Assembly: GCA_000004985.1 (NCBI GenBank)
Contig: GG738907.1
Origin: Naegleria gruberi
Lineage: Eukaryota
Length of the DNA stretch: 64,000 nucleotides
Reading direction: 5' to 3' (one strand)
The notes beneath the pieces are model-generated. The model was not told the origin of the DNA. It saw only the letters and a program-made list of their open reading frames with translations, and did not search any database. Shown here in pieces: positions 1 through 64,000 of this stretch. Both the position numbers and the translations under genes were made by a program. Within the stretch, counting starts at the first letter, position 1. Each line of letters opens with the position of its first letter.

Positions 1-248
1 TAGATATACAGATGGTCCATTACAAGATAAAGTTCACATGATTGTAAAACACCTGGATTACATATGTGTAGAAAATTGAAACAGTAAGTTTTTTTATTAA
101 TTCATCATCATTTTTAATAGTAATTTGAATAATAATTTATAATAATAGAACTATTAGTTGGAAATGTACACCTCTTGTAATTGATGGAACAATTAATAGC
201 AAATTTACTTGTTATTTAAATATTTATCAACTCTTCTTATTTGTTGCA

Positions 249-614
249 ATGAAATTTCATACCATGATGAGATATAAAATGAAAAGATCAAATTCAAACA
301 AGTTTTACACATCTACCATTTCTGATATAATTGGATATATGTGGATTTGTATTCAGAGTAGAAAGAAAATTATTTTAAAAGAAAAATCAACTTGTGACTT
401 GCAAAAATTACAAATTCAATATTTAGGACTTTGTGCATTTTACAAAATATTTCAAAAGAAACAATCATTCTATTCAAAACTTGGTATTTTAAATCAATTA
501 AGAATATTGAAAAGAAATTTCATTCAAAGATTTTCAGATAAGGAAAGAGATTTAATGACGGATGTTATTGCAAGAAAACATTCAACAGAATTATTGGATT
601 TAATAAAATATTGA
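249..614 (+). CDS. hypothetical small basic protein (121 aa); may be spurious
   Basis: ATG-initiated 121-codon ORF in AT-rich DNA. It is Lys/Ile-rich and has no recognisable motif. Confidence 0.2.
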   Translation: MKFHTMMRYKMKRSNSNKFYTSTISDIIGYMWICIQSRKKIILKEKSTCDLQKLQIQYLGLCAFYKIFQKKQSFYSKLGILNQLRILKRNFIQRFSDKERDLMTDVIARKHSTELLDLIKY

Positions 615-652
615 ATTAGGTATTATTAATTTTTTAAAGTTTTTTATAGTTT

Positions 653-2929
653 TTAATAAGATTCAATAACTTGTGATAAATTCAAATCAGATAAAGCAAC
701 AGTATCAATATAACCATCATATTTGGTATTAATTAAATGTAAGAATATGACCAAAGCATAAAAAACGTTATTTCTTCCAGGTTGACATTCATATAAATTA
801 CCATCATCTTCAACATTGTAATGTGAAATGCTAACTTTTGATTTACATAAATACAATCCCTTCTTTACAGGTACTTGTTTATCTAAACCTCTCTTCTTTT
901 TCATTGCATTTGCAACACCTGGTGCTAACATATTTCTATTTCTAAATAAATTGTGTGGATTTTCCTTCTTTTCAATATTTTGATCACAATAATACTTGTT
1001 TGAAAATTGACTTGAATGTCCATGTGAATCCAAAGTAAAATCCATAAATTTACAAAATAAATTAACAATAATTTCTTCATCTGTTGGATAAATTTCTTGT
1101 TCATATAAAAATTGTTCTGAATTATTTAACATTGGACGTGAATTTGGTTTTTCAAATTGACCTTTTGACATTGAACGTATTCTATCAATAACATATTTTC
1201 TACATGCAATTTTATCTGTTGAATCAAATAAATTTAAATTTGGAATTGATAAATAACGTTCCAATCTTAATCTTCTTCTTAATAAATTTCCAAATTCAAC
1301 ATTTTTTTGTTGATTTGTTTGTGGTTGTGATTGATTAAAACCATTTGAAAATCCAAAACCAGAATTAAAACCACCACCAACACCACCAATACCTCCATTC
1401 AAATTATTTGATTGTTGTTGTTGATCAATTTGTGTTACCAATGTTGCTAAAACATATTTCAATGTAAATTTTGAAGTATCTTCAGTGTGTGGAATTGAAT
1501 TTGGAATTGAATGTTGATATTCAGGTGAAATATCAAGTGGATTAAATGAATCATAACCTTTAAAATCACAATTAAATTGAATTGTCTTGTGCATTTGTAA
1601 ATTAATTGAATCAATTTCTTTAATTGTTGGAATTAAAACTCCATAAATCATCCATTTTCTCATATTTTCAGACCAATTATTAACTGTAAATGTTGTTAAA
1701 TTTAACATTTCTAATGCTTGTGATGCTTGTTCACCTAATAATAATGCATTACCAGAATATTGTTGATTTAATTGTTGATTTAATTGTTCATGATTTAAAA
1801 TAAAATCTTCATTAATTTGATTAGAAGGTGCTCTTCTATATTCTAATTTACCTGAATTTGAATCAAAAACAGATAATCCAATACTTGGATTTATATTAAA
1901 TTGAAGTGCAACTTGTGTTGGTTGTAATTGAAGTGATTGTTGTTCTTGTTGTTGTTCTTGTAATGATGAATTATATAAATAGGAAGATGTAGATATAGAT
2001 GATGGATCATACATCATATTATTCATCATCATCATGTTATTATTATAAACACCACCCATCATATTAGTATTCATATTCATATTATTAATATTCATATTAT
2101 TAATATTCATATTAGTATTCATATTCATATTATTAGATTCATCCATACTAAATATTAAATCATAATTAACAGTATTATTTTTATCCTTTTTTAATAATTG
2201 TTCTTGTTTTGAACGTTCTTGTTCTTGTTTTAAATATTCTTGATATAAAAAGTAATCATAATCATTAATTTCTTCCTTATTTTTTAATCCTAATAAAGCA
2301 TGTCTATTAGATAAATAATCAAATTGATTCATTTCATTAATTAAATCAACATTGTGTTGTTCATGATTAATTTGTCTATTTCCTAATAAAACATTTTTAA
2401 AATGTTTAAAAATTCTTTTACATTGTTTTAAAGGTGATTTTAAAAATTCAAATAAAAATTTGTAAAATTTAGATGAAAAATAAGTTTTAAAAAAAGGTTT
2501 TACCTTCTTTGGATTATTTAATAAATAATTAATTCTTTTAATAATATATATTAATAATAATAAACAAATAGTATATGTTATTAAATAATATAATATTAAT
2601 GATGATAATATATACTTTCTAATAAAAATTTTAAATATATTTGTATGTATCATTACAAAGAATAATAATAAAAATAAAGATAATTGTATTAATGAATTCC
2701 ATGATTGTTGAATATATTGTTCATGTTGATAGGCTAAATTTCTAACCTTGTATAAACTATCTAAATGATCAACTGGTTGTATTCCGTAAGAAGTTTGATT
2801 TGTTGTTGTTGTTGTTGTTGTTGTTGTTGATGAATTTTTATTGTTGCGTTGTTCATCAGTGTCATCTTGTTGTTGTTGTTTTGATGAAGGTGAATGACCT
2901 TTTAAAAGTGTGGAAAGAAATTGCAACAT
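653..2929 (-). CDS. membrane protein with two predicted TM helices and a long low-complexity region (Asn/Met/Gln repeats); possibly TMEM209-like, which is uncertain
   Basis: Long minus-strand ORF. The real ATG is at 2929-2927 in aaaaaaaaATG context; the ORF-track start at 2965 is a TTG. Two hydrophobic segments follow the N-terminal region (LSLFLLLFFVMIH and LLLLIYIIK). The C-terminal 250 aa are complex, non-repetitive sequence. Confidence 0.55.
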   Translation of the reverse strand: MLQFLSTLLKGHSPSSKQQQQDDTDEQRNNKNSSTTTTTTTTTNQTSYGIQPVDHLDSLYKVRNLAYQHEQYIQQSWNSLIQLSLFLLLFFVMIHTNIFKIFIRKYILSSLILYYLITYTICLLLLIYIIKRINYLLNNPKKVKPFFKTYFSSKFYKFLFEFLKSPLKQCKRIFKHFKNVLLGNRQINHEQHNVDLINEMNQFDYLSNRHALLGLKNKEEINDYDYFLYQEYLKQEQERSKQEQLLKKDKNNTVNYDLIFSMDESNNMNMNTNMNINNMNINNMNMNTNMMGGVYNNNMMMMNNMMYDPSSISTSSYLYNSSLQEQQQEQQSLQLQPTQVALQFNINPSIGLSVFDSNSGKLEYRRAPSNQINEDFILNHEQLNQQLNQQYSGNALLLGEQASQALEMLNLTTFTVNNWSENMRKWMIYGVLIPTIKEIDSINLQMHKTIQFNCDFKGYDSFNPLDISPEYQHSIPNSIPHTEDTSKFTLKYVLATLVTQIDQQQQSNNLNGGIGGVGGGFNSGFGFSNGFNQSQPQTNQQKNVEFGNLLRRRLRLERYLSIPNLNLFDSTDKIACRKYVIDRIRSMSKGQFEKPNSRPMLNNSEQFLYEQEIYPTDEEIIVNLFCKFMDFTLDSHGHSSQFSNKYYCDQNIEKKENPHNLFRNRNMLAPGVANAMKKKRGLDKQVPVKKGLYLCKSKVSISHYNVEDDGNLYECQPGRNNVFYALVIFLHLINTKYDGYIDTVALSDLNLSQVIESY

Positions 2930-3112
2930 TTTTTTTTTCAATTTTTTAAAAATGTCTTTGAACAATTCCCTTCAACTTTAATAAAACATTTTCAATAGAA
3001 TGGAAAAAAAAAGACCAATGGAAAACACCATAAATTTCGAGCAAGGTTCTATATTAATGAATCAGAGTCACAGTTTAAATGTTTGCAATGAAATGTAGCT
3101 ATGACAAATTTA

Positions 3113-6100
3113 TTAATTTAAAAATCTTTTTAAATAATGATCTAATAATTGTCTCAATTCAATTGCTTCTTCACCATGGAAATAAGAAAGGAAGTATGAT
3201 AATTGTCCTAACCATTTCTTAATCATGTCATTATTTGATCTATTATTAAAAAGTTGTCTCTTATCACTTGTATTATTATTATTATTACTATTATTACTAT
3301 TACTATTATTATTATTATTATTAATATTATTACTATTATTATTAAAAGAAGGAAATAAAAAAATAGAACCAAATTTAAATAAAGAAATGTAAAGTAAATT
3401 TGCCAAATCAAAAATTAATTTACCAACAACATTTCCTTTTAAACCCCAAAATACTAATTCATCTGTTAAAAATCTAATATCATAATATAAAAATGTAAAT
3501 TCTTTTTGTTTTAAAATATCATTAATAATATCAATGGTAATATTTTTTGATTGTTGTTCATCTAAATTTTTTAATGATAAATAATATTCACCATATTTTC
3601 TAAATTTAGTAAGTGTAAAAACAATTGAATCTTCTAATGCATTATAAACAGGTGATGATTTTGAACCAGGTGTTGAATAAAATTGTGTAATTGATAATCC
3701 TTTTGAAAATTTAATTGTTAATAATTTCTTTTCACGTATATTATCATAATTATAAATAAATAAATGTTCTTCAATATATTTAGTTTCTATTTTTAGTAAT
3801 TCTGATAAAATTGGTTTAATTACAATTGTATGACTTGATTCAGGTGGTATTGTATATATTTTAAATTCATCTGTTGTAATATAATTATTTGTATCTACTT
3901 GTATTTTAAATAATTTACAAAAATCATCTCTAATAATATATAATAATGGTTGTTTAAATAAATTCTTTAATGTAATTGGATATTTATCTATTGTATTTCC
4001 ATTTATATCCATCATTATATTATTATCATTTCCAATAAATGTTACTTCTTGTTTTGTTAAATACATTTGTGGTTTAACACATGTTGATGTTACTTTTATC
4101 ATTCTTTGATAATCTTTAAGTAATTTACATTTAATAAATATTTCAAATTCATCTAGAAATATTTCATTATCTCCATTATTATTATTATTATTATTATTAT
4201 ATTCATTATTATTGTTATATTCATTATTGTTATTATTATTGTTATCATTATATGATGATGATGATGATGATACTTTATATAATAAATAGACACGTGTTTT
4301 AGATTTAGGTTCAACACGTAAACTATAAAATGGTTTTAATGATGTTAATGAAAGTGAAAAATGTAATTCTGTTGTTTCAATATTATGATTAGATGTAAAA
4401 AAGAATTCCAATGGTGTATCATTTGTTAAATTTACAATATCAATAAAACGATGTCTAATTAATGTATCAATAAATGCTGTTCCTAAATTCATTTTCAAAT
4501 AATTTTCATTATTATTACTATTATTACTATTAGATGAATTATTATTATTAATAGATGTATTATTATTATTATTAGATGAATTATCATTAATTAATAAAGA
4601 TTCATCATTACCATCAACTCTAATATCAAATAATTTTTCAGGATCTTCAATTTCACTTAAAATTTCCAAACTTGTTCTCAAAGTTTTAAAATCCAATGGA
4701 TTATTTAAATTTTCAATAACAATATAATCAGTAAAACTTTCAATACTATCAGTTTTAAATGTAAATGTTATTTGATGTGAATCAAATTGATCAATTAAAC
4801 CACTTGTATGACTAATTTTAAATGGTGATGATTGTGTATTAATTTTACCTGATATAGAAAATATTCTATATTTAACATCTTGTGGTGTTGGATTTTCTAA
4901 TGTTATTTTACTTTCAACTATTTTACTTGATAATGTTCTACGATGTCTCAATTCAATTTCATATCTATTCTTTTTATCTATTTGTCTACATCCTTTTAAT
5001 ATTAATATACTTGAATTATTTGTTGTATTATTTGTATTATTTGTATTTGTATTAGTAGTAGTAGTAGATGTATTGGTATTGGTTATATTAGCAGCACTAC
5101 CTCCAGGACTATTACTACTATTTAGAGGAGTTGGTGTACTTGATTCCAAATTTGATAATGTTGGTGTTGGTGTTGTCAATATATCAACACTTGTACTTCC
5201 ACTATTCAAAGTATTATTACTAATATTATTATTATTAATATTAATATTACTATCAATAGTTAAAGATTTAAAATAATCAACTGCTTTAACATTTAAATGT
5301 ATAGATTGAGTAGTTAATGGAGCATTATCATCAATAACAGATAATTGACAATATTTTCTCAATAATGAAAGTTTTTCCAATACTTGTTCTCTATCTTGTA
5401 TAGATGAATAATCAATAAAAACGCTAATAACAGTTGATAAAGCAGGTTCTAATAAACCCTTTTCAGGAAATATAGTAATATTAATACCATCTAAATTAAT
5501 AGTTGAATCATTTACATCTTGAAAATTATTAGTTGAAAATGTAAAGAATTGTTTCTTAATTTTAAAATATAAAGCTTCATATTTCTTTACATTTTTAATT
5601 GTAAATGATTCTGATAATGTTCTTGTTGATTCAAAATAATTATTTGGTAATTTAAAATCTAATTTTTCTAATGAAAGTGAAAATGAAGGATATTGTACAA
5701 TACTTCCAAATATATCAAATACTTCTTTTGGTTGATTTGAAGATTCAAATATAAATTTACCAAAATGAATTAATTTTAAATCATTTAAATCTTGATTTGG
5801 TGAATTAATTTGTGAATATAATTCTTGTGGTATTGTTGAATTTTGTTTAGCTCTACATCTAATTCTAATATATAATGTTGATTTCTTTTCAAATTTATAT
5901 TCTTTAATTGGCATACTTGTTGAAAAATCTAATAAATCTATTTTTAAAAATTGACAAATTCTTGGATTATCAAAAATTACTTTAAATTTTGAATCAATTT
6001 TAAAAGAACTATTATTACCAATAGAAAGTGTTAAATCACTTATAGATGAAAATAATGTTGGTGATTTCATAATTTCTGGATATTGAAGTGGTGGCATTCT

Positions 6101-6160
6101 AATTGTTGTTGTATTTGTTAATCCTGTAAAATCCCAAACACATTGTGTTATATTTGCCAT
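3113..6160 (-). CDS. giant multi-ASH/PapD-like repeat protein, C-terminal segment (segment 4 of 4)
   Basis: 1015-codon ORF ending at stop 3113. It contains I/L-x-F-G beta-sandwich repeat motifs (IHFGKFIF...) and Asn/Thr low-complexity linkers. Its reading frame is open upstream of the ORF-track M and overlaps the end of the 6238..8586 ORF in a different frame. Confidence 0.6.
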   Translation of the reverse strand: MANITQCVWDFTGLTNTTTIRMPPLQYPEIMKSPTLFSSISDLTLSIGNNSSFKIDSKFKVIFDNPRICQFLKIDLLDFSTSMPIKEYKFEKKSTLYIRIRCRAKQNSTIPQELYSQINSPNQDLNDLKLIHFGKFIFESSNQPKEVFDIFGSIVQYPSFSLSLEKLDFKLPNNYFESTRTLSESFTIKNVKKYEALYFKIKKQFFTFSTNNFQDVNDSTINLDGINITIFPEKGLLEPALSTVISVFIDYSSIQDREQVLEKLSLLRKYCQLSVIDDNAPLTTQSIHLNVKAVDYFKSLTIDSNININNNNISNNTLNSGSTSVDILTTPTPTLSNLESSTPTPLNSSNSPGGSAANITNTNTSTTTTNTNTNNTNNTTNNSSILILKGCRQIDKKNRYEIELRHRRTLSSKIVESKITLENPTPQDVKYRIFSISGKINTQSSPFKISHTSGLIDQFDSHQITFTFKTDSIESFTDYIVIENLNNPLDFKTLRTSLEILSEIEDPEKLFDIRVDGNDESLLINDNSSNNNNNTSINNNNSSNSNNSNNNENYLKMNLGTAFIDTLIRHRFIDIVNLTNDTPLEFFFTSNHNIETTELHFSLSLTSLKPFYSLRVEPKSKTRVYLLYKVSSSSSSYNDNNNNNNNEYNNNNEYNNNNNNNNGDNEIFLDEFEIFIKCKLLKDYQRMIKVTSTCVKPQMYLTKQEVTFIGNDNNIMMDINGNTIDKYPITLKNLFKQPLLYIIRDDFCKLFKIQVDTNNYITTDEFKIYTIPPESSHTIVIKPILSELLKIETKYIEEHLFIYNYDNIREKKLLTIKFSKGLSITQFYSTPGSKSSPVYNALEDSIVFTLTKFRKYGEYYLSLKNLDEQQSKNITIDIINDILKQKEFTFLYYDIRFLTDELVFWGLKGNVVGKLIFDLANLLYISLFKFGSIFLFPSFNNNSNNINNNNNNSNSNNSNNNNNTSDKRQLFNNRSNNDMIKKWLGQLSYFLSYFHGEEAIELRQLLDHYLKRFLN

Positions 6161-6237
6161 TATTGTTACATTTAATATATTATTAGGATTATTAATATTT
6201 TCAAATTGAAGTGAAAGTGAAAGTAAATTATCATTTT

Positions 6238-8586
6238 CTAATAAATTATTAGAATATTATTATTAGAAAAATTATTAAAATCTTTAAATTCACTTGTTTT
6301 TAAAATACAAATAATAGTTTTTTGTCCTTTAGGTGGAATGGTCCATTTTGTTCTACTACTCATTTCATTACTATTATTACTACTATTACTACTATTACCA
6401 GGACTATTAGTAGATAATGTTGGTGATGATTGATCAAAGTGTTGTAATAAATTCATAGTTGTTGTTGAAGTAGTAGAACCACCACCACCAGATGATGTTG
6501 GTGTGATTGGACTCATTGAAGAATAATTTGAAACAAATTCAATTCCTTTTGGTTTTGAAATTAATTTAACTTTTGATAAAACATCTGAATGATCATTATT
6601 TAAAACTATTTGAAATTTTCTATCAGACCATTTATCAATATAACCAATTTTACCTAAATTAATTGTATTTGATCTTAATGAAACTTCAGAAATACCCATT
6701 TGAATATGAACATTAATTAATTTTAATGCTCGTTGTTCATCATCTGATAAAATTAAAGATCTTTGAAGTTCAACATAATTCTTTTTCAATAAATTTTCAG
6801 TTTCATTATCATTCATTGTTAAAGGTAGACCTGATAACATTGTTACAAGTGTTAATTGTTCACCTGCAGGTAAAATGAATGGTTTACCCTTATTTGGATA
6901 TTGTGTAAATGAATTAAATTGTTTAATTCTTTCTAATTTTTCAATTGAATTTAAAGATGATAATTGTTTAGATTTTTGTTTTTTAACAAATACAATCATA
7001 TCAATATCACTATTAGGTATTAAAATCATATCATTTTTAGAAATGTTTGATAATTGAAATTCTTGTACACCTAATATTGTTGAATTTCTAATTTCATTTC
7101 TTAATTCTTCATCTGAATCTTGTAAATAATCATATTCTTCAACAAGTTGATTTGCTAATTTTTGTAAATGTTGATGTGGAATTCCTGTTATTTTTACAAT
7201 TTGATCATTTTCATCTTGTTCTTTAATAACATAAACATTTGAAAATACCAAAGCATCAACTCCTGAACTATCAGCTTGTAAATTATTACGTAATGATTTA
7301 CGATCATCAACAAATGCACGTATCGCTATTTTACTCACTTCACTATTATTATATGAAGATGATTTGTTTATAATTGTAAAATAATGATCATGAAGTCCAC
7401 TTGTTAATGGATTGAATGTAAATTTTAATACCTTCTTGTTATTTTCATCATCTTCATTAGATGATGTATTATTTGTAGTAGTAGTAGATAATGTATTAGT
7501 AGATGATATGTTATTAGTATTATTACTTGTTGGAATAGGACTATTAATAGGAGTATTATTATTACTATTATTATTATTATTGGAAGAATTAATTTTACAT
7601 CCAATTAAATTACCAACTCTCTCTGAATCATTATTTAAATATAATTCATTTGGTGAAGATGAAATAATTTCATATTCTAAAGGTAAGAATTGATTTCCAT
7701 TTGATAAAGTAAATTGTGAATTAAATGTTTTTAAATTACTTGACCAACCAAAATCAATAAATTGATTATCAATATTTAAAATACTTTTACCAACAAATGC
7801 TCTAATTTGAATGACTTGAGAAAATATTTGTTTTTCTTCATTTAAAACATTTAAAACAATACTACTTGAAAATGAAATACATTTACCCTTCTTTGCTAAA
7901 TTAGAATTTAAATGTGGTTTTAATCCAACATGAATAGTAATAGTTTGTTGAGGTTCTATTTTAATGATTGATTTTTCTGTTAATAAATTTTGTAAATTTT
8001 CATCTGAATAAATTAAAATTTGTTTTTTAGAATTGGAAATTAATTTCAAATTCAATGAATAATCTTTTGTATTTGTAATTTTAAAATTTGAAACTTTTGA
8101 TAAATTATCCAATATTGTTGTTGATGTTGTTGTTGTTGATGTTGGTGATAATTCTGATAAATTAGATGTTGTAGTTGTTGTTGATAAAGATGATAAAGGA
8201 TGAATATAACAAAATCCAAAATTTAAAATTCGATCTTGATTAATATTTTCAATATGAATAGGTGAATCAACTATAACTCTACATTTGATTAAACATTTGT
8301 GAATTATTTTAGTTTTTAAATCTTGAATTTGAACTGAAAATGTTTGAATTCCAGGTAAGAAATATTCGCATGTTAATTCAATAATTTCATGTTTACATGG
8401 TGCAATAGTACCATTCTTAATATTAAATTGAACTTGATAAGATTCTTGTTTTGTTGAATCTAAAATTACAAATCCTGCTTCTTCACTTTTAGATTCATTA
8501 TTAATTGTTAATTTACATTTAATCTTTTCACCAATAGAATTAACACCTAAATCAATTTCATTTGGAACAATTTGAATTGATTTCAT
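6238..8586 (-). CDS. giant multi-ASH/PapD-like repeat protein, segment 3
   Basis: 782-codon ORF with repeated ASH-like motifs (LNFGFCYIHPL, IDFGWSSNLKTFNSQFTLSNG, INLGKIGYIDKW). Its frame is open upstream into the 8789..12214 ORF region. Confidence 0.6.
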   Translation of the reverse strand: MKSIQIVPNEIDLGVNSIGEKIKCKLTINNESKSEEAGFVILDSTKQESYQVQFNIKNGTIAPCKHEIIELTCEYFLPGIQTFSVQIQDLKTKIIHKCLIKCRVIVDSPIHIENINQDRILNFGFCYIHPLSSLSTTTTTSNLSELSPTSTTTTSTTILDNLSKVSNFKITNTKDYSLNLKLISNSKKQILIYSDENLQNLLTEKSIIKIEPQQTITIHVGLKPHLNSNLAKKGKCISFSSSIVLNVLNEEKQIFSQVIQIRAFVGKSILNIDNQFIDFGWSSNLKTFNSQFTLSNGNQFLPLEYEIISSSPNELYLNNDSERVGNLIGCKINSSNNNNNSNNNTPINSPIPTSNNTNNISSTNTLSTTTTNNTSSNEDDENNKKVLKFTFNPLTSGLHDHYFTIINKSSSYNNSEVSKIAIRAFVDDRKSLRNNLQADSSGVDALVFSNVYVIKEQDENDQIVKITGIPHQHLQKLANQLVEEYDYLQDSDEELRNEIRNSTILGVQEFQLSNISKNDMILIPNSDIDMIVFVKKQKSKQLSSLNSIEKLERIKQFNSFTQYPNKGKPFILPAGEQLTLVTMLSGLPLTMNDNETENLLKKNYVELQRSLILSDDEQRALKLINVHIQMGISEVSLRSNTINLGKIGYIDKWSDRKFQIVLNNDHSDVLSKVKLISKPKGIEFVSNYSSMSPITPTSSGGGGSTTSTTTMNLLQHFDQSSPTLSTNSPGNSSNSSNNSNEMSSRTKWTIPPKGQKTIICILKTSEFKDFNNFSNNNILIIY

Positions 8587-8788
8587 TGTTGTTGTTGTTA
8601 ATGATGATGATTGATTACTATTAATTAATTTTGTTACTGATTTGTTATTGTTTGGTATTAATAATTTTGATATGGTTGATTTGTGTAATGATGATATATT
8701 ATTATTATTAGTATTATTAGTATTAAATGTAGTACCAGTTGTTATTGTTGCAGTATTGTTATTAGAATTATTTGTAAGGGTAGTATTA

Positions 8789-11700
8789 TTAGTAGTACCA
8801 ATGGTAGTAGTAGCTACTACTATATAAAGGTGTTAATGGAGTACTAACATTTGAACCTGTTGAACTACTACTACCACTGTTTTGAGTAAAATTCTGGAAT
8901 GATTTGATATCGAAATGTACAATAGAACTCAGAGTGACCATCTTTTGTTCATCTGTATTTCTATTTTCATAAACTAACATTCTACATATACCATTCTCAA
9001 ATGCAATATTTGGTGTTTCTATTAATAGTGGTTTAATCTTTAAATTAATAACTTGAGACATTCTAGGTGGAATTGAAAATCTAATTCCATTCTCTTCAAT
9101 CTTTTTGAATTTTCTTTGTTTTTTACCTTCATCATCTGATTCAGAAACAAATAATGAATCTTCAATATTATTAGTAGTAGAATTACCTGTTATTGTTGTT
9201 GCAATAGTTGGAGTATAATCATCAAAATTTAATTCCTTTTTAATTTCATTAATTCTTTCAGTTAATTTTTTAATTTTTGATGACTTGTTCTTTCTAACAC
9301 AAATTCTATATTTGTGTTCTAATTTTTCTAATTCTGCTTCTAATTTTTCAATTTCAGTACTTTGACTAACTTGTTCCAATTCATATTCAAATTCAAATTT
9401 ACAAAAACTAAAACTACAATAATCAATTTGTGTTTCAAATATTCTTCTATTCTTACTCATATTTGTAACAACAATTTTTTTAGAAAGTGAAAATTGATTC
9501 AATAAAATATTTCCAAAATTAATATCATTAGATTTCAATGTAAATTTTTCATAATTTCTAATATCTGCCTTTACAATAATATTAATACTATCAGATTCAT
9601 CAAGTACATTTTCAAATGTTAAAGTTTCATTAAATACACCTGGTAATGATGGTTTAAAATAGAGTTGAATATCACGTGAACCATATGGTCTTACTAAACC
9701 ACACCATGATAAATTTAATGAATCATCTAACATGTCTAATATTTTAATATCATTAGATGCAATTGAACCTGATCTTTTTATACGAAATAATAATGGTACT
9801 TCAGATCCATTTGAAATGGTTATTGTCTTTTTACGATCTTCTACATTGGTAATGGATCCAAAATTTATATTCTTTTGTGCAATTTCCATCATGGATTGAC
9901 AAATTTTAGATTGAATTGTTAATTCTCTAGGTGGTAATGTAAAATCTGTTTGTTCATTATTTGTATCATAATCTATTAATTCAATAAATAATTTTTCAAA
10001 ATTCTTTTTAATTGCATTCATTGAATTTGTATTATTATTATTGGTATTATTAGTATTGATATTACTACTACCAGTAGTAGTTGTAGATGAAATAGATGTA
10101 GTAGTGTTTGTTGAAATATTATTGAATGAAAAATCACTGTATAAAGATAGAGGTGAAGAATTATTTAAATTAATTGAAGTAAATTTGCTATTTGTACTTT
10201 TTGGTCGATAGGTAATGTAAATTTCAGTTGAACTTGTTGGTCCAATTGAAATTGTGTCACATGGAATGAGAAATTTCAAATCATCAATTGAATTTGAAAG
10301 TTTCTTTTTAAATTCCAATTCATCTCTAATAATCATTTCTTCATCAACATTTTGTGTAGTATCAAATAAAGATTCTTGAATTTTTTCATAAGTTGAAACT
10401 AATTGATCACAATATTCTTGTGGATTAACTTGTTCAGTAAATAATTCATCTGTTACTGATGAATATTCACTATCATCAATCATTAAATTATCATCACTTC
10501 CATCACTGGTTTCATCACTATCATAAATACTCAGTGGTGTTTTTAATTCATCAATACCTTCAAAATGATGAATATTTAACTTTGAAACGTTGGGTTGAGT
10601 CATTATTGATTGTAAATATTCTAAATTTGTTGGATCATTTAATTGTGAAATAAATTTATCATCCATTGATGTTGATCTCTTCAAGGTATTTGATGATTCA
10701 TCCTTCAACTTTTTAAGATAGGGTGATTTTGGTGTGAGTACTGATGAAACACCTGTATTATTAGTACTTGCACTATTATTTGATGTTGTTGTTATGGTAC
10801 TCAATGAAGAAAGTGGTGTTAAATTAGATTGACTTGAAACTCTTTGTAAATTTGAAGTTACAATTTGTTTAACCTTCTTTTTTCTTCTTTTATGAAGAGG
10901 TGGTGGTGTTGATTTAAATTGTTGTTCACTTTCATTCATACTACTATCATCTGTAAATTGTCGATTATTTGTTGTTGTTGTACTACTGTGTGGACTTATT
11001 GTATCATCTTCATCAAAATGATGATGCTGATGAACATTGGATGAAATTAAATTGTAATGATCAGATTGTGAACCACCACCACCACCACCAGATGAATAAT
11101 CCTGATTTGTTATTGTTGTCGTTCTTTTAACTTTAAAAGTTGAAATTTCATTTGGAGATGAAGATTTAAATTTCAATGTAATTGGTTCATCTGAAATGTT
11201 TGAAATTTGAAATTTAGAAAGTGAAATGCCATTCAAAGCAACAACACCAAAATTAATTGATTTTGCAAAATTATGTTGTGAAGTAGTATGTACATCATAA
11301 TATTTACAATGAAAATTTAACATATTTCTATCAATATTATTAGATTCAACTTCAATAATTTGTTCATTCAATTTGTTACTTTCATTTACAATTGTAATTT
11401 GTTTTCTATAATTTGGATTAACTCTTCTAGGTGATAATCTAAATGTAATTCTAATAAATTTATGAGGTGAAATAATTGCTGATTTTGTTTTACATGTTAT
11501 TACTTTAGATGTAAATTGAACTGAAATTCTTGTTGCCAAATCAGATCTATTATAAATTGTTACTGATGCAAATTTAATATCTCCAATGGTTGAATCTCCA
11601 AATTTAATATTAGAAGGTGATACTTCAATAATAGATGTACATGTATGTGCAATAGCTTTAATACTTGCAACTACATTCATTGTATTAGAACTATTATTAT

Positions 11701-12214
11701 TATTATTGGAGGTAGTATTTGTTGATAATAATTGATCATTCATCATTATGGATGATGTATTTGATGATGCTGATGATGTATCAATAGCACTTGTTGTATT
11801 AGCAGAAGTATTTGAAGCACTATTAGTAGTATTACCACTGCTACTACTACTATTACTACTACTTGTACCACCACTCTTCTTACATGTGATTAGAATGGTA
11901 TTCTTTGATTTGGTGACTGAAGTATCTGTAGTGAGTGAATTTTCATCCAATTTAACATGAGCACAAACCATTATCTTTCTTTCAGCTTTAGGTTTAAGTG
12001 AAATTTCTTGAATTCTTTCTCTATAAATTTGTTGAGTATTTGGTAGACAAGTTGAATTGAAATGTGGATTTGAATGATCCATTGAAAGTAAAAAATCATG
12101 TAAATTTGGATCATACAATTCAAAATGAATAAAATCAACATTTTCATGATTATTATGAGAATGTTGATGATGGTGATGATGATGAAAACCATGTTGTTCA
12201 TTATTTCCAATCAC
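8789..12214 (-). CDS. giant multi-ASH/PapD-like repeat protein, segment 2
   Basis: 1141-codon ORF. The ORF-track start is a GTG, not a real start, and the frame stays open upstream. It has many repeats of the pattern I-x-F-G-x(10-14)-I/V-x-I/V-x-N-x-S (IKFGDSTIGDIKFASVTIYNRS, INFGVVALNGISLSKFQISNIS, INFGSITNVEDRKKTITISNGS, INFGNILLNQFSLSKKIVVTNMS), separated by Ser/Thr/Asn linkers and poly-His. Confidence 0.6.
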   Translation of the reverse strand: MIGNNEQHGFHHHHHHQHSHNNHENVDFIHFELYDPNLHDFLLSMDHSNPHFNSTCLPNTQQIYRERIQEISLKPKAERKIMVCAHVKLDENSLTTDTSVTKSKNTILITCKKSGGTSSSNSSSSSGNTTNSASNTSANTTSAIDTSSASSNTSSIMMNDQLLSTNTTSNNNNNSSNTMNVVASIKAIAHTCTSIIEVSPSNIKFGDSTIGDIKFASVTIYNRSDLATRISVQFTSKVITCKTKSAIISPHKFIRITFRLSPRRVNPNYRKQITIVNESNKLNEQIIEVESNNIDRNMLNFHCKYYDVHTTSQHNFAKSINFGVVALNGISLSKFQISNISDEPITLKFKSSSPNEISTFKVKRTTTITNQDYSSGGGGGGSQSDHYNLISSNVHQHHHFDEDDTISPHSSTTTTNNRQFTDDSSMNESEQQFKSTPPPLHKRRKKKVKQIVTSNLQRVSSQSNLTPLSSLSTITTTSNNSASTNNTGVSSVLTPKSPYLKKLKDESSNTLKRSTSMDDKFISQLNDPTNLEYLQSIMTQPNVSKLNIHHFEGIDELKTPLSIYDSDETSDGSDDNLMIDDSEYSSVTDELFTEQVNPQEYCDQLVSTYEKIQESLFDTTQNVDEEMIIRDELEFKKKLSNSIDDLKFLIPCDTISIGPTSSTEIYITYRPKSTNSKFTSINLNNSSPLSLYSDFSFNNISTNTTTSISSTTTTGSSNINTNNTNNNNTNSMNAIKKNFEKLFIELIDYDTNNEQTDFTLPPRELTIQSKICQSMMEIAQKNINFGSITNVEDRKKTITISNGSEVPLLFRIKRSGSIASNDIKILDMLDDSLNLSWCGLVRPYGSRDIQLYFKPSLPGVFNETLTFENVLDESDSINIIVKADIRNYEKFTLKSNDINFGNILLNQFSLSKKIVVTNMSKNRRIFETQIDYCSFSFCKFEFEYELEQVSQSTEIEKLEAELEKLEHKYRICVRKNKSSKIKKLTERINEIKKELNFDDYTPTIATTITGNSTTNNIEDSLFVSESDDEGKKQRKFKKIEENGIRFSIPPRMSQVINLKIKPLLIETPNIAFENGICRMLVYENRNTDEQKMVTLSSIVHFDIKSFQNFTQNSGSSSSTGSNVSTPLTPLYSSSYYYHWYY

Positions 12215-12236
12215 TGTACTTGTATTACTACTACCA

Positions 12237-13496
12237 CTACCAATTGTTATTGTTATTACTACTATTACTACTATTATTATTATTACTATTATTATTATTA
12301 GAATTATTAGAATTACTAGTCAATCCAAAAAAAACATCAAAAGTATCAGTACTACTTTGATTTCTTAAAGTAATTAATTTAAAAGAAGTTTGACCTTTAA
12401 AAAATTCACCAAAATCTAATTTTGAAATTGTTTGTTTACCAAATTCATCTAAAATTAAAATATTTCTAATTGTATTTAAACCAATTAATTGATTATTTTC
12501 AAATTCAGTTGAAAAAACAATTGATTTAATAATTAAATTTGATAAAATTTCATTATTAAATTGTAAATTAACATTTAAATTAATTTCACCAATAATTTTA
12601 GGTATAAAAATAACGTTAACTCTCATTGAAGAATGTGCCATAATTAAATTATCCATTTTTAATATTTTACCTGTTTCATATTCTGTAAATGTTAAATCTG
12701 CAATAAAATTTTCATTTTCTTGTAAAATTTCTTTAATTGGATTTGAACTTGATCTATTTCTATTTATATTTGAAATTGAATTTTTAATATTTACATTTGA
12801 ATTTGAAATTAAATTAAAATAAACATTTTCTTCTGAAGTATTATAAATTGTAAATTCTTTAACATATTTACGATTAATTATTGAACTTCCAATTTCAATT
12901 TCATTTTCATCAATTTTAATTTTAGATTCATTTAATTGTATTATAAATGGTAATTTAATTTTATCAAAATTTTGTAATGTTATTAAATCTAATATAATAT
13001 TTCCATTTAAAGAATGTAATAAATTATTTTCATTTTTAGTTGATTTTAAATTAATTTTAAATATATTATTTTTATATTTTTTAATTGTTAATTGTTGTAA
13101 ATTATATAATGTATTAAATAATTGATTAGAAAATTCATCATTTTCAAATGTTTGAAATGAAATTAAAGTTTGTTGACTTGATAATCTAATTACTAAATCA
13201 TTTGATGTATGATTTTCAATTTTTATAATTTTAGATGAATTTTCTCTTGAATTTTTAAATATGATCGGATCATTAATAATTGTTGTATTTAAATTTAAAT
13301 TTAATTTTACAATTATTCTTTCTTCTATTGTTGTGTTATTATTATTATTAACAGATTGAATGACTTCCTTGATGAGAATATATTCTTCAGTGTCGTCATC
13401 TAATTGTTGTTGTTGCTCCGTATTGTCCATTGTCGTCATCACAGTCATAATATTATTATTACTAGTGGACAAGGACGAAGGAGATGTGGAGGACAT
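12237..13496 (-). CDS. giant multi-ASH/PapD-like repeat protein, N-terminal segment carrying the start codon
   Basis: ATG at 13496-13494 in aaaaaaaaATG context. 419 codons with an ASH-like repeat (LDFGEFFKGQTSFKLITLRNQSS). It ends in a poly-Asn tract whose stop overlaps the next ORF in another frame. Confidence 0.6.
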   Translation of the reverse strand: MSSTSPSSLSTSNNNIMTVMTTMDNTEQQQQLDDDTEEYILIKEVIQSVNNNNNTTIEERIIVKLNLNLNTTIINDPIIFKNSRENSSKIIKIENHTSNDLVIRLSSQQTLISFQTFENDEFSNQLFNTLYNLQQLTIKKYKNNIFKINLKSTKNENNLLHSLNGNIILDLITLQNFDKIKLPFIIQLNESKIKIDENEIEIGSSIINRKYVKEFTIYNTSEENVYFNLISNSNVNIKNSISNINRNRSSSNPIKEILQENENFIADLTFTEYETGKILKMDNLIMAHSSMRVNVIFIPKIIGEINLNVNLQFNNEILSNLIIKSIVFSTEFENNQLIGLNTIRNILILDEFGKQTISKLDFGEFFKGQTSFKLITLRNQSSTDTFDVFFGLTSNSNNSNNNNSNNNNSSNSSNNNNNW

Positions 13497-13830
13497 TTTT
13501 TTTTAATTTTAGGCTAGATGATAATATTATCATGTCATTCTGCAGTTTTGAACAAGTAAGGCACTAAACAGCAATCCAAACCTATTCAATTACTTTTCAA
13601 CAACAAAAAGATGCCGTCAGAAGCTAGTTTATACATCAATTGAACATCAGCCGAAAGGTGATGAATATTAAATAGGTTTTCATCATTGGCAAAGCAACAC
13701 TCTTTTATTAATGAGAAGGAGACAATTGTCGAGCATAAAAATGAACATCCAAGTAGAAAATTCAAGTAAAAATATTTCAAAGGCTTGAATTATGGTTTTA
13801 ATAAAAATAAAAGAAAATCCAATTCAGGAT

Positions 13831-14109
13831 TTATTCAACGCTTCTTACAGGTCTCTTATTATAATAGTCTAATAAAGTTTCATCATTTGATAATCTTTCT
13901 TCTAAATATTCTTTGAGTGTTTTAGCCTTTTCAGCTTGTCCACCAAACTTTTTCAAAATAGTGCTATCATCAAAGTTCTTTCTCAATTCACTTAACATAT
14001 CACTTTCATAAACAAATGAAATCTTTTCAGTTGTCTTTTCATCAAGGAACAATTTAGCTACTGCCCAAGCAGTTGAGAATAACCATGGTGCACGCATTAA
14101 TGTTGCCAA
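13831..14109 (-). CDS. Sec14-like (CRAL-TRIO) protein, exon 4 (C-terminal)
   Basis: Encodes LATLMRAPWLFSTAWAVAKLFLDEKTTEKISFV, the typical CRAL-TRIO C-terminal helix, up to the stop. The acceptor is ..attatag after a 42-nt intron. The ORF-track M here is really a TTG Leu codon. Confidence 0.75.
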   Translation of the reverse strand: MATLMRAPWLFSTAWAVAKLFLDEKTTEKISFVYESDMLSELRKNFDDSTILKKFGGQAEKAKTLKEYLEERLSNDETLLDYYNKRPVRSVE

Positions 14110-14151
14110 CTATAATTATTATTAATATTTAAATTTTGTAAATAAATTTAC

Positions 14152-14336
14152 CTTCAATCTTTCAGGGAAATAATTTTGACAAGTTCCAAGAATTGATTTA
14201 TCCAATTTAGTATCTACACATGATAATGACCATCCTTTATAATCAATAACAACAACAAATTTTTCTAACTTTCCACCAGTTTGTAATCTTAATTCATGGA
14301 ATGCAACTTCTAATACAAATCCAACAAGTTCTTCAA
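14152..14336 (-). CDS. Sec14-like (CRAL-TRIO) protein, exon 3
   Basis: Encodes EELVGFVLEVAFHELRLQTGGKLEKFVVVIDYKGWSLSCVDTKLDKSILGTCQNYFPERLK, the CRAL-TRIO lipid-binding core (ID-KG-S, NYPERL motifs). It is bounded by a 47-nt intron upstream and a GTAAAT donor downstream. Confidence 0.7.
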
Positions 14337-14383
14337 CTATTTTATAATATATTCAAATGATAATAGTATAATATAATACATAC

Positions 14384-14449
14384 TCAATTCATATGGCTGT
14401 AAAGTTCCTGGTACAAAGTTTGAAATTGCTAAACATAAACATGGACATC
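14384..14449 (-). CDS. Sec14-like (CRAL-TRIO) protein, exon 2
   Basis: 66-nt exon after the acceptor ..aataatag. It encodes GCPCLCLAISNFVPGTLQPYEL (compare SEC14L DRDGCPVWYDIIG) and is in phase with exon 1. Its donor is GTATGT. Confidence 0.55.
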
Positions 14450-14662
14450 CTATTATTCATAATAACAACAACAAGTATTATTAAAAACCATGATCATAGC
14501 GTCATAATGATCATCATTTTAAAATTCAATGATACCATTCGGAATAGTACAACACCAACACCAATAGTAGTAGTAATATTAGTAATAGTAGAATGATATT
14601 ATATAGTTAATATATTGAATAATAGGAATTATCAACAAACCTTCTTTATCAGAACCCATAAA

Positions 14663-14892
14663 NNNNNNNNNNNNNNNNNNNNNNNNNNNNNNNNNNNNNN
14701 NNNNNNNNNNNNNNNNNNNNNNNNNNNNNNNNNNNNNNNNNNNNNNNNNNNNNNNNNNNNNNNNNNNNNNNNNNNNNNNNNNNNNNNNNNNNNNNNNNNN
14801 NNNNNNNNNNNNNNNNNNNNNNNNNNNNNNNNNNNNNNNNNNNNNNNNNNNNNNNNNNNNNNNNNNNNNNNNNNNNNNNNNNNNNNNNNNNN
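14663..14892. other. assembly gap (N-run) inside intron 1 of the Sec14-like gene
   Basis: 230 N characters. The sequence on the two sides is near-identical (see findings). Confidence 0.95.
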
Positions 14893-14976
14893 GGAATAGT
14901 AGTACAACCAACACCAATATTAGTAGTAGAATGAATGATATTATTATATAGTTAATATATGNAATAATAGGAATTA

Positions 14977-15322
14977 TCAACAAACCTTCTTTATCAGAAC
15001 CCATAAAACATAAAAATTCTTCAAGTTTAGGAAATAATTCAACAAATCTAGTTAATTTTGATTGATCTAAATTCATTCTTTGTCTCCATCTAATTAATTC
15101 AATAATACCACTGATAGTCTTATCAACATTTCCACTGTAGGCTCTCAACCATCTAACATAAAAAACATCATCATTAACTTCAGATCTTTGCATAAAATCA
15201 TTTAATTTTGGTAAAAGATCAGCAATATCTGGATATTTAGAAGAAAGATTAGCAATGGTAAGCTTATTCTTTACTTCAACAATCAATTTTTGTTCTTCCG
15301 ATGTAAAGACGAGAGCATTCAT
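14977..15322 (-). CDS. Sec14-like (CRAL-TRIO) lipid-transfer protein, exon 1
   Basis: ATG at 15322. Encodes the CRAL-TRIO N-terminal helical region (FYVRWLRAYSGNVDKT...IRWRQ) through FMGSDKEG. A GTTTGT donor at 14976 follows a split codon. Confidence 0.7.
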
Positions 15323-15544
15323 TTTTTGATCTTTTTTTGTGTGCTTCTAAAGAGATACAATAAGATTCCGAGTACTGCGATTTAGAAGGCTTCATTAAAC
15401 TGTTGGTGTCGTCATTGGAGGACAAGAAACTTTGTAATGGTAAGGAATAATTCAAAGTAGAATCAGAATTCATAGAACTCTAGAATAATCTTAATTCCTA
15501 TTAGAAAGTGTGTTGATTATTAAGGAGTCTCATTTTTTAATATT

Positions 15545-18382
15545 ATGTATTTCAACCCTCATATTAAATACGCCTATACTAATAGATATTTAAAATTAAA
15601 TAAAAAAATTCAAATGATTTCGGAGCAAACAACATCTCAAACAGAGGAACAATCATTGGGTTCTTCTTCATCATCAATAACAAGTACTACCACTACTACT
15701 GCTACTACTAGAACATATGATGTAGAAATGGAAAGGATGAGAAGAGATTATTTTAATCATGATGAAAGTATTGTACATTTAGATCATGCAGGTAGTACAT
15801 TAACAAGTAGTAAATGTTTAAAGAAAGCCTTTGAACAATTATTTTTCCCTAATAATAATGATAATAATAATGAGGATGAAACGAATGAAACAAATGATAA
15901 TGATGATACATTAATTAATAATAATAATAATAATAATAATACAATGAAGTATGATCATAGTAATATGATGATATTATCAAATCCACATAGTGATGGATCA
16001 TATTCATCTAGACAAACAAATTTAATAATAACAAAAGCAAGAGAATTAATTTTAAATATATTTAATACAAGTTTAAAAGATTATGATTTAGTATTTACAT
16101 TTAATGCATCTCATTCTATGAAAATTATAAGTGATTGTTTTCCATCAAATGAAAATCATTCAATTGTTGGTTATTTAAATAATTCTCATAATTCTTTAAT
16201 TGGAAGTTTAAGATCAATTCCATCAAAACAATGTCTAGTTTGGAATAATTTAAATGATTACCAATTTTATTTAAAAAATAATTATTTAAATGATAATAAT
16301 ATAAATGATAATAATTTAAATGATAATTCAAATAATACAAATAATTTAAGTTATAAACATTTAATTGGAATATCAGGTGAATGTAATAGTACAGGTAGTA
16401 AAATTGAAGATTTTTCAATATTTAATGAAATTTATAAAAATTATCCAAATATATATACAATATTAGATACATCAAAATATTCAAGTACAAATGTATCAAT
16501 TGATTTATCTAAATATAAACCTGATTTTATAGTAGCAAGTTTATATAAATGGTTTGGATATCCAACTGGATTAGGAATTTTATTAATTCGTAAAATTAGA
16601 ATTTCAAAAATTAATTTTCAACCAAGAAATAATTATTTTGCAGGTGGAAATGTTCAAGTTAATACTTCAACTGAACCTTTTTTTATGAAATATAGAAATG
16701 ATTCATTTCATTCTTTTTTAGAATTTGGTACTATTCCTTTTATAACTATATGTGAAATGTTTTATTATTTTAAACAAGTACAATTAATGTATTCTTTAAT
16801 TTTTAATAATAATAATAATAATTTAAATAATAATTTAAATAATAATAATAATATAAATAATAATAATAATAATTTAAATAATAATATAAATAATAATTTA
16901 AATAAAATAGAAAATAATTTATTAAATTTTAGAGAAATATTTAAAATAATAGAAGAACATACAAAAATATTACAAGAATATTGTATAAATGAATTATTAA
17001 AATTAAAACATTATAATAATAAATTATTATGTAAAATTTATAATTTAAAAAATAAATCAAGTATAATTAATTTAAATTTTTATACAAGTAAAGAATTAAT
17101 GATTGGATATTCACAAATACAAGAATTATGTTCATTAAATAAATTTAATATTAGAAGTGGATGTTTTTGTGTACCTGGTTCATGTCAAGAACTTTTTAAT
17201 TTAAAATTCATTGATTTAATTAATAATTTTGAAAATGGTAAAATATGTTGGAATAATTCAATGGATATTATACCTGGTTCTAAAAATATACCAACTGGTA
17301 GTGTTAGAATATCTTTTGGTTATTCTTCTATTAAAAATGATATTGATAAATTTATTCATTTTATTAAATTAAATTTAATTGATAATAATTTTAAAAAAAT
17401 TAATTATAATTTAAAATCTGATAATATTAAATTATCTCATTTTTATATTTATCCTTTTAAAAGTTGTGCTCCTTTTAAAATTTTTAATAATAATAATTTA
17501 AATAATTTAAATGATTTAAATAATAATAATATAATTAAAACATGGGAATTAATTTCTAATAGTGGAGCATATTTAGATAGAGAATGGGCTATTTTAGATG
17601 AAAATGATTCAATTTTAAATTTAAAAAAATGTACAAAACTAGCTAAAATATTTCCAATTATAGATATGAATAATAGAATTGTAATTTTAAAATTAAATGA
17701 TAATGATAATAATAATTATGAAACTATTGAATTTAAAATAGATGAATATCCAATACAATCACTTGAAAATAAAATATGTGGAAGAGAACATGATTCACTT
17801 GTTTATGGAAATGATGTTAATGAAAAACTTTCTAATTTTTTAGGAATTTCAGTTAAAGTTATAAGAAGAAAACCTTTTAATAATAATAATATTAATATTA
17901 ATAATAATTTAAATAATTCAAATAATTCTAAAAATATTGAATTAAATAATTTAAATAATTGTAAAAATCAATCATCATATTCAAATGAAGGTAATAAGGG
18001 ATTATTTTTAGTATTAAATAAATCATCATTAATAGATTTAAATAAAAGATTAGGATTGAATGATATAACAAATATAGAATGGTTAATAGATAGAATGAGA
18101 CCAAATATAGTAATTGAAGGATTAGAAGAATATGAAGAAGATGAAATTAAATCTATTTATATTAATAATATTCCCTTTCAAATTAATTCACAATGTTCAC
18201 GTTGTACAATGATTTGTATAAATCCAAATACTTTAATACAAGAAGAAGAACCTTTAAGAACTTTATATTCTTATAGAAGATTTGGAAATGGTGTTTTATT
18301 TGGTGTTTATGCTAGTCCATTCACCACCACAAATCAATATTCAATTCAATTAAATTTTAATAATACTAATAATAATGAATAA
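15545..18382 (+). CDS. mocos: molybdenum cofactor sulfurase (MOCOS/ABA3/HxB family)
   Basis: Continuous 945-codon ORF. The N-terminus has a NifS-like class-V aminotransferase signature (VHLDHAGSTL, LYKWFGYPTGLGILLIRK). The C-terminus has a MOSC domain with an SQCSRCTMICINPNT cysteine motif. An alternative start, ATG 15614 (MISEQ...), is possible. There are Asn-rich Dictyostelium-type insertions. Confidence 0.85.
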   Translation: MYFNPHIKYAYTNRYLKLNKKIQMISEQTTSQTEEQSLGSSSSSITSTTTTTATTRTYDVEMERMRRDYFNHDESIVHLDHAGSTLTSSKCLKKAFEQLFFPNNNDNNNEDETNETNDNDDTLINNNNNNNNTMKYDHSNMMILSNPHSDGSYSSRQTNLIITKARELILNIFNTSLKDYDLVFTFNASHSMKIISDCFPSNENHSIVGYLNNSHNSLIGSLRSIPSKQCLVWNNLNDYQFYLKNNYLNDNNINDNNLNDNSNNTNNLSYKHLIGISGECNSTGSKIEDFSIFNEIYKNYPNIYTILDTSKYSSTNVSIDLSKYKPDFIVASLYKWFGYPTGLGILLIRKIRISKINFQPRNNYFAGGNVQVNTSTEPFFMKYRNDSFHSFLEFGTIPFITICEMFYYFKQVQLMYSLIFNNNNNNLNNNLNNNNNINNNNNNLNNNINNNLNKIENNLLNFREIFKIIEEHTKILQEYCINELLKLKHYNNKLLCKIYNLKNKSSIINLNFYTSKELMIGYSQIQELCSLNKFNIRSGCFCVPGSCQELFNLKFIDLINNFENGKICWNNSMDIIPGSKNIPTGSVRISFGYSSIKNDIDKFIHFIKLNLIDNNFKKINYNLKSDNIKLSHFYIYPFKSCAPFKIFNNNNLNNLNDLNNNNIIKTWELISNSGAYLDREWAILDENDSILNLKKCTKLAKIFPIIDMNNRIVILKLNDNDNNNYETIEFKIDEYPIQSLENKICGREHDSLVYGNDVNEKLSNFLGISVKVIRRKPFNNNNININNNLNNSNNSKNIELNNLNNCKNQSSYSNEGNKGLFLVLNKSSLIDLNKRLGLNDITNIEWLIDRMRPNIVIEGLEEYEEDEIKSIYINNIPFQINSQCSRCTMICINPNTLIQEEEPLRTLYSYRRFGNGVLFGVYASPFTTTNQYSIQLNFNNTNNNE

Positions 18383-18564
18383 ATACTTTCTATTAACTAG
18401 TTTTTTCAAAAAGAAAACACTTTTCTGAAACACTTGAAACAACACCCTTATTCCATATCGTAAATTTTCAAAGCCTTTCTTTAAAAAAATACCCTCAACA
18501 ACTTTGTAACAATAATTTAGCCAACAACAACAACTTACCTTCTTGAACAACAATTCATAGAAGA

Positions 18565-19284
18565 ATGGATGTTGATAATTTCATTGATAATAGTCCTCTA
18601 ATGTCAATTGCATCTAGTCCTACATTAAAACTTATATCAGAAAATGATGATAATGAAAGAGAGGAGGAAGAATTTAATAATCTAGACCGCAATGACAATA
18701 CTTATTTAAATGTTGATGAAAATAGTATCATTGAAAGTTGTAATGCAAGTACATGTGGGGATGAATATAAGGAAGAAGAAGAAGAAACCATAGTTGAGGA
18801 AGAAGAAATACAATCGGATGATGATGATGGCGCTGGTTCACCTACTACAAGTACTAAAGGAGATATTCTTAATCAATTATTATCCGCACCAATTTCAAAT
18901 TCTTCTTTTAAGCATATAAGATTAAATCCTCAAGATTTACATTTTAATAGTAGATTATCACCCAATCATTTATATCCTCAATCATCTTCTTCATCATCAA
19001 ATACAACAAGTCCAAATAACAAATTAATTGTACTTGCTAATAATAATAAGCATAATTCTCAATCATCAACACCAATGTCATTTATGAAATCAAGTTCAAT
19101 ATATTCAAAACCAACATCAAATGCAACTTCAAGAGCAAAAAGATCTTCATCACTCTCAACTCCAACTCAATTAAATAATCATCAATTATTAGATAAACAT
19201 TCACCTCCACCTCATCATCCTCATTCTATGAATATGAATAATACAATGAATAATTCAAATAATTCATATAATAATAATAATTAA
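18565..19284 (+). CDS. acidic and Ser/Asn-rich disordered protein, or the 5' part of the next gene
   Basis: ATG-initiated 239-codon ORF. It ends TAA TAA only 8 nt before the next ATG, which is in a different frame. Confidence 0.4.
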   Translation: MDVDNFIDNSPLMSIASSPTLKLISENDDNEREEEEFNNLDRNDNTYLNVDENSIIESCNASTCGDEYKEEEEETIVEEEEIQSDDDDGAGSPTTSTKGDILNQLLSAPISNSSFKHIRLNPQDLHFNSRLSPNHLYPQSSSSSSNTTSPNNKLIVLANNNKHNSQSSTPMSFMKSSSIYSKPTSNATSRAKRSSSLSTPTQLNNHQLLDKHSPPPHHPHSMNMNNTMNNSNNSYNNNN

Positions 19285-19292
19285 TAAATAAC

Positions 19293-21050
19293 ATGAGTAA
19301 TAATGTAAATTCAAATACTTCTGGAACATCAACACCTACTATATTAATATCCAAATCTAAAAAAGTAAATAATACAATGACAACAATGATGACAGAGAAT
19401 ACAATATTTTCATCAAAATATTTTGTTAGAAATTGGGATACAACACCACAACATGTAACAAGAATGAAACAATTATTTGAATTATATGATCATTTTATTA
19501 ATTTACCATATAAAGATTTGGAATTAAAATTAAAAAGTGATTTATTATTAATATATAATAGAATACTTGGATATTTTCAATTAAATTATTTACATATGAA
19601 AGATTTAGCAATACAAATTAAATGTATTGGATTATTTATTCAAGGTTATAAACCATTACTTGAATTTATTGAAATTGGTGGAACTCAAATTTTATTAGAA
19701 GTTCTTGGATTTCATTATTATAAGAATGAAAATGAAGATAAAAAAGAAGCTTTATTACTTTTAACAAATATTGCTAATAATGGTAGAAAATATAAAGAAG
19801 TTATTTGTTTTGATAATGGTTTAGATTTATTAAGAAATTCAATCATTTATATTCCATCTATAGATATTAATTTAATTGCAAAGAATTTTATTGTTTCAAT
19901 TTATCAAGGAAATCCAAAACATTCAAATGATATTTTAGAATTATTATTTGATATATTTAGAAATCATTCATCTCCAAATAATTGGAAAACCATAAGTGCA
20001 CATTTAAGTTCAAATAATACTCCAAGAAGAAATTCAACTATTAATTTATTAGATAATAATTCACAACAGCAACAACAAACTCAACAACAAGAAATGAATG
20101 CATTTTCATCACCACGTTCAATATTTAATTCACCTAGAGTATTTGGTAATTTTTTAATGTCTCCAAGAACACCAAATGTTGCACACATTACTAATACCAC
20201 TACTAATTCAACTACTGCAACTTCTAAAAATGTAATTCAATCACCCTCCTCTTCAATTTCATTTCAACCAGGTTTAACAACACCTAAAAATGAAGCCACT
20301 CCAAAACAACAATCACTTCCATTCACAAAATTTACATTCCTTAATGTTGTTGAAACTGCTAGAAATCAATTAGCATCAGCTGAAGAATTTAGAAAATCAT
20401 TCGATCCTTCAAATACAAATAATAATATGAACAATAGTAATAATACAAATACAAATAATACAAATAATACAAATACAAATGACAATGCAAATTCAATTGA
20501 ATTATCAACACAATCAATATTATTAATATATTCAATGATAAAAGAAATATCCAAATCTATTAAAATTGAACAAATGAGAGAAACAAGAGTATTAGATATA
20601 ATATTTATGAATTTATCAGATGAAGATATTAGAGTAGTAAGAGAAAGTGTTGAAATGGTTAAAATAGCAATGCAATATCCAGATGAAAATGAAATATTTT
20701 CAGAAATGTTAATACATAGATCAATACAAGGATTATCAATGATTGTAATTGTTTTAGGAAAGAGAAGATTTAAAACTATTTTAAAACAATTTTTTAAAAA
20801 TTCAAATTATTTAAATAATTCAAAAGAAGAAATTAATTATTCAAAGAATTTTTTAAATTTAATATTTGGAGCATGTTCAATTATGAATTTAATTTTAGAA
20901 AATGCAATTGAACATGTTAATATTTGTAAAATAATGTTTGAAAGTAATATTATATTAACTTTAATAGAAAGTATTTTAATTATTAAAGAAAAATATGGTG
21001 ATACACATTATTGTGTTGATACATCAAAAGAAATGACACAATTGTTAAGG
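19293..21050 (+). CDS. ARM/HEAT-like helical-repeat protein, exon 1
   Basis: ORF with an alpha-helical repeat-like core (LLEVLGFHYYKNENEDKKEALLLLTNIANNG). It ends at AGG|GTAATT, a canonical donor at 21051. Confidence 0.6.
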
Positions 21051-21129
21051 GTAATTTATTAATTTTTATAATTTTTATATTTAATAATTTTAATTTAATT
21101 TTTATATTTTTAATTAATTTTTAAAAAAG

Positions 21130-21372
21130 AGACTATTGTGGACATTTGAAGATTTTAAAAGACATAATATATTTAATAATACAACTGTAATAACAAATCC
21201 ATTTGATTTACTTGTACAAATATTTGGAGAGGAAACAACATTAAAATTAAATTCCAAATATGAAAGTTTTAATACAGATCAAAGTTTCTTCCTTCAAGAT
21301 TCAATTCAAAGATCAAATGTTGAACAAGCAAGACAATTAATTGTATCAAAAAAGTCATCCTTTATTAAATAA
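21130..21372 (+). CDS. same gene, exon 2 (C-terminal)
   Basis: A 79-nt AT-rich intron (21051-21129) ends ..aaaaaag. Exon 2 continues in phase 0 (RLLWTFEDFKRHN...) to TAA at 21370-21372. The ORF-track M at 21136 is a TTG. Confidence 0.6.
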   Translation, partial: RLLWTFEDFKRHNIFNNTTVITNPFDLLVQIFGEETTLKLNSKYESFNTDQSFFLQDSIQRSNVEQARQLIVSKKSSFIK

Positions 21373-21607
21373 ATTATTACAATATTTCTTCTGATCACAT
21401 TATTCCGTGTATGATTTGTGATGATGAATAAATCAATTTAAACGGACTCTTAAATAGTTTGGTGTTGAATCATAATCTGATTTAAATGTTCAACAATATT
21501 ACATTTAATAAACGGAGAGTATTAATTAATAGATATTTTATGATGACTTGATGTATTGACAATGTAAATGTCAATCTGTCATTACATTAAAAAAAACAAT
21601 ACGTTGA

Positions 21608-24600
21608 ATGTCAAAGCTTTTTGGATTAAATTCAACAGCATCAGGTCATTCAAGAGACGAAGAAGAGGATGATCAAAATATTGAAGATTATCAATCATCA
21701 TCATTTAACGTAGATAGAGCAACAACAAGTTATTCAAAACCTATTCAAATTAATAATCAAATGGATAATAATTCATCATCACCTAATTCCTATAATAATA
21801 ATAGTGGTGGTAAACAATTGGGTAATAAACCACCTCCACCACTTCCACCACCTGGTACTTTTACTGATAACATACAAATCAATACCATTAACACCAACAA
21901 CACCAACAACATTAACACCAATCAAAATAATTTATCAAGTTCTCCACAATTTACTTTAGGTAAAAGTTTTGCTAGTCTTCAAAATTCTGAAGCAAGATCA
22001 AGGGCTAGTTTTCAACCATCCATGATGACAAATGTTAAACCAGCAAGAAAAGATACAAATGCTCATAGACTTGTTCATCAAGTATCATCTTCATCATCTG
22101 ATAATAATTTAACAAATAATTTAACAACCAATGATAATGATATAACAAGTAATTTAAAATGGGCTAAAATTGATAGTGGATTATATTTAAATGAAAAGAT
22201 TGAATTAATTTGGAATGATGAAATATTTAATAATAATAATAATAATGAAAATGAATTATTTAATATTTATTTATTTTCATTTACACGTATTATTGGTACT
22301 TATTTTGATCAATTTGGATTACAAAATTTACAATTATTACAACAAGAAGAATCAACTATTAGATTATTAGATAAAATATATGATCAATTATATTCAAGAG
22401 TATATACTATTGTATTTAAAATACCAAATTTAAATATTTTATTACAATATATTAATAATAGAAAAAGTAGAATTTTATATATTTTAAAAACATTTTCAAT
22501 TAATTTAATTTTAAATTCTTTATTATTAGATTTTATTAATTATTATAATGATGGTAATAATTTAAATAATAATATTTTAAATTTATGGTCTTTATTAGAA
22601 CAATCTACTATTATAAATAATAATACAAATAATATTGATACTATTACAAATGATAATACCACTTTAAATCCTCTTTATAATGATATTCAACAACAATCAG
22701 AACAACAATTAGAATCTATTACAAATAATAATATCAATAATAATATCAATAATAATAATAATACTATTAATACAATTAATAATAATGAAAGAAGAAGAAC
22801 ACTTGAATCAGAAGAGAGTGAATCAGATTTAGTATTAGATAAAGAAGATTTTGGAATGGCAGTATTTACAGCAGGTAGAGATGATTTTAGATTATCAACT
22901 GTTTCATCCGATTCATATGATCCAACATCAACTGATTTAACTATTAAATCATCAGTTAATAATAATTATGTATTACCACCACTTCCACCTTCAAACAAAC
23001 CAAAAAGAACCAATGAAATTGACATTACTAATAATACATCATTATCATCATCACCACCACCACCTATTATTCCACAAAACAAACCTCAAAAACCTCAACC
23101 ACCTCAATTCATTCAACCACAACAACAACAACCAATTATTCAACCAATTGTTCAACCATCAACAACTGAATCTGAAAATATACCAAGTGGTATTGGTGGT
23201 AATGGAATGGTTAGACCTCCTAAACCTCAAACTAAACCAAAAATTAATGATAGTACTTCATCCAATAATAATACTACATTATCTTCCAATAATAATAGTA
23301 GTAATAATAATTTATTATCTGTTAATAATACAAGTACAAATACAAGTACAAGTAATACAAGTAGAAATAATAGACATTTAACAGATGATCAAAATAGAAT
23401 GCAAAAAGCCAAATCAGTTTCATTAGATTTTGATAGATTTGGTGGACTTGGTACAACACCACCACATGCAGTTGATAATTTAATTGTAAAGAAAACTAAA
23501 AGAGTTCAAAATAGATCAAAACCAACTGCAACAAGTAAAAATGAAGTTAAAAAAGAATTGGCAAGAGTTGAACAAGATGCTCAAGAAACTTCACTTAATA
23601 ATATTCCAATTATTATTACAAATAATACTACTACAAATAATAATAATACTACTACAAGTAATACAAATAATAATACAAGTACAACAACAGGTAAATCATC
23701 ACCTAGAGATAATAAGAATAGTAGTAAACCAACATCTACTTATATTCCAATTATTACTGGACCAATTCCAATTATGGGAGGTGTACCAATGATGGGAATA
23801 GCAGGTGGTATATTAAAAAAGAAGAATAGTGAAAATCAATTGAAAAAGGATGAAAATATTGATCAATATACTTCAACAAGTAATGTTAGTAGTGGAGTAG
23901 TGGATACAAGTCCACGTACAGGAGGTAATAATACTAGTAAATTTACACCACCTGTTGCACCACCAATTCCAGGTAAGAAACCACCAACCACAACAACATC
24001 CAATTCTAATAGTAGTAGTAGTACTACTAGTTCACCAATTGTTAGTAGTAGGATTGAAAATTCACCACAAGTTAATACTGAACCACCACCACCACAACAA
24101 CCAAAGAGAGCTGTAGCACCACCAATTCCAAGTAATAATAATAATAATAATAACAAACCTCAAACTAAACCACCTCCACCACCAATCAATGAAGAACAAT
24201 CAACTATAGGTAAACAACCACCTCCACCACCACCAGAAGATGAAGAAGAAAATGTTACTACTACTACAAATAATACAAATAATACAAATAATAGACCACC
24301 TATTCCATCAGGATTGAAAAAGACAACAGCTCCTCCACCTCCACCACCAGAAGAAGATGATAATTCACTTCCATCTAAACCATCCAATCCACCACCACCT
24401 ATTAATCCATCTATATTAGAATCAAAACCTAAAAAGACACCACCTCCACCTCCATCATCATCATCTACTGCTGCTACTACTACTGATATGAATGATAGTA
24501 ATAATAGAGGATTGAAAAAGACAACACCACCTCCACCTCCACCACCAGAAGATGATGATGAACAAGATAATCAAACAGCAATAACATCACCATCATCAGT

Positions 24601-25498
24601 GTCAGTAACAAATGATGCTAATAGAAGATTAAGTGTTGCAATTTCACAATCAGTATTATCTGAAATGAGATTAAAGAAAACTCAACAAGATGATACTCAA
24701 TCAAATGATAATACATCATCATCATCAGTTGGAGGAGGAAGTGTTCAACAAGTTGATTTTAGATCTGCATTGAAAAAGAAGGAATCTACAAGTAATTTAA
24801 ATACTTCTGCTACTTCACCAAATACTATTAATACTATTAATACTAATACAAGTAATACAAGTAATAGTGTTAATACTCCTTCAAGTGGTCAAATTGATTT
24901 TAGATCTAATTTAAAAAAGAAAGATCAACCATCTTCTTCTTCTACCACTCAACCATCTTCAATTGATACTACTAAGAGTAATAATAATAATACTATTACT
25001 CCACCACCATCAACAACAACTAGAACTACTACTTCACCTAATACTAATAATAATACAGGAAGTGGTACACAAGTTGATTTTAGATCAAATTTAAAGAAAA
25101 AGACAGAAGATCAATCAAATACTTCACCACCATCTGTTCAAGTTGTACAAGATAAAAAGAATGAAATTCCACCATCAAAACCATCCAATCCACCTCCATC
25201 TACTACTACTGCTACTACTGGTGGTGGAGGAGTTCAACAAGTTGATTTTAGATCTCAACTCAAAAACAAAACATCAAATACTACTACTCCAACTTCTACT
25301 ACTACACCAGTAACAACAACAACACCACCACCTGTTAAATCAACCACAACTACAACACCAGTAACAACAACAACACCACCATCATCTGTATCATCAACAC
25401 CTTCTACTCCAACAAGTGGTGCTGCTGTTACTGCTAATAGTGCTGGTGAAGCTCAACAAGTAGATTTTAGATCAATTTTAAAGAAGAGAAAAGAATAA
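21608..25498 (+). CDS. proline-rich, low-complexity protein with GLKKTT-polyPro motifs and five C-terminal QQVDFRSxLKKK repeats; a putative cytoskeletal/adaptor protein
   Basis: Continuous 1296-codon ATG ORF. It has PPPPLPPPG and polyPro-acidic stretches (GLKKTTPPPPPPPEDDDE three times) and five spaced repeats of (Q)QVDFRS-x-LKKK. The N-terminal 300 aa are non-repetitive. Confidence 0.65.
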   Translation: MSKLFGLNSTASGHSRDEEEDDQNIEDYQSSSFNVDRATTSYSKPIQINNQMDNNSSSPNSYNNNSGGKQLGNKPPPPLPPPGTFTDNIQINTINTNNTNNINTNQNNLSSSPQFTLGKSFASLQNSEARSRASFQPSMMTNVKPARKDTNAHRLVHQVSSSSSDNNLTNNLTTNDNDITSNLKWAKIDSGLYLNEKIELIWNDEIFNNNNNNENELFNIYLFSFTRIIGTYFDQFGLQNLQLLQQEESTIRLLDKIYDQLYSRVYTIVFKIPNLNILLQYINNRKSRILYILKTFSINLILNSLLLDFINYYNDGNNLNNNILNLWSLLEQSTIINNNTNNIDTITNDNTTLNPLYNDIQQQSEQQLESITNNNINNNINNNNNTINTINNNERRRTLESEESESDLVLDKEDFGMAVFTAGRDDFRLSTVSSDSYDPTSTDLTIKSSVNNNYVLPPLPPSNKPKRTNEIDITNNTSLSSSPPPPIIPQNKPQKPQPPQFIQPQQQQPIIQPIVQPSTTESENIPSGIGGNGMVRPPKPQTKPKINDSTSSNNNTTLSSNNNSSNNNLLSVNNTSTNTSTSNTSRNNRHLTDDQNRMQKAKSVSLDFDRFGGLGTTPPHAVDNLIVKKTKRVQNRSKPTATSKNEVKKELARVEQDAQETSLNNIPIIITNNTTTNNNNTTTSNTNNNTSTTTGKSSPRDNKNSSKPTSTYIPIITGPIPIMGGVPMMGIAGGILKKKNSENQLKKDENIDQYTSTSNVSSGVVDTSPRTGGNNTSKFTPPVAPPIPGKKPPTTTTSNSNSSSSTTSSPIVSSRIENSPQVNTEPPPPQQPKRAVAPPIPSNNNNNNNKPQTKPPPPPINEEQSTIGKQPPPPPPEDEEENVTTTTNNTNNTNNRPPIPSGLKKTTAPPPPPPEEDDNSLPSKPSNPPPPINPSILESKPKKTPPPPPSSSSTAATTTDMNDSNNRGLKKTTPPPPPPPEDDDEQDNQTAITSPSSVSVTNDANRRLSVAISQSVLSEMRLKKTQQDDTQSNDNTSSSSVGGGSVQQVDFRSALKKKESTSNLNTSATSPNTINTINTNTSNTSNSVNTPSSGQIDFRSNLKKKDQPSSSSTTQPSSIDTTKSNNNNTITPPPSTTTRTTTSPNTNNNTGSGTQVDFRSNLKKKTEDQSNTSPPSVQVVQDKKNEIPPSKPSNPPPSTTTATTGGGGVQQVDFRSQLKNKTSNTTTPTSTTTPVTTTTPPPVKSTTTTTPVTTTTPPSSVSSTPSTPTSGAAVTANSAGEAQQVDFRSILKKRKE

Positions 25499-25756
25499 TG
25501 TAAAATAAATTGAATTTTATGAAAAGAAAGACCATTGGTACAATAAAACAAACACTTTATTGAATGAATATTTACCTTAATCTCAATTGGTTCTTAACGA
25601 ACATTAAGGTGCTGATGCGTATTTTTTTACCTTAAGAATTCTGGTTTAATAGTATAATATCTGGGTTCTATTCCTATTACCGTTATTAGTTTTTTGAACT
25701 CCTTAACTCAGGTATTAAATGAGAACAATTACCACTTATCTAACTCAAATCGTTTC

Positions 25757-25991
25757 NNNNNNNNNNNNNNNNNNNNNNNNNNNNNNNNNNNNNNNNNNNN
25801 NNNNNNNNNNNNNNNNNNNNNNNNNNNNNNNNNNNNNNNNNNNNNNNNNNNNNNNNNNNNNNNNNNNNNNNNNNNNNNNNNNNNNNNNNNNNNNNNNNNN
25901 NNNNNNNNNNNNNNNNNNNNNNNNNNNNNNNNNNNNNNNNNNNNNNNNNNNNNNNNNNNNNNNNNNNNNNNNNNNNNNNNNNNNNNNNNNN
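25757..25991. other. assembly gap (N-run)
   Basis: 235 N characters. No flank duplication is evident. Confidence 0.95.
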
Positions 25992-27235
25992 TGATTAAAA
26001 TGTTATGTGCATAACTGTGTTCTGGAGATTCAATTTGTTTTAGTTTACAATAAATACCAAAGCTGTCAGGTTGAAAAATCCGCCAACAGTCTTTCTTAGA
26101 CTAAATGAAAAGCATTATGAGAAATATTGATAACTATTAATTGAAAAGATGGATTTGGTTCCACAACATACCATTATTTTTGCAACTCTTAATCTTTGGA
26201 TTATGTTGTATTACTGTCTCATACTCTATTGGGAAGTAATCGCAATTAATTATTGCGCGTTGTGAGTTATCTCTTCTTTGGAGAGTTTATTTCTTCAGTT
26301 TGTTAGGTGAGATATTTCACAACTTGATAAACTTGCGGACGTATAAATTTGAAATTAGTATGCCATACTTAAGTGGGCTCTTTATCAATTTTCTTGCAAG
26401 TAAACTCAATTTGCATTTACGATAATATGAAATCTTTGTGCAAAGTATGATGGCTGTATCGAGTGAGATCTCAGCCAAGACCTAAAACAGAAACTCCACC
26501 AACTTGAAGAAAAGCCATAGAACCCAACAACATACCACCAAGCACAGAAGAATATTACTCATTTAATAATGCAGATGTGGTGTATCAGGTAACAAAAGAA
26601 GAAGAAATGCTACTAAGCATATTGGCATGACAAGTATTGGCTTTGTTTTGTTGCCCGGGCAACTAGGAGTAGTTCGTACGTTTTTAATTTGCTATTTATA
26701 ATAAATATTTTCACACATACATGCTTTATTACAATAATGGGAAAGTATGAGTGAGTGTAGAGTTCAAAAACCATTTATCAAACTAATTAGGGAAGATTCG
26801 TCTGTATCTCAGCAGAAGTTCTGATATTGATTGAGGATTTGATTTTGGTTTGGTAAAAGTACAATTCTTAAAGAGAGTTGTGAATCCAAATAATGGACCA
26901 AGTATTTGTCGTGTTATTTCTTGTTTTGTTTCAATTATGGAGTTTCTGTATGTAGGAACCATTGAATGCAATACTTAATTATAGAATCAAAAAACAAGTC
27001 TATTTGTACAGTACAATAAGAATCATATCCATAAATGAATCTTCTTATCATTGAAAATTAACCATTTTCCAATCCATTTCTCCAACAAAACAAAATTTGC
27101 GCTTCCAGGCTATTGTCTTGTTCAAAAATCAATTTCTCTTAAATTATTACACCTCACTCTTCTTCACGTCATAATTAATTCTAAAACCATGAATAAAGAG
27201 GTTCATTGATCTTAATAATAATAAATTTATTTTTT

Positions 27236-27678
27236 TTAATGATTCCTCTTCCATTGAGCAACTTGATGTTTAATTTGTTCAAAAACTTTTCTAACATCAT
27301 CAGTTGAAGTGGCACAACATTCGTGTATCCAAATTCTTTGTTCATCAAATTTGTTTAAAGATAAAAATTTGTTTCTAATAAATTGAACACTTTCATCATA
27401 ATCTTGTGAACCATTGTAATCTTTAAAACATTGTTCAATACCATGAACTTCAAGTTTCTTTTTAAATATATCAGTCTTATTTAAAACAATAATAATTGGT
27501 GTTTCTTTAAAAAATCCATTACATAAACCTTCAAATACAGTTAATGAATCATCCATTCTATTCAATGAATCATCTTCATACATTTTTAAATCATAATCTG
27601 CTAATGATGATACATATACAACTGCACTAACTCCTTCAAAACAATTTACCCATTTCTTACGTTCACTTCTTTGACCAC
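27236..27678 (-). CDS. heterotrimeric G-protein alpha subunit, exon 2 (switch II to C-terminus)
   Basis: Encodes (G)GQRSERKKWVNCFEGVSAVVYVSSLADYD...VLNKTDIF...CATSTDDVRKVF, the canonical G-alpha G3/G4/G5 boxes. The acceptor is ..tttatag at 27679-27680 after a 100-nt AT-rich intron whose donor is G|GTATGT at 27778. Confidence 0.85.
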
Positions 27679-27778
27679 CTATAAAATTAAAATAAAAATT
27701 AAATAATAATAAAATAATTAAATTAAAATAATAAAATATTAAAATATTAAAATATTAAAATATTTAAAAAAAACATAC

Positions 27779-28429
27779 CAACATCAAATAAACTAAATTT
27801 TAAAGATTCATGATCGAATGAAACTTCAACAATACCAATAGTTTTTTGACGACAATATAATAAATCTTCCTCAGATGGAATGTAATCATTTTTTCTAATT
27901 ATATCTAAACGTTCAAAGAAATATTCAGCACCATCAAAAACATGAACATCATTTCTATTATTTTGAAATACTTTTTGAATAGTTGAATCTTTCCATAATT
28001 GATAAATATCATTAGCAATTTCATCAGTATAAAAATTACGATCACCTCCTTTAACACTTGTTGTTGATGTCATGAATGCTCTATTCTTACTTAATTGTAA
28101 TACACGTTCTGCACATTTACTTAATTCTTCACTTGAGAATTCCAAGTTTAATTCTTTTAATTTTTGACACATTACTGCCATACTTGAAACTACATTGAAA
28201 TGAACTGTATTTTTAACACGACGACGTTCATTCTCTAAAAATGGTCTTGTGATATAATACGAACTTGTTTGAAAAATGTTGATTTACCTGATTCACCTGA
28301 TCCTAATAATAATAATTTTACATCATAATTTCCTGAATTTGGATCAGCATTTTCATTCATTTCATCACCTTCATTATTATTATTTGGATCATTATCATTG
28401 ATACGTTGATTATTCTTACTTTTTACCAT
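27779..28429 (-). CDS. heterotrimeric G-protein alpha subunit, exon 1 (N-terminus, P-loop, helical domain, switch I); contains an apparent 1-nt frameshift near 28236-28240
   Basis: ATG at 28429. P-loop [14 protein letters not shown]; helical domain; [37 protein letters not shown] (RxxTxGI switch I, DVGG). The two ORF-track pieces (28235..28429 and 27747..28181) overlap in different frames, with a T5 homopolymer at the junction. Confidence 0.8.
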
Positions 28430-29596
28430 CTTGATTGGAAGATTGATTATTTGATGATGATGATATGTGAACCATCAGTTTTACCAAAACATAAACCCAT
28501 TATTATTATTTGTTTGTTATTTGTTTGTTATGTGTTTGTTATTGTTATTGTGTTATATTACTTTTTAATAGTACTAATTGTAGTAGTAGTAGTATATTAG
28601 AATAGTGAAATGTAAATAATAGATAATATTATTATTATTCTTGTTGTATACAGAAGATGACACTATTAAAAAAATATTTTTTGACAAGAGATAATTGGAA
28701 AATAGTAAATTTGTTATTGTTGTATCAAAACAAATCACGTTGTTGTAGATAAGGAGGTGGGTACTGCGAGTTTTTGTAGTTTAGTTCACTCTCACAGCAG
28801 GGAGTCGTTCAAAATTTTTTTTTGATGGGAAAGTGATTAATGACAGTTGGAAAATCCACAACAGGCTTGAAAATAGTCTTGTTTGTTTGCGATGGCTAGT
28901 TAATGGAAGAACAACTTCACAAGACACTGAAATTTAGTTTCCCGCTCAAAATTACAAAACATACCAAGGAAAAGACAACGAATCAATTTTATTCAAGAAG
29001 GATTCACCAAAATATATTTACCCACCACATCAAAGACTACTGCAAAGAGGCTATTAGACTTGTTATCCAATCAATAAAAGAATTCTAATTGTGTTGAATA
29101 CATTTGAATATCTCAATCAGATTCCATTTATCAAATGCATTGAATATTATACATTGACATATTCCCAAATGTTTGAAACAAGTAGTGATATCTAATTTAT
29201 TATTTTATAATGATATATCAGTAAATCATCTTTTGATGGTCCATAACATATTCGGTTGAGATATTTCATATTCTTTCCAATTTAGAATAAAAATTAATAG
29301 ATTCAATTTATTTATATGAATTTTAAAAAGTTAGAAAGTTCATTTGACATTAATATGAAAATTCATTAATATATTTTCAATTATTAATTAAATAATATTT
29401 TCCACCAAAATAATTTCAAAAATGAAATAATACACTATTATTAATGTAGTTTTCCTTCTCTTTCCACAATTTCCGAATATGTGATGTGAATGCAACTAGT
29501 GTATTAATGGAATGACATTTTTTTTGAACTAATTACCTTTTCAAAAAAAACAAACAGAATTTAAAAAGCATTTGAATTAAAAAATTTAATAAAAAT

Positions 29597-30331
29597 TTAA
29601 AGAGAATCAATTAAAGAATCCTTCAAATCAGTCACAACACCTTCTGGTTTAGAATCTCTCAAGTTGAAAATGGATTCAACAACAGAAATTTCAGTACTTG
29701 TTGTATTAAGACCACAGAAAGCAGCCCAATCGTTAACGACTAAACCAGCTCCTATCGATTCTGAACCTCTATTTATAGTACCTGCAACGATTGGAACTTG
29801 AAGAAGTTGAGATAATTTGTCTTGTTCTTTAACAGAAGTCTTTGGATGGACAATACCACCTTGATTACTAAAAACGCAATAACTTCCAACAAGTGGATTA
29901 CCATTAATTGTAGTACGGAATGTTTCAACTCCCAATGTATCTTGTATAATTTCTTCTGTATTCTTATCCATATCTTTGTGTATAAGAGCAACATAATCAT
30001 TACAAGCAATACAATTACCAAGAGCAGATAATCTATCTTCAACACGTGTAAGTTTAACAGATTCAGGTAAACAATTTCTCAAGTGCATCAATTCTTGATC
30101 AGTTGTTGTTGATGGAACAACAAGACCCTTCTTATTACCAGCACACAATGTACCAATAATTCTACAGCCTGCAATTGTTGCATAATTGACTGGAATATGA
30201 TCAATAAGTTCAGTTTCAAAGGAAGAATAAAAGTTAGCACTAGTACCTTGAGCAACAAGTGCATAACCATTAGTTAATACGGAAAAGACACCAATATCAC
30301 TGGAGCTTTGGAATTGTGTTCTAGTAGCCAT
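29597..30331 (-). CDS. eif6: eukaryotic translation initiation factor 6 (eIF6)
   Basis: Single-exon 244-aa ORF. By eye it is nearly colinear and more than 60% identical to eIF6 (MATRTQFxxSxxIGVFSxLTN...LSALGN..CNDYVAL.H.D.D..TEE...D.LGVE.FR.TI.GN.LVGSY...NQGG.VHP.TSV...LS.LLQVP.VAGT.NRGS). Its C-ending codon bias is typical of a highly expressed gene. Confidence 0.95.
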
Positions 30332-30739
30332 TTTATATTATTTGTTATATGTTATTATTATTTATAAAGATTTTGTGTCAGAGAGGCTTTCTTCGGAAAA
30401 GTTAAAAGGAAGGAGGGTTGTTGATGATTGGTGTGATGAATATTTTTTTGAAACGCAAAAATAATTATTTTTAATTGCAATTCATCCTCACACTGATAGG
30501 CTTGTTCAAAATCATGCTTGAAGTTTATTCTGGGATTGTGTGATAGGGAGTTGTCAATATGCTGATGGTGCCTAGCTTGAATTTTAACAAGGGTGTTGGA
30601 TGATATTGTTTTTATGACACTATGAAAAGATCTCTCCGAGTTGATGATGAGTAACAATTTCAATCTCATAATGAACAAATAAACAGTTACATTAACAATA
30701 TATATTTAATATTAAATATTATTATTTATTGTTACAAAA

Positions 30740-32743
30740 TTATTCAATATAGTCATCAATAAAATCAGAGGCAACATATTCAATTGGTTGTTTTGATGAT
30801 GATTGAGGCATTGATAAAGTATTAGGACTAGTAATATTATTATTATTAGATGATGTACTTGTTGTTAAAGGTTGTAATGAATTAAATGAATCATTCATAA
30901 TAGAATTATTAGTAGGAGTAGTAGAGAATGGAGTGGATGGAGTACTATTTGAATTATTTGATGATAATTGTTGTTTCAATTTTGATATTTCATTTCTCAT
31001 ATCTTCCTTTTCAAATTGTAATTTAATAATCATTGTTCTTAATTCATCTACATTTGAAGGTAAATCAAAATAATTTGAATAATTTCTATTAAATGATTTA
31101 AATTCATCATCATCATCATTATATTGATTTTGAAACATTTCCTCTTCTTCTTCATTATAAAAACCATCTCGATGTGATATTTTATCATAATACAAATCTG
31201 GATCATTATATTCATCTGGATATGGATATATTTTAGGTATAATATCTTGTGGTGTATTTTCACCATGTAATAATCTATCGATACTATATTTGTTAGGTAA
31301 TTTTTTAATTGGTTCCATCATGTACCATTTTCTATTGGGTCTAATTCTATATAGAGTATTAAATACTTCAACTTCTTCATCATTATCATTACTTTCTAAT
31401 ATAGCAGCATTTGTAGTATTATTATTATTATTAGAAGTATTAGTAGAAGTAGTAGTAGCAGAAGTAAATGTCTTTCTTCTTAATTCTTTATAGGCTTGTT
31501 GAATGTATGGATTACATGTATCTTTTAATTGTTTGAGTGGAAGTGATGAATCTCTATTAGATGATCCATCTAATATACCTAAATTAAGTGCAGCAGCACT
31601 ATTAAACATTCTTCTAGTTGGTAGTATGGTTTGTTTTCTTGAATATTCAGGTTCAACATTTTCATTAGATAATGAAATGGTATTTCTTGTATTTTGTTGA
31701 CTACTATTACTACTACTACCACTACTATTACTACTATTATTATTATTACTATTATTAATAGATTGACTTGTTAATGGACCAATATTACCAGTAATATCAT
31801 ATAATTGAGCAGTATTTGATAAATTATTACCAATAGAACCAACAGTAGTAACACTATTTAATAGAGATGGTGAATTGAAATCTAAATGATGATCTAATTG
31901 TTGATCGAGTAAATTTCTTGGATCATCCATAAATAATTCTCTAAAAGCATCAATATCATGATTTAACATTTTACAAATGGTATCATCAATTTGTATAATT
32001 TTTTGTACTTGTTCTTCATATTCAATTAGAGATTCAGATTCTTTCTGATAAATTTGTTCTAATTTTTCTGATTGTTTTGAATATTCATCTTTATAATTTT
32101 TATAATATTGTAATTTAACTTCTAATTCTAATTCACATGTAATTAAACGATCAGATATTTCTTTTAATTTTTCAGAATTAACATGTTTTTGTAATAAATT
32201 TTTAGATAATATCATATCATTAGATTTAATTAATTTAACATGTTCAATTCTCTTATTTTCAATTTTTAATTTTGATTTACCAAATAATTTTTCATTTTTT
32301 AATTCTAATTGTTCAATATTTAATGTTGTTTCTGCTTCCATTTCATCTCTTTGTAATTGTGAATTAAAACTAAATGTTAATTTAACTTGTTGTGTTTTAA
32401 TAAATGTATTCATTATAAATGTATATTTACCAATACTATTAGATGTAATTGAACTTAATTTTAATAATTGATTAGAAGGTGAACTTGATTCAACATTTGA
32501 ATCATTTTTATCTTTAATTTGACTAAATGCTAAATATATAGCAAATGATTCTCTAGCAATTCTATTACGTTCTTCTTCTTCTATAGAAGAATTAGATGAA
32601 TCTAATTGAGAGGATGATGAATCATTTAATGATGATGATGATGAATTATTATTATTACCAAATATATTACTACTACTACTATTATTGGATGAATTATTTG
32701 AATTATTTGAATTAGATAGATGAATTATTAATAGATGGTACAA
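30740..32743 (-). CDS. RhoGEF (Dbl-homology) protein, C-terminal segment (coiled-coil and low complexity)
   Basis: 667-codon ORF. The ORF-track start is a TTG. It overlaps the end of the DH-domain ORF by 32 nt in another frame. It contains a coiled-coil region and Ser/Asn tracts. Confidence 0.7.
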   Translation of the reverse strand: MYHLLIIHLSNSNNSNNSSNNSSSSNIFGNNNNSSSSSLNDSSSSQLDSSNSSIEEEERNRIARESFAIYLAFSQIKDKNDSNVESSSPSNQLLKLSSITSNSIGKYTFIMNTFIKTQQVKLTFSFNSQLQRDEMEAETTLNIEQLELKNEKLFGKSKLKIENKRIEHVKLIKSNDMILSKNLLQKHVNSEKLKEISDRLITCELELEVKLQYYKNYKDEYSKQSEKLEQIYQKESESLIEYEEQVQKIIQIDDTICKMLNHDIDAFRELFMDDPRNLLDQQLDHHLDFNSPSLLNSVTTVGSIGNNLSNTAQLYDITGNIGPLTSQSINNSNNNNSSNSSGSSSNSSQQNTRNTISLSNENVEPEYSRKQTILPTRRMFNSAAALNLGILDGSSNRDSSLPLKQLKDTCNPYIQQAYKELRRKTFTSATTTSTNTSNNNNNTTNAAILESNDNDEEVEVFNTLYRIRPNRKWYMMEPIKKLPNKYSIDRLLHGENTPQDIIPKIYPYPDEYNDPDLYYDKISHRDGFYNEEEEEMFQNQYNDDDDEFKSFNRNYSNYFDLPSNVDELRTMIIKLQFEKEDMRNEISKLKQQLSSNNSNSTPSTPFSTTPTNNSIMNDSFNSLQPLTTSTSSNNNNITSPNTLSMPQSSSKQPIEYVASDFIDDYIE

Positions 32744-33971
32744 TTAATAACATGTCATTAAATAAATAAATATTATAAAAACCAAATAATCTCTTCTTTT
32801 CAATTTCTCTTGAAGATTCAACATGAATAGAATTGAAACAAGTTGTAAATTTTCTATGTGCTTGAAGTAAATTATTAAATCTTCCTTTCATTTTCTCTTG
32901 TAAATCAAAAACAATTTTATCATTTTCAGCAATTCTTTTAGATTCATTTAAATTTTCAGCAACTTGATTAACAATTAATAAAGCTTGTTCTAATAATTGA
33001 TAATCTATATGTGTTTCATCTGTTCTTCTTATTACTTCTTGTAATAACATTCTAATACGTGGTACTCTTTGAACTGGACATACTAAATAAGATAAAAAAG
33101 TTAAACCACAACATTCTGACATTTCATGTGTTTTTGTTAGAAATTGTGAAAATGATTTTGATGTTTTTTCTAATTTTTCAACCTTTTCAGCAACACTATC
33201 AAAATTATTAATATATTTAGAATACATTCTAAAAAAAGGAGCAAATGATTTAAATATATTACCAATTAAAATTGGATTTGTTGGCCATTTATCAATTTCT
33301 TTTTTTAAATCATTCATTAATAATTGACTTGCTTGCATTATATTAGGTAATTCACCAAATATATCATTTATATCTGAAAGTGATAAAGTTGGTTTCTTTT
33401 TAGTTTGTGCTTCATTTAGTAATGGATCCATAAATAATTGTTTACATGTTAATAATGAATTAAAATAAGTTTGTTCTGTTGTTAATATTTCTAATAAGGC
33501 TGCTTTTCTTAATCTTGCTTGTCTTACTTGTGGTGATTTACTTATATATTCTTTAAATTGCTTTTTATAGTAATATTTTAATAATTTTAATGATATTAAT
33601 TCTTTAATTTCATTATTTATATTTATATTATTATTATTATTAGAAATATTATTATTTATAATATTATTATTTGTAATATTATTATTTATAGATGAATTAA
33701 TTGATAATTTAGGTGATATTATAGTAGTACTTGTATTATTAAAAGAAGGAGGAGGTAAATCAAGTGAAGGTAAATCCATAGAAGGAAGTGCAGTTAATGA
33801 ATTTAAACGATTAGATGATGATGAGGATGATGTTGTTGTTGCTTTTATAAATGAATTAGTACGATCATGTAAAATAATATCATCCTCATCTGAATCTATA
33901 TCTTCATCATCTTCATATTGACTTGTATCTCCACCATTATAATTATAACTATTACTATCATCAAATGTTGT
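32712..33971 (-). CDS. RhoGEF (Dbl-homology) protein, DH-domain segment
   Basis: DH domain: RQARLRKAALLEILTTEQTYFNSLL...IFGELPNIMQASQLLMNDL...FAPFFRMYSKYINNFD...GLTFLSYLVCPVQRVPRIRMLLQEVIRRT. It is followed by PH-like KRLFGFYNIYLFNDMLLIV. The frame is open upstream to the gap edge at 33971. Confidence 0.75.
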   Translation of the reverse strand, partial: TTFDDSNSYNYNGGDTSQYEDDEDIDSDEDDIILHDRTNSFIKATTTSSSSSSNRLNSLTALPSMDLPSLDLPPPSFNNTSTTIISPKLSINSSINNNITNNNIINNNISNNNNNININNEIKELISLKLLKYYYKKQFKEYISKSPQVRQARLRKAALLEILTTEQTYFNSLLTCKQLFMDPLLNEAQTKKKPTLSLSDINDIFGELPNIMQASQLLMNDLKKEIDKWPTNPILIGNIFKSFAPFFRMYSKYINNFDSVAEKVEKLEKTSKSFSQFLTKTHEMSECCGLTFLSYLVCPVQRVPRIRMLLQEVIRRTDETHIDYQLLEQALLIVNQVAENLNESKRIAENDKIVFDLQEKMKGRFNNLLQAHRKFTTCFNSIHVESSREIEKKRLFGFYNIYLFNDMLLIVPSINNSSI

Positions 33972-34097
33972 NNNNNNNNNNNNNNNNNNNNNNNNNNNNN
34001 NNNNNNNNNNNNNNNNNNNNNNNNNNNNNNNNNNNNNNNNNNNNNNNNNNNNNNNNNNNNNNNNNNNNNNNNNNNNNNNNNNNNNNNNNNNNNNNNN
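33972..34097. other. assembly gap (N-run) inside RhoGEF coding sequence
   Basis: 126 N characters. Both flanks are coding, in frame-compatible low-complexity sequence. Confidence 0.95.
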
Positions 34098-34316
34098 GTT
34101 CGGAATTTAGAAAATAAAGTAGTAACAGATCGAGTCTTCTTTTTATGAAGTGAAGAAGAAGATGAAGGTGAAATTAATTGTTGTACATCATTGGGTAAAT
34201 CTGAATATTCTACTTTTTTAAAATAGGTAGATGGTATTTCAAATAATTGATTATTTGATATCTCATTCACTTGATATCCATTATTATTATTATTATTGAT
34301 ATTGATATTGATATTT
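34098..34316 (-). CDS. RhoGEF protein, N-terminal low-complexity segment (start of exon 2)
   Basis: After the acceptor ..tatatatag (34317-34318) the frame reads KNININ...GYQVNEISNNQLFEIPSTYFKKVEYSDLPNDVQQL... into the gap. The phase fits the proposed exon 1. Confidence 0.4.
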
Positions 34317-34496
34317 CTATATATAATGATGATGATGATTATTATGGAGATGACAATAATAATAATATTATTATTTAATAATGATGATGATGGTAATAAC
34401 ATTCATTACATTCATGAAAGATAATAATAATTATTATAATTTAAAGATAACACAAATTCATCTATTAAATAATAAATATAAATTTTAATAACATAC

Positions 34497-34603
34497 TTGA
34501 TTAAATGTATAAAAGTACCCTTTGTTTTATAAATATTATTCTTATTATCAATAAAATCACTTGTTAATTGACCAAATTGATCATTTTCATCAAGTGATGA
34601 CAT
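34497..34603 (-). CDS. RhoGEF protein, putative exon 1
   Basis: ATG at 34603 (MSSLDENDQFGQLTSDFIDNKNNIYKTKGTFIHLIK). A canonical GTATGT donor at 34496 gives a 180-nt AT-rich intron. Confidence 0.4.
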
Positions 34604-35250
34604 TTGTCAGTTGTTTTTTTATTAAATGTCAAAATGATATCAATGGTCATGTCTTCCTTCTCTCGATTTCATGGTCGCTTCGAATGACTTGAAAATTGAT
34701 CGAACGTCACTCTTTCATTTTAGAAAGTTTATTACTATTTTATATGGTCATTGATTTGGTCAACTATATTCTTAATTATCCCAATTAGAATCATGATTGT
34801 ACACTTTATAATTGAATATTTATCATTTAATATTATAATTAATTGAATATAATATTGAGAAAACATTTAATATTTATATATTTCAAAATTAAATTCAAAG
34901 TCATTTCAATTAAAGAAATTTGAGAATCTAATAAATACGATATCTCTCTCCATACATACAATTCGAGATACATTCCATTTATATATTTCAAAAGATCAAC
35001 AATAACAACACATAAAACAATAACAATACAACTAATTATAACTGAAAATAAGAAATTTAAACTACTACTATTATCACTTGAATACCAATTTAAAAAATCA
35101 AAGAAAAATACACTCAGTAATGAATTAATTACTACAACAACAATATCATCATCATCATTAAATAATTCATCATCATCAACTACTACTTTATCATCTAATA
35201 AATCACAATCAATTAATATAAATAATAGTGATAATAATAATGATAATAAT

Positions 35251-37065
35251 ATGATGATAATGGATTGGATAAATAAGAATGAAAATATTAATGATATTTA
35301 TTCACCCATTTCATCTCCTCTTTCTCCTCCTAAAATATTATTTTTATTAAATAATCAAAATAATCAAAATAATCAATTTAATAATAAATCATCTACATCA
35401 ACTTGTATTAATTTATTTAATAATATAAATAATAGTGATAATAATAATAATAATAATAATTCAAATAATAATAATATAATTGAATATTATAAAAAAATAA
35501 TTGATAAAATTGATCAATTTGATTTTGGAATATTAAATACTATATTATCATATTATTTATTAATAATTGATGATTGGTTTATTTGTAATTATTTATTTAA
35601 TAATAATAATAATTATATTAATTTATTTTATGGAAAGAAATTTAATTTTATTTTTCAATTATTTCCTTCTATTTATATTAATATTGAAAATAAATATTTT
35701 ATTAATTATTTAATTGATTTAAAACCAATTATAAATAATTGTGAATTTATTATTTTTAATAATTTAGATCAATTAAATAATTTTAATTTTAAAAAATTAA
35801 AAAGTTTTTCATATTTAAATAATTATAATATTAATAATTTAAATATTCAACATGTATTTGGTAATTCATTAAATACTTTACAAAATTTAACATTTACTTG
35901 TAATTTTAATAATATTAAAAAATTAAAATTAAATTGTAAAATGTTAGAAGATTTAGATTTTAATTCAATTAAAAATATAGAAATATTAACAATACATTTA
36001 AAATATCCAGTTATAGAAGAAAATAATTTAAATTTAATAAATTATTTAAAAAATCAAAAATGTAAAGAATTAAATTTAAATTTTAACATGACAAAATATT
36101 TAAAATATTTTAATGAATTTAATTTAATTCAAACATTATCAATACCATATTGTTTATTTAATGAAAAATTTAATTGGAAAATATTTAAATATTTAAATAA
36201 TTTAACTGTAAATTTTAATGAAAAAATTCAATTTGAAAATTTAATTTCTCAAATTGGAAATCAATTAAAAAAATTATATTTAATTTTAGATATAGATGAA
36301 TTTACAAATGATTCATTTATTAATTTTAATAAATTTTGTATTAATTTAGAAGAATTACAATTAAGTGAAATTAATTTGCATATTTCAAATGAAATTAAAA
36401 ATTCAAATTCAATTACTATATTTGGATGTGATACAATTATAGCAGATTTAATAATTTTAACAAATATTTTATCAATTAAAAATATTTATAGATTAGATTT
36501 AAAAATTAATTCAATTTATTCATTTTTAGAATTAAATTTAAATAATTTATATTTAGAAATTCAATATTTTTATAATTTAAATTCTAATTATCAATTAAAA
36601 AAATATAATAATATAAATAAAATACAAAAATTAGAATTAATTTATAAATATAATGAAAATATTAATGATTTAACATTTTTAACATTTACAAATATAGAAG
36701 AATTAATAATTAAATATGGAATATTAAATACATCTTTATTTAGTCAATTATTATCATGTAATAATATTAAAAAAATAACATTTTATAAAACTGATTTAAA
36801 TAATATTATTTTTAATAAGTTAATTAAATTTAAATTTATTAATTTTATTCAATGTAATTTAAATTTAAATTTTTTAAAAACATTTAAAGAATATTATGAT
36901 AATATTAAATTAAATAATGATATAATATTAGATGGATATTCATTATATTTAACAAATACATTAAATATAAATATTAAACAAAATAATTTAATTGATTTAT
37001 TTAATGAAATTAATTATAAACATGAATATTTAAATAATAATAATAATAATTGTATATTACAATAA
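35251..37065 (+). CDS. Asn/Ile/Leu/Lys-rich leucine-rich-repeat-like protein (hypothetical)
   Basis: Continuous 604-codon ORF with LxxLxLxxN-type periodicity (LNLNFNMTKYLKYFNEFNLIQTLSIPYC..., LEELQLSEINLHISNEIKNSNSITIFGC). It has no other domain signature. Confidence 0.5.
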   Translation: MMIMDWINKNENINDIYSPISSPLSPPKILFLLNNQNNQNNQFNNKSSTSTCINLFNNINNSDNNNNNNNSNNNNIIEYYKKIIDKIDQFDFGILNTILSYYLLIIDDWFICNYLFNNNNNYINLFYGKKFNFIFQLFPSIYINIENKYFINYLIDLKPIINNCEFIIFNNLDQLNNFNFKKLKSFSYLNNYNINNLNIQHVFGNSLNTLQNLTFTCNFNNIKKLKLNCKMLEDLDFNSIKNIEILTIHLKYPVIEENNLNLINYLKNQKCKELNLNFNMTKYLKYFNEFNLIQTLSIPYCLFNEKFNWKIFKYLNNLTVNFNEKIQFENLISQIGNQLKKLYLILDIDEFTNDSFINFNKFCINLEELQLSEINLHISNEIKNSNSITIFGCDTIIADLIILTNILSIKNIYRLDLKINSIYSFLELNLNNLYLEIQYFYNLNSNYQLKKYNNINKIQKLELIYKYNENINDLTFLTFTNIEELIIKYGILNTSLFSQLLSCNNIKKITFYKTDLNNIIFNKLIKFKFINFIQCNLNLNFLKTFKEYYDNIKLNNDIILDGYSLYLTNTLNINIKQNNLIDLFNEINYKHEYLNNNNNNCILQ

Positions 37066-37523
37066 AATTATGTTTTATTGCATTTTTTTTGGAATTATTC
37101 AATTAGAAGTGTTTTACAATAAAAATATTAGATGTGATAATGTTTCGATCGTGTGACCAGACTCTCTCTTCATAATCTTGGATAAGTTGACAATCACTGA
37201 TTTCCCAATTCTTCTTTGATTCTACTGGTAGGCACATTTCTAATCATATATTCACAAAGAAAATGGGATGTAATATTGAACTTGTTGCAATTGAACAAAA
37301 TCCACCTTCTCTTTTCACTTGAGACTCAAATTAAATTTGGAGAAATTGTCGTAAAAGATTTGAATTTCTTACCAAAGAGCCTTTTTTTTGGAAAGGGTGA
37401 TGGTGTTGTGGGTGTCTTGTGTTGCCTTAGCAGTTAAAAAAGTGCAAACTAGCTTTTTTGTTAACTATTTTTATTACAAATATGTGAAAATTGTTTGTTA
37501 GTGAGAGGTGATCAGGATTAAAT

Positions 37524-38036
37524 TTAGAGAGCGAAAACACCCAAAACAACAGCCAAAGCAAACATAGCCAAAGCACTGACTTGATTGATAACACCAGAAT
37601 TGTAACAGTTAGTTGTTGGATAAGTGGAACAATCAGGTTGTTTGGTACCAAGTTTAGCATAATCGGAAGCACATTCAGTATTCAACTTTTCACAGAAGGA
37701 CTTGCAGACATTGATTCCATAGTTTGAAGTACTGATGAATTGTTGATTGCTTGGTGAACATTCAGCACATATTTGTTGCTTGTAATATTGACGACATGAA
37801 GATGAAACACCAAGATTAGAATAAACAGTGTCAGAATTTTTCTTACTTGTAACTTGACCAGCAGAACAACATGAGGAAGTCTTGAGAGAAGTTCCACAGA
37901 AATCATCACAATCAGTACAAGCAGTTGCATTGTATGAAATGTTTCTATTCAAACATGTTTGAGCAGAAACAACAGTGTTGAAGAATGTGACCAAGAGGAG
38001 AGTGCAAGCAATGACACATAAGAATTTGACGGACAT
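37524..38036 (-). CDS. small secreted Cys-rich protein with an N-terminal signal peptide and a C-terminal hydrophobic (GPI-anchor-like) tail; a weak resemblance to ponticulin-like proteins is uncertain
   Basis: ATG at 38036 in aaaaaaaaacaaatcaaaATG context; the upstream M of the ORF track is a TTG. Signal peptide MSVKFLCVIACTLLLVTFFNTVVSA. About 20 Cys in 170 aa. C-terminal ALAMFALAVVLGVFAL. Confidence 0.55.
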   Translation of the reverse strand: MSVKFLCVIACTLLLVTFFNTVVSAQTCLNRNISYNATACTDCDDFCGTSLKTSSCCSAGQVTSKKNSDTVYSNLGVSSSCRQYYKQQICAECSPSNQQFISTSNYGINVCKSFCEKLNTECASDYAKLGTKQPDCSTYPTTNCYNSGVINQVSALAMFALAVVLGVFAL

Positions 38037-38486
38037 TTTGATTTGTTTTTTTTTCAATTCCTCAACAAGATGTTTTACCCTTAATAAATTTAAGGCAAAT
38101 CATCCAACCCAACCAGTTGATTATTACAATTTGTTTTGTTGTGGGATTTCTTGTGCGAACATTTCTGCTCCGATTTCTAACAAATTTAATCAAAGCCTTT
38201 ATTATTGTGTGATGTGATGATGGATACAAACAATATTCAACAAGTATACCAAATATCACAATATTCATATCGATTTGACTAAAATTGAACGAGTATTTAC
38301 TCTGTAAATATGATGACATTCTGTTTTCCACTTTTTTAAACTACCACTACGACCACATCCTTTACGACTATTCTTTGAACGTGTCATCAAAGATCTCTTT
38401 TTTTTGTATTATTAATAATTGACATGAAGTATGAAGGCTTCATGTTGAAATGGAATGTTATCAAATAAATATTTATTATTATAATT

Positions 38487-38651
38487 TTATTGTCTTAATT
38501 GAACACCAATTTTCAGATTTGTTGGTTTACTTGTGAGTGAAGTTTCAATTCCGATCGGATCCTTAATTTCATCATTCAATAATATAAAATTACATTTTTG
38601 TAATAATCTAATAATAACTGATGTAATTTCCATTTGTGCAAATTTATATCC
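38487..38651 (-). CDS. cytochrome P450, exon 3 (C-terminal)
   Basis: After a 66-nt intron it encodes GYKFAQMEITSVIIRLLQKCNFILLNDEIKDPIGIETSLTSKPTNLKIGVQLRQ*, completing the FxxGxRxCxG-A-E-L motif. The summed exon length is an exact multiple of 3. Confidence 0.75.
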   Translation of the reverse strand, partial: GYKFAQMEITSVIIRLLQKCNFILLNDEIKDPIGIETSLTSKPTNLKIGVQLRQ

Positions 38652-38717
38652 CTTTTTTTAATAATTTGAATTTTGATATAAATACATTACAATAATATTT
38701 AAAAATATTAAACTTAC

Positions 38718-39123
38718 AATACATCTTCTATTTCCAGAACTAAATGGAATCCATTGATGATTATTTTGTACAAATTCCTTTTCTTGTTGTGTTTTAAATC
38801 TGTTAGGATTAAATTCTTGTGGATTTTCCCACAATTTTTCATCTCTATTAACATCAATTAAATTAATATTAATTTGAGTTCCTTTTGGAATTTCATATTC
38901 ACCAATGATGGTATTTTTTTTAGCAACTATTTTATCAACTTCAAACACAGGTGGATGAATACGTAAACATTCCATGACAACACTTGTAATATATTCAAAT
39001 TTATCAAAATCATTATATGTAAATTCATTATTTCCTAATAGGGTATCAATTTCATGTTGACATTCTTTTTGAATATTTACATGTTTAGAAAGTTCATACA
39101 TTAACCATTGAAGTGATGTTGAA
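38718..39123 (-). CDS. cytochrome P450, exon 2
   Basis: Acceptor ..tatcaag after a 106-nt intron. The exon continues the I-helix (AGYDT)SSTSLQWLMYEL, the ExxR region (ECLRIHPP) and the heme-binding loop PFSSGNRRCI. Donor ATT|GTAAGT. Confidence 0.8.
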
Positions 39124-39229
39124 CTTGATAAAAATAATTTAAAAATATATTAAATAAATTAAATATAGTATTAAATATATTATTGTAAAGTATTAATAAA
39201 TATATTAAATTTGTAAATATAAAACATAC

Positions 39230-40365
39230 CTTGTATCATAACCAGCCAATGAAAACACAAGTGCATTACTCTTCAATTCACCTCTAGTTAAAACTGAATC
39301 TTGTAAATTAGCTCTAACAAGTAAACTTAATAAATCTTTTCTTTCATCCCAATCAATTTCATTACTATTAAATGTACTAACACTATTAGAATCATTATTA
39401 GAATTAATATTATTAGAATTATTATTAGATGATTGTTTAATTTCATTAATTCTTTCATCAATCATATTATCAATTGATTGACCAATATAATCCAATGCTT
39501 TACCAACACTTGTTAAATTAAGTAATAATTTATAGAGAAGAGGATATTCATCTTGTTGAACAAATCTTCTTAATACTAATGCTCTTCTCCAAACAATTTC
39601 CATATTTGAAACAAATTCATTTCCCTTATTCATTTCATTGGTATAAAGTTGATTCTTTTTTGAATCAGAATCTAAAAATGTTGGTACTGTTTTCATACCA
39701 AATCCACCTGCTAATAATACTGTCATGGTTAATTCAGAGAAATCTTCAATATTAATTTGAACTAGCTGTTGATTATTACCATTTTTAGAAATATTACTAT
39801 TAATAGAAATAGTATTATTATTTAACAATTTAATCCATCTTTCAATTAACATATCACTTGCTTGATTTGAAATTTGACAAACCAATTCTAAATTTTTAGC
39901 AGAAAAAGCAGGTGAAACAATTCGATGATGTTTCTTCCAAATTTCATGATTTGGAGCTGATAATAAATTTTCACCATAAATTCTAAAAGCCTGATAAACA
40001 TAATTAGGTTTATCAAAAGTATTAGCTTTTGTAATATTAACTTGTTTAATTAAATCTCTATCCAATAACCAAATCATATTTTGATTACACATTGATAATC
40101 TAAAGATTTTACCTTCACCTCCAAATTGGAAAGATAATTCTCTAACTTTATCAGCTGTTGTAAAATTACAATAATTTGCAATGAGTGGAATGTGAAATGG
40201 TGTATAAATTATTTGCCAATAACCTGGTATATGTTTTACTAATTTTACATTTTTATAAACTCTATATAATATATTAAATATATAAAATATTAAAATGACA
40301 AGTATGGCAATTAAAAGTGTATTGATAATACTGTATGGCAGTGTTGTTGTTGTTGTAGCTGACAT
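39230..40365 (-). CDS. cytochrome P450, exon 1
   Basis: ATG at 40365 in aaaaaaaATG context. N-terminal membrane anchor, then the P450 fold through the I-helix AGYDT. Donor AG|GTATGT at 39229. Confidence 0.85.
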
Positions 40366-41514
40366 TTTTTTTTAATGGATGATGAACCTGCTTGCTAATG
40401 ATTGATGCACTTCATTGTGATCACAATAATAATGAGAATTGTTTTTCATTTTGTAATGAGATGAGTTGTTTGTGAATTGGTCTCTTCATTAAATTGCACA
40501 AATGGAGAATTTACCACTATTGATTGTATGACTATTTGGGAGTAAAAATCATTTTACAAATATTTCAATTATTTTACTGTAAATTGTAGTCAATACAATG
40601 GAATGAACAAATAAATTTGTTTTATTAAGGTGTTTTGGAAAATCCCTTCAATTTTTTCTCAAGAATCGAATGAGTTTCTATCCGAAAGTGTGTTAATTTT
40701 TAATGTCTACCGATTGGAATCTATCAAACACAACTATTAATATTCTATCATACCATTCAACTAATTCAAAGAATAAATGAATTGATTACTTACAGTAGAA
40801 TTGAATGAAGAAACTCTATTAGAATGTTGATCATCATGTTTTTTTGAATCTTTATAATCCAATGGCTATGGACTTTCAATAATTGAGAATCTCAAGCAGT
40901 GGAGAATCATAAGAGTAGTAGAAGTGGAGAGTGAAACAACTCGGCAAACAACTTAATATATCCAAAAATGGAAATTAAGATGGCTACCTATGATTGTGGT
41001 TAGAGGACAAATAGGGATAATGGAATAGGTTTGGAGAATCCTTAAACTTGTTATCCTGATCATAATTTGAGTTATGTACCAAAAGAGAAGATACCTAGGT
41101 ATTAACACAATATAGAACCTAACTCCTTGAGACAAAAAAGGAATTTAAATTGATTCGTGCGAGTGAAAACAGTTCATTGATTCTGAAATAAGCTCAAATG
41201 TGCTGTTCGCATGTTTAAAGTGGGGTTCCTTCAATAATTCCATCCAGTTATTAGGAGTAGCACTCGGGCTTAACTCTATTCGAAATTAATAAGAACATCA
41301 ACCAGAAGGTAAAGAAGAATTTTGTTTTATTATCAAGTTGAGTTCAACCTCATAAAGAATAATAGTAAAGTTTTTAAAGAGTGAAATGACCTTCAAAATA
41401 GCAGGTTCTCTTTGTTTCTCTCTTTCATAATTTTAAATCAGATGCAAATTAGCATGAAGTTTGACTTTGCAATGTAATAAAGGTAATAAATTGCTAGTGC
41501 GCAGTTTCATTGGC

Positions 41515-41636
41515 CATGTGAATAAGAACTCTATCTTGCAATTCAAATTCCTCCAATTCAAAGAATGAAAATGTATTAAATATACTCAATAGAAATGAAA
41601 GAAGAAACTCAATAATGGTGTCTATCATTTTTTTTA
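41515..41636. repeat. direct repeat copy 1 (about 120 bp)
   Basis: About 85% identical to 42228..42345 (catgtgaataagaactctatcttgcaattcaaattcctccaattcaaagaatgaaaatgtattaaatatactcaatagaaatgaaagaagaaactcaataatggtg...). Confidence 0.7.
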
Positions 41637-42227
41637 CTAATCTGTGAAAATTTTAGTTTATCCTCGATGTTGTTTAGTTGGTAATTGGAACAATTCCAAA
41701 TGGCAACAATAATTTTGTGGAGTGCTGCAAGCACATGCAATTTACCATTTGCTTCGCTCTTTACTTCCAAATTGTTGTGCTACTTCGATTTATGAGCATA
41801 TTCGAATCATATCACATTAGAAAGAATCATGTATAAATGAATTTGGACATTGGCTCCAAATAGTTGAATGGGTAAGGTGGTTTGGTTGAATGATCATTGT
41901 TAAAATCGGTTGTTGGTTGCAGTTATTGTATTGTGAATGAAACTAACCGAAACATTCTCTGTGTTTCTCCAACATGCGCATTTGAGATTATTTCAACATT
42001 ATAATGATTCATGAGAATAAGAGTATTTATTTTCGACAGTACTTGATTTTCTTTTGAAATCTTAATGGTGAATAGTGTTCATTGTTTTTGGAAGAGAAAA
42101 AGACCTACAACGCTGGAGGTTCTCAAAGAAACTTTGCTTTCTCTTCTTCAATTATACAACTATTCGAAATCAGTTTTAACATGGTTTTAATAACTCATCA
42201 GTTCAAGAGAATCTATTCGTCTAATCA

Positions 42228-42345
42228 TATGAATGAGAATCCTATCTTGCATTTCAAATTCCTCCAATTCAAAGAATGAGAATGTGCTAAATATACTCAA
42301 TAGAATTGTCAGAAGAAACTGTTTAATGGTGTTTAACATTTTTGT
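42228..42345. repeat. direct repeat copy 2 (about 120 bp)
   Basis: catatgaatgagaatcctatcttgcatttcaaattcctccaattcaaagaatgagaatgtgctaaatatactcaatagaattgtcagaagaaactgtttaatggtg... It has the same orientation as copy 1 and lies 713 bp downstream. Confidence 0.7.
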
Positions 42346-43105
42346 TTTGTTTGGAAATTGAAGTATTTTGTTGGTGTTGGTGTTTTTTTCATTGAGGAAA
42401 TGTTGATAAACTTTATTGGATTTTGGCCAAAAACTTGCCGGCCTCGAATTGAAAAGATACGCCACAAAAATGTCTTATTCTTGAATCCACCCCAAAGAAG
42501 CATATATGGATAGAGAATGCATTCTGTTCGGTTACTGAGTGTAAAACATGAAGTGACTTGTATTATTTCCATATAAGGATCATCCTTATAATTTCTAATC
42601 GAATAACATTTGTTTCTGTATGATAGATTATGTGTTATCTTGTATAAGTTAGGAAAGTGACGCAAATGACCATTAGATATGGACACATTAATGGATACGT
42701 GAGTTTCAATTAAGTTGAAAGAGTAATTGTTTCTGTGCAATAAAGCCATTGAAATAAAGTGGCCACCATATGCTATTATCTTTCGAATAATTACAGAATT
42801 GTGAGATTCACACCTGAAAGCATGAGATTCGAAGCCAGAAAAACTGAGTTTATCTTCAAGTTAATGTTATGGATTGGCTAGGTTATTGGATAAATATGGA
42901 TAAGGAACAAAAAGAGAACTTGTTTATACTTGAACATGAAATTATTCATTTCAGAATTATCATCACTATTATTAAACATTGAACTAAATCAATGTTTTGT
43001 CTTATTAATTTATTAAGGAATATACTAAAATAATTTTTGTGAATGATTGTAAATAGTGAAATGGAATCAATGCTTCATAACAAGGGAGAAGAATCATTAT
43101 TTCTT

Positions 43106-43786
43106 TTAATTGTTATCTTCATCATCATCCTTGAACTTGAAAAGACCATATTTTAGAACACTTCTAAACCACATTCTGATATATTCGGAAGAATATTTAT
43201 CCTCATCATCCAATTCTTCATTTTCTTTTATCATTCTCTCCTTTTCTGAGTGGGCCAATTTGTTTCTTTCAATAGCCTCTTCTGGTCCTGCTTCGAATTC
43301 TGCTTCACTCATCGATTTATAATCCATATCCTTGACATGACCATGTTTAATCAAATAATTGTAGAGCTGTGGATTAACTTTAGAAATGAGTTCAATTATT
43401 ATGCTTCTGCAAGGTTGTATCATGGCAATTTCTTTGAACAAGTGGTTGTAATTGGCACTTTCAATATCTGCAATCATTGAGAATACCACAAACGAAGAGT
43501 CATCTTCGAATGTTGCCTTGTCTAATGTTAATATCACATTTTCATCATTCTTATGAATAAATGTTGTTCTTTGTACTTCGATTGCATACTTCTCTTCTTT
43601 TAAAAAAGTAATTAAGCAAGGAATATTGTTAAGAGCATCAAAGTCCATAACTTTTTCCTGATATTCAATCACTCCACTGTCCATTTGCTTTGTTCTCTTA
43701 ATATAAATAAGGCATCTTTCTATGACCATGTTGAAAAATCTTAAACAAAATATTATTTTGCATGAGAGTACCTTCTTTGGAATCAT
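43106..43786 (-). CDS. conserved-looking hypothetical protein with an acidic C-terminus, main segment
   Basis: 226-codon ORF of complex, non-repetitive sequence (…EKYAIEVQRTTFIHKNDENVILTLDKATFEDDSSFVVFSMIADIESANYNHLFKEIAMIQPCRSIIIELI...). It overlaps the upstream ORF (43698..43976) in a different frame. Confidence 0.5.
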   Translation of the reverse strand: MIPKKVLSCKIIFCLRFFNMVIERCLIYIKRTKQMDSGVIEYQEKVMDFDALNNIPCLITFLKEEKYAIEVQRTTFIHKNDENVILTLDKATFEDDSSFVVFSMIADIESANYNHLFKEIAMIQPCRSIIIELISKVNPQLYNYLIKHGHVKDMDYKSMSEAEFEAGPEEAIERNKLAHSEKERMIKENEELDDEDKYSSEYIRMWFRSVLKYGLFKFKDDDEDNN

Positions 43787-43958
43787 AGAAATATTCAGTG
43801 TGGTATGTAATTTCCTTTTGATCGAACATTTCTTTCCATGAGCTCTGGCTGAACTCTTCTAATGGCATGATAAAATTTAATGTGGCTTGAGACGCAGAGC
43901 TAGAAACAGTTTCGCGCAAGCAACCAAGTAAGCTAGCAGGTAATCCTGATTGTATCAT
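43698..43958 (-). CDS. same hypothetical gene, N-terminal segment
   Basis: Real ATG at 43958 in aaaaaaATG context; the ORF-track start at 43976 is a TTG. It reads MIQSGLPASLLGCLRETVSSSASQATLNFIMPLEEFSQSSWKEMFDQKEITYHTEYFYDSKEGTLMQNNILFKIF.. and then the frame breaks. Confidence 0.45.
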   Translation of the reverse strand: MIQSGLPASLLGCLRETVSSSASQATLNFIMPLEEFSQSSWKEMFDQKEITYHTEYFYDSKEGTLMQNNILFKIFQHGHRKMPYLY

Positions 43959-44174
43959 TTTTTTGGTTTCGTACAATCAAAAGGGGTTTTCTCTTATCAG
44001 CCCGTTCGGAAGCATCCAATTGGATTAGGCCTTAGTAATAATACCAAAGATCAAATGTTGTGTTTGTGGATGGATCAATGACAAATTCAGTATCAATAAT
44101 TTATTAATAAGTATAAATGTTTGTGTAACTAATAAATGTATATATTTGTGTGTATTTATTAAATAAAAGAATAA

Positions 44175-44288
44175 TTATATCATTTGAATTGGTTTAGGAG
44201 GACCTCTACATCTAATTTCTCTCAAAACTTGTGCAGAACTACAACATGAACAAAATGTTCCAACACAACAATCAGTACAAGCATTTCC
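44175..44288 (-). CDS. PLAC8 domain protein, exon 2
   Basis: After a 135-nt intron (acceptor ..aataatag) it encodes GNACTDCCVGTFCSCCSSAQVLREIRCRGPPKPIQMI*, the C-terminal Cys cluster of PLAC8. Both exons are in phase. Confidence 0.7.
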   Translation of the reverse strand, partial: GNACTDCCVGTFCSCCSSAQVLREIRCRGPPKPIQMI

Positions 44289-44423
44289 CTATTATTATTT
44301 TACATATTCACACATTCCATATATTTATATAAAATTATCAATATATTCCAATAATTATATCAATTCACAAATATATCCATTCACAAATACATATATCAAA
44401 TCAATTAAAATTTGAAAACCTAC

Positions 44424-44984
44424 TTGTTGAATTCCATATAATTTTCTTGTAATATTTCTAACAATGGTTGACATTATGGTTGGAAAACAACAACTGATAC
44501 AACAAGTACACCACCAAGATGATTGATTATTTTTCACATATTTCAAAGCATCAGCATTAGCACATGGTAAACAACAACAAGTGTAACATGTTTCATTAAA
44601 ATCTCTAGCAGGATATATTTTACAATTCAATTCTTTCTGAGATTGTAATTTAGGTGTAAAAAATTTATCAGTTTCTGTAAAATTATCCGAATCTGAATCT
44701 TGTGAATCATCGTAATCAACATTTTGATGTTGTGATTCTTCATCATCTTCATCATCATATTCAACATTATTTTGAATGACAAAATATTTAGTTTCTGATT
44801 TGGAATTTGTTTTCACACTTAATTCTCCGGAGGAAAATAATCCTGAAGACCATTCCTTCTTTTTGTATTTTAATTTATTTGGTGAAAGAATTGGTTCCAC
44901 TACTTGTTGTTGTTTACTTTTAAATGATGATGATGATGATAGTGTGGAATTATCTTCGTCATCGTGGTAAATGACTGCTGACAT
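44424..44984 (-). CDS. PLAC8 (cell-number-regulator / FW2.2-like, DUF614) domain protein, exon 1
   Basis: ATG at 44984 in aaaaaaaaATG context. An acidic/Ser-rich N-terminus is followed by the PLAC8 core CYTCCCLPCANADALKYV...WWCTCCISCCFP...RKLYGIQQ. Donor CAA|GTAGGT. Confidence 0.75.
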
Positions 44985-45390
44985 TTTTTTTTGAGATATT
45001 TGAAATGTGATTATAATCATAGAGATGTTGATGAATATTGGTGTTGATAGATATGCCTCATTAGTTTGTTGTTTTGGTGTTGGGTAAAACGATGATTGAT
45101 AATTATTGTAATGAGAGAAATTGAAATTTCATTTGAAAAATTGTAATGAATTTACGCACATACGTTGATGAATGATTAAGGAATTATCGAACATTGAGGG
45201 AATGAAGAACAATGTTTTAAATATCTTTAAATTTTTGATGTTGTTTTAAAGAGGGGATTCTCGGAAGTTTCAACTCCGAATCAAATTCAAAAAAAAATAG
45301 GCTTCATCTTGTTGTTTTCAGAGAGAGAGAAAACATTAGCCTTTGGAAGAATTTTAGTATTTTATTAAATAGTATTAATAGTAAATTATA

Positions 45391-45456
45391 ATGGTATTGG
45401 GAATATTTGGATCATCGGTACGAATTGAAGATGGACGTTGTTCATTAGCACATCAG
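45391..45456 (+). CDS. LRRC51-like leucine-rich-repeat protein, exon 1
   Basis: ATG 45391, MVLGIFGSSVRIEDGRCSLAHQ, then a CAG|GTAGGA donor. The 150-nt AT-rich intron ends ..atatag. Confidence 0.5.
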
Positions 45457-45606
45457 GTAGGAAGATTTTATTAAACAAATTAAATATTTATTTCATCATC
45501 ATCATTATATTAATAATTCTATCATGATTATTATTATCGGAAATATTAAAATAATATTGTTAATATATATTTGTTAATATATATTTAAAATATATATTTA
45601 ATATAG

Positions 45607-46128
45607 AATTTAACTCAAGTACCATATGAATTATTTTCTAAAAAACAATTAAAGAAAGTTATTGATTTGGATTTATCACATAATGAAATTGAATTTCAAG
45701 GATTACAACATTTAAATCAATTTGAAAATTTAAAAACACTTGTTTTGGATCATAATTTAATTAAGAGTGATGTAAATTTAAATATGGGAAAACCATTACC
45801 TAATCTTGAATTATTATGGGTAAATTCGAATAATATTACTAATTTATCGGCGTTTATTGAAAGAGTTAAAGTTGTTTGTCCAAATTTACAATATTTCAGT
45901 ATGATGGCTAATAAGGCTTGCCCAAACTTTTTTGTTGGAGGAACTCCAGAATTATATCAAGATTATAGACATTTTGTAATTAGTAGATTACCAAAATTAA
46001 AAGTTTTAGATCAAAATAATGTTACAGATGAAGAACGTCAACAGGCTCTTCAACATTATGCAAATTTGAAAATTCAACCAACAACTAATACAGTGACAAG
46101 TAATCATTTAAATAGACCAAGTATTTAA
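45607..46128 (+). CDS. LRRC51-like leucine-rich-repeat protein, exon 2
   Basis: NLTQVPYELFSKKQLKKVIDLDLSHNEIEFQGLQ...LVLDHNLI...LWVNSNNITNL..., an LRR array followed by an LRRcap-like CPNLQYF..YRHFVISRLPKLKVLDQNNVTDEER. It is in phase with exon 1. The ORF-track M is a TTG. Confidence 0.7.
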   Translation, partial: NLTQVPYELFSKKQLKKVIDLDLSHNEIEFQGLQHLNQFENLKTLVLDHNLIKSDVNLNMGKPLPNLELLWVNSNNITNLSAFIERVKVVCPNLQYFSMMANKACPNFFVGGTPELYQDYRHFVISRLPKLKVLDQNNVTDEERQQALQHYANLKIQPTTNTVTSNHLNRPSI

Positions 46129-46187
46129 TAATTATATTTAATAATTGAATAAAATGTAAATAAAAAAATATTAAAAAATAGATATAT

Positions 46188-48875
46188 TTATGGAGTAATT
46201 TCATACAATCGAACACTATAATCCAAACTACATGAAAGTAATTCCAATCTAATTCCATTTGGATTTGAGGCATCAACTCTCCATTTAACACGACGAACAG
46301 TTAAACAATGTGAATCATTAGATGGAACTTCAAACTTCTTTTCCATTTTGATAACATTTTCATCAGTACTAACATTATCATATATTTGTATAGAACCATC
46401 TTCCATACCAATAGCTAATAAATATGGACTCAAATTCTTACTAGCAAAATATTCCTTAAATTCTTGATAAACTACTGTTGGAATGAATTGAATGGTTGTA
46501 ACTGGATGATCCATCTTAATAGCTTGAGCAACTTCCAAAGATTGATTCTTTTCATTACTTTCTCTGATAGCATTAGCTGCTTCTTCTGATGGTAATTTGA
46601 AAATCTTGATCACTTCATCACGTGAACCAGTTGCAACATACTTGTCATCATAAGTGAATGAAGCATCCCAAATAATACGTTCGTGACATTGTTGATAGAG
46701 TAAAGGAGAGTAGGTTGTGTTTTCTTCAACAGTCTTCTTTTGATATAAAATTAAACATCTATCTCTACTGACAGAACACATCCATTCATCATTATTACTG
46801 AATGCAATTCTACTGACAGTCAAATTGTGACCAGGAATAACATCAATTGGTCTAAAATCATTCTTAATATCCCATAAACGAATTTGAGCAGCGTTAGCTT
46901 GTTTGGCAGAACATGCTGTAGCCAAAATAGTCTTGGAATTATTGGAACTGACACAAATAATTTCATTAGCATGACCATAGAGTTTTTGTTGTTCTGGCCA
47001 TAAAGTCAATTGTAAAAGTTGAGTTTCAAAAGGTGGATGGGTAAGAGCACTATTATTACCACTAGAAAAGACAGAGAATGGATTCTTTTGTGAGGAAGCA
47101 TCAAGAACATCCAAATCTTCTTCCTCCTCTTCCTTTTCATATTCAAATTCATTGACAGTAATCATATCCTTTTCTTCTCCTTCTCTAATTGACTTGTTAG
47201 TCAAACCTAATGGTTGAACAGTAGCAGCCATAACTCTTTCTCTAGTCTTACCATATGCTTCATAGTGCTTTCCAGCCATCGAGTTCAAATTAGAAAGTGT
47301 ATTGATGAATGATTGAGGAGCATCCAAATAACGAATAACCTTTTCGTCACCACCACTGGCAAATGAGTAATAATCAGTAAATGCGAGACAATTCATATCG
47401 TAACCGTGAATTTGAGATCTAGCAATTTCTCTAACTGATCTATTCTCTAATGATTGATAATTCAAAGAATCAACATCCTCAACTTTAGTAGTATCTACAG
47501 TATCAATCCAAGTGAAACATCTAGTAGTTTGATCTGATGAAGTTGTCATAAAATAAAGACCATCCTTGGATGGTTCAACATCGAGATCCATAACACTATT
47601 AAAGTGGCCAGAAATACTGACCATTGGTTTCCATTCATTTTCCTTTTCTCTCAATTTCCACAAGTGGAAGCTTCCATGGAAAGCAGTACCCATACAGTAA
47701 TCAGCAAACATTGAGAAACAACCACTGAAATAACCCATTTGACCAAATAAACCACTCAAACCACCAAATTCACCCATTCTGAATTGATTCAACCAAACTC
47801 CTCCCTTTGATGTTGGAGACCAAATAGTCATTGTACGATCCATAGATGTACTAACTAATTGTAACATGTTTGGAATTGGATGCCAGTTAAGAGAGTGGAC
47901 CCAATCTTCATGACCAGTCAAAAGTGCATCCAATGTTAATTGATAATAGCTTGATTCAAATGAAAAATGATAAGTATTATACAAGTTAACAAGTAATTCT
48001 TCTTCTAACAAACTATCAGATGTCTTGGAATGATTGGCATCTTGTTCTGTAACTTTAGTAATTTTCCACAATCTAATTCTATTATCTTGACTGGCACTGG
48101 CCAAATAAACACAATTATCGATTGGAATAAATTTAAATGACAAGGCACGAATCCAATCTTCATGTCCCTTTAAAACTAGCACAGATTTGTTCGATTCCAA
48201 AAAGTATAAATGAATATTAAAATCAACACCACCACAAGCAACCATATAATGATCAAAAAGCTTAATCATAGAAACAGCTTCAATAGCCTTATGATGTTTA
48301 AATGTTTGAATCAGTTCATATACCTGATTTTTCTTTTCATAAACAAAAACGTGACCATCAGAATCAGCAACAACAATGTATCTCTGTTCAAGTGATGTCA
48401 CTTTTGTTAAATGTGTCTTTGATTTAATAGTTTGAACAATTTCATATGTAATCTCACTTTGATTAATATTTAATTTCCAAATAATAACTTCCTTTCCTCC
48501 GACACTTGTAATATAAATAGTATTATTATCAAATTCTTGACTATTAGAATAAATCATAAAAGAAACAGCATTCACTCTTTCAGTATGTCCTTTCAATGTA
48601 CATAAAATTCTATTATAATATGGTGAATAAATAGCAACAAATTGATTAGCGGAATATGCAAATAAATCTAAATGTCTATACTTTTCCTTGATAGCTGCAT
48701 CAACACGGATACAATTAGTATTGTCATAATCAATCTTTTGATTAGTATAAACTTGATTTTCATAAATATCAGAAGGTAATCTATACCAATCACTGCAGCC
48801 AGAAATTCTATTGGCTCCAATAGAAATAAATCTTTGATGAACGTTGTTGCCCGATGATGTTGTTGTTGTAGACAT
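46188..48875 (-). CDS. elp2: Elongator complex protein 2 (ELP2), WD40 repeat protein
   Basis: Single 895-codon ORF; ATG at 48875 in aaaaaaaATG context. It carries multiple ELP2-diagnostic blocks recalled from human ELP2: LTGHEDWVHSL (LAGHENWVNAV), STSMDRTMTIWSP..GVWL...GE.GG (SASMDKTMILWAP..GVWLEQVRVGEVGG), HGSFHLWK, ISGHFNSV, SDQTTRCF, IARSQIHGYDMNCLA, SGGDEKVIRYLDAPQSF, LWPEQQKLYGHANEIICV, SVSRDRCLILY. Confidence 0.9.
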   Translation of the reverse strand: MSTTTTSSGNNVHQRFISIGANRISGCSDWYRLPSDIYENQVYTNQKIDYDNTNCIRVDAAIKEKYRHLDLFAYSANQFVAIYSPYYNRILCTLKGHTERVNAVSFMIYSNSQEFDNNTIYITSVGGKEVIIWKLNINQSEITYEIVQTIKSKTHLTKVTSLEQRYIVVADSDGHVFVYEKKNQVYELIQTFKHHKAIEAVSMIKLFDHYMVACGGVDFNIHLYFLESNKSVLVLKGHEDWIRALSFKFIPIDNCVYLASASQDNRIRLWKITKVTEQDANHSKTSDSLLEEELLVNLYNTYHFSFESSYYQLTLDALLTGHEDWVHSLNWHPIPNMLQLVSTSMDRTMTIWSPTSKGGVWLNQFRMGEFGGLSGLFGQMGYFSGCFSMFADYCMGTAFHGSFHLWKLREKENEWKPMVSISGHFNSVMDLDVEPSKDGLYFMTTSSDQTTRCFTWIDTVDTTKVEDVDSLNYQSLENRSVREIARSQIHGYDMNCLAFTDYYSFASGGDEKVIRYLDAPQSFINTLSNLNSMAGKHYEAYGKTRERVMAATVQPLGLTNKSIREGEEKDMITVNEFEYEKEEEEEDLDVLDASSQKNPFSVFSSGNNSALTHPPFETQLLQLTLWPEQQKLYGHANEIICVSSNNSKTILATACSAKQANAAQIRLWDIKNDFRPIDVIPGHNLTVSRIAFSNNDEWMCSVSRDRCLILYQKKTVEENTTYSPLLYQQCHERIIWDASFTYDDKYVATGSRDEVIKIFKLPSEEAANAIRESNEKNQSLEVAQAIKMDHPVTTIQFIPTVVYQEFKEYFASKNLSPYLLAIGMEDGSIQIYDNVSTDENVIKMEKKFEVPSNDSHCLTVRRVKWRVDASNPNGIRLELLSCSLDYSVRLYEITP

Positions 48876-49224
48876 TTTTTTTGAAGGCTAGAAAAATTAA
48901 ATGATGAAAAACACGGAGTGCAATTTCAAATATTGATATTCATATATTATTATTAGTAATAAAAGAATCATCATCTGATGCAATTTGCTCTTGTCAATAT
49001 TTGTAGTATGAATAATGGTAGTACTATTCAATTTTTTGTTTTTAATTGACTTGTTGATGACAATTTTCAAAACCTTTTGTGCGTTAATGAGAATCTAGCT
49101 TTCAGAATGAGATTTTCCATTGAGGTTGGCTTTATTGTTAATAGTCAACTTATAAAGGACAATGGTACTAAGAATAATCAGTAGTTTCCCGCCTTTTCTT
49201 TGTACAAAAAACAAACTTGAAAAA

Positions 49225-50913
49225 ATGAATCACAGTTATCACGACGATGATGAGGATGAAATGATGATTAAATCATCAATGGAAAGAGAGGATACATACG
49301 ATCCAAACGAATACAACTATGGAGGCAATGATAACGAACATAATGAAGATTATGATGAGGCTGCATTAGAGGAAGATGATGATGATCAATACAGTGATGA
49401 GGAAATTCCTTCGGGAGGCCACAATTTTAATTTCTTCATACAAGGAGGTAAAATTCCAATAAGACAAACACCAATTGCACCAACCCTATCTGAAGATAAG
49501 AGTAGTGATAGGAAAATTAAGGAAGATGATGACTTTGAATACAATATGGATGAAAGTGAAGATGATGAAATCTATCCAATCAGCTCAGATGAGGATGATG
49601 ACCCTCCAGCAGCACTTCAACAGCTCAAACCTAGTATTCAAACGGTGATTAGGAGGAAATCTCCAATGAAGAATACTGAAGAAAAAGTTACACATTCTCC
49701 TCAATCGAATAGTAGACCTTCATCTAATTCATCGAATAAGATAAGAGCAACACCAACAAAAACAACAGCACCAGTTTTGCATGATAGTCCTGAACAAAAT
49801 AATGTTGTTCCTAGACCAAAACTTTCTCTTGGAGCTGTCAGTAGATATACAGATGATGACGATGTGAGGTCATTAACATCTAGTAGAACAAACAGTGATA
49901 ATCTTTCGATAGGAGAAGATAAAATGAAAAATCAACTCGATTATTTGAAACAAAAACAAGAACAACTGTACAAACTCAACCAACAGCTCAATGTGGAAAC
50001 AAAACAAGTTCTCAAAGAAACAGATGATATTGTAAAACAACAATCTAAAAAGGTGGAAAGTATCTCATCAAGAATTCCTTCTAGGCCGACAAGTAGTGCA
50101 TCAACAGTGAGGTCCAATACACCATCGAGTACTCATAGATCCAATGTCTCAACTGCAACAACTACAAGACCTTCTAGTGCACAACCTTCAGCAAAAAAGA
50201 AAGTAATGGAAAAAATTGAAGAAGCCAATCAATATGAAGATGATGACCTGGATAAGGCAGCAAACGAAATGAGTGTCGAAGCAGCCATGAAATTCTATAA
50301 GGCAAGAGTAAAATCACTCCAAAAAGATATTCAAGATTATTCCAATCAAATGAAACTCAAAGATGATAAAATCAAGGAACTGGATATTAAATATAATGCT
50401 GCCATGATAGAAAACAAAAAGGTTACAAAAGCTCAAACCCAATTCCATTCTAGATTGGATAGACAGAGAAAGGAGTTTGATGCTCTTCAACTAAAGTTCA
50501 AAAAACAAACAACACTCATGAATGAGATGCAAAAAGAAAATGAAAAGCTGAAACAAAATCTGAGGATGGATGGACCTGTATCAAACAAGGAAGTTGAACC
50601 AACCTCTGGAAACAATAACGACAGAATCAAAGATCTTAAATATACAAGAGCTTTGGAAGAAGTTGAAAAGCTAAAGAGTCAATTGTCAGAAGCTCAAAAA
50701 CAACAGAGAGAAGATAATGATAAACAAAGGAAGGATACCGAAAATTTGAGAAAGGACAATAAGCGATTAGAAAGACAGAAACAAGATATTGTTTTGGCCT
50801 TCAAAAAACAAATGAAATTAATAGATGTTCTAAAGAGGCAGATAATTCATTTAGAAGCATCAAAGCAACTATCGTTTACAGAAGAAGAATTTACATCACT
50901 TATGAATCAATAA
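49225..50913 (+). CDS. acidic N-terminus plus long coiled-coil protein (hypothetical)
   Basis: ATG at 49225 in aaaaaaATG context; the ORF-track start at 49162 is less likely. Asp/Glu-rich N-terminus, a Ser/Thr-rich middle, and a C-terminal 250 aa with heptad-like K/E/Q/L-rich sequence. Confidence 0.6.
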   Translation: MNHSYHDDDEDEMMIKSSMEREDTYDPNEYNYGGNDNEHNEDYDEAALEEDDDDQYSDEEIPSGGHNFNFFIQGGKIPIRQTPIAPTLSEDKSSDRKIKEDDDFEYNMDESEDDEIYPISSDEDDDPPAALQQLKPSIQTVIRRKSPMKNTEEKVTHSPQSNSRPSSNSSNKIRATPTKTTAPVLHDSPEQNNVVPRPKLSLGAVSRYTDDDDVRSLTSSRTNSDNLSIGEDKMKNQLDYLKQKQEQLYKLNQQLNVETKQVLKETDDIVKQQSKKVESISSRIPSRPTSSASTVRSNTPSSTHRSNVSTATTTRPSSAQPSAKKKVMEKIEEANQYEDDDLDKAANEMSVEAAMKFYKARVKSLQKDIQDYSNQMKLKDDKIKELDIKYNAAMIENKKVTKAQTQFHSRLDRQRKEFDALQLKFKKQTTLMNEMQKENEKLKQNLRMDGPVSNKEVEPTSGNNNDRIKDLKYTRALEEVEKLKSQLSEAQKQQREDNDKQRKDTENLRKDNKRLERQKQDIVLAFKKQMKLIDVLKRQIIHLEASKQLSFTEEEFTSLMNQ

Positions 50914-50914
50914 A

Positions 50915-51811
50915 TTATATGTATTCATCATCTAATAAGACTCGAGCATTATTTTGAGTATGTAAATAGTCAACTGTACTATTGACCAATTCGTAAACTT
51001 TCTTATTTTCACAAACATTGACATGTTTTATGAAAATTTTGTAAAAATCGTCCTTAAATAAAATGTTTGTTGTTGAATCCTCATTAAATGCAATAGTATT
51101 AAATTCTGTGAGTGCTGTATATTTATACCTTTCAATGATTTTTGTCATTTCCTTTTCATCAGAAACCTGTACACTGTCATTACATGTTACTACACTGTTA
51201 ATACACAAAAATATTGGAATATCTTTGAAAAGTTCCTTATATTCATTTAGAATATCCTTGAGTAATAAAATAGATTTTTTAAAGTCGTGATATATGGATA
51301 TTTGTAATTTTGTTATTCCATTGGAAAGGGTTATTTCATCGTTAAAACTCAACACTGATTCATATTCTTTTTTTTCCTCTTTTTCCTCCACTATCTCTTT
51401 AAGAATGTCTATTTCAATTAAATACTTGGCAACAAAGAATATACCATGTGTTGATTTGTAATAATCACTCCACATTGACTTTAAATTTCCACCAATATCC
51501 CATATCTTTAAAAAACAGTAATTTGCATAATTAAAATTAAATGTATTCTGTCCAATAGTTGGATTATAGAATTTCCGACTTGATTTAGAGTATAAATTAT
51601 TAAAATTAAATTGAAATATAGTTGATAGAGGCGATTTAGAGTCAAGTGTCATTATTTTAGAAGGTGAGTGAGAAAATATTTCCTGTTTGTTCATGTTTTT
51701 AATTGTTTGTAATAATTCTGTTTTCCCACTATTCTCCATCCCGATCAATAACAAATTGTAGGTTGGTGTAAAGCTGAGTTTTTCATAAACCAACTCGAAT
51801 AGTGATAACAT
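50915..51811 (-). CDS. divergent Arf/Rag-like small GTPase fold protein lacking a canonical NKxD box
   Basis: ATG at 51811. G1-like LLLIGMENSGKTELL; G3-like KIWDIGGN. No NKxD or HKxD. 298 aa with Lys/Glu-rich insertions. Confidence 0.6.
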   Translation of the reverse strand: MLSLFELVYEKLSFTPTYNLLLIGMENSGKTELLQTIKNMNKQEIFSHSPSKIMTLDSKSPLSTIFQFNFNNLYSKSSRKFYNPTIGQNTFNFNYANYCFLKIWDIGGNLKSMWSDYYKSTHGIFFVAKYLIEIDILKEIVEEKEEKKEYESVLSFNDEITLSNGITKLQISIYHDFKKSILLLKDILNEYKELFKDIPIFLCINSVVTCNDSVQVSDEKEMTKIIERYKYTALTEFNTIAFNEDSTTNILFKDDFYKIFIKHVNVCENKKVYELVNSTVDYLHTQNNARVLLDDEYI

Positions 51812-51955
51812 TTTTAGGCTTTTTTTATTATTATTTGATGATCAAACAATAATGAAATAGAAAAACTTCCGATTCGTGTTCTTCTTCAGCACCTGTAACA
51901 TCATGCATTGTACAATCAAAATATTGGACCATCGAGTCACCTCTCTAATTCAAAA

Positions 51956-52525
51956 TTATTCTTTTGGTTCTGGAATTTTGAAAGGACTTGTTCCATTATT
52001 AATTTGTAAAAGTACAACTCTAGGATCTTCTCCATTCACTTTACATCCTATACTAACACAAGTTCCTAATACTTCCTTTACTTTTGCTGTTAATGTTCTT
52101 GCTGTTTTACTAGATTTCTTAGTTTGTGCTATATGAATTAATTGATCAAAAGTCAAATTTCCATCATGAACAACATGATATTGTTTGTCACTTGGAGCCT
52201 CTCCTAAATTTGATATAACAAATAGAGGCGAATGTTCTGCCAATTCCAAATCAATCATATCCCTAGATTTTACAATAAATCTAACAGTAATATGTTTAGC
52301 AGACCAATTCAAAGCCTGAACCAATTCAGTAATTCTCTGAGAGATTACTTTAGGCGAAATTCCGAGTGGACCAAACACTGGTGCAAGTTTACCAGGATTT
52401 GGTTGTTGAGATCTCACTTTCACTACTAAAATAAGTGGATTATCTATTGAGTAATTTTTAGAAGTGGGCACGAGTTTTGTAGTAGTGCCAAAGCCTAAGG
52501 ATGGCGAGTAGGTTAGTGTTGACAT
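51956..52525 (-). CDS. uL11-family ribosomal protein (L11/L12 fold), divergent with an N-terminal extension; probably the mitochondrial paralog (MRPL11-like)
   Basis: ATG at 52525 in aaaaaaaATG context. PNPGKLAPVFGPLGISPKV matches the uL11 N-domain (PPVGPALG / APKIGPLG). ...GNLTFDQLIHIAQTK matches bacterial/organellar ...QLQEIAQTK. ...AKVKEVLGTCVSIGCKVNG matches the eukaryotic IKEILGTAQSVGC. Identity to cytosolic RPL12 is only about 35%. A 30-aa Ser/Thr/Lys-rich N-terminal presequence is present. Confidence 0.7.
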   Translation of the reverse strand: MSTLTYSPSLGFGTTTKLVPTSKNYSIDNPLILVVKVRSQQPNPGKLAPVFGPLGISPKVISQRITELVQALNWSAKHITVRFIVKSRDMIDLELAEHSPLFVISNLGEAPSDKQYHVVHDGNLTFDQLIHIAQTKKSSKTARTLTAKVKEVLGTCVSIGCKVNGEDPRVVLLQINNGTSPFKIPEPKE

Positions 52526-53042
52526 TTTTTTTGGATTTATTGTTAAGAATGAACTTTGAATCTCCACTTGGAAATGTACTTTGTAAATTGTTTAATGTAG
52601 TTGTATTACAAAATTGTAATCAACCTTAAAGAATATTAATGCATTCTTGTAAACTATTACAGATCCAGGAAAATCAGTGATTGGATCACTTCAACGTTAA
52701 CAACCCTTCACTCATCACTGTTTGTTATCTCCTTTCCATTTTGTTCGTCTTTTTCTTGACTGAAGACAAGTCCAACGTTATTTTCAGAGTTGATGAGTTT
52801 CAACCTTATCATCCTCTTATTGATCATAATCGTCATCTTCTTTGCAACAGTAAATAATTTAAACTTTCAATGCTTTTCTCACAACAACAACACTCTCCAA
52901 TATATTTTCAATGAACAAGTGGCGCCAATTCCAAGCTAACTAAAATTCCCTTCTTCTTCTTCATGCTAACGAAAACGATAACAATTCGCTCACCACCATC
53001 TAGGTTCAGTTATTTGGCAGCTTGAAAAAATAATACAAAAAA

Positions 53043-53289
53043 ATGGGCAATCAACCTGGCAAAAATAAGCAATATAGAAAGAATGAGTTGAAGAAACTCG
53101 TAGAGATCACCCACTTTGATATGGATGAAATCATGAAGCTTTATGAACAATTTATTTCTATTTCATCCTCTCGTGAAGATGATGGTGTGATAGATAAAAA
53201 TGAATTTAAGGAAGCTCTTGGCTTGAAGGATTCTCTTTTCGTTGATAGAATGTTCTCCTTGTTTGATGGTGATAATGATGGTACTATTG
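53043..53289 (+). CDS. calcineurin-B / CHP-like EF-hand protein, exon 1
   Basis: MGNQPGK (Gly2, an N-myristoylation-type start), then ...FKEALGLKDSLFVDRMFSLFDGDNDGTIG (EF-hand loop DGDNDGTI). Donor G|GTATGT at 53290. Confidence 0.8.
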
Positions 53290-53396
53290 GTATGTAAATT
53301 ATTGTATAGTAACGAATTAATCATAGGCTAATTAATACAATAATAATAATATTATTTTATTCGTGATGATGAACTTGCAATAACCGAAAATTGTAG

Positions 53397-53641
53397 ATGT
53401 AAGAGAATTCATTTGTGGATTGTCTGTATTTTGCGAAAAGGGAACCATTGATGAAAAACTCAAGTTCTCTTTCAGAATTTATGATTTTGATAAAGATGGT
53501 TGTATTAGCAAGGAAGAATTGTACAAACTTTTAGAAGCTTCACTCGTTGAAAACTCACTAGGTATTCCACAAGAACAATTATCATCATTGGTTGATGCTA
53601 CTTTTGCTGAAGCTGATACAGACGGAGATGGCAAAATATCT
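53397..53641 (+). CDS. calcineurin-B / CHP-like EF-hand protein, exon 2
   Basis: Acceptor ..ttgtag. Encodes DVREFICGLSVF...LKFSFRIYDFDKDGCISKEEL...ADTDGDGKIS, two more EF-hand loops. Donor TCT|GTAAGT at 53642. Confidence 0.8.
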
Positions 53642-53716
53642 GTAAGTTGTTTTAATTAGAGATTTCATGTATCTAATCTACTTGTTTAAACAATTCAACA
53701 ACAACAACAATAATAG

Positions 53717-53797
53717 TTTGAGGAATATCGTGTACTTGTTACTAAACATCCAACTATGATCGGAAATATGACTATCAATACCTCAATTAAGAAGTAA
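53717..53797 (+). CDS. calcineurin-B / CHP-like EF-hand protein, exon 3
   Basis: Acceptor ..taatag. Encodes FEEYRVLVTKHPTMIGNMTINTSIKK*. The three exons sum to 573 nt (190 aa), matching the CHP/CNB size. Confidence 0.75.
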   Translation, partial: FEEYRVLVTKHPTMIGNMTINTSIKK

Positions 53798-53817
53798 ACC
53801 AAATTGTAATTTTTAAT

Positions 53818-55515
53818 TCATTCTTCAAGCTTGGGGAATTTCATTTCCCTTATCATTTGAAACATCAAATCTCTATAAACTTCTCCTTTTCTAATAGTAG
53901 ATTTGTAAGAAAACATCCAGACGTGGTGTTTTTTCTCACTTCTCTGATCATCAACTCTATGAATTATAACAACTAATTCATACATTACACTCTCCAAAGA
54001 GACGGAATGTGCAACCTGTAGCCAATTTACGTGAATGGTTTTTGTATCCTTCTTGATTGCAACAACTTCTGGAATTGTTTCGTCAGTATCTTCTTGATTA
54101 CTGTTGCTAGTACTTGTTGATAGTGTATTATTTTGTAAATCGAATGATCTCAAATCGCTAATAATCTCAACATTCTGATCCATAATCAGACTTTTAACAT
54201 ACTGGGCAACATCGTGTTCAGACATTTCGCTCGGGGTATTTTCAGGTGACAATAATTGAGATATCTCAAATCGGTCAATGTGAACATCATTTGGGTCGGT
54301 CGATGTACTTGATTTGAATTCTAATGGACTTGTAAAAACAATGGAATCACTTGTCTTATTTTCTTGCCATCCAAATGGAACTCTTAACCACAAATATTCA
54401 AATAGATCACTGTAGAGAACATTTAACATTTCAAATCCTTGCACAAACTCTGAATTGGTTACAATTTGATGAGCTATGGATTGATTCTTCAATGCACAAT
54501 TTGAAATATATCTTACAACAATTGCACTCGAACTACCAATATCCACAACACAAACATATTGAAATAGAGTATTTCCAGATTCAACATATTGAAATAGGAA
54601 TGTATAATAGTAATATCCCAATTTTGTAGAACTTTCTAATGGAATATCAGTGAAATTCTTATACTTGCTCATACTATTCACATAAACTTCTCTCTGATCA
54701 GCCAACCCAACTTCCAACTCAATCTTTAAACAATCTAATCGATGTTCTGGATCATAAATTTCAGTTGGTGATCGACACAACACTCTCATCTCATCTATTT
54801 TTTCTAATCTCCATCCAATTGGATAAAACAAATTTCCAATATATTTAATTCTTTCACTTTTTTGAAAATTAGTTTTAGAAATTACAGTTGAATGAACACT
54901 TTCTAATCCATCAATGTTTTGAAATGTAGTATTGTTATTATTATTCATATGAATGTTATTAATTTTAGAATTCTTTTCATCTTGTGAATGAAAAGCTTCA
55001 ACTAATTCTTCATTTGGATAATCACAAAGTGTTGAAAATTTCATTTGAACCACTAAATTTAATTCTCCATGTTGTACATTTTCCAATTTTAGATTAAATT
55101 TTCCATTATCAGAATTTAAAACATCAATAATTGAAAGTTTACAATTTCCACAAAAATCATCTTTGAAAAAATCTTTATCCCAAACTTGAATTTCAATAAA
55201 ATCCAATTTATCCTTATTAATACAATGAATATTTTCATTATTTGGTGTTGAAATTGTAATATTTTGTAATTTTGCTAAATTATTTGGCATTTTGTAATGT
55301 GATTTTTTCACTTGTAAATTAAATTCATCTCCCAAATGACCAATATTATACGCACAAGGTAATAATTGTTTTTGTAAAGTATTAATAGTATTATTGTAAT
55401 GATTATTTAATTGTGCATCAAGTATCCACATGAAAGTTTCATCATATTTCGGATTTAGATTTTTAAATTTAATGCTCGACATTAAAGATATTCCTCCATA
55501 ACTAATAATTACATA
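53818..55515 (-). CDS. C2-domain protein, exon 2 (rest of C2 plus a long C-terminal region)
   Basis: After a 47-nt intron (acceptor ..aaatgtag) the reading continues YVIISYGGISLMSSIKFKNLNPKYDETFMW (C2 consensus DPYV..K..T.....NP.W.E.F.F). The exon is exactly 1698 nt, in frame to the stop. Confidence 0.75.
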   Translation of the reverse strand, partial: YVIISYGGISLMSSIKFKNLNPKYDETFMWILDAQLNNHYNNTINTLQKQLLPCAYNIGHLGDEFNLQVKKSHYKMPNNLAKLQNITISTPNNENIHCINKDKLDFIEIQVWDKDFFKDDFCGNCKLSIIDVLNSDNGKFNLKLENVQHGELNLVVQMKFSTLCDYPNEELVEAFHSQDEKNSKINNIHMNNNNNTTFQNIDGLESVHSTVISKTNFQKSERIKYIGNLFYPIGWRLEKIDEMRVLCRSPTEIYDPEHRLDCLKIELEVGLADQREVYVNSMSKYKNFTDIPLESSTKLGYYYYTFLFQYVESGNTLFQYVCVVDIGSSSAIVVRYISNCALKNQSIAHQIVTNSEFVQGFEMLNVLYSDLFEYLWLRVPFGWQENKTSDSIVFTSPLEFKSSTSTDPNDVHIDRFEISQLLSPENTPSEMSEHDVAQYVKSLIMDQNVEIISDLRSFDLQNNTLSTSTSNSNQEDTDETIPEVVAIKKDTKTIHVNWLQVAHSVSLESVMYELVVIIHRVDDQRSEKKHHVWMFSYKSTIRKGEVYRDLMFQMIREMKFPKLEE

Positions 55516-55562
55516 CTACATTTAAATAGTTAAATAATTTAAATATTTTGTAAAAAACTTAC

Positions 55563-55748
55563 AGGATCACTGAGTCCATTTTCATCCATCGGAATAATAT
55601 TTGAACCATGTTTTAATTTAACAACTAATCTATCATAATGTTCAACATTTAATTGTACTTTTTGATGTTTTGACATTTTTTTGATTTTTTTAGACAGTTG
55701 ACTTTCAAATCCAACATTATTGATTGTTACTCTCCCAAAAAGATCCAT
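55563..55748 (-). CDS. C2-domain protein, exon 1
   Basis: ATG at 55748. Encodes MDLFGRVTINNVGFESQLS...LVVKLKHGSNIIPMDENGLSDP, the C2 beta1-beta2 region with a GLSDP|YV core. Donor CCT|GTAAGT. Confidence 0.75.
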
Positions 55749-55770
55749 TTTCAAGAATTATTTATAAAGT

Positions 55771-56901
55771 TTACAATAAAACAATCAAACAAATAATCAT
55801 TACAATAACCATCAATGATTGCATAATATTACAATTTGCCAAACTTGCAATTCTCCACTTTTCATCTAAAACCCATTGATTCATTCCATTCATTGAACTT
55901 CTCATTGCAACTGTCAAATTTCCAAATGCCCAAGTTTTCCAACTGTCATCTTGAGGATAGAAATATTCACCAACTTTTGAATTAACAAATGGACAAAATT
56001 GTGCACTTCTATCTGGTAAATTTTGATAAAATCTACAATTCAATTGCATTAAAAAGTAATTTTGATAGGCATCTTGTGGAAATGTTCCAATTTCCCATGC
56101 AGTTGGAACGATGGTTAAATTGGCCTCACTTCCACTCATTAAGGCATGATCCTTAATGAAATGACCAAAGTATTTACCACTTGGGAATGGAAATAAATTG
56201 TCGTGAATGTATTCATTCTTGAGGAGGTATTGCTTAGCGAAGGGGATCCATTCAGGATCGAACATGGCATACACATTTCCATACTCGCCAACAGCACTGT
56301 GCAAGTCAATATATAAAACCTTTCTACTCTTGGTATATTCGGAGGAGTAACCCTTCAAGAGTTGATTCAAAATGATTTTGACTTGCTTGGCAGTCCATTC
56401 TTCAGTGGTTCCTGCGTAGGCAATTCCAATTTGTCTGTGAATTTGTCCAATGACTGATGATTGTGTGAATGCTGGAAGACCGACCTTTGCCAATAGAGTG
56501 TAAAAGTAGTTGACTGCTTGTGCTTGAACTGTGTCCAAGTGAAGATGTGAAATATTCATACCATCAATGAATTGTTCCAATAAAACGTTCTTTGAAATTT
56601 CCCAACCAGGTGCATCAATGTAATGTTCATTCAGATTCTTCAACATGTCGACATTGTTTTCATTTTCCTTTGTTGCATAACTGGCTCCGTATGGATTTAA
56701 CATGTGAATGTGAACAGGATAGGTGTTATCAGGAAGATTGAATTGATACTTGGTGTCGTTCTTAATCATGGCAATTTGAATTGGACTACCAACAAATCCC
56801 TCTTGTCCATGGACACCAGAGAATGTTAGGAAAACATTGGATTCAGCCTTATTCTTCAACATGTTGGCACGTTCTTCATGGAAGCATGCAGACATGTACA
56901 A
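55771..56901 (-). CDS. M14-like zinc-carboxypeptidase-fold (AstE/AspA / DUF2817-like) secreted or GPI-anchored protein, main segment
   Basis: Contains an HxxE motif (FSGVHGQEGFVGS) and a later IDLHS His. The C-terminus is hydrophobic (LMVIVMIICLIVLL). C-ending codon bias. The ORF-track M is a TTG; the frame is open upstream to about 57020. Confidence 0.6.
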   Translation of the reverse strand: MYMSACFHEERANMLKNKAESNVFLTFSGVHGQEGFVGSPIQIAMIKNDTKYQFNLPDNTYPVHIHMLNPYGASYATKENENNVDMLKNLNEHYIDAPGWEISKNVLLEQFIDGMNISHLHLDTVQAQAVNYFYTLLAKVGLPAFTQSSVIGQIHRQIGIAYAGTTEEWTAKQVKIILNQLLKGYSSEYTKSRKVLYIDLHSAVGEYGNVYAMFDPEWIPFAKQYLLKNEYIHDNLFPFPSGKYFGHFIKDHALMSGSEANLTIVPTAWEIGTFPQDAYQNYFLMQLNCRFYQNLPDRSAQFCPFVNSKVGEYFYPQDDSWKTWAFGNLTVAMRSSMNGMNQWVLDEKWRIASLANCNIMQSLMVIVMIICLIVLL

Positions 56902-57152
56902 TTTTTCATTATTAAGACCAAGAATGGAAGGAAGCTCATACTCTGAATACTTGTAACCACTTGTTGCTTGACAAACTTGTTTAAACTTTTGATCGGCTTC
57001 AACATAGTTCGATGAAAAGTAGTCGAGTTAATAAGTTTGGCTGTTGTTACTAATGACAACATGATGGTCATAGCCATGAGAAAGGCCATGCATGCAGTAA
57101 AAGTTGTAGCTGAAACTAACTTGTTAGTGATGATACCTCTTGAGAAGGACAT
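56856..57152 (-). CDS. same gene, N-terminal signal-peptide segment
   Basis: ATG at 57152 in aaaaaaacATG context. Encodes MSFSRGIITNKLVSATTFTACMAFLMAMTIMLSL..., a signal-peptide-like segment. It joins the main segment either by a candidate 65-nt intron (GTAACA..AAAAG) or by a frameshift. Confidence 0.45.
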   Translation of the reverse strand: MSFSRGIITNKLVSATTFTACMAFLMAMTIMLSLVTTAKLINSTTFHRTMLKPIKSLNKFVKQQVVTSIQSMSFLPFLVLIMKNCTCLHASMKNVPTC

Positions 57153-57735
57153 GTTTTTTTCTTCAATGAAAAATATCATTGCAGGCCCAGTTGAGCTTTT
57201 TAAATGTTTATCATGGCTGTTTTAAGACTGTACTAACTCTTTGCTGTAGTGTTGATGTATTACAGTTCCCTTTGTAAAAAAGGATGAATGGTCATTGAAG
57301 ATAACATGCTTAATTGGAAGGTGTTACTTTTCATCTAATTGAACTTGGAACTCTATATCTTACTACACACTTATTGAGGCAAATGATGAATTTGGTAGAA
57401 ATTACAAATTGCCAGTAAAGGAACATAATTCCCTTTCGTTGGTATGTCTCTAATTTCACCACCTCCATCTTTCTCCTCAAGAGAAAGAGAGCAAACTTAA
57501 TTAGCTTTCATCAATTCCGATTTTTATCATCATAGGAACAATGTTCAAACTGTTCAGGTATCATAATGGCTTTTTCTTTTTGTGGTTAAAGATTTCAAAA
57601 TGTCCATTCCTCAAAGAATTGACTCAACGAAGTTTTTATTCAAATACATATTTAATCCATTATTATTATGATTGATTCATTGATTGGTTGTTGATTCATA
57701 CATATTGAATCATTTTCAGCATCTAATTGAATCAA

Positions 57736-58260
57736 TTAGAAACAATTAGTCAATACTTTAATATCTTGAGCAGCATCTGGTTGAGAACCATCATTGGCCT
57801 CTCTCATCAACTCTGGTAAATTACCAACAATTGTAACATGTAATTCATCACCTTTAACAGCATATTCATTCAAATTACAACCATTGCTTTGAGTAGATGA
57901 TGGATCATGTTTAATGTGGAGAATCATCTTTTTCAATTCCATAAAAGCTTCCTTACAATCTGGATCTTTACAGAATTGAACTGGTAAATCTTCACACAAA
58001 TAGGTAATTCTTCTAGAGAATTTCAAATAGAGAATGACATTCTCTTTGGCACTCAATTCTTCTCTTCTGGCTTTCCATTTGAGATCTTCTGGAAGAGATA
58101 GAATTGATTCCCAATCAATAAGAAGGATCATGTTTGGATTGACCTTTTGCAATTCTTTAATCTTGTCAGTAATCTTGTAACTGAACAAATCACGAGCTAA
58201 TTTCTTGAAAGCCAAACCACCATTCTTTGGCAAGAATTCTTCTTCATAATTTACCAACAT
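57736..58260 (-). CDS. hypothetical 174-aa protein
   Basis: ATG at 58260 in aaaaaaATG context. Complex sequence (…ILLIDWESILSLPEDLKWKARREEL...CEDLPVQFCKDPDCKEAFMELKKMILHIKHDP...). I recognise no family. Confidence 0.5.
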   Translation of the reverse strand: MLVNYEEEFLPKNGGLAFKKLARDLFSYKITDKIKELQKVNPNMILLIDWESILSLPEDLKWKARREELSAKENVILYLKFSRRITYLCEDLPVQFCKDPDCKEAFMELKKMILHIKHDPSSTQSNGCNLNEYAVKGDELHVTIVGNLPELMREANDGSQPDAAQDIKVLTNCF

Positions 58261-58590
58261 TTTTTAAACTTGTTTTTTAATTGTTGTAAAGTGAGCAGAC
58301 TGAATGCTGTCAATATTTAAACTGTTTTAACCTCCGCATGTTTAACATTTATCCATGTGTGTTGATTGAATGGTTGTTGGTTTTTCCATTGGATTTTGGA
58401 AAGGGATAATTATTGGAATCGGCTAAAGTTGGAGTCCACCCTTGACTTGATTACTAATGGGAAAATCATGGATTTGTCCATTCTGGGAAGTTGATATGCT
58501 AAGGTTGACTAGAATTTAAACAATTCATTTCGAAATGCATACTTACATTTCATTACAATTGAATTACAAATACATGGAAATTATACAATG

Positions 58591-59046
58591 CTATAATAAA
58601 CAATTTTTGGATTGTTTCATTCTTTTCTTCATTTGCTTTTTAGAAATTTCAATAAATTTAGAGTCATATTTTACAATCTCTTTTAAGAGAGTTAGATTAT
58701 CATTAGATCCATATCTATTTCGTCTTACACATTCTTCAAATAGCAATTTAGTATTTTCTCCTGTTTTGGCACTGGATGTAAAAATTGCAGTATTTTTCAA
58801 TTGATTTCTTTCAATAATCGAATTAATCAAATTTGTATATTTCTCAATCACTTGCTCTCTATTCGAATCGTTCAATAAATCAACCTTATTTAATGCAAAT
58901 ATAACTGGAAAATAATTAATTTCCCTACACTTCAATTTAATTACTTGTTCCACCACCCTTTCTGATTGTTCCACTGTCTTTTCATCCACAACATCACAAA
59001 CATTAATAAACGTATCTCCTGATCTCATGTAATAATCTGTCATTGC
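58591..59046 (-). CDS. Ras-family small GTPase, exon 3
   Basis: After a 47-nt intron it encodes AMTDYYMRSGDTFINV...ALNKVDL...TSAKTG... (G4 NKxD, G5 SAK). Exon lengths sum to 1005 nt (334 aa). Confidence 0.8.
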   Translation of the reverse strand, partial: AMTDYYMRSGDTFINVCDVVDEKTVEQSERVVEQVIKLKCREINYFPVIFALNKVDLLNDSNREQVIEKYTNLINSIIERNQLKNTAIFTSSAKTGENTKLLFEECVRRNRYGSNDNLTLLKEIVKYDSKFIEISKKQMKKRMKQSKNCLL

Positions 59047-59093
59047 CTTAATAAGTAATATTAATAAACACATTTAGAATTTAAAACACGTAC

Positions 59094-59245
59094 AGAATAA
59101 TCTTCAATGCCAGCAGGATCTATCACATCTATCATGACAGGTAAATTATCAACTTGTAATAGTTTTCTATATGGTTCATCTGTAGTTGGATCGTAGAATT
59201 CTATAAAATGTCCATGGAAGCAATTGATTGTAATGGAAGATTTAC
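59094..59245 (-). CDS. Ras-family small GTPase, exon 2
   Basis: After a 51-nt intron it encodes (G)KSSITINCFHGHFIEFYDPTTDEPYRKLLQVDNLPVMIDVIDPAGIEDYS (P-loop completion, switch I YDPTxxxxYRK, G3 DxxG). Donor TCT|GTACGT. Confidence 0.8.
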
Positions 59246-59296
59246 CTGTTCCCAATGTAGAGATGAGTATTAATTTCAAATATTATTAATACTAAC

Positions 59297-59693
59297 CTAC
59301 TCCTCCTGCTCCAATCATTACTATCTTTGTTTCTTCAACTTTATTCCAAGGTTGTTTGCAAATATTGAATTTGATGAAAATAGCAATCAATACTTTTCTC
59401 TTCAATTCTCCCTTTACAATTTCATCTTTCAATAAGCTAAATTCATTTTCCAATAGTGGATTATATCCAATACAAGTTTCCCATACTTTCCACCAAAATT
59501 TGTCGAAATAAATAGTCATCTCTGGCATGGAAGAAATTTTCCTATTTAATGATTGAAAATTGAGAATAAATTTAATATGTATTTTAATTTCTTGTGATCG
59601 TTGCTGAATGGACAAAAGATTCGTTCCGAATTCTAAAATATGTTGAAGAATTTCAGAGGGAAGTGATAAAAATTGAGTTGAGCAGTTTTGCAT
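59297..59693 (-). CDS. Ras-family small GTPase with about 125-aa N-terminal extension, exon 1
   Basis: ATG at 59693 in aaaaaaaATG context. Ends ...KIVMIGAGGVG. Donor G|GTTAGT. Confidence 0.8.
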
Positions 59694-59819
59694 TTTTTTT
59701 CAAATTTTCAAAAAAAATAGTTTTTTGAGTTGGTTGGGGAAGTGAGGTGTATTGGAATAATGTTTGAAAATTGAAAATAATGATTTGGGTAGATAATTAT
59801 TAATAAAATTAAAATAACA

Positions 59820-59890
59820 GGGGGCGAGGGGGAATCGAACCCCCGGCCACAGCTTTGGAGGCTGCGATGTTACCATTACACCACCGCCCC
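59820..59890 (-). tRNA. tRNA-Trp (anticodon CCA)
   Basis: Minus strand GGGGCGGTGGTGTAATGGTAACATCGCAGCCTCCAAAGCTGTGGCCGGGGGTTCGATTCCCCCTCGCCCCC. The acceptor stem is 7 bp with one G-U pair. A-box TGGTGTAATGG, B-box GGTTCGATTCC. Anticodon stem GCAGC/GCTGT with loop CTCCAAA, giving anticodon CCA. It is followed by TGTT. Confidence 0.85.
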
Positions 59891-60259
59891 TGTTGAAATA
59901 ATTTATTATTTTCCATCATTCACAATATCTTAAAATAACGTCTATTTTACATTTCACTTGCTTTTTGAGATTTGTTTCAAACTCTTGCACTACAATATTT
60001 TTCTGCCACTTTCTTATTAAACGACTTGAGGGGGCGCTGTGCTTATTTTCCAGCCAAAATTTTTGTAATGATGAGCCATACTGTTGTTGTCGTTTGGTGG
60101 GATGAAATATTGTGGTGGATCTATTATATCCAAGTTTACTTAAAAAAAATGGAAGAACCAGCAACAACACTCACTATGATTGATCTTCATCCAATCTCTC
60201 CGAATTTATTTACAAAATTGAAAGAAAAATTTAAATCACCTTCTCTTGTGGAATTTTCC

Positions 60260-60330
60260 CATACAAATTGATGCAATTTCTAATAGTTCCCATATGTTCT
60301 CATACAAATTGATGCAATTTCTAATAGTTC
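60260..60330. repeat. 30-bp perfect direct repeat (catacaaattgatgcaatttctaatagttc) in two copies 11 bp apart, immediately upstream of the 60338 ATG
   Basis: The copies are at 60260..60289 and 60301..60330. The spacer is ccatatgttct. Confidence 0.9.
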
Positions 60331-60337
60331 TTTTAAT

Positions 60338-61072
60338 ATGGCAATTTGTAGGGAATTTAATTATTTAGTTACTGGTTCTCATGACTCTTTAGAAATCTAT
60401 GATTTGATCACTCATCAACCAATTCAAGAAACAATTCATTTTAGTGAAGGAATTTATGGAATTGATTTTGAAAGGGAAAATTCAGGACAGTGGAACTTGA
60501 TACTCTCCACCTGGAATAATTATTTTGTAAAATATGATTTCAATAGAATATTGAGTGAAAAGAGTTTTGGTGAACCAATTTTTAAAGTTCCAATTAAATT
60601 TGCTTGGGCTGTCAGATGTTTTAAAACTGAACTTTATGTCATTGATTATGATTCAAAAATATTTGTATTCGATTTGAAATCAGGCTTAGAAAAAACAGAG
60701 ATTACTGTTGGATTGGAAGATGAAATGGTGGATATGGTTTTCACACCAGAAGAGGAAATGATTGTTTGTGGAAGTAATCAGTGGCACATTCTCAAATTTA
60801 ATGAAAATTCTTCTTGTTGGGAAAAGATTAAAAGCTATTCGAATGAAAATGGACCAGTGAGAATTAATAGATGTTTTGGTGTTTGGTATGAAAGAAAGAC
60901 GAAACTAATTTATTTGACCGATAATGGGGGCAAAATATTCATATTCGATAGAGAACTCAATCTTGTGAAGGAAATCAAAGTATCTGGACTCTATGAGATT
61001 GTAATTAATGAACAGAATGGAGAAATGTTCGTTTGTGATAAAGATAAAAATCAACTAATCATTTACAAATAA
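60338..61072 (+). CDS. WD40-like beta-propeller repeat protein (hypothetical)
   Basis: ATG at 60338. 244-codon ORF beginning EFNYLVTGSHDSLEIYDL (a WD-type GSHD..I..YD). A 40-codon ATG ORF upstream at 60150..60271 (MEEPATTLTMIDLHPISPNLFTKLKEKF...) could be a 5' exon. Confidence 0.6.
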   Translation: MAICREFNYLVTGSHDSLEIYDLITHQPIQETIHFSEGIYGIDFERENSGQWNLILSTWNNYFVKYDFNRILSEKSFGEPIFKVPIKFAWAVRCFKTELYVIDYDSKIFVFDLKSGLEKTEITVGLEDEMVDMVFTPEEEMIVCGSNQWHILKFNENSSCWEKIKSYSNENGPVRINRCFGVWYERKTKLIYLTDNGGKIFIFDRELNLVKEIKVSGLYEIVINEQNGEMFVCDKDKNQLIIYK

Positions 61073-61264
61073 CACTTAACAATCCTCTGATAGAAGCTTA
61101 GATAATGCTAGGAGTTGTTTCTCAACAAGATAGTTCAGAGTAACCAGAAGAAAATCAAACCAGAGAATGATCTTAACAGACCTTAATACTTGATATTATT
61201 TAACTGCTTCTAAAAAATGTCCACTTGTGCACTGCATTAAATATGATATTGTGAATAAATGAAT

Positions 61265-61327
61265 AAGTTCAACAGGGGCGGTGGTGTAATGGTAACATCC
61301 AAAGCTGTGGCCGGGGGTTCGATTCCC
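61265..61327 (+). pseudogene. tRNA-Trp(CCA)-derived locus with an 8-nt internal deletion (probable tRNA pseudogene), inverted relative to the 59.8-kb copy
   Basis: Identical to the minus-strand tRNA-Trp except that GCAGCCTC is missing. That sequence is the 5' half of the anticodon stem plus two loop nt. The result is a 63-nt sequence that cannot form a cloverleaf. The 3' flank CTGTTATTTTAATTTTA and the 5' flank TTCAACA are shared with the other copy. Confidence 0.6.
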
Positions 61328-61429
61328 CCTCGCCCCCTGTTATTTTAATTTTACTCACTTAACTTTTAATGGAACAACTCGGCTTTTCAGTCTTGCAAAT
61401 AGGAACTTTCGGAATTAAAATTAAAAAAA

Positions 61430-61533
61430 ATGATCAGAAAGTGGGAATTGAATGATGGCAGGATTATGCAAATTGAACAAGATTTGGACATTGTAAATAA
61501 AGAATTCGGAGCCATTGTATGGGATTGTGCATT
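61430..61533 (+). CDS. METTL21/FAM86-type protein-lysine methyltransferase, exon 1
   Basis: ATG at 61430 in aaaaaaaaATG context. Encodes MIRKWELNDGRIMQIEQDLDIVNKEFGAIVWDCA(L). Donor TT|GTATGT at 61534 after a split codon. Confidence 0.8.
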
Positions 61534-61613
61534 GTATGTAAATGATGATCAATGTAAAATTGACCTTTTCCAATATAACTATATTTTGATCAATTATTTG
61601 AAAATACAAAAAG

Positions 61614-61684
61614 GGTATTGTCTAAATATTTGGAAAATGAAAAAGTATTTCCGAAAGGCTTTTTTAAAGGAAAAACAATTTTAG
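61614..61684 (+). CDS. METTL21-type methyltransferase, exon 2
   Basis: After an 80-nt intron (acceptor ..caaaaag) it encodes (L)VLSKYLENEKVFPKGFFKGKTIL, the canonical VWDxAxVLxxYLE...F.GK.VLELG block. Donor G|GTAAAT. Confidence 0.8.
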
Positions 61685-61728
61685 GTAAATAATATCTGAT
61701 TTGTTTAAGAATAATTAAAAATCAAAAG

Positions 61729-62228
61729 ACTTGGGATCGGGAACTGGATTTATTGGAATTTTATTAATGATCAAAGGAGCAACTGTTCACTTTACTGATC
61801 GTCAAGTATTAATTCCACTCATTGAAAAGAATATCGATTTAAATTGTAAGATTGTTGAACAGGAACAAGAAGATAATGATATTGATGAAAAAGCTCCAAT
61901 TTTAGCAAATCAATTTAAATGTTTTGAGTATTTATGGGGTGAACCAAATGAAATTGTGGAAAATACTGAATATGATTTTGTAATTGGATGTGATTGTATT
62001 TATGAATCAAAAGATATGTGGATGCCACTCTCAAAAGCATTACATGAACAGTTGGCAAGATCAAAGAATATTATTCTAGCTCATGAATTGAGAAGTCAAA
62101 AAGATTTCTCCTTCTGGCCTCATATTCAAGAAACATTTGAAGTTGAAAGAGTACCTACAGAATTATTGGACGAATTTTGGAGATGTGAAGCAATAAGAAT
62201 ATTCTATTTGACATTTAAATCAAATTGA
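61729..62228 (+). CDS. METTL21-type methyltransferase, exon 3
   Basis: After a 44-nt intron (acceptor ..atcaaaag) it encodes (D)LGSGTGFIGILLMIKGATVHFTD (SAM-binding motif I), ...DFVIGCDCIYE (motif DxxY) to the stop. The total CDS is 675 nt (224 aa). The ORF-track M is a TTG. Confidence 0.8.
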
Positions 62229-62576
62229 AGTGATTTTTAATCTTCTCCCTATAAATGAAATCTTTCCACAAATATTTAGTCTTTTTGATTTCGAAATTTG
62301 AATTTTTAACATGGAGAGTTTTGTAACTTTCCTAAGTAACTAGCCCAAATTTGTGTGTTTGAATTTAACAATGAGTTGAGACTAGTACTGAATAAAAATT
62401 TCCAATCCACACAAACCACTTCATGGAACTTATTTCATCGGTGATAAATGGGATAATTGTCTAATTGTCAATAAAATTTTAAATTCTGGATATTTCAAAT
62501 AAATTAGACATAAAATATCCAATGTTTTTAAAGAATTTGAAAGTTAGTGCCAAGATTGAATACTTTTATTAAGGGG

Positions 62577-63407
62577 TTAACATCTTTGACTACACTTATT
62601 GAGTGGTGATTTTGAATCATGGAATAGGAAATGCATGGTTGAGAAGATGGAAAGTGCACTTTCGTTTTTCATGCATTCCTCTGAACAAAAGTTTTTACAA
62701 AAGAGAGCTGGGACGAAAGGTCCTTCCCATTGACCAAGTGGCCAACACTTTTGGAAATGATGAGTAAAGAATAAAATAGCAGAGACAAAACCATCATTAC
62801 CATACATTGGAACAACTGGCAAGAGAGTCAAACTACTCTTTGTCATTGTCGGATGATTCAGTAAATTGAGCCCATAATGCCTTCCCATCCCCGTTAGACA
62901 AGATCCTTTCGTATAGGATTTTTGTTGAGCTTGTGTTTCTGTGAGTGGAATCTCAACAGGTCTTTGACTATTTGGTGCTAAAATCAAACGATCACCAATT
63001 AAACCTCCAGAATGATCAAAAGCTCCAGAACATGCAAAGGAGGGATCACGAGTTGCAATTTCAATTTGATATTCTTGGTGTCCAACTTTGTGCCAGTACA
63101 ATTCTTGAGTGTTTTCATGAATTCTTGCTCCAAAACCAGATAATTGACCTGCTTTGGTGTAATAGACAACAACTCGATCATTGATAAAGCCATAGCCGAG
63201 ACCAGGGACGCATGCACCGTTATCAGTTTCGATTGGTTTAGACCACTTGGATGTGTACATGGCAGTTGTCAAATTCAATGGAATAGGACTCTTACTGAAG
63301 AAGGTGTGTTGCAAACGATCACCCAATCCAATAAATGAACCAGATGATTGTTCTGAAAGTACAACAGAAACAATCAAGACGAATATCAGAAGAATCACCT
63401 TGCACAT
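62577..63407 (-). CDS. secreted cysteine-containing hypothetical protein
   Basis: ATG at 63407 in aaaaaaaATG context. Signal peptide MCKVILLIFVLIVSVVLS. 276 aa with about 14 Cys. No family recognised. Confidence 0.55.
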   Translation of the reverse strand: MCKVILLIFVLIVSVVLSEQSSGSFIGLGDRLQHTFFSKSPIPLNLTTAMYTSKWSKPIETDNGACVPGLGYGFINDRVVVYYTKAGQLSGFGARIHENTQELYWHKVGHQEYQIEIATRDPSFACSGAFDHSGGLIGDRLILAPNSQRPVEIPLTETQAQQKSYTKGSCLTGMGRHYGLNLLNHPTMTKSSLTLLPVVPMYGNDGFVSAILFFTHHFQKCWPLGQWEGPFVPALFCKNFCSEECMKNESALSIFSTMHFLFHDSKSPLNKCSQRC

Positions 63408-64000
63408 TTTTTTCAATAAGATAACGATTCTCAAAATGAGTAGGTCCAAAATAGAACCAGGAGTTGAAGTGACAGTCCTTCCTCTGGATGTTTCACATTC
63501 GATTATTACAAAAAATTTGTAAACTAACTTGGTTGTCTATTACAAAGAGTTTAAACATTTACTTTACAATTTATTTAATTATCTAACCCACAACCATCCC
63601 ATCAAAACACCATTTATAGGCATTGGGTTGTAACAACGGTAGTAATAAACACCAGTTCCTTACCATGAGGTTTTCCATCATAGGAACCACATTGAGAATG
63701 TGTTGGTGGGATAGAAATATTTAAATGCTAATGTAATTAAACATTTATTGTAAATATAAAACAAATAAATAATTAACAACATAAAGTTGTGTTCAATTGT
63801 TGATCCAAATGACAAAAATCTATAAGTGCTAGTATATTGTACAGTTGAGCTTCACCCTTTTTGTCGTATAAAAGTAACTCTCATAAAATTCAACACCTTT
63901 GGTACTGACACATGGACACAGAATGAACAATCAACGAACGATTTATCTTTACATACTGTTGCCACTTCCGTAGTAAAATTACGAGAAATTGGTTCTATAC

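Follow-up and report, generated by a model that had tools for sequence, protein, structure and literature searches.

Frame breaks in six conserved genes of one Naegleria gruberi NEG-M scaffold probably reflect local consensus errors

In the 64-kb stretch of Naegleria gruberi DNA analysed here (the window), the coding sequence of several conserved genes passes from one open reading frame into another. This raises the question of whether the genes are truly broken, contain unusual introns, are decoded in an unusual manner or were assembled incorrectly. We identified 9-10 frame breaks in six genes (Table 1): two or three in the G-alpha gene, three in the giant ASH/CFAP65-like gene and one each in the RhoGEF gene, the DUF5578 gene, the 43-kb hypothetical gene and the DUF2817 gene. 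The original prediction had placed its breaks correctly, but its tally of seven genes and eight breaks should read six genes, as in its own list, and 9-10 breaks; one or two low-complexity breaks at the N-terminus of G-alpha were missing from that list. Chance overlap of unrelated ORFs is excluded because the paired long ORFs, which lie on the same strand in different frames, are colinear with one orthologue each. The frame breaks are true features of the assembled sequence. Each is compatible with a 1-nt indel, six shifting the frame by +1 (one base skipped) and four by -1 (one base added). Moreover, the alignments to orthologues or homologues are colinear and reach each break from either side with nothing missing.

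Table 1. Positions of the affected gene regions, frame breaks, verified introns and assembly defects in the window.
Feature	Position	Strand	Remarks
Giant ASH/CFAP65-like gene	3116..13502	-	about 3,500 codons in four reading frames
Giant gene break 3 (-1)	6238..6256	-	
Giant gene break 2 (+1)	8789..8832	-	between ...STPLTPLYSSS and ATTTIGTTNNTT...
Giant gene break 1 (+1)	12237..12319	-	N/S-rich repeat, probably AAT-T-GGT near 12241-12243
N-gap 1 with unmerged overlap	14541..15007	.	gap 14663-14892; flanks 14541-14662 = 14893-15007
Lone N	14962		
DUF5578 gene (18565/19293 pair) break (-1)	19281..19284	+	TTAA at end of (AAT)n run
DUF5578 genuine intron	21051..21129	+	79 nt, GTAATT...AAAAG, 97% AT
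N-gap 2	25757..25991	.	235 N
G-alpha genuine intron	27679..27778	-	100 nt, GTATGT...ATAG, 97% AT, phase 1, splits DVG/GQRSERKKW
G-alpha break 3 (-1)	28235..28283, pinpointed 28246-28248	-	CAAGACC; CAA-AGA-CCA (Q-R-P) expected
G-alpha N-terminal break 2 (+1)	28416..28474	-	enters frame encoding 19-residue stretch
G-alpha N-terminal break 1 (+1)	28447..28499	-	12-residue stretch in one frame, 15-residue stretch in next
RhoGEF break (+1)	32712..32743	-	just past PH domain start, between ...LFNDMLLIVPSINNSS and NSNNSNN...
N-gap 3	33972..34097	.	126 N; within RhoGEF gene
Cytochrome P450 genuine intron	39124..39229	-	106 nt, GTATGT...TCAAG, 92% AT
43-kb hypothetical gene break (+1)	43709..43724	-	open interval 43698-43858, narrowed by homology
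DUF2817 ("M14-like") gene break (-1)	57024..57030	-	between N-terminal Met + hydrophobic anchor and domain's first residue

The syntenic loci of N. fowleri and N. lovaniensis served as comparators for each break. The original prediction had proposed a dictyostelid for this purpose, which turned out to be the wrong choice. The organism is the heterolobosean N. gruberi NEG-M: two RefSeq models of this strain match proteins of the window at 100%, the best matches otherwise come from Naegleria and Willaertia (47-56% identity; 94% for eIF6), and the gene order agrees with that of N. fowleri and N. lovaniensis. The idea that the AT-rich half derives from a dictyostelid or is a contaminant was considered and rejected, as dictyostelid matches reach only 25-30%. 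A dictyostelid call is therefore unsafe on AT-rich, asparagine-rich coding sequence alone. The N. gruberi proteins included in the comparison were RefSeq models only, which were made from the same assembly.

The giant gene has weak Ig/ASH-type Pfam matches and is 52% identical (2991 bits) to N. lovaniensis C9374_001723 (3562 aa). Three breaks had been predicted in it, and the alignment of the N. lovaniensis protein P0009 changes frame three times: residues 57-436 align to 13277-12243 (frame -3), 425-1519 to 12247-8810 (frame -1), 1532-2383 to 8790-6280 (frame -2) and 2387-3557 to 6241-3131 (frame -1). Identity in the successive segments is 45%, 56% and 48%, then 66% and 53%. In both N. fowleri and N. 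lovaniensis the gene is a single unbroken ORF, and this 10-kb gene is conserved in Naegleria and Willaertia as well as in fungi and plants.

In the G-alpha gene, the shift at break 3 is caused by the absence of one A in CAA[A]GACC. Residues 47-88 of N. fowleri G-alpha align to 28363-28238 (frame -1) and residues 86-243 to 28247-27780 (frame -3), with a 3-residue overlap, and positions 4-49 and 46-191 of the Pfam G-alpha profile likewise fall in different frames. Identity to N. fowleri is 88% before the break and 76% and then 84% after it. The claim that this break resolves to a single homopolymer base holds as far as the one missing A is concerned, but the run is merely A2 instead of A3. At the N-terminus, the two-shift model scores 302 versus 274 in the alignment to N. 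fowleri; alternatively, there may be just one -1 break, located between 28447 and 28474. The junction at 27750-27754 was ruled out as a frameshift. It belongs to a canonical intron that has a positional counterpart in N. fowleri and across which the Pfam profile is cleanly interrupted (46-191, then 190-332); the conspicuous T8 run of the gene sits inside this intron, and the true breaks are at 28246-28248 and at the N-terminus.

The four remaining genes carry one break each. In N. fowleri, the RhoGEF is encoded by a single gene (1256 aa) adjoining eIF6, and the C-terminus of its product matches the downstream ORF of the window. For the DUF5578 gene, residues 460-625 of N. fowleri P0039 align in frame +1 and residues 642-1166 in frame +3. 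In the 43-kb gene, residues 63-137 of the homologue P0047 align in frame -3 and residues 142-369 in frame -1. Dropping one C from GCCTT yields ...HRKM-LIYIKRTKQMDSG, which matches ...GKMIVSIKQTYQDMESG of the homologue. A CYTH/thiamine-triphosphatase-like fold for this protein was unsupported by Pfam and PDB sequence searches. In the DUF2817 gene, position 1 of the Pfam profile lies three codons past the stop codon that bounds the downstream ORF at its 5' end, and a Met followed by a membrane-anchor-like segment is found upstream in another frame.

Such breaks could in principle also be spliceosomal introns of very small size or unusual type in which one frame happens to lack stops, and frame-restoring GT..AG pairs are present at most junctions. 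We calibrated this possibility against the three verified introns of the window, those of the G-alpha, DUF5578 and cytochrome P450 genes, which are 79, 100 and 106 nt long, begin with GTATGT or GTAATT, end in AG and are 92-97% AT. All frame-restoring GT..AG pairs were listed at every junction. The donors of the candidates differ from the canonical ones (examples are GTGAAT, GTTATT, GTACTC and GTAACA), and they are mostly 31-82 nt long and mostly 60-82% AT, as compared with about 80-110 nt and at least 92% AT for genuine introns. Exceptions in AT content occur only in the giant gene, namely a 56-nt candidate at break 3 (89%) and a few low-complexity candidates of 31-58 nt at break 1 (86-89%); the others combine 60-82% AT with poor donors, most of them being 31-80 nt long. 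Moreover, the removal of any of the candidates would cost residues that align to orthologues or Pfam profiles. At the DUF5578 break (19281) the preceding 130 nt contain no GT, and a frame-restoring GT..AG candidate is absent. At the positions of the three giant-gene breaks, N. fowleri and N. lovaniensis both lack introns.

All candidates were thus rejected except the 56-nt one at break 3 of the giant gene (GTGAAT...TTATTAG, 6293-6238), the best that an intron explanation can offer. It is kept as a minority alternative and is less likely than an indel, since it would delete the residues SEFKD, which are aligned to NEYMD/IEYMD of the sister species. The predicted lack of room for an intron is accordingly borne out in that no break resembles the verified introns, but with this one possible exception. 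As a general explanation of the breaks, we regard introns as very unlikely.

Even less credible, to the point of being nearly negligible, is recoding, by which programmed +1/-1 ribosomal frameshifting or insertional/deletional RNA editing would restore the frame. At each of the six +1 breaks, the +1 frame reads on past the 0-frame stop, which would formally permit a shift at that stop, and one site reads AAA-TAA. This resembles Euplotes, in which +1 frameshifting takes place in many genes close to a 0-frame stop at AAA-TAA/TAG. However, recoding would be required in both directions here, with four -1 sites beside the six +1 sites, and no slippery motif is common to the ten sites, whose contexts are heterogeneous. 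The codons preceding the stops vary (TGG, TAC, ATC, TAT, AAA, AAG), without the shared slippery codon of Euplotes, and the X XXY YYZ heptamer is absent from the -1 sites. Homology also places at least one shift away from the stop, G-alpha break 3 lying at least three codons upstream of it, and probably the 43-kb break too. Furthermore, the same proteins are encoded in a single frame in N. fowleri and N. lovaniensis, where the break sites are not conserved. Nuclear recoding of this kind is not known in Heterolobosea.

The breaks could instead be real frameshifts of NEG-M, either null alleles on one haplotype of a heterozygous or polyploid clonal laboratory strain, captured by chance in the consensus, or the result of a recent joint inactivation of neighbouring genes under relaxed selection, a possibility that we consider unlikely. 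Its favourable points are that the breaks are present in the deposited reference, which no result of the analysis contradicts directly, that those of G-alpha (break 3), the 43-kb gene and the DUF2817 gene lie in conserved domain cores, and that heterozygosity of N. gruberi is reported in PMC9928731, citing Fritz-Laylin 2010. However, no in-frame stop accompanies the 9-10 frameshifts in the affected genes, which together comprise 6,420 codons, although about 3-15 nonsense codons would be expected (probability of none about 0.04 to 4e-7) if 5-20 substitutions per indel are assumed. ORFs of 400-1,176 codons are still open in DNA of about 22% GC, and identity to the orthologues after the breaks equals or exceeds that before them. 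Unitary or recent pseudogenes share with the present case frameshifts in conserved genes that have intact sister-species orthologues, but they differ in each of these respects, and also in that several unrelated neighbouring genes are hit together here. In addition, the three G-alpha breaks fall within a 265-nt part of a gene that is otherwise 76-88% conserved, where three independent indels are implausible, whereas such a pattern is expected from one poor read.

A narrower version, which we rate as somewhat less probable still, would have some or all of the breaks genuine and confined to a locally degenerate AT-rich haplotype of NEG-M, a clonal laboratory strain propagated for a long time, and masked by intact copies on the other haplotype or haplotypes. 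The draft consensus would then have captured by chance the broken version, with many null alleles of conserved genes that include G-alpha, the RhoGEF and the 3,500-residue ASH-domain protein. If the breaks were real, they would represent haplotype-specific decay in a clonal protist, against which the evidence presented here argues.

Real mutations also have to be reconciled with overt assembly defects in the same region. As predicted, there are three N-gaps, one of them with unmerged duplicate flanks. The flanks of gap 1 are 86% identical over 123 columns, with 8 mismatches and 8 gap openings (indels) that cluster at the start of the right-hand contig (first ~55 nt), and the lone N also lies in this region; comparison of the flanks of gap 2 revealed no overlap. 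All three gaps and eight of the ten breaks are situated in the first 34 kb, the half of 22-24% GC, in which GC ranges roughly from 16 to 29%. The genome mean is 35% (PMC9928731).

The breaks are therefore best explained as local single-base consensus indel errors in a Sanger draft, the true genes being intact. On the evidence of the sequence and its homologues we consider this reading quite probable, and it agrees with the original preference for draft indel errors over joint pseudogenisation, if not with the homopolymer cause and the genome-wide scope attached to it. Single-base insertions and deletions would have arisen in the whole-genome-shotgun consensus of NEG-M, concentrated in the AT-rich, low-complexity part of one 275-kb scaffold that we assume was thinly covered. 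The errors would divide intact, functional genes into overlapping ORFs, which would yield truncated or missing gene models, and the breaks would presumably be absent from the NEG-M DNA itself. The assembly is a Sanger draft of 2010 with 1,977 scaffolds (PMC9928731), and the lesions resemble known errors of such drafts: isolated 1-nt indels in both directions, in short runs or low-complexity sequence of conserved, otherwise intact ORFs, accompanied by N-gaps, an ambiguous base and an unmerged contig overlap. The predicted homopolymer origin is too strong a claim, as the breaks occur in 2-3-nt runs or in AAT/AGT/ACT low-complexity coding repeats, while the longest homopolymers of the window (A9 and T10) are not at any break.

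Ten indels in 64 kb correspond to about 1.6e-4 per base or 1.6 per 10 kb, a local density above that expected for the whole assembly. About one gene in four is broken within the window. If this density applied throughout, roughly every fourth gene of the genome would carry a break, contrary to the published BUSCO values (85.7% complete, 1.3% fragmented; PMC9928731 Table 1), which are similar to those of other Naegleria genomes. The problem thus appears restricted to an unusually AT-rich part of one 275-kb scaffold that is also rich in gaps, and the original suggestion of systematic errors across the genome disagrees with these values. Our literature search retrieved no report of frameshift errors in, and no newer assembly of, N. 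gruberi.

Some observations sit less easily with consensus errors. The density is high for a Sanger draft of presumably ~8x coverage. The breaks lie 1.2-5.5 kb from the nearest gap, i.e., not at contig ends, and two of them, in the 43-kb and DUF2817 genes, fall in the higher-GC, better-behaved half of the window.

The value of these results is practical and concerns annotation rather than biology. Work on this model amoeboflagellate still relies on the NEG-M assembly as its reference, and within the window the gene models derived from it are damaged, as had been anticipated. RefSeq XP_002671227.1 covers no more of the RhoGEF than its C-terminal 533 aa, the start of XP_002671230.1 lies in out-of-frame sequence, and for the giant gene the homology search, which included the RefSeq models of this assembly, returned no N. 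gruberi model. Through such lesions, too many genes can be scored as "absent in N. gruberi"; one pangenome study lists 599 genes of this category (PMC9928731).

Frame breaks are present in the window, and orthologues and profiles run colinearly across the frames, but we found them in six genes, with 9-10 breaks in total, and not in seven genes as in the original prediction. Six breaks require one base to be skipped and four require one to be added. Three other junctions, in the G-alpha, P450 and DUF5578 genes, are unambiguously real introns. The G-alpha intron is flanked by Pfam profile positions 46-191 and 190-332 and lies in phase 1 after the DVG of the switch II motif DVGGQR; N. fowleri has an intron of ~116 nt at exactly this site (in the segment 20807-22107 of locus L002).

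Gaps, introns, frame breaks and giant-gene alignment segments (q, residues of C9374_001723; +1, one base skipped; -1, one base added)
Feature	Position	Strand	Description	Basis
N-gap 1	14663-14892			base composition scan
N-gap 2	25757-25991			base composition scan
N-gap 3	33972-34097			base composition scan
Lone N	14962			base composition scan
G-alpha intron	27778-27679	-	100 nt, GTATGT...ATAG, 97% AT, splits DVG from GQRSERKKW	
P450 intron	39229-39124	-	106 nt, GTATGT...TCAAG, 92% AT, restores AGYDTSSTSLQW	
DUF5578 intron	21051-21129	+	79 nt, GTAATT...AAAAG, 97% AT, leads to C-terminal exon	
Giant gene segment 1	13277-12243	-	q57-436	alignment
Giant gene segment 2	12247-8810	-	q425-1519	alignment
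Giant gene segment 3	8790-6280	-	q1532-2383	alignment
Giant gene segment 4	6241-3131	-	q2387-3557	alignment
Giant gene break 1	12237-12319	-	+1	ORF inspection, orthologue alignment
Giant gene break 2	8789-8832	-	+1	ORF inspection, orthologue alignment
Giant gene break 3	6238-6256	-	-1	intron scan, sister-species comparison
DUF5578 break	19281-19284	+	-1	N. fowleri alignment, GT..AG scan
G-alpha N-terminal break 1	28447-28499	-	+1	sequence reading, alignment to N. fowleri
G-alpha N-terminal break 2	28416-28474	-	+1	sequence reading, alignment to N. fowleri
G-alpha break 3	28235-28283 (pinpointed 28246-28248)	-	-1	Pfam profile, N. fowleri alignment, sequence
RhoGEF break	32712-32743	-	+1	N. fowleri orthologue, domain search
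43-kb gene break	43709-43724	-	+1	homologue alignment
DUF2817 break	57024-57030	-	-1	Pfam profile alignment

The giant ASH/CFAP65-like gene (3116-13502, minus strand, ~3,500 codons) is matched by the full-length N. lovaniensis orthologue C9374_001723 (3,562 aa, 52% identity, 2,991 bits), which aligns colinearly across four consecutive frames. The comparison with orthologous loci, originally proposed with a dictyostelid, the wrong taxon, was run on N. lovaniensis and N. fowleri; the gene is a single ORF of 10,689 nt in the former and shows no interruption within the 2,752 codons available in the latter. Breaks 1 and 2 are located in N/S/T-rich repeats, where the translation is sensible in both frames up to the junction. 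Break 3 could be a 56-nt intron (GTGAAT...TTATTAG, 6293-6238), but this intron would delete SEFKD, which is aligned to NEYMD/IEYMD of the sister species, and both N. fowleri and N. lovaniensis lack an intron at this point; we consider a frameshift here rather likely. Other relatives include a full-length N. fowleri orthologue (3,733 aa), a partial Willaertia model (1,537 aa) and homologues in Mucoromycota and mosses.

In G-alpha, the N. fowleri protein aligns in two frames, by residues 47-88 in frame -1 (28363-28238) and by residues 86-243 in frame -3 (28247-27780), and Pfam profile positions 4-49 and 46-191 also fall in separate frames. At break 3 the assembly reads ...TCA CAA GAC CAT TTT TAG, one A short of the expected ...TCA CAA AGA CCA TTT TTA GAG (ISQRPFLE), which bears out the earlier resolution to a single base, evidently the same one. 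The N-terminus, comprising a 27-residue stretch and another that runs from SKNNQ to a final 18 residues, is spread over three frames, which implies two +1 breaks or, alternatively, a single -1 break; the model with two breaks aligns better with N. fowleri (score 302 versus 274). Under that model, three breaks lie inside 265 nt.

The DUF5578 gene is the one first noted as the 18565/19293 pair. The N. fowleri comparison protein P0039 (1,245 aa) aligns by residues 460-625 to the upstream DUF5578 ORF, with the motif NKLIVL, and by residues 642-1166 to the downstream one. The break is limited to a TTAA; GT is absent from the 130 nt upstream, and a scan for a frame-restoring GT..AG found none. The RhoGEF of N. 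fowleri is a single 1,256-aa gene adjoining eIF6, and its C-terminus ELYASQEIEPFVE matches EYVASDFIDDYIE of the window's downstream ORF; the break lies directly past the opening strands of a PH domain that was detected only weakly. In the 43-kb gene, homologue P0047 aligns in two parts, residues 63-137 (frame -3) and 142-369 (frame -1), and removal of one C of GCCTT yields HRKM-LIYIKRTKQMDSG, the closest homologue P0041 having GKMIVSIKQTYQDMESG. The repaired protein (43109-43958, minus strand) is a member of a small family whose homologues, 180-370 aa long, have in common an acidic C-terminus as well as the motifs PCRSKIIE and FVVFS; a Pfam search assigned it no family and a PDB sequence search gave no match. 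In the DUF2817 gene, first noted as M14-like, profile position 1 is three codons past the stop at which the downstream ORF begins, the sole Met and hydrophobic anchor further upstream occupy another frame, and a one-base repair joins anchor and domain. The domain alignment, on which this case rests, suggests one frame-broken gene.

Six lines of evidence point to consensus errors rather than biology, as we infer. The indels are isolated, single-base, in either direction and without a common motif, and a uniform recoding signal is therefore excluded. By homology, G-alpha break 3 is located three codons ahead of the stop, not on it. The affected genes look selected: open ORFs reach 1,176 codons despite ~22% GC, and orthologue identity is no lower past the breaks than ahead of them. 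Moreover, no in-frame stop was found among the 6,420 codons of these genes, in which about 5.9% of random substitutions would make a stop; if the 9-10 frameshifts had built up by genuine mutation, they should come with about 3-15 nonsense codons, and, with the substitution:indel ratio assumed to be 5-20, the probability of none ranges from about 0.04 down to 4e-7. The absence of nonsense codons is compatible with base-calling errors in which substitutions and indels are roughly equal. Sanger clone libraries are depleted in AT-rich DNA, and the first 34 kb, with GC far under the genome mean, holds all gaps and 8/10 breaks. The N. gruberi assembly, a Sanger draft, comprises 1,977 scaffolds (PMC9928731). 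Against errors speak the high density (about 1.6 per 10 kb), the lack of breaks at contig ends and the two breaks in the better-behaved half of the window; that the breaks are genuine heterozygous null alleles is improbable. The predicted mechanism of draft indel errors stands as an inferred one, but its attribution to homopolymers was overstated, as the conspicuous T8 run of G-alpha lies within the intron. As a probable assembly artefact, the breaks are of practical rather than biological interest.

The three N-gaps were correctly noted, including the unmerged duplicate flanks of gap 1 (14541-14662 = 14893-15007). Between these copies there are 8 mismatches and 8 gap openings, clustered over the initial ~55 nt of the right-hand contig; such visibly poor assembly at this place is one of the six lines of evidence for consensus errors. 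A CRAL_TRIO gene (13834-15346, minus strand) crosses both the lone N and this overlap with its false gap; therefore its coding sequence is unreliable too, and could hide further breaks. However, N. gruberi BUSCO scores (85.7% complete, 1.3% fragmented) are comparable to those of other Naegleria genomes (PMC9928731), and the problem is therefore local, not systematic across this genome as was claimed.

Within the window, gene models are damaged as predicted. The protein search with the giant gene returned no N. gruberi protein, and the gene therefore appears unannotated in the reference. XP_002671227.1 (30743-32341, minus strand), 100% identical to the ORF that follows the RhoGEF break, begins at an internal Met and represents only the C-terminal 533 aa. 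XP_002671230.1 (43109-43729, minus strand, 207 aa), 100% identical to the 43-kb gene, starts at an out-of-frame ATG (MVIERCLIYI...), so that its first ten residues are out-of-frame, and is ~85 aa short at the N-terminus compared with its family, being truncated and mis-started. Each carries the title 'predicted protein [Naegleria gruberi]', and the two share a 275,174-bp scaffold; these matches place the window in N. gruberi NEG-M, and together with the Naegleria gene order they contradict the dictyostelid assignment. The order CytB561_N, giant ASH, CRAL_TRIO, DUF5578, ~1,280-aa gene, G-alpha, eIF6 (94% identity to N. fowleri) and RhoGEF is common to the window and the N. lovaniensis (L001) and N. 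fowleri (L002) loci. An intact molybdenum-cofactor-sulfurase-type gene (15524-18379, plus strand; Aminotran_5, MOSC_N, MOSC) lies between CRAL_TRIO and DUF5578 and is missing there in both relatives; the flavokinase and DUF4291 genes, which in N. fowleri separate the 1,280-aa gene from G-alpha, were undetected across the whole window.

GC of the 64-kb window is 26.6%, and the composition falls into two parts, about 16-29% in the first ~38 kb and about 25-35% past 40 kb, the genome mean being 35% (PMC9928731). Long Asn/Ser/Thr-rich coding repeats mark the low-GC part. The ~1.8 kb at 40371-42190 contains no ORF of at least 90 codons on either strand, and the two overlapping minus-strand ORFs after it (42190-42474, 42336-42860) have odd-looking translations without a Pfam match. 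There is a tRNA-Trp (CCA) at 59820-59890 on the minus strand; at 61275-61337 on the plus strand Rfam gave a weaker tRNA match, of 41 bits, for which ARAGORN made no call.

What the first reader, a model, noticed from the sequence alone, without database searches (positions are those of the whole stretch)
3113..13496. Giant (about 3,350 aa) multi-ASH/PapD-like repeat protein encoded by four abutting ORFs
Four large minus-strand ORFs (12237..13496, 8789..12214, 6238..8586, 3113..6160) lie end to end with only 0-80 nt between them. All contain the same repeat architecture: more than 15 copies of an I/L-x-F-G-x(10-14)-hydrophobic-x-hydrophobic-x-N-x-S/G beta-sandwich motif, separated by Asn/Ser/Thr linkers. 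This is characteristic of ASH (ASPM/SPD-2/Hydin) or MSP/PapD-like Ig-fold domains. The first ORF has a proper aaaaaATG start and the last ends in a normal 3' flank, so this is most likely one gene. Proteins with this many ASH domains are usually ciliary (hydin, CFAPs) or centrosomal (Cep192/SPD-2). An amoeba without cilia would make a centrosome- or trafficking-related role more likely.
Basis: partly seen in the sequence, partly recalled or inferred. Interest (0 to 1): 0.6.

Follow-up and report, generated by a model that had tools for sequence, protein, structure and literature searches.

The report
Giant ASH-domain protein gene, frame-broken
The four abutting reading frames are one roughly 3,460-residue gene made of about 17 ASH-type (Hydin-like) immunoglobulin folds, from a low-GC Naegleria relative; it belongs to an unstudied protein family found across eukaryotes, including species without cilia.

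Summary
The four minus-strand ORFs are real and sit at the stated coordinates. They are one gene. Joined, they give a 3,459-aa protein that aligns end to end (60% identity) with a single-exon, 3,562-aa hypothetical protein of Naegleria lovaniensis, and also with 2,900-4,900-aa proteins from most eukaryotic supergroups. At least one Ig domain spans an ORF junction.

The junctions are single-base frame changes (+1, +1, -1) in Asn/Ser/Thr low-complexity DNA. The most likely cause is indels in a draft assembly. Very short introns cannot be excluded at two of the three.

The ASH/PapD-like reading holds. Pfam hits are weak for the window but clear for the orthologue. AlphaFold models show tandem beta-sandwiches. 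The best PDB matches are ciliary central-apparatus ASH proteins, and the family profile hits Hydin at 8e-20.

It is not Hydin and not Cep192: the Cep192 SP2D motifs are absent.

The source is a heterolobosean amoeboflagellate, probably Willaertia magna. The family does also occur in non-ciliated Dictyostelium, Capsaspora and Mucoromycota, so a strictly axonemal role is unlikely.

Function is unknown. My inference is a cytosolic scaffold. This is a new member of a known kind, of moderate interest.

The parts
3113..13496 (-). Whole gene: about 10.4 kb, encoding a reconstructed 3,459-aa protein after three frame corrections
   Evidence: Collinear with the single-exon N. lovaniensis P0001 (60% identity over 3,208 columns) and with 21 full-length homologues.
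12237..13496 (-). Segment 1 (frame 0, aa 1-417): N-terminus plus about 3 ASH-like domains. The third domain continues into segment 2.
   Evidence: Ig-CFAP74_2, 23.9 bits; ORF2 residues 30-111 are predicted strands, pLDDT about 45-70; the alignment with the orthologue supports reading them as the second half of the domain begun at LDFGEFFKGQ....
12240..12319 (-). Junction J1: frames 0 and +1 are both open. The shift most likely lies at ...AAT AAC AAT T|GGT AGT GGT..., just before the TAG.
   Evidence: It lies in a poly-Asn/Ser loop that is variable in N. lovaniensis. Formal GT..AG solutions of 46-58 nt also exist.
8789..12214 (-). Segment 2 (frame +1): the most conserved ASH domains, a disordered region of about 230 aa, and a conserved coiled-coil hairpin
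   Evidence: AF2 model m8ebcfe5c3289, pLDDT 60; folded domains mostly 75-94.
11336..11677 (-). ASH domain with the best Pfam match (IKFGDSTIGDIKFASVTIYNRS...PRRVNPNYRKQITIVN)
   Evidence: Ig_CFAP65_4th 36.1 bits, CFAP74_4th, PapD-like; strands at ORF2 180-293, pLDDT 80-93; among the most conserved blocks in the family (36-45% column identity to the window protein).
9233..9361 (-). Conserved helical hairpin (EIEKLEAELEKLEHKYRICVRKNKSSKIKKLTERINEIKKEL), inserted inside an ASH domain
   Evidence: helices at ORF2 952-974 and 978-994. Lys/Ile/Arg positions are invariant across the family.
8792..8832 (-). Junction J2: frames +1 and +2 are both open, at the transition from (AGT)n to (ACT)n codon repeats
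   Evidence: It lies in a variable linker. Formal 43-64 nt GT..AG solutions exist.
6238..8586 (-). Segment 3 (frame +2; open from 8832): about 4-5 ASH-like domains
   Evidence: Collinear with homologues.
6241..6256 (-). Junction J3: a 16-nt overlap of frames +2 and +1, inside an ASH domain between strands F and G. The likely cause is one missing base near ATT(T)CT.
   Evidence: The only formal intron (GTGAAT..TTATTAG, 56 nt, 6238-6293) would delete Ser-Glu-Phe, which matches Asn-Glu-Tyr in N. lovaniensis and Asn-Glu-Leu in Acrasis. It would also leave a 4-residue loop where homologues have 7-13.
3701..6136 (-). Five predicted beta-sandwich domains of segment 4
   Evidence: AF2 model m3525ef7b62dc, mean pLDDT 71. 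Foldseek top hits are ciliary central-apparatus ASH proteins.
3119..3652 (-). Family-specific C-terminal alpha-helical domain (…YYDIRFLTDELVFWGL…KKWLGQLSYFLSYF…)
   Evidence: helices at ORF4 837-1014; conserved in all homologues; no Pfam model. As a query together with the preceding beta-sandwich (window 3116-4180, 355 aa), it retrieves only 81 representatives out of 1.84 billion proteins; in the long proteins the match lies at the C-terminal end.

Best explanation
This is a single protein-coding gene of a low-GC heterolobosean amoeboflagellate, probably Willaertia magna. It encodes a protein of about 3,460 aa with no signal peptide and no clear transmembrane segment.

The protein is built from about 17 ASH-type (Hydin/PapD-like) Ig beta-sandwiches strung on Asn/Ser/Thr-rich disordered linkers. 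A conserved basic helical hairpin is inserted in one domain, and a family-specific helical domain sits at the C-terminus.

It is the orthologue of N. lovaniensis C9374_001723. It belongs to an uncharacterised family of similar-sized proteins present in most eukaryotic supergroups.

The split into four ORFs is not biological modularity. It comes from three single-base frame changes in low-complexity DNA. These are most likely indels of a draft assembly or of unmerged alleles. Less likely, two of them are very short introns.

Inferred mechanism (not shown): an elongated, flexible cytosolic scaffold. Its ASH domains would act as protein-binding modules on microtubule-organising or endomembrane structures. 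The C-terminal helical domain and the basic hairpin would act as anchoring or oligomerisation elements. Because the family persists in lineages without cilia, its core role is probably not axonemal.
For: One gene:
- The joined protein aligns end to end with a single-exon 3,562-aa orthologue at 49-66% identity in all four segments.
- It is collinear with 21 full-length homologues.
- Conserved domain sequence continues across J1 and J3 (AF2 shows the second half of the J1-spanning domain at low-to-moderate confidence).
- Synteny is conserved: CytB561_N | gene | CRAL_TRIO.

Frame breaks:
- The open frames overlap, and the pattern is +1, +1, -1.
- The assembly is a draft. It has an N gap 1.2 kb upstream, flanked by two indel-variant copies of the same sequence.
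- A RhoGEF gene in the window is broken in the same way in a poly-Asn/Ser tract.

ASH array:
- Pfam.
- AF2 beta-sandwiches.
- Foldseek top hits are central-apparatus ASH proteins, E about 1e-29 to 1e-22.
- The family profile hits Hydin at 8e-20, plus FAP81, CFAP65 and FAP74.

Family breadth, all members annotated as hypothetical: Heterolobosea, Euglenozoa, malawimonads, CRuMs, oomycetes, Rhizaria, Picozoa, a liverwort, many early-diverging fungi, a nucleariid, Capsaspora and Dictyostelium purpureum.

Soluble: the maximum Kyte-Doolittle 19-mer score is 1.51, and the N-terminus is not hydrophobic.

Organism: the best hit is Naegleria; GC is 20-35%. W. magna is described as 25% GC, 4,505 scaffolds, with four flagella (PMC6892926).
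Against: - No functional data exist for any family member, so the scaffold and localisation statement is inference from domain type and phyletic pattern only.
- Window-level Pfam scores are mostly below the curated cutoffs.
- The AF2 models have low pTM (0.40-0.44), so inter-domain geometry is unknown.
- ORF1 and ORF3 were not modelled.
- If the source assembly is high-coverage Illumina (as for W. magna C2c Maky), three consensus indels in 10 kb would be unusual. That leaves real frameshifts or introns open.
- This genome does have 42- and 47-nt introns that N. lovaniensis lacks.
- The species assignment is indirect.
Confidence: 0.8

Rival explanations
1. The junctions are genuine very short spliceosomal introns (about 45-60 nt) rather than indels. 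The genomic sequence is correct and the mRNA encodes one protein.
For: Formal in-frame GT..AG solutions exist at all three junctions. The neighbouring CRAL_TRIO gene has 42- and 47-nt GT..AG introns that N. lovaniensis lacks, and one of them is open in frame up to its terminal TAG, just like the J3 candidate. The published W. magna assembly is deep Illumina, where consensus indels are rare.
Against: The orthologue is intronless. The candidate 'introns' at J1 and J2 are made of the same AAT/AGT/ACT codon repeats as the flanking coding sequence, and such repeats create GT and AG by chance. At J3 the only possible intron removes a conserved [SN]-E-[FYL] and shortens a loop to 4 residues, against 7-13 in homologues. 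Donors such as GTGAAT, GTAGTA and GTTCAA differ from the GTATGT and GTAAAT seen in real introns here.
Confidence: 0.25
2. It is a flagellar central-apparatus protein, a Hydin/CFAP47/CFAP65-type projection component used in the flagellate stage.
For: The best structural and profile matches are central-pair ASH proteins. The organism makes flagella.
Against: Identity to these proteins is only 6-10%, and the profile match to Hydin is reported as two short stretches (best one about 50 residues). No Hydin_ADK or other Hydin-specific Pfam domain is found. Clear orthologues with the same C-terminal domain exist in organisms without cilia: Dictyostelium purpureum, Capsaspora, Mucorales/Umbelopsis, Glomeromycotina and Rigifila.
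Confidence: 0.1
3. It is the heterolobosean Cep192/SPD-2 orthologue, a centrosome or MTOC scaffold.
For: There are weak Pfam hits to Cep192_D4, D1 and D6 (the orthologue scores 36.2 against a cutoff of 35.5, but with no single significant stretch). Foldseek finds CEP192 SP2D structures at rank 25-30.
Against: The SP2D-defining motifs PLxGYGG and GDExxR (PMC11922060) are absent from the window protein, and PLxGYGG is absent from all 56 family sequences examined. The family profile does not hit CEP192 chains at E<=1 but does hit Hydin at 8e-20. Cep192 is reported only from animals and Amoebozoa (PMC8467581), whereas this family is pan-eukaryotic.
Confidence: 0.03
4. The frameshifts are real, and the locus is a recently inactivated pseudogene or is expressed as four separate polypeptides.
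For: Three frame changes are present in the sequence as given. No independent copy of this species' gene was found for comparison.
Against: Apart from the three junctions there is no in-frame stop in 10.4 kb of AT-rich DNA. All four segments retain 49-66% identity to the orthologue, with family-invariant residues conserved. Conserved domain sequence continues across J1 and J3 (AF2 support for the J1-spanning domain is low-to-moderate), so separate polypeptides would carry broken domains. ORF2 has no ATG start.
Confidence: 0.1

Closest known systems
Naegleria lovaniensis hypothetical protein C9374_001723 (P0001) and its uncharacterised orthologues, e.g. Dictyostelium purpureum DICPUDRAFT_79246, Capsaspora CAOG_009434, Spizellomyces SPPG_04324 and Plasmopara 'PapD-like'
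   Same: The length (3,100-3,800 aa) and the domain order from end to end are the same, as are the conserved helical hairpin and the C-terminal helical domain. Identity to P0001 is 60%, and the gene neighbours are conserved.
   Different: The window copy carries far more Asn/Ser/Thr low-complexity insertions. It is frame-broken three times. It lies inverted relative to its flanking genes.
Hydin and the other central-apparatus ASH proteins (CFAP47/FAP47, CFAP65/FAP65, CFAP74/FAP74, FAP81/DLEC1, CFAP221)
   Same: All are giant cytosolic proteins made of tandem ASH-type Ig domains. They are the best structural matches and the best profile matches.
   Different: Homology is at the domain level only, at 6-10% identity. 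The Hydin ADK-like domain is missing. This family has its own C-terminal domain and occurs in non-ciliated lineages.
Cep192/SPD-2
   Same: It has several ASH domains following or interspersed with disordered regions. Pfam Cep192_D4 and D6 hits are weak, and SP2D structures appear among the Foldseek hits.
   Different: The SP2D motifs are absent, there is no sequence-profile hit, the protein is much larger, and the phyletic range differs.

Membership tests
ASH / PapD-like (Hydin-CFAP65-VesB type) Ig-fold superfamily | Sequence match to curated ASH-type Pfam models at or above the gathering score | tested here: met
   Window ORF2: Ig_CFAP65_4th scores 36.1 bits against 27. Orthologue P0001: HYDIN_VesB_CFA65-like_Ig 51.5/25.5, Ig-CFAP74_4th 48.7/28, ASH 42.9/27, PapD-like 36.3/27. 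The other window hits are below cutoff.
ASH / PapD-like (Hydin-CFAP65-VesB type) Ig-fold superfamily | Tandem beta-sandwich fold resembling solved ASH-domain proteins | tested here: met
   The AF2 models show 5 and about 5-6 beta-sandwiches. Foldseek top hits are 7som_D, 9ijj and 7sqc central-apparatus chains at E 1e-29 to 1e-22. The family profile hits Hydin at 8.4e-20.
Hydin | Hydin-specific architecture (about 4,000-5,100 aa with the Hydin ADK-like domain) and full-length collinearity | tested here: not met
   No Hydin_ADK hit appears in the Pfam scans. The profile match to Hydin is reported as two short stretches, the best about 50 residues. phmmer of the orthologue against Hydin gives only E=0.15.
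Hydin | Restriction to organisms with motile 9+2 cilia (established knowledge) | tested here: not met
   Orthologues with the family C-terminal domain occur in Dictyostelium purpureum, Capsaspora, Umbelopsis/Mucorales, Glomeromycotina and Rigifila.
Cep192 / SPD-2 | [quoted passage not shown] | tested here: not met
   Both motifs are absent from the window protein and from P0001. PLxGYGG is absent from all 56 family sequences. Cep192_D4 scores 26.9 bits against a cutoff of 35.5. No CEP192 chain is hit by the family profile at E<=1.
Cep192 / SPD-2 | [quoted passage not shown] | tested here: inconclusive
   SP2D structures 9fh8 and 7ptb appear only at Foldseek ranks 25 and 30, with TM 0.1-0.35. 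Inter-domain geometry in the AF2 model is unreliable (pTM 0.44).
Uncharacterised pan-eukaryotic giant ASH-array family (C9374_001723-like) | End-to-end collinearity with members of about 3,000-3,900 aa | tested here: met
   occupancy is high in the conserved blocks from N- to C-terminus across 21 homologues and drops only in the low-complexity linkers.
Uncharacterised pan-eukaryotic giant ASH-array family (C9374_001723-like) | Signature C-terminal region (…IEIYVNCRLVKDYQ…, EKYIxEHxTIYN, YITDELVYYG, KW…YFLSFFP) and the conserved helical hairpin | tested here: met
   The motifs are present in the window protein as EIFIKCKLLKDYQ, TKYIEEHLFIYN, FLTDELVFWGL and KKWLGQLSYFLSYF.
TRAPP-subunit / OCRL / MSP-VAP ASH proteins (trafficking) | Significant match to TRAPPC, OCRL-ASH or MSP models together with their catalytic or complex-specific domains | tested here: not met
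   Only sub-threshold hits were found (OCRL-like_ASH 13.4 bits, TRAPPC13_C 10.5 bits). No phosphatase, RhoGAP or TRAPP domains are present.

The most novel reading that the evidence does not exclude
The gene represents a LECA-age family of giant, non-axonemal ASH-array proteins that has never been studied. The family has its own C-terminal helical domain and a conserved basic hairpin. It is retained in ciliated and non-ciliated lineages of most supergroups. It was not seen in animals or in the standard yeast models among the hits examined (one plant, a liverwort, was found), which may explain why nobody has worked on it. It would be a sister kind to Hydin-type proteins, working on a cytoplasmic microtubule-organising or membrane structure.
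Probability: 0.5. Interest if true: 0.6.

Novelty: new member of a known kind. Interest (0 to 1): 0.4.

Why it matters
ASH domains mark proteins of cilia, centrosomes and the Golgi, yet what the domains do is largely unknown. A 3,000-4,000-aa ASH-array protein conserved from Naegleria and Diplonema to oomycetes, a liverwort, chytrids, Mucor, Capsaspora and Dictyostelium would be an ancient eukaryotic component with no assigned function. It could be tested directly in tractable non-ciliated models such as Dictyostelium and Mucor, and in Naegleria differentiation.

On the practical side, the locus shows how low-complexity tracts in very AT-rich draft genomes split large genes into pseudo-ORFs. 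Annotators should merge such ORFs using orthologue collinearity.

Tried and rejected
1. The first homologue search, with unmasked ORF4, found nothing: 8,000 candidates were saturated by poly-Asn words. Masking the low complexity solved this.
2. A profile search with the C-terminal alignment returned only 4 fragments and missed known members, so it says nothing about distribution. The exhaustive representative search replaced it.
3. Exact-protein look-ups of three window ORFs found no independent copy. The frame breaks could therefore not be checked against other data.
4. The afdb50 fold library was unavailable.
5. I looked for inverted repeats flanking the gene that might explain its inversion relative to N. 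lovaniensis. None were found.
6. Programmed ribosomal frameshifting was considered and rejected. The shifts go in different directions (+1, +1, -1), lie in non-conserved linkers, and have no shared slippery motif.
7. Dictyostelium origin was rejected. The best hit is Naegleria at 60% identity with conserved synteny, while D. purpureum is only a distant family member.
8. I tried to use the DUF5578 neighbour as a second clear frameshift example. This was inconclusive, because the upstream ORF has no detectable similarity to the N. lovaniensis gene.
9. Literature searches found no paper on this family.

Full report
**Observation.** In DNA of 20-27% GC such frames cannot be chance. The longest open frame is 1,176 codons, against a mean longest of 87 (maximum 153) in 200 shuffles. 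The ORFs are not simply end to end. They lie in frames 0, +1, +2 and +1, and the stop-to-stop open frames overlap by 80, 41 and 16 nt. The ATG/GTG-to-stop gaps are 22, 202 and 77 nt. An iterated HMM built from these repeats finds 11 units in the window protein and 6-12 (mostly 9-12) in homologues.

**One gene.** Joining the frames inside the overlaps gives a 3,459-aa protein. A search with low complexity masked found a 3,562-aa hypothetical protein of Naegleria lovaniensis at 2,522 bits. It also found about 50 proteins of 1,700-3,800 aa from Acrasis, chytrids, Mucoromycota, Glomeromycotina, Neocallimastigomycota, a nucleariid, an oomycete and Plasmodiophora. The global alignment with the Naegleria protein runs from Met1 to the C-terminus, with 60% identity over 3,208 columns and 49%, 62%, 55% and 66% in the four segments. 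The Naegleria gene is a single exon of 10,689 nt. A 22-sequence alignment shows high occupancy in the conserved blocks along the whole length, dropping only in the low-complexity linkers. Conserved sequence continues across junctions 1 and 3. In the AlphaFold model of ORF2, residues 30-111 form strands (pLDDT about 45-70) that the alignment places as the second half of the domain begun at the end of ORF1. Junction 3 sits between strands F and G of a domain whose two halves both align to the orthologue. The neighbours are conserved too: a CytochromB561_N gene on one side and a CRAL_TRIO gene on the other.

**Nature of the junctions.** All three lie in Asn/Ser/Thr codon repeats that are variable between species. 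Each can be repaired by one base:
- J1: AAT-T-GGT.
- J2: the AGC/T-ACT boundary between (AGT)n and (ACT)n.
- J3: ATT(T)CT.

Formal GT..AG introns of 43-64 nt that restore the frame exist at every junction. AGT/AAT repeats generate such pairs by chance. Short introns are nevertheless real in this genome: the adjacent CRAL_TRIO gene has 42- and 47-nt introns that N. lovaniensis lacks. At J3 the only possible intron (GTGAAT..TTATTAG, 56 nt) would delete Ser-Glu-Phe. That tripeptide matches Asn-Glu-Tyr in Naegleria and Asn-Glu-Leu in Acrasis. The deletion would also shorten the F-G loop to 4 residues, against 7-13 in homologues. I therefore favour an indel at J3, and by parsimony at J1 and J2.

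The sequence is a draft. A 230-nt N run at 14663-14892 is flanked by two copies of the same ~110 nt that differ by small indels, which looks like unmerged alleles. A RhoGEF gene at 30740-33779 is frame-broken in a poly-Asn/Ser tract in the same way. I cannot tell assembly error from a real allele without reads. Programmed frameshifting is unlikely, because the shifts go in different directions.

**Organism.** The closest protein and the synteny point to a close relative of Naegleria, not to Dictyostelium. The window's GC of 20-35% fits Willaertia magna, which is described as 25% GC, 36.5 Mb in 4,505 scaffolds, and with a four-flagellate stage (PMC6892926). This assignment is an inference.

**Architecture.** Window Pfam hits are modest: Ig_CFAP65_4th at 36 bits is above cutoff, while Cep192_D4, CFAP74 Ig and PapD-like are below. 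The less biased orthologue passes the cutoffs of HYDIN_VesB_CFA65-like_Ig, Ig-CFAP74_4th, Ig_CFAP65_4th, ASH, PapD-like and DUF1573.

AlphaFold with a 22-sequence alignment gives two models:
- ORF4: five beta-sandwiches followed by a ~180-residue helical domain (mean pLDDT 71).
- ORF2: about five to six beta-sandwiches, a ~230-residue disordered stretch, and a conserved helical hairpin inserted in one sandwich (mean pLDDT 60, folded domains mostly 75-94).

Together with the HMM units in ORF1 and ORF3, this gives about 17 domains.

Foldseek against the PDB ranks ciliary central-apparatus chains first for both models (7som_D, 9ijj, 7sqc; E 1e-29 to 1e-22; 6-10% identity). CEP192 SP2D structures appear only at ranks 25 and 30. 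A family profile hits Chlamydomonas Hydin at 8.4e-20, then FAP81, CFAP65, FAP74 and CFAP221, and no CEP192 chain at E<=1. A single sequence reaches Hydin only at E=0.15.

No signal peptide or convincing transmembrane helix is present. The C-terminal region has no Pfam model.

**Family.** An exhaustive phmmer search with the last 355 residues found 81 representatives among 1.84 billion proteins; in the long proteins (about 2,000-4,900 aa) the match lies at the C-terminal end. The named clusters add Riccia (a liverwort), Blastocladiella, Sorochytrium, Albugo, Phytophthora, Aphanomyces, Paulinella, Nonionella, Gefionella, Diplonema, Picozoa, Diphylleia, Rigifila, Umbelopsis, Capsaspora and Dictyostelium purpureum. 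All are annotated as hypothetical or by domain name only. No animal member appeared among the 30 clusters examined, but absence is not proven. Several of these lineages have no cilia.

**Mechanism.** What is shown: a soluble giant array of ASH folds with conserved non-ASH elements, under purifying selection across eukaryotes. What is inferred: it acts as an elongated scaffold. The ASH domains would serve as interaction modules, as proposed for other ASH proteins (PMC11922060). The basic hairpin and the C-terminal helical domain would mediate anchoring or self-association. The phyletic pattern argues against a purely axonemal role and is compatible with an MTOC/spindle or endomembrane role. I put about 0.3 on that functional statement and about 0.8-0.9 on the gene model and family assignment.

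**Comparison and novelty.** It works like, and is homologous at domain level to, Hydin-type ASH proteins, but it fails the Hydin and Cep192 membership tests. There is no Hydin-specific domain, and the family has non-ciliated members. The SP2D motifs PLxGYGG and GDExxR are absent from the window protein. It is a clear member of an existing but uncharacterised orthologous group. Hence: a new member of a known kind, with moderate interest. The interest lies mainly in the family being ancient, large and unstudied.

Noticed in passing
window 653-15322 versus L001 3435-17835: Gene order is conserved with N. lovaniensis: CytB561_N(-), giant gene, CRAL_TRIO(-). The 10-kb giant gene alone is inverted, on the minus strand here and the plus strand in N. 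lovaniensis. No N runs or flanking inverted repeats occur at its borders.
   Followed up: partly
window 14663-14892 and flanks (about 14550-14662 and 14893-15003): An N run of 230 nt sits inside the CRAL_TRIO gene. It is flanked by two near-identical ~110-nt copies that differ by small indels, and there is a single 'n' at about 14961. It looks like unmerged allelic or overlapping contig ends, which is evidence of draft quality and of indel polymorphism in low-complexity DNA.
   Followed up: partly
window 14110-14151 and 14347-14393 (minus strand): There are two very short GT..AG introns (42 and 47 nt; GTAAAT..TATAG and GTATGT..AATAG) in the CRAL_TRIO gene. At these positions the N. lovaniensis orthologue is uninterrupted.
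   Followed up: partly
window 30740-33779 (minus strand), junction 32712-32743: A RhoGEF (DH-domain) gene is split into two overlapping ORFs in different frames inside a poly-Asn/Ser tract just after the DH domain. This is the same kind of break as in the giant gene.
   Followed up: partly
window 18565-21062 (plus strand): ORFs 18565-19284 and 19293-21062 (the latter DUF5578, orthologous to the N. lovaniensis neighbour) are 8 nt apart in different frames within a poly-Asn tract. No GT donor lies within about 80 nt upstream. Whether they form one gene could not be shown.
   Followed up: partly
window 15545-18382 (plus strand): A 945-aa gene with aminotransferase class V plus MOSC_N/MOSC domains (molybdenum cofactor sulfurase-like) lies between CRAL_TRIO and DUF5578. 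In N. lovaniensis those two genes are adjacent.
   Followed up: no
window 59820-59890 (-) and 61275-61337 (+): A tRNA-Trp (CCA) gene is present, plus a second, weaker tRNA-like match found only by Rfam.
   Followed up: no
window 1-24000 versus 40000-64000: GC content rises from about 16-25% in the first third of the window to about 26-35% in the last third.
   Followed up: no

What the first reader, a model, noticed from the sequence alone, without database searches (positions are those of the whole stretch)
14521..15004. N-gap flanked by near-identical sequence: unmerged overlapping contig ends
Positions 14551-14662 (before the gap) and 14893-15004 (after the gap) are the same sequence apart from a few read-end-quality differences: ggaatagtacaacaccaacaccaata...ttatcagaacccataaa versus ggaatagtagtacaaccaacaccaata...ttatcagaacccataaaaca. 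The gap is therefore artificial. The true locus has one copy, which makes intron 1 of the Sec14-like gene roughly 190 nt instead of 527. The exon-1 donor region (gataaagaag|gtttgttg) is present in both copies.
Basis: seen in the sequence. Interest (0 to 1): 0.5.

Follow-up and report, generated by a model that had tools for sequence, protein, structure and literature searches.

The report
Unmerged contig overlap at scaffold gap
The 230-N gap inside the first intron of a Sec14-like gene is almost certainly an assembly artefact: the two contigs it separates overlap by about 120 bases and were never merged, so this is ordinary draft-genome noise and not biology.

Summary
The last 122 nt before the N-run (14541-14662) and the first 115 nt after it (14893-15007) are the same sequence: 106 identical of 126 aligned columns, blastn E 5e-32, local score 152 against a shuffle maximum of 35. 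The homology runs to both gap edges with zero offset, in the same orientation. This is the geometry of two contig ends that overlap.

The sequence occurs nowhere else in the window, and the other two gaps show no such overlap. The arms carry the last 22 nt of exon 1, the GT donor and about 100 nt of intron 1 of a minus-strand Sec14/CRAL-TRIO gene. The spliced protein aligns without a gap across the exon 1/2 junction to three homologues, so nothing coding is hidden in the gap.

Merging removes 345 nt. Intron 1 becomes 191 nt (184 with the other arm) instead of 536.

The differences are not just base-call noise. They are mostly indel events of up to 11 nt in a TAG/TAA-rich tract, all in the first 70 nt of the right contig. 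Allelic heterogeneity is at least as likely a cause of the failed merge as a poor contig end.

A genuine tandem duplication is not excluded (about 0.1). No independent same-species sequence was reachable. Interest is low.

The parts
14541..14662 (.). Left arm: the last 122 nt of the contig that ends at the gap. On the minus strand it reads as a copy of the last 22 nt of exon 1 (14662-14641), a GT donor (14640-14639) and about 100 nt of intron 1.
14663..14892 (.). Run of 230 N (scaffold gap). Judged artificial: the true distance between the contig ends is an overlap of about 115-122 nt.
14893..15007 (.). Right arm: the first 115 nt of the contig that starts after the gap. It is homologous to the left arm. 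All differences lie in 14893-14962.
14962..14962 (.). The only isolated N in the 64-kb window, lying inside the right arm (TTG in the left arm, TGN here). It marks an uncertain consensus at this contig end.
14597..14662 (.). 66-nt core of the left arm, identical to 14942-15007 apart from the TTG/TGN site. It is the anchor for merging; deleting 14663-15007 (345 nt) restores a single copy.
   Evidence: (family D1)
14986..15322 (-). Exon 1 of the Sec14/CRAL-TRIO-like gene (ATG at 15322, ends ...GATAAAGAAG, phase 1).
14450..14985 (-). Intron 1 as assembled: 536 nt, GT...AG, containing the gap and the left arm. After merging it is 14450-14640, 191 nt (184 nt if the right-arm version is the true one).
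14384..14449 (-). Exon 2 (66 nt). It follows exon 1 directly at the protein level (FMGSDKEG|CPCLCL...).
14152..14336 (-). Exon 3 (185 nt). It is preceded by the 47-nt intron 2 (14337-14383).
13831..14109 (-). Exon 4 with the stop codon. It is preceded by the 42-nt intron 3 (14110-14151).

Best explanation
The locus is single-copy, and both the gap and the second copy are products of assembly. Two contigs covering intron 1 of a Sec14-like gene overlap by about 115-122 nt. The assembler or scaffolder did not recognise the overlap, because the two ends disagree in a roughly 55-nt TAG/TAA-rich tract. It linked them through read pairs and inserted an estimated 230 N. The true sequence is obtained by deleting 14663-15007 (345 nt). 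Intron 1 is then 191 nt, or 184 nt with the other version, and the protein is unchanged. Shown: the dovetail overlap, its significance, its uniqueness in the window, and the absence of any missing coding sequence. Inferred: the cause of the failed merge. I slightly favour real heterogeneity, meaning two alleles that differ by slippage-type indels in the low-complexity intron tract, over a simply erroneous contig end. The differences are mostly indel events of up to 11 nt. The most likely source, Willaertia magna, has a published draft made from very deep Illumina data with a de Bruijn assembler using word size 64 and bubble size 100. Such an assembler would leave a heterozygous bubble with arms of about 115-120 nt unresolved.
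For: The arms end and start exactly at the gap edges, with a score of 152 against a shuffle maximum of 35. blastn gives E 5e-32, and there is no other full-length copy in the window. The other two gaps have no flank overlap. The only isolated N in 64 kb falls inside the right arm. All differences lie in the outermost 70 nt of the right contig, and the last 45 nt of the left contig match perfectly. The gene model of 288 aa hits CRAL_TRIO at 1e-30 and aligns without a gap across the exon 1/2 junction to three homologues. The N. lovaniensis orthologue has continuous coding sequence there. The other introns of the gene are 47 and 42 nt. Genuine repeats elsewhere in the window look different: their homology fades at both ends inside continuous sequence, and their copies differ by substitutions (41515/42226) or by substitutions plus an 8-9-nt deletion (the tRNA pair). 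For the cause, the differences comprise 3-6 indel events of 1-11 nt. The window GC of 26.6% matches W. magna at 24.8-25% (PMC6892926) and not Naegleria at 33-37% (PMC12482156). Gene neighbourhood is shared with N. lovaniensis. The W. magna c2c draft used 2x150 Illumina reads at about 1000x, CLC with word size 64 and bubble size 100, and GapFiller (PMC6892926). Heterozygosity and variable ploidy are reported in the sister genus Naegleria (PMC9928731).
Against: No reads and no independent assembly of the same species could be examined, so the single-copy state is inferred from geometry and not observed. The scaffolder's positive gap estimate of 230 nt differs from an overlap of about -120 nt by about 350 nt, which requires the estimate to be poor. 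A repeat can itself cause a contig break, so dovetail geometry is not absolute proof. Genuine repeats of about 120 nt at about 86% identity do exist elsewhere in the window. The assignment to W. magna, and to that particular assembly pipeline, is inference from GC content, homology and synteny. In a textbook de Bruijn bubble the right contig would share about 63 nt with the upstream sequence, not the 9 nt seen.
Confidence: 0.85

Rival explanations
1. This is a genuine recent tandem duplication. A segment spanning the exon-1/intron-1 boundary is truly present twice, about 345 nt or more apart, with real unassembled sequence between the copies. The intron would then carry a second, orphan copy of the 5' splice site.
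For: The scaffolder estimated a positive gap of 230 nt. The two arms differ by about 14-16%, as diverged paralogous copies might. Real local repeats of similar size and identity occur elsewhere in the window. The 66-nt shared core is about one assembler word long, if the assembly used word size 64, and could in principle create a graph branch that breaks contigs there (PMC6892926).
Against: The homology is cut off by the gap edges on both sides with zero offset, instead of fading within assembled sequence as it does in the genuine repeats. The differences are confined to one end and are mostly indels, next to 66 nt of near-identity, which is not the scattered substitution pattern of the genuine direct repeat at 41515/42226. 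No coding sequence is missing. A 536+ nt intron would be more than ten times the gene's other introns. The other gaps in the window show nothing similar.
Confidence: 0.1
2. The locus is a single-copy overlap artefact, but the right contig's first 50-70 nt are simply wrong, because of a low-coverage or low-quality contig tip or a mis-extension by a gap filler in low-complexity sequence. It is a sub-variant of the best explanation that differs only in why the merge failed.
For: All differences sit in the outermost 70 nt of one contig, and the window's only isolated N is there. A gap-filling step was part of the likely pipeline (PMC6892926).
Against: Several of the differences are multi-base indels (up to 11 nt, with one single-base gap in most alignments), unlike typical base-call errors. 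If the data are about 1000x Illumina, random error at a contig end is unlikely to give a clean alternative sequence.
Confidence: 0.38
3. The similarity is chance resemblance between two AT-rich, low-complexity stretches.
For: The window is 73% A+T, and the variable part of the arms resembles common TAG/TAA-rich tracts that give many short hits.
Against: The score is 152 against a shuffle maximum of 35. blastn gives E 5e-32, and the next-best hits in the window are 36 nt or shorter at E 2e-5 or worse. The 66-nt core is not low-complexity and includes 22 nt of exon.
Confidence: 0.01

Closest known systems
Gap-flanking duplications from unmerged contig overlaps ('negative gaps') in draft scaffolds
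   Same: The end of one contig repeats the start of the next, in the same orientation. The homology abuts both edges of the N-run, and the N-run length is an estimate, not real sequence.
   Different: Nothing essential differs. The overlap is imperfect (about 84-86% identity, with indels), which is why it was not merged. Many such cases are exact overlaps of k-1 bases.
Heterozygous bubbles or haplotig duplication in assemblies of heterozygous or polyploid genomes (the class removed by haplotig-purging tools; from my own knowledge)
   Same: Two versions of one locus, differing by indels in a low-complexity tract, are laid out one after the other instead of being collapsed. The arm lengths of 122 and 115 nt exceed the bubble size of 100 reported for the likely assembly.
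   Different: It is tiny, at about 120 nt instead of kilobases. Allelic origin is not shown, because no read depth or phasing was available.
Genuine tandem segmental duplications, such as the 122-nt direct repeat at 41515-41635 / 42226-42347 in this window
   Same: Similar length and overall identity of about 86%, and direct orientation.
   Different: In the genuine repeat the homology fades into unrelated sequence at both ends inside continuous assembly, and the differences are scattered substitutions. Here the homology is truncated by the N-run on both sides, and the differences are clustered indels.

Membership tests
Unmerged overlapping contig ends (assembly artefact) | The homology abuts both edges of the N-run: the left copy ends at the last base before the gap and the right copy starts at the first base after it. 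| tested here: met
   The local alignment spans 14541-14662 and 14893-15007, and the gap is 14663-14892.
Unmerged overlapping contig ends (assembly artefact) | Same orientation and colinear order, so the two contigs can be merged into one consistent sequence. | tested here: met
   The match is direct (plus/plus). Merging by deleting 14663-15007 preserves exon 1, a GT...AG intron and the reading frame.
Unmerged overlapping contig ends (assembly artefact) | The similarity is far above chance and is not part of a dispersed repeat. | tested here: met
   Score 152 against a shuffle maximum of 35. E 5e-32, and there is no other hit longer than 67 nt in the window, all weak.
Unmerged overlapping contig ends (assembly artefact) | Nothing that the locus requires is missing from the gap. 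| tested here: met
   The spliced 288-aa protein aligns without a gap across the exon 1/2 junction to three homologues. The N. lovaniensis gene is continuous there. There is no Rfam match in the intron.
Unmerged overlapping contig ends (assembly artefact) | Reads or an independent assembly span the junction and show one copy. | not testable with these tools
   No same-species sequence was reachable. The homologue search found only proteins at 60% identity or less. Exact-product look-ups found nothing. Two metagenome scans were empty.
Allelic (heterozygous bubble) origin of the two arms | The differences have the character of real polymorphism, not sequencing error. | tested here: inconclusive
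   There are 3-6 indel events of 1-11 nt in a TAG/TAA-rich tract, which fits slippage alleles. But they all lie at one contig tip together with an N, which also fits a bad contig end.
Allelic (heterozygous bubble) origin of the two arms | Each arm is supported by about half the read depth, with both haplotypes seen in the reads. | not testable with these tools
   No reads were available.
Genuine tandem duplication | Repeat boundaries are visible inside assembled sequence, with homology ending by divergence and not at an N-run. | tested here: not met
   Both inner boundaries are cut off by the gap. This contrasts with the genuine repeats.
Genuine tandem duplication | Real spacer sequence lies between the copies. 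| not testable with these tools
   The spacer is 230 N.
Sec14 / CRAL-TRIO lipid-transfer proteins (the host gene) | A CRAL_TRIO domain detectable above Pfam's curated threshold. | tested here: met
   PF00650, E 1e-30, 107 bits against a cut-off of 22.6, residues 104-253. Identity is 58-60% to CRAL-TRIO proteins, including that of Naegleria lovaniensis.

The most novel reading that the evidence does not exclude
Both arms are real genomic sequence. One possibility is a young tandem duplication of the exon-1/intron-1 boundary that leaves a second, orphan 5' splice site inside intron 1 of the Sec14-like gene. The other is two alleles whose intron differs by several slippage indels, which would be direct evidence of heterozygosity (diploidy or polyploidy, and possibly sex) in this Willaertia-like amoeba.
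Probability: 0.1. Interest if true: 0.15.

Novelty: not a real feature. Interest (0 to 1): 0.05.

Why it matters
The practical consequence is small. The scaffold is 345 nt too long here. Intron 1 of the Sec14-like gene is 191 nt (or 184), not 536. The second copy of the exon-1 end and splice donor is spurious, and the predicted protein is unaffected. The case is a useful reminder that N-runs in short-read drafts can hide overlaps instead of missing sequence, and that such overlaps inflate intron-length statistics and can create false duplicated exons or splice sites. If the two arms are alleles, the site is a ready-made marker for heterozygosity in this organism, which is a minor point.

Tried and rejected
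1. I tried to find independent same-species sequence to settle the copy number, without success.
   - The homologue search with the spliced protein returned only three proteins at 60% identity or less.
   - Exact-product look-ups of the two neighbouring ORFs found nothing.
   - Two exact-pattern scans of metagenome contigs were empty.

2. I tested for a hidden exon in the gap and rejected it. The protein alignment is gapless across the junction, and the N. lovaniensis gene is intronless at that point.

3. I tested for an intronic RNA gene that might explain the long intron. There is no Rfam match at E up to 1.

4. I tested for a dispersed repeat or chance low-complexity match and rejected both.

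5. I asked whether overlapping flanks are a general feature of this assembly's gaps. They are not: the gaps at 25757-25991 and 33972-34097 have unrelated flanks.

6. I considered Naegleria gruberi (a Sanger assembly) as the source. I rejected it on GC content: 26.6% here against 33-35%.

7. I considered whether contig-end lengths fit a pure de Bruijn bubble at word size 64. The left contig extends 66 nt past the last indel, which fits, but the right contig shares only 9 nt upstream, which does not. The exact assembler mechanism is therefore left open.

Full report
**Observation**

The region contains a run of 230 N at 14663-14892. The 122 nt before it (14541-14662) and the 115 nt after it (14893-15007) are homologous in direct orientation.

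- Local alignment of the 400-nt flanks scores 152, against a mean of 25 and a maximum of 35 for 200 shuffles.
- blastn gives 86.2% identity over 123 columns, E about 5e-32.
- Global alignments give 106 identical of 126 columns, with 3-7 substitutions and 3-6 gap events depending on the scoring.
- The gap-proximal 66 nt of the left arm (14597-14662) equal 14942-15007 except TTG versus TGN. That N, at 14962, is the only isolated N in the 64-kb window.
- All other differences lie in the first roughly 50 nt of the right arm.

Three of its numbers need correcting:

- The left arm starts at 14541, not 14551.
- The right arm ends at 15007, not 15004.
- The assembled intron is 536 nt, not 527.

**Geometry**

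The alignment stops at the last base before the N-run and starts at the first base after it. The homology is therefore cut off by the contig ends on both sides, not ended by divergence. This is what two overlapping, unmerged contig ends look like.

Three controls support this reading:

- The other two gaps in the window (25757-25991 and 33972-34097) have unrelated flanks.
- The arm has no other full-length copy in the window. The remaining hits are short matches to TAG/TAA-rich low-complexity tracts.
- Genuine repeats of similar size exist in the window but behave differently. They are a 122-nt direct repeat at 41515/42226 and an inverted tRNA-Trp duplicate at 59820/61275. Their homology fades into unrelated sequence at both ends within continuous assembly. 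The copies differ by scattered substitutions in the direct repeat, and by substitutions plus an 8-9-nt deletion in the tRNA pair.

**Gene context**

The arms lie in a minus-strand gene whose four exons give a 288-aa protein with a CRAL_TRIO domain (Pfam E 1e-30).

| Feature | Coordinates (minus strand) | Length |
|---|---|---|
| Exon 1 | 15322-14986 | 337 nt |
| Intron 1 as assembled | 14985-14450 | 536 nt |
| Exon 2 | 14449-14384 | 66 nt |
| Intron 2 | 14383-14337 | 47 nt |
| Exon 3 | 14336-14152 | 185 nt |
| Intron 3 | 14151-14110 | 42 nt |
| Exon 4 | 14109-13831 | 279 nt |

- All introns are GT...AG.
- Each arm carries the last 22 nt of exon 1 (TTTATGGGTTCTGATAAAGAAG), the GT donor and about 100 nt of intron.
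- Using the donor in the left arm (14640) makes intron 1 191 nt. With the right-arm version it would be 184 nt.
- The protein aligns without a gap across the exon 1/2 junction (FMGSDKEG|CPCLCL) to its three detectable homologues, which are 52-60% identical.
- The Naegleria lovaniensis orthologue has uninterrupted coding sequence at that point. Its only intron, 78 nt, is elsewhere.

Nothing coding is hidden in the gap, and the protein is the same under either model. No known RNA family is found in the intron.

**Likely source**

- The best homologues include Naegleria lovaniensis.
- The gene's neighbours in the window are a DUF5578 gene and a giant CFAP65/CFAP74-type Ig-repeat gene. The same neighbours flank the N. 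lovaniensis orthologue.
- The window is 26.6% G+C. Sequenced Naegleria genomes are 33-37% (PMC12482156; PMC9928731). The sister genus Willaertia magna is 24.8-25% (PMC6892926).

The source is therefore probably W. magna or something very close. This is an inference.

The published W. magna c2c maky draft was built from 2x150 Illumina reads at about 1000x. It used CLC Genomics Workbench with word size 64 and bubble size 100, followed by GapFiller.

**Why the overlap was not merged**

The differences are mostly indels, in events of 1 to 11 nt, in a TAG/TAA-rich tract. This looks more like replication-slippage variation than base-call error.

If the data are deep Illumina, a clean but wrong 50-nt contig tip is not expected from random error. 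Two alleles differing in this tract would form a graph bubble whose arms, about 115-122 nt, exceed the reported bubble size of 100. Such a bubble would be left unresolved. Heterozygosity and variable ploidy are documented in Naegleria.

On the other side, all differences and the lone N sit at the extreme tip of one contig. The right contig also shares only 9 nt with the upstream sequence, not about 63, so a pure bubble model does not fit exactly. A mis-extended contig end, for instance from gap filling in low-complexity sequence, remains a good alternative.

I slightly favour the allelic cause, but the data here cannot decide.

**Rival: real tandem duplication**

This rival would need the contig breaks to fall exactly at the inner repeat boundaries. 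It would also need an unassemblable spacer in an otherwise assemblable intron, and an intron more than ten times longer than the gene's other two. In its favour are only the scaffolder's positive gap estimate and the existence of other real repeats in the window. I give it about 0.1.

**What could not be done**

No same-species sequence was reachable. The homologue search returned nothing above 60% identity. The single-copy conclusion therefore rests on geometry and context, not on a spanning read.

**Verdict**

Its coordinates need correcting, and the cause of the differences is uncertain. This is an ordinary draft-assembly artefact with no biological novelty.

Noticed in passing
window 59820-59890 (-) and 61275-61337 (+): There is a tRNA-Trp(CCA) gene and an inverted second copy that lacks 8 nt (TCGCAGCC, the 5' strand of the anticodon stem). 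The second copy shares about 30 nt of upstream and about 16 nt of downstream flank with the first. Rfam tRNA scores are 57.5 and 41.4 bits, and ARAGORN calls only the first. The second is probably a damaged duplicate or pseudogene.
   Followed up: partly
window 41515-41635 and 42226-42347: A genuine direct repeat of 122 nt at 86% identity, 711 nt apart, in apparently non-coding sequence. The differences are substitutions and the homology fades at both ends. Its nature is unknown.
   Followed up: partly
window 24310-24361 and 24508-24559: A 52-nt direct repeat at 94% identity inside the 1296-aa ORF 21608-25498. It is probably an internal coding repeat.
   Followed up: no
window 33972-34097: A 126-N gap with unrelated flanks that interrupts a minus-strand ORF (33896-34402 reads through the N-run). 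Unlike the gap studied here, real coding sequence may be missing.
   Followed up: no
window 25757-25991: A 235-N gap in apparently intergenic sequence downstream of the 1296-aa ORF. Its flanks do not overlap.
   Followed up: no
window 653-13496 (-): Five consecutive long minus-strand ORFs (770, 1015, 782, 1141 and 419 aa). Weak CFAP65/CFAP74/Cep192-type Ig-like domain hits were found in three of the four scanned, none in the 782-aa ORF, and the 770-aa ORF was not scanned. They look like one giant flagellar-associated gene split by short introns or frame changes. A 3562-aa counterpart lies next to the CRAL-TRIO gene in N. lovaniensis, but in the opposite relative orientation.
   Followed up: partly
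window 15545-18382 (+): A 945-aa ORF with aminotransferase class V, MOSC_N and MOSC domains (molybdenum cofactor sulfurase-like). It lies between the Sec14-like gene and the DUF5578 gene, and no such gene separates them in the N. lovaniensis locus.
   Followed up: no
whole window: G+C is 26.6%, with long Asn-rich low-complexity coding tracts. Combined with Naegleria-like homology and synteny, this points to Willaertia magna or a close relative as the source, not a Naegleria species.
   Followed up: partly

What the first reader, a model, noticed from the sequence alone, without database searches (positions are those of the whole stretch)
24735..25498. Five spaced QQVDFRS-x-LKKK repeats plus GLKKTT-polyPro-acidic motifs in a 1,296-aa protein
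The C-terminal 250 aa contain five copies of a 12-aa motif (VQQVDFRSALKKKE, GQIDFRSNLKKKD, TQVDFRSNLKKKT, VQQVDFRSQLKNKT, AQQVDFRSILKKRKE), separated by 40-55-aa Ser/Thr/Pro linkers. Upstream are three GLKKTT(P)6-8(E/D)3-4 motifs and other polyproline runs. Short basic LKK(K/T) helices next to polyproline are reminiscent of WH2/thymosin-like actin-monomer-binding motifs combined with profilin/SH3/EVH1-binding proline tracts (WASP/verprolin/Ena-VASP ligands). The exact motif is not one I can assign to a known family.
Basis: inference. Interest (0 to 1): 0.5.

Follow-up and report, generated by a model that had tools for sequence, protein, structure and literature searches.

The report
MLCK-type DFRXXL actin-binding repeats in amoeba protein
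The five repeats are real and match the DFRXXL motif that anchors vertebrate smooth-muscle myosin light-chain kinase to actin filaments, so the tail of this slime-mould protein is most likely a multi-site actin-filament anchor rather than a WH2 actin-monomer binder.

Summary
A single-exon 1,296-aa ORF (21608-25498, +) ends in a disordered Ser/Thr/Asn/Pro tail with five copies of Q-[VI]-DFRS-x-LK-x-[KR]. The last copy sits at the C-terminus.

The motif is not WH2. Pfam WH2 misses every repeat, although it scores a control WH2 at 1e-13.

It is the DFRXXL F-actin-binding motif of smooth/non-muscle MLCK. Repeat 1 (SVQQVDFRSALKKKES) matches 11 of 16 residues of rabbit MLCK motif 2 (SPQQVDFRSVLAKKGT).

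A profile built only from the five window repeats, searched against 1.84 billion proteins, returned 34 hits. All are multi-copy DFRxxLKK arrays:
- Vertebrate MLCK N-termini.
- Ig-linked arrays.
- A formin FH2 protein with a DFR tail.
- PH-domain proteins, one from Percolomonas, that end in the same QQxDFRSxLKKRxE terminus.

The reverse profile, built from MLCK motifs, hits exactly the five repeats (E 1e-11 at Z = 1.84e9).

My best reading is a multivalent F-actin side-binding tail (confidence 0.7). The binding itself is inferred, not shown. The motif kind is known. I found no report of it outside vertebrate MLCK in the library I searched, so I file this as a new member of a known kind. Interest is moderate.

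The parts
21608..25498 (+). Single-exon CDS of 1,296 aa, rich in Asn/Ser/Thr/Pro. No Pfam domain is detected.
   Evidence: An in-frame TGA lies directly upstream of the ATG. The upstream DUF5578 gene ends at 21372, so there is no room for an upstream exon.
24749..24781 (+). DFRXXL-type repeat 1 (aa 1048-1058, QVDFRSALKKK; with flank SVQQVDFRSALKKKES)
24890..24922 (+). DFRXXL-type repeat 2 (aa 1095-1105, QIDFRSNLKKK)
25070..25102 (+). DFRXXL-type repeat 3 (aa 1155-1165, QVDFRSNLKKK)
25238..25270 (+). DFRXXL-type repeat 4 (aa 1211-1221, QVDFRSQLKNK)
25457..25489 (+). DFRXXL-type repeat 5 (aa 1284-1294, QVDFRSILKKR), followed only by KE and the stop codon. This terminal position is conserved in relatives.
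   Evidence: (hhalign 97.7%, E 2e-12)
24623..24682 (+). RRLSVAISQSVLSEMRLKKT (aa 1006-1025). It looks WH2-like by eye only (hydrophobic helix plus LKKT). Pfam WH2 is negative.
24311..24361 (+). GLKKTT-A-P6-EEDD (aa 902-918)
   Evidence: The role as a proline-tract ligand is inferred.
24509..24568 (+). GLKKTT-P7-EDDDEQD (aa 968-987)
   Evidence: The role as a proline-tract ligand is inferred.
23777..23824 (+). GGVPMMGIAGGILKKK (aa 724-739). Its counterparts are GVPMMG..DLRAVLKKR in Percolomonas P0035, PMMG/PMLG/PMFG..L[KR][KR]T in P0012/P0014/P0007, and GPMPGMG..DLRAGLRK after the FH2 domain of P0019. It may be a degenerate DXRXXL half-motif.
   Evidence: by inspection; no statistic
23534..23605 (+). 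SKNEVKKELARVEQDAQETSLNNI (aa 643-666). This is the top, colinear but weak match to the conserved LLxQVEKQAxEESLxxIK segment of the PH-DFR family.
   Evidence: hhalign E 0.04 over the whole protein
22250..22552 (+). Predicted helical region (aa ~215-315). It may correspond to the helical bundle that follows the PH domain in relatives.
   Evidence: E 0.13, colinear; helical, but pLDDT 37, unreliable; the relatives' bundle has pLDDT ~90

Best explanation
The last ~250 residues form a disordered Ser/Thr/Pro tail carrying five MLCK-type DFRXXL motifs (extended consensus Q-[VI]-D-F-R-S-x-L-K-K-[KR]). By analogy with smooth/non-muscle MLCK, each motif would dock onto one protomer on the side of an actin filament. 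Five weak sites on flexible linkers would then give high-avidity attachment that could be dynamic, sliding along the filament. This would tether the rest of the protein (an N-terminal helical region and proline-rich tracts) to F-actin.

The linkers are 34-60 aa, against about 15-20 aa in MLCK. Neighbouring motifs could therefore skip protomers or bridge two filaments.

Shown here: the motifs, their conservation, and their statistical identity with MLCK DFRXXL motifs. Taken from the literature: DFRXXL binds F-actin at one motif per actin protomer. Inferred: that this protein binds F-actin in that way, and the roles of the upstream polyproline and LKKT elements.
For: 1. Five invariant D-F-R-S-x-L-K cores are the only aromatic or hydrophobic islands in the tail. 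The copies differ synonymously at the DNA level.
2. Published rabbit MLCK N75 is MDFRANLQRQVK...SPQQVDFRSVLAKKGT...TPDFRSVLGSKKK (PMC4586593). Repeat 1, SVQQVDFRSALKKKES, matches 11 of 16 residues. BLASTP of N75 against the tail aligns only at the repeats, and at all five of them.
3. A profile of the five window repeats searched against 1.84e9 proteins gave 34 hits at E<=1e-3 (best 1.4e-20). All are multi-copy DFRxxL arrays.
   - P0024 is 96% identical to rabbit N75.
   - P0029 is a fish-like MLCK N-terminus with an I-set domain.
   - Four other hits are arrays next to I-set domains.
4. The reverse profile, built from 8 vertebrate MLCK motifs, scores the window protein 59.4 bits (E 1.2e-11 at Z = 1.84e9) at exactly the five repeats. 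None of 2,000 shuffles and no other window ORF is reported.
5. Over 112 motif instances from the hits, positions the regex did not select agree with the window: Q at -2 in 91/112, V/I/L at -1 in 73/112, K at +6 in 76/112, K at +7 in 63/112.
6. The motif sits in actin-related contexts. One hit has an FH2 formin domain (Pfam 1.5e-70) followed by three DFR motifs ending QVDFRANLKKRDE*. PH-domain proteins carry the same tail and terminus.
7. Literature:
   - DFRXXL is a high-affinity F-actin motif. Three motifs give one MLCK per three actins, and MLCK-147 binds with Kd 0.26 uM (PMC2196421).
   - Five DXRXXL motifs suffice for stress-fibre targeting (PMC2185581).
   - N75 binds single filaments and stress fibres and diffuses along bundles (PMC4586593).
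Against: - No binding experiment exists for this protein or for any non-MLCK array.
- The motif is short, so convergence cannot be told apart from common descent.
- Spacing is 47-73 aa. In MLCK it is 28-29 aa, and in most database arrays 23-30 aa.
- There is no solved structure of a DFRXXL-actin complex to check side-chain compatibility. The only structural evidence is a negative-stain reconstruction.
- Close dictyostelid orthologues could not be retrieved.
- Outside the tail, homology to the PH-DFR family is only weak and colinear.
Confidence: 0.7

Rival explanations
1. The repeats are WH2/thymosin-like motifs that bind actin monomers through a short helix plus LKK[KT]. They would work with the polyproline tracts to feed profilin-actin, as in WASP, verprolin or Ena/VASP-type proteins.
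For: - Each repeat contains LKK[KR], and polyproline tracts lie upstream.
- Two database proteins with DFR arrays (P0009, P0012) also carry LRKV-type, WH2-looking segments, so the two motif types can occur together.
Against: - Pfam WH2 and Thymosin give no hit at E<=10 to any repeat, the whole tail or the whole protein. Control WH2 and thymosin peptides score 1e-13 and 3e-23.
- Gly/Ser residues lie immediately upstream of Q-V-D-F, which leaves no room for the ~3-turn amphipathic helix of WH2.
- The invariant D, F, R and S are not WH2 features.
- The profile search did not surface any protein with a Pfam WH2 domain, but did return MLCK.
Confidence: 0.12
2. The repeats are basic motifs with a non-actin role. 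Candidates are nuclear localisation signals (LKKKE, KKRKE), calmodulin- or acidic-lipid-binding patches, or RxxL degrons.
For: - There are K/R clusters, and RxxL is the minimal D-box.
- From my own memory, uncited: the MLCK N-terminal actin-binding region is also reported to bind Ca2+/calmodulin.
Against: - None of these roles explains the invariant Q-Φ-D-F-R-S core.
- None explains the arrays with 23-30 aa periodicity in other proteins.
- None explains the association with MLCK, formin FH2 and PH-domain cortical architectures.
Confidence: 0.08
3. The repeats are a functionless by-product of low-complexity repeat expansion in an AT-rich genome.
For: The protein is 50% N/S/T/P and full of microsatellite-like runs.
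Against: - Tandem Repeats Finder finds no DNA array with the period of the motifs.
- The copies differ by synonymous changes, and the linkers have diverged completely.
- The same motif and the same C-terminal placement recur in proteins from organisms with 37-47% GC and in Percolomonas.
Confidence: 0.03

Closest known systems
DFRXXL/DXRXXL F-actin-binding motifs of vertebrate smooth-muscle/non-muscle MLCK (MYLK N-terminus; three in short MLCK, five in long MLCK)
   Same: - Identical D-F-R-x-x-L core and near-identical flanks (QQVDFRSxLxKK).
- Five copies in an unstructured Pro/Ser/Thr/Lys-rich segment.
- Profile detection works in both directions.
   Different: - The host protein has no kinase, Ig, Fn or telokin domain.
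- The array is at the C-terminus, not at or near the N-terminus.
- Spacing is 47-73 aa rather than 28-29 aa.
- The basic run after the Leu is stronger (LKKK).
- The organism is a dictyostelid-like amoeba, not a vertebrate.
Unnamed PH - helical bundle - DFR-tail proteins (P0035 from Percolomonas sp. WS; metagenomic P0012, P0014, P0007, P0008)
   Same: - A C-terminal array of 3-6 DFRxxL motifs ending in QQxDFRSxLKKRxE at the very terminus.
- An upstream PMMG...LKK element and an EK-rich segment, in the same order along the protein.
   Different: - These proteins have an N-terminal PH domain (Pfam up to 7e-8; model pLDDT ~80-88 over most of the domain; Foldseek top hit the TAPP1 PH domain). None is detectable in the window protein.
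- Similarity outside the tail is not statistically significant.
- There is no synteny.
Formin with a DFR tail (P0019: FH2 domain followed by three DFRAxLKKR motifs)
   Same: The same motif and the same C-terminal ending (QVDFRANLKKRDE*), in a protein that certainly acts on actin.
   Different: The window protein has no FH2 domain. Spacing in P0019 is 24-28 aa.
WH2 motif (PF02205) and beta-thymosin (PF01290)
   Same: Short, intrinsically disordered actin-binding peptides containing LKK[TVK], often repeated and often next to polyproline.
   Different: - They bind G-actin through a longer N-terminal amphipathic helix.
- There is no D-F-R core.
- The Pfam models do not match.
Troponin I C-terminal region (MDLRANLKQVKK; sequence recalled from memory)
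   Same: It fits DXRXXLK and lies in an actin-binding part of troponin I. One DFR-array protein (P0009) gives a weak Pfam Troponin hit at the C-terminal end of the model (E 0.005).
   Different: The link is not supported statistically. Profiles of 5 or 111 DFR instances find no troponin or any other relevant chain in the PDB at E<=10. Treat it as a lead only.

Membership tests
DFRXXL-type (MLCK-type) F-actin-binding motif array | Core D-F-R-x-x-L (D-x-R-x-x-L in the wider definition) | tested here: met
   Five of five copies read DFRSxL.
DFRXXL-type (MLCK-type) F-actin-binding motif array | Three or more copies in an unstructured segment | tested here: met
   Five copies lie in a tail that is S/T/N/P-rich. 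No Phe occurs outside the motifs, and only one Leu does.
DFRXXL-type (MLCK-type) F-actin-binding motif array | Statistically detectable similarity to bona fide MLCK motifs, flanks included | tested here: met
   - The window profile finds MLCK fragments P0024 (E 6e-5 in 1.84e9 proteins; 96% identical to rabbit N75) and P0029.
- The MLCK-only profile finds the five repeats (E 1.2e-11).
- Repeat 1 matches 11/16 residues of MLCK motif 2.
DFRXXL-type (MLCK-type) F-actin-binding motif array | About 28-29 residue periodicity between motifs | tested here: not met
   Spacings are 47, 60, 56 and 73 aa. The PH-DFR relatives also show wide spacings (46-152 aa) as well as some of 26-32 aa.
DFRXXL-type (MLCK-type) F-actin-binding motif array | Direct F-actin binding at one motif per actin protomer, abolished by mutation of the motif | not testable with these tools
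   Known only for MLCK (PMC2196421, PMC2185581). It needs co-sedimentation or imaging experiments.
Myosin light-chain kinase (protein family) | Ser/Thr kinase domain, Ig I-set and Fn3 modules, telokin | tested here: not met
   Pfam finds no domain at E<=10 in the 1,296-aa protein. It is not an MLCK.
WH2 (PF02205) | Match to the WH2 profile (amphipathic helix, linker, LKKT/V) | tested here: not met
   No hit at E<=10 for the protein, the repeats, the GLKKTT peptides, the PMMG peptide or the RLSVAIS...LKKT peptide. A positive-control WIP WH2 scores 9.6e-14.
Beta-thymosin (PF01290) | Match to the Thymosin profile | tested here: not met
   No hit. Control thymosin beta-4 scores 2.6e-23.
WASP-family VCA module | WH2, then a connector, then an acidic segment with a conserved Trp | tested here: not met
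   The acidic runs after the polyproline tracts (aa 877-881, 915-918, 981-987) contain no Trp. By eye, the protein's few Trp residues (0.2% of residues) all lie in the N-terminal part (KWAK, IWND, LWSL). No WH2 profile hit.
PH - helical - DFR-tail family (unnamed; P0035/P0012/P0014/P0007) | C-terminal DFR array ending QQxDFRSxLKKRxE at the terminus | tested here: met
   hhalign of A4 against the window protein: 97.7%, E 2.3e-12. phmmer against P0007: 1.1e-12.
PH - helical - DFR-tail family (unnamed; P0035/P0012/P0014/P0007) | N-terminal PH domain | tested here: not met
   No Pfam PH hit. hhalign of the PH region gives E 0.15-0.3, on low-complexity sequence only. There is no space for an upstream exon.
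PH - helical - DFR-tail family (unnamed; P0035/P0012/P0014/P0007) | Helical bundle and EK-rich segment between the PH domain and the tail | tested here: inconclusive
   The best hhalign matches over the whole protein fall at colinear places (aa 278-313, E 0.13; aa 643-666, E 0.04) but are weak. The single-sequence AF2 model of the window region has pLDDT 37.

The most novel reading that the evidence does not exclude
DFRXXL is not a vertebrate MLCK peculiarity. It would be an ancient, pan-eukaryotic F-actin side-binding short linear motif, used in arrays by unrelated actin-associated proteins:
- MLCK/Ig proteins in animals.
- A formin tail.
- A PH-domain cortical family found in Heterolobosea and amoeba-like organisms.

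The window gene would be the dictyostelid, PH-less representative of that last, so far unnamed family, which would link membrane or scaffold to F-actin. This would give a genetically tractable system (Dictyostelium) for working out how DFRXXL binds actin, which has never been resolved at high resolution.
Probability: 0.45. Interest if true: 0.65.

Novelty: new member of a known kind. Interest (0 to 1): 0.55.

Why it matters
In the library searched, the DFRXXL motif is discussed only for vertebrate smooth/non-muscle MLCK. All 8 papers found that mention DFRXXL or DXRXXL concern MLCK. No paper contains the extended peptides from this protein.

The only structural picture of how the motif docks on actin that I found is a 2001 negative-stain reconstruction, and profile searches of the PDB returned no chain carrying the motif.

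Finding the same motif, with the same flanks, in three further settings matters for two reasons. The settings are a five-copy tail in a dictyostelid protein, PH-domain proteins of a heterolobosean, and a position after a formin FH2 domain.
- It suggests a widely used class of actin-filament-binding peptide that has been overlooked.
- It offers simple model proteins for testing stoichiometry, avidity, sliding and bundling as a function of motif number and linker length.

For genome annotation, it turns a 'low-complexity hypothetical protein' into a testable F-actin-associated scaffold.

Tried and rejected
- **Word-index homologue searches.** All three found nothing: the whole protein (8,000 low-complexity candidates, none significant), a doubled-motif profile (273 candidates, none at E<=10) and the N-terminal helical region.
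- **Exact-sequence look-up.** The window protein and the upstream ORF are not in the collection, so the organism and its orthologues could not be named.
- **Metagenome locus scan.** A scan with the whole protein produced 600 pattern matches, none confirmed.
- **PDB sequence searches.** Searches with the tail, with the 5-repeat profile and with a 111-instance profile gave nothing relevant. The only matches were chance DFRSALK in ribosomal protein S9. The troponin I resemblance was therefore dropped to a lead.
- **AF2 of the window N-terminal region (aa 171-350).** pLDDT was 37, so the model was not used.
- **AF2 of the relatives' N-terminus.** It gave a confident PH domain and a helical bundle. 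Foldseek against the PDB returned only PH domains. The afdb50 library was unavailable, so a route to a named D. discoideum orthologue was closed.
- **Genomic context.** The contexts of P0007, P0012, P0014 and P0006 show no synteny with the window and give no organism names. Cluster look-ups gave only one named organism, Percolomonas sp. WS.
- **Upstream PH-domain exon.** Rejected. The upstream gene's last exon ends at 21372, and the 235-nt gap is full of stop codons.
- **Reading Smith et al. 1999 (JBC).** The paper is not held in the library.
Full report
**Observation**

The window is AT-rich (GC about 25%) and its proteins are Asn-rich, so it looks dictyostelid. ORF 21608..25498 (+) encodes 1,296 aa with no intron. 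An in-frame TGA precedes the ATG.

The upstream gene is a separate DUF5578 gene (Pfam 4.7e-25). Its last exon ends at 21372. There is therefore no room for extra 5' exons.

A regex finds five [VI]DFRS.LK.[KR] motifs, at aa 1049, 1096, 1156, 1212 and 1285. The last is followed only by KE and the stop codon. With flanks, the repeats read:
- SVQQVDFRSALKKKES
- SSGQIDFRSNLKKKDQ
- SGTQVDFRSNLKKKTE
- GVQQVDFRSQLKNKTS
- EAQQVDFRSILKKRKE

Q(-2), D, F, R, S, L and K are invariant.

The protein's composition predicts about 2e-5 copies of DFRS.LK. All five Phe and five of the six Leu in the last 254 residues lie inside the motifs.

The copies differ at synonymous sites. The linkers (34-60 aa, S/T/N/P-rich) cannot be aligned. 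Tandem Repeats Finder sees no DNA repeat with that period. The repeats are therefore conserved peptide islands in a diverging disordered tail.

Start-to-start spacing is 47, 60, 56 and 73 aa. Only two exact GLKKTT-polyPro-acidic motifs exist (aa 902-918 and 968-987).

**Is it WH2?**

Pfam finds nothing at E<=10 in any of these queries:
- the whole protein;
- the 254-aa tail (only sub-threshold chance-level hits, best E 0.066 to Acylphosphatase; no WH2 or Thymosin);
- each repeat with its flanks;
- the GLKKTT peptides;
- the PMMG...LKKK peptide.

The RLSVAIS...LKKT peptide gives no WH2 or Thymosin hit either, only a chance-level Sld7_C match (E 0.071).

In the same search a control WIP WH2 peptide scores 9.6e-14 on PF02205.

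Gly/Ser residues lie directly upstream of Q-V-D-F, so there is no room for the three-turn amphipathic helix of WH2. The invariant D-F-R-S is not a WH2 feature. WH2 membership is tested and not met.

**What the motif is**

The motif reminded me of the DFRXXL actin-binding motifs of smooth-muscle MLCK, so I checked the literature.
- Hatch et al. 2001 (PMC2196421) describe DFRXXL as a high-affinity F-actin-binding sequence. [quoted passage not shown] MLCK-147 binds with Kd 0.26 uM.
- Poperechnaya et al. 2000 (PMC2185581) show that the five DXRXXL motifs, spaced 28-29 aa apart, are sufficient for stress-fibre targeting.
- Hong et al. [quoted passage not shown] They show that this peptide binds single filaments and stress fibres and diffuses along bundles.

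MLCK motif 2 (SPQQVDFRSVLAKKGT) and window repeat 1 (SVQQVDFRSALKKKES) share 11 of 16 residues. BLASTP of N75 against the tail aligns only at the repeats, and at all five of them.

**Statistical test in both directions**

A 30-column profile made only from the five window repeats (A3) was run with hmmsearch against 1.84 billion representative proteins. It gave 34 proteins at E<=1e-3 and six at E<=1e-10. Each has 2-6 matched stretches, and every one is an array of DFRxxL motifs. Among them:
- P0024 (E 6e-5) contains a segment 96% identical to rabbit N75, plus the two extra upstream motifs of long MLCK (DVRGVL and LDFRDLL).
- P0029 is a second vertebrate-type MLCK N-terminus, followed by an I-set domain.
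- P0016, P0020, P0025 and P0028 are arrays next to I-set domains.
- P0019 is a formin. Its FH2 domain scores 1.5e-70, and its tail carries three motifs and ends QVDFRANLKKRDE*.
- P0004/P0035, P0007, P0012 and P0014 have an N-terminal PH domain and a C-terminal DFR array. P0008 is a fragment of the same tail type.

In reverse, an HMM built from the eight DFRXXL instances of P0024 and P0029 scores the window protein 59.4 bits. That is E 1.2e-11 with Z set to 1.84e9, and the matches fall exactly on the five repeats. None of 2,000 shuffles of the protein and no other ORF of the window is reported. This test is partly circular, because P0024 and P0029 were found with the window profile. P0024's identity to the independently published N75 removes most of that concern.

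Over 112 distinct motif instances from the hits, positions the regex did not select agree with the window: Q at -2 (91/112), V/I/L at -1 (73/112), K at +6 (76/112), K at +7 (63/112).

Pfam has no model for this motif. MLCK N75 and the MLCK fragments hit nothing, or only Ig domains. The PDB contains no chain with the motif.

**Relatives of the whole protein**

P0035 (Percolomonas sp. WS, Heterolobosea), P0012, P0014 and P0007 share one layout, in this order:
1. A PH domain. Pfam scores reach 7e-8, and the AF2 model has pLDDT ~80-88 over most of the domain. Foldseek's best PDB hit is the TAPP1 PH domain.
2. A linker.
3. A confident helical bundle of about 85 aa.
4. Proline-rich sequence.
5. An EK-rich segment, LLxQVEKQAxEESLxxIK.
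6. A (G)VPMMG...L[KR][KR] element.
7. Three to six DFRxxL motifs, the last at the C-terminus: QQ[VMH]DFR[SA]xLKKRx[ED]*.

The window protein ends AQQVDFRSILKKRKE*. hhalign of the four-protein alignment against it gives 97.7% probability and E 2.3e-12 for this terminus. phmmer against P0007 gives 1.1e-12 over the tail.

The window protein also has GGVPMMGIAGGILKKK (aa 724-739). When the family's helical and EK sub-profiles are scanned over the whole 1,296 aa, the best matches fall at colinear places: aa 278-313 (E 0.13) and aa 643-666 (E 0.04). Those matches are weak.

No PH domain is detectable. I therefore treat the window protein as a probable PH-less relative of this family. That is an inference. 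The only firmly shared part is the tail.

The contigs carrying the relatives have 37-47% GC and no synteny with the window. Close dictyostelid orthologues could not be found with the available searches.

**Mechanism**

- Shown: five conserved DFRXXL-type motifs on flexible linkers at the C-terminus.
- From the literature: each such motif in MLCK binds one actin protomer on the filament side. Affinity and stress-fibre targeting increase with motif number. The three-motif peptide binds filaments without bundling them and can slide along bundles.
- Inferred: the tail is a multivalent F-actin anchor.

Most database arrays have 23-30 aa spacing, like MLCK. The window protein and the PH-family members have longer linkers. 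Neighbouring motifs could then contact non-adjacent protomers or two filaments.

Upstream lie polyproline runs followed by acidic clusters (P6-EDEEE, GLKKTT-A-P6-EEDD, GLKKTT-P7-EDDDE). They are plausible profilin, SH3 or EVH1 ligands, but this was not testable here. P0012 has a comparable [AL]KKGPPPxVP motif three times, interleaved with its DFR motifs. The acidic runs contain no Trp, so a WASP-type Arp2/3-binding 'A' segment is unlikely.

**Rivals**

- WH2-type G-actin binding (0.12) is contradicted by the profile tests and by the nature of the database hits.
- A generic basic motif such as an NLS, a calmodulin- or lipid-binding patch or an RxxL degron (0.08) does not explain the invariant Q-Φ-D-F-R-S or the protein contexts.
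- A neutral low-complexity repeat (0.03) is contradicted by the synonymous differences between copies and by conservation across distant taxa.

**Novelty**

The motif kind is known. In the searchable library, all eight papers that mention DFRXXL or DXRXXL concern MLCK. One of them notes that C. elegans MLCK-1 lacks the motif. No paper contains the extended peptides.

Its occurrence in a dictyostelid protein, in a PH-domain family that includes a heterolobosean, and after a formin FH2 domain therefore appears to be undescribed. Much of the literature is not in the searchable library, so this is not certain.

I classify the finding as a new member of a known kind, with moderate interest (0.55).

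The main limits are these:
- There is no experiment on any non-MLCK array.
- The motif is short, so convergence cannot be excluded.
- No named orthologues were found.
- There is no structural template.

Noticed in passing
window 25758-25992: A run of N (an assembly gap) lies about 260 nt downstream of the stop codon. The flanking sequence (25500-26400) is less AT/homopolymer-rich than usual for dictyostelid intergenic DNA, so it may be the edge of a repeat or transposon.
   Followed up: no
window 19293-21372 (+): The upstream gene encodes a DUF5578 protein (Pfam 4.7e-25). It has one short intron (about 21056-21128, GTAATT...AAAAAG). The last exon reads RLLWTFEDFK...SSFIK*.
   Followed up: partly
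window 21373-21607: The 235-nt gap between the two genes is not the usual poly-A/T dictyostelid intergenic sequence. It is full of stop codons in all frames and was read by eye only.
   Followed up: no
window 3113-12214 (-): Of three large ORFs, two carry CFAP65/CFAP74-type Ig-like or PapD-like (flagellar-associated) domains and a Cep192-like domain. This is unexpected in a lineage without flagella. All of these hits except one (Ig_CFAP65_4th in the 8789-12214 ORF, 36.1 bits against a cutoff of 27) are below Pfam's gathering thresholds.
   Followed up: no
window 15545-18382 (+): Aminotran_5 + MOSC_N + MOSC architecture, i.e. a molybdenum cofactor sulfurase-like gene.
   Followed up: no
P0012 aa 760-880 (locus L003); window aa 902-987: The relative P0012 has three [AL]KKGPPPxVP motifs interleaved with its DFR motifs. 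This echoes the window's GLKKTT-polyPro motifs. An LKK-x-polyPro unit may be a second conserved element of these tails.
   Followed up: partly
P0035 aa 523-546; P0019 aa ~445-465; window aa 724-739 (nt 23777-23824): The (G)VPMMG element that precedes the DFR arrays is followed by DLRAVLKKR in Percolomonas and by DLRAGLRK in the formin. These are DXRXXL variants. The window copy (GGILKKK) has lost the D-x-R.
   Followed up: partly
P0009 aa 138-152: One DFR-array protein gives a weak Pfam Troponin hit at the C-terminal end of the model (E 0.005). From memory, troponin I MDLRANLKQVKK resembles MLCK motif 1, MDFRANLQRQVK. Profile searches of the PDB did not support a link.
   Followed up: partly
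database hits P0001-P0034: Motif spacing in most DFR arrays clusters tightly at 23-30 residues, for example 25/25/25 in P0010, 27/26/25/25/29 in P0006 and 28/28/28 in MLCK. This fits a ruler set by the actin subunit repeat. The PH-family and window tails break the rule.
   Followed up: partly
window 59820-59890 (-): A tRNA-Trp (CCA) gene, the only tRNA found in the window.
   Followed up: no

Follow-up and report, generated by a model that had tools for sequence, protein, structure and literature searches.

The G-alpha locus of Naegleria gruberi NEG-M, which by sequence is the orthologue of a conserved Naegleria G-protein alpha subunit, is interrupted in the assembly by three single-base indels: insertions of a T at 28465 and of a G at 28419, and the loss of an A at 28247/8. 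All three belong to the initial 270 nt of coding sequence, lie inside 219 nt (28465-28247) and split the ORF into four frames. We infer that they are probably errors of the draft Sanger consensus and not mutations. The gene is already annotated and its family is well known, and the evidence in hand implies no new biology; the main value of the finding lies in curation, since the GenBank model XP_002671225 is wrong at the N-terminus and in the alpha-1 helix and a corrected sequence of 387 aa can be given. Coordinates refer to the window, i.e. the whole stretch of 64,000 nt that was analysed. The gene and its motifs were located as follows:

27236-28500, minus strand: whole G-alpha gene, giving a 387-aa translation after three single-base edits
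28500-27779, minus strand: exon 1
27679-27778, minus strand: intron of 100 nt, GTATGT...TTTTATAG, 3% GC, phase 1, splitting DVG/GQ
27678-27236, minus strand: exon 2, reading GQRSERKKW...KRNH, with TAA at 27238-27236
28498-28500, minus strand: true start codon, MGLCFGK..., an MGxC N-terminus that is absent from the GenBank model
28277-28303, minus strand: P-loop GSGESGKST (G1 motif)
27851-27831, minus strand: switch I RQKTIGI (R-x-x-T)
Across the 100-nt intron, minus strand: DVG/GQRSERKKW, containing the DVGGQR motif
27481-27470, minus strand: NKTD (NKxD motif)
27319-27305, minus strand: CCATS (G5), a variant of TCAT

The repaired protein matched Pfam PF00503 with E = 1.3e-110 over profile positions 5-331 of 333, comprising the Ras-like and the helical domain, and it aligned with G-alpha-i1 structures over residues 48-382. 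The two pieces which lie in separate frames around 28235-28283 were found to be halves of one G-alpha domain (PF00503, E = 1e-110 once repaired), in line with the preliminary description, which had recognised a G-alpha gene. Profile match, nucleotide-binding and catalytic motifs and the MG(x)C N-terminus were all present. An MGxC N-terminus is typical of G-alpha lipidation sites; MGLCFGK also opens a second N. gruberi copy (XP_002668415.1) and the Willaertia homologue, and N. lovaniensis opens with MGACFGK. The orthologues have a gap at the position which matches the DVG/GQ intron. The best match of the repaired protein was N. gruberi XP_002671225.1, followed by orthologues with 74% (N. lovaniensis) and 60% (Willaertia) identity and by the N. 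fowleri cluster. An affinity to Dictyostelium was considered and rejected, the best matches being from Naegleria; the Dictyostelium proteins gpaA-gpaL are the wrong comparison because the gene belongs to N. gruberi.

On the minus strand, frame 0 runs from the ATG at 28500 to a TAA at 28449-28447, the second piece lies in frame 1 and ends at a TAA at 28418-28416, the third piece, which carries the P-loop, lies in frame 2 and ends at a TAG at 28237-28235, and the fourth piece, again in frame 1, opens at 28283 and carries the helical domain through ...SLFDVG; frame 2 resumes after the intron. A continuous ORF after splicing is not present in the assembly and is obtained only with the three single-base edits. 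The following sites were assigned:

28459-28470, minus strand: frame break 1, tcacaTatcatc, extra T at plus-strand position 28465 beside an (ATC)4 repeat; premature TAA at 28449-28447
28415-28427, minus strand: frame break 2, ggtaaaaaGtaag, extra G at plus-strand position 28419; premature TAA at 28418-28416
28243-28252, minus strand: frame break 3, tcacaagacc, corresponding to cacAAAgacc minus one A; TT at plus-strand positions 28247-28248, compared to TTT in the orthologues
28235-28241, minus strand: T5 run (plus-strand A5 at 28237-28241) that overlaps the premature TAG at 28237-28235; not an indel site, the intact reading being P-F-L (cca ttt tta)

Removal of T 28465 restored GSQSSSS and removal of G 28419 restored DGKNKNNQR, both exact matches to XP_002668415.1. 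Since these two breaks lie at 28465 and 28419, the true MGLCFGK start is cut off; the predicted lipidation motif MG(x)C is present at 28500, but in the assembly two frame breaks part it from the rest of the protein. The preliminary description had taken its "exon 1" as the start of the gene and had counted one break, correctly ascribed to a single-base indel and not to an intron; the gene holds three, two of them further upstream. An N-terminal intron (MGLCF G/gtaaaac...gaag/GT) was considered in this region and rejected, since the low-complexity N-terminus is long and in frame in the intact copy as well as in every orthologue.

The third indel was placed by aligning the DNA of the window to that of N. 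lovaniensis and of two N. fowleri-type contigs. Only one gap appeared: attatatcac-aagaccattttta in the window stands against attatatcacaaagaccattc in the others. Addition of an A at 28247/8 gave the peptide found in XP_002668415.1 and the orthologues: SQRPF or TQRPF is read in the intact N. gruberi copy and throughout the orthologues, the Willaertia segment having diverged (TQETPF). The stop of the P-loop frame at the TAG and the continuation of the protein in a second frame, which runs from 28283 through to the DVG/GQ intron, had been described before and were both reproduced here. The two open frames do overlap, over 49 nt and not 48 nt, and the A5/T5 run that had been put at 28236-28240 is located one base further on. 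The lesion had been explained by a T5 run that should be read as T6; according to the alignment with orthologous DNA the missing base is an A approximately 10 nt upstream, in a run of three, and the peptide SQDHFLENE that followed from the former repair has two wrong residues. An indel in a long homopolymer was not found: none of the 17 A/T runs of at least 5 nt within the gene is changed, indel 3 shortens A3 to A2, and the extra T and the extra G lie outside any run, the extra G 28419 directly following one.

Every GT..AG pair that restores the frame at break 3 was enumerated. Where the P-loop is spared, the pair either measures 26 or 32 nt or removes at least 20 conserved residues; the 26-nt (28260-28235) and 32-nt pairs both delete conserved residues as well and fall short of every real intron observed in the window, where introns have 47-100 nt and GTNNGT donors; a pair of normal length that spares the conserved residues was not found. 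The 53-nt pair GTAAAT..TTTTTAG (28287-28235) would delete GKST, as had been noted, but it is not the sole candidate that it had been taken for, given the 26- and 32-nt pairs. That the cell bypasses the break, through a very short intron, RNA editing or programmed ribosomal frameshifting, has next to no probability. Frame-restoring pairs of 26 and 32 nt do exist, the shorter one is used by GenBank, and there is a T-rich stretch at the stop codon; however, the intron lengths and donors speak against these pairs, the conserved RIISQRPF-E-ERRR is read without interruption in the second N. gruberi copy and in the orthologues, and the shifts (+1, +1 and -1) differ in direction, so that no single recoding mechanism explains them. 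At break 3 in particular, a single frame is kept by N. lovaniensis, by the N. fowleri-type contigs and by the second N. gruberi copy, which is not the picture of a programmed frameshift. Splicing, programmed frameshifting and RNA editing are not credible explanations.

The locus is represented in GenBank by XP_002671225.1 / EFC38481.1, "guanine nucleotide-binding protein G(i) alpha-1 subunit", a model of the same locus on a scaffold of 275,174 bp which matches in all three of its pieces. The model covers 28429-27236 only and has 355 aa compared to 387 aa of the repaired protein. It differs by an internal MVKSK start (28429), with loss of the MGLCFGK N-terminus, and by a short pseudo-intron:

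28235-28260, minus strand: 26-nt GT..AG pseudo-intron of XP_002671225.1, joining KQV to QNERRR with deletion of the conserved RIISQRPFLE

If the consensus is in error, internal start and pseudo-intron are an annotation work-around.

The second copy, XP_002668415.1 / EFC35671.1 (NAEGRDRAFT_76672), is encoded on a scaffold of 8,329 bp and reads in a single frame through all three break sites. After the three edits, the window translation was identical to residues 1-239 of this protein except for NNNNEG versus NNEGG, a clean change in the length of an (AAT)/(GGT) repeat by 3 and 6 nt; there were 0 amino-acid substitutions in 239 residues in this protein-level comparison. The model of the second copy lacks exon 2 and runs past the true 5' splice site into a spurious exon, and its last 30 residues match 20356-20267 of the window (minus strand), antisense to a DUF5578-like gene and inside the plus-strand ORF 19293-21062. 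Because the tail is joined precisely at the true GT donor and its match in the window is preceded by an AG, it is best taken as a mis-predicted terminal exon. A haplotype with a 7.4-kb deletion, which would have made both alleles defective, had been considered from this tail and was dropped on the same grounds. Exact look-ups of XP_002671225, XP_002668415, the truncated 64-aa ORF and the eIF6 protein yielded no independent N. gruberi DNA, a protein search with the G-alpha N-terminus returned XP_002668415.1 alone, and a metagenome scan gave only relatives with at most 44% identity. No relevant report on frameshifts or assembly errors in N. gruberi turned up in the literature that was searched.

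Two scaffolds with a nearly identical exon 1 could also mean that the copy in the window arose by recent duplication and is a decaying paralogue (pseudogene), and that the 8.3-kb scaffold is the functional locus elsewhere. This is very unlikely, since the window copy occupies the ancestral syntenic slot, between eIF6 and the proline-rich and DUF5578 genes as in N. lovaniensis, a species that has RhoGEF, eIF6, G-alpha, the proline-rich gene and the DUF5578 gene in the same order. Furthermore, the spurious last exon of XP_002668415.1 maps to the same neighbour gene (20356-20267) in the same orientation, and the 8.3-kb scaffold is therefore co-linear with the locus, i.e. allelic and not a dispersed duplicate.

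The comparison with N. lovaniensis also revealed a difference beside the gene. Between G-alpha and the proline-rich gene, N. lovaniensis encodes three genes (12815-15857 of its own sequence) for a 341-aa protein, a metallophosphoesterase and a flavokinase; they are missing from the same slot of the window (25757-27235), which contains approximately 1.2 kb of non-coding-looking DNA with 33% GC plus a gap of 235 N. The region 21608-25498 (plus strand) is an uninterrupted ORF of 1,296 aa, very rich in proline and threonine, with PPPPP runs and a repeated QVDFRS-LKKK; it had no Pfam match and only a weak similarity to a 1,477-aa neighbour in N. lovaniensis. The region 35001-37000 has a GC content of 10-13% and yet is overlapped by an ORF of 604 aa (35251-37065) rich in N, I and L. 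The GC content of the whole window is 26.6%, compared to 35% reported for the genome.

The preliminary description had named an assembly error and a disabling mutation as possible causes, and these are indeed the alternatives to be weighed. In favour of a consensus error, the indels are clustered in 219 nt, the remaining 930 nt of coding sequence have no lesion, and P-loop, RxxT, DVGGQR and NKTD are kept. Substitutions, further stops or a loss of motifs beyond the first lesion, as expected of a decaying pseudogene, were not observed; with 0 substitutions in 239 residues, 930 nt open and the motifs present, the gene does not look like one.

A second argument for consensus error comes from at least 5 similar frame breaks in other genes of the 64-kb window. 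The RhoGEF gene, two genes upstream of G-alpha on the minus strand, changes frame at approximately 32712-32743 inside ...NDMLLIVPS..., where N. lovaniensis is continuous. It is divided into the ORFs 33779-32712, which holds the DH domain, and 32743-30740, and its GenBank model (533 aa), which begins within the second ORF, has no DH domain. A gene for a protein of approximately 3,500 aa (13502-3113, minus strand) consists of four overlapping ORFs with splits at approximately 12237-12319, 8789-8832 and 6238-6256; all four encode Ig-like domains of the CFAP65/CFAP74/Cep192 type and the splits are at low-complexity tri-nucleotide repeats. A candidate break was found on the plus strand at 19281-19293, where an ORF of 239 aa and the DUF5578 ORF of 589 aa lie in different frames, 8 nt apart; the two may be one frame-broken gene, as suggested by the N. 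lovaniensis orthologue with 1,149 aa. An intron scan with the local donor type, in which the real G-alpha intron was recovered as positive control, did not repair the junctions of the RhoGEF gene, the ~3,500-aa gene or 19281-19293. Most of the frame-break sites in these other genes adjoin tri-nucleotide repeats.

Some observations speak against a consensus error. For a Sanger consensus to contain three errors in approximately 220 nt, the patch would have to be locally thin or of poor quality, and assembly gaps come no closer than 2.2 kb and 5.5 kb; a uniformly high error rate is contradicted by uninterrupted ORFs of 3.5-3.9 kb in the same window. Moreover, the clean 3- and 6-nt repeat differences indicate that the two copies are truly distinct haplotypes, and the 1-nt differences could then be real too. 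A less likely reading is that one NEG-M haplotype truly carries the three frameshifts as a genuine null allele, the functional protein coming from the haplotype of the 8.3-kb scaffold. The presence in one assembly of two distinct exon 1 versions, whose (AAT)n and (GGT)n lengths identify them as haplotypes and not as one sequence read twice, would fit such an allele, as would the position of the indels away from long homopolymers, which gives them no look of a platform-specific artefact, the rarity of three Sanger consensus errors within approximately 220 nt and the intact long ORFs nearby. The loss of one allele or gene should also be tolerable, given the 13 G-alpha genes of N. fowleri (PMC9283941). 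On the other hand, three frameshifts in 219 nt together with 0 substitutions in 239 residues and 930 lesion-free nt would be an odd spectrum of decay, and if the at least 5 similar breaks in the window were all real, the haplotype would be null for many genes including the conserved RhoGEF. NEG-M is possibly polyploid according to older literature, but that the G-alpha break and all other breaks of the window are real, in a long-cultured, axenic and possibly polyploid strain with a many-null haplotype, is improbable. Were it true, a many-null haplotype affecting G-alpha, the adjacent RhoGEF and the giant Ig-domain gene would show one moment in the allele-specific decay of genes of a clonal amoeba; real lesions would in any case document heterozygous null alleles in the reference strain.

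Consensus error is the reading we prefer. The N. gruberi assembly is a Sanger draft of 40.9 Mb with 35% GC (PMC9928731, Table 1) and the organism is described as heterozygous (PMC9928731). The reads of the two haplotypes would have been partly assembled apart, with the 8.3-kb scaffold keeping the intact exon 1, and the region, being assembled twice, would have had a thinner coverage per copy. Errors could then have arisen in a heterozygous, low-complexity stretch of the main scaffold, and the real gene would encode a normal G-alpha of 387 aa, predicted to be lipid-modifiable at its N-terminus. The RhoGEF model would lack its catalytic domain for the same reason, and consensus indels of the 2010 draft may be concealed in other N. 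gruberi models that begin internally or have very short "introns". Such hidden indels would affect comparative counts of signalling genes.

Compared to its closest relatives, the window gene resembles the orthologues N. lovaniensis C9374_001730 and N. fowleri FDP41_003899, which are 74-76% identical and share the RhoGEF and eIF6 neighbours, the gap at DVG/GQ and the conserved segment at break 3. Unlike the window gene, both have uninterrupted frames, and their N-terminal low-complexity region is different in sequence. Compared to mammalian G-alpha-i1 (PDB 9epp_A, 1agr_A), the architecture of Ras-like and helical domain is alike (residues 48-382, E = 1e-73) and the G1-G4 motifs as well as the catalytic Arg and Gln are common to both; the assignment to the Gi subfamily is an annotation label only. 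The Naegleria protein differs from G-alpha-i1 in its long N/S-rich N-terminal extension, its short and divergent C-terminus and its G5 motif, which is CCATS instead of TCATD.
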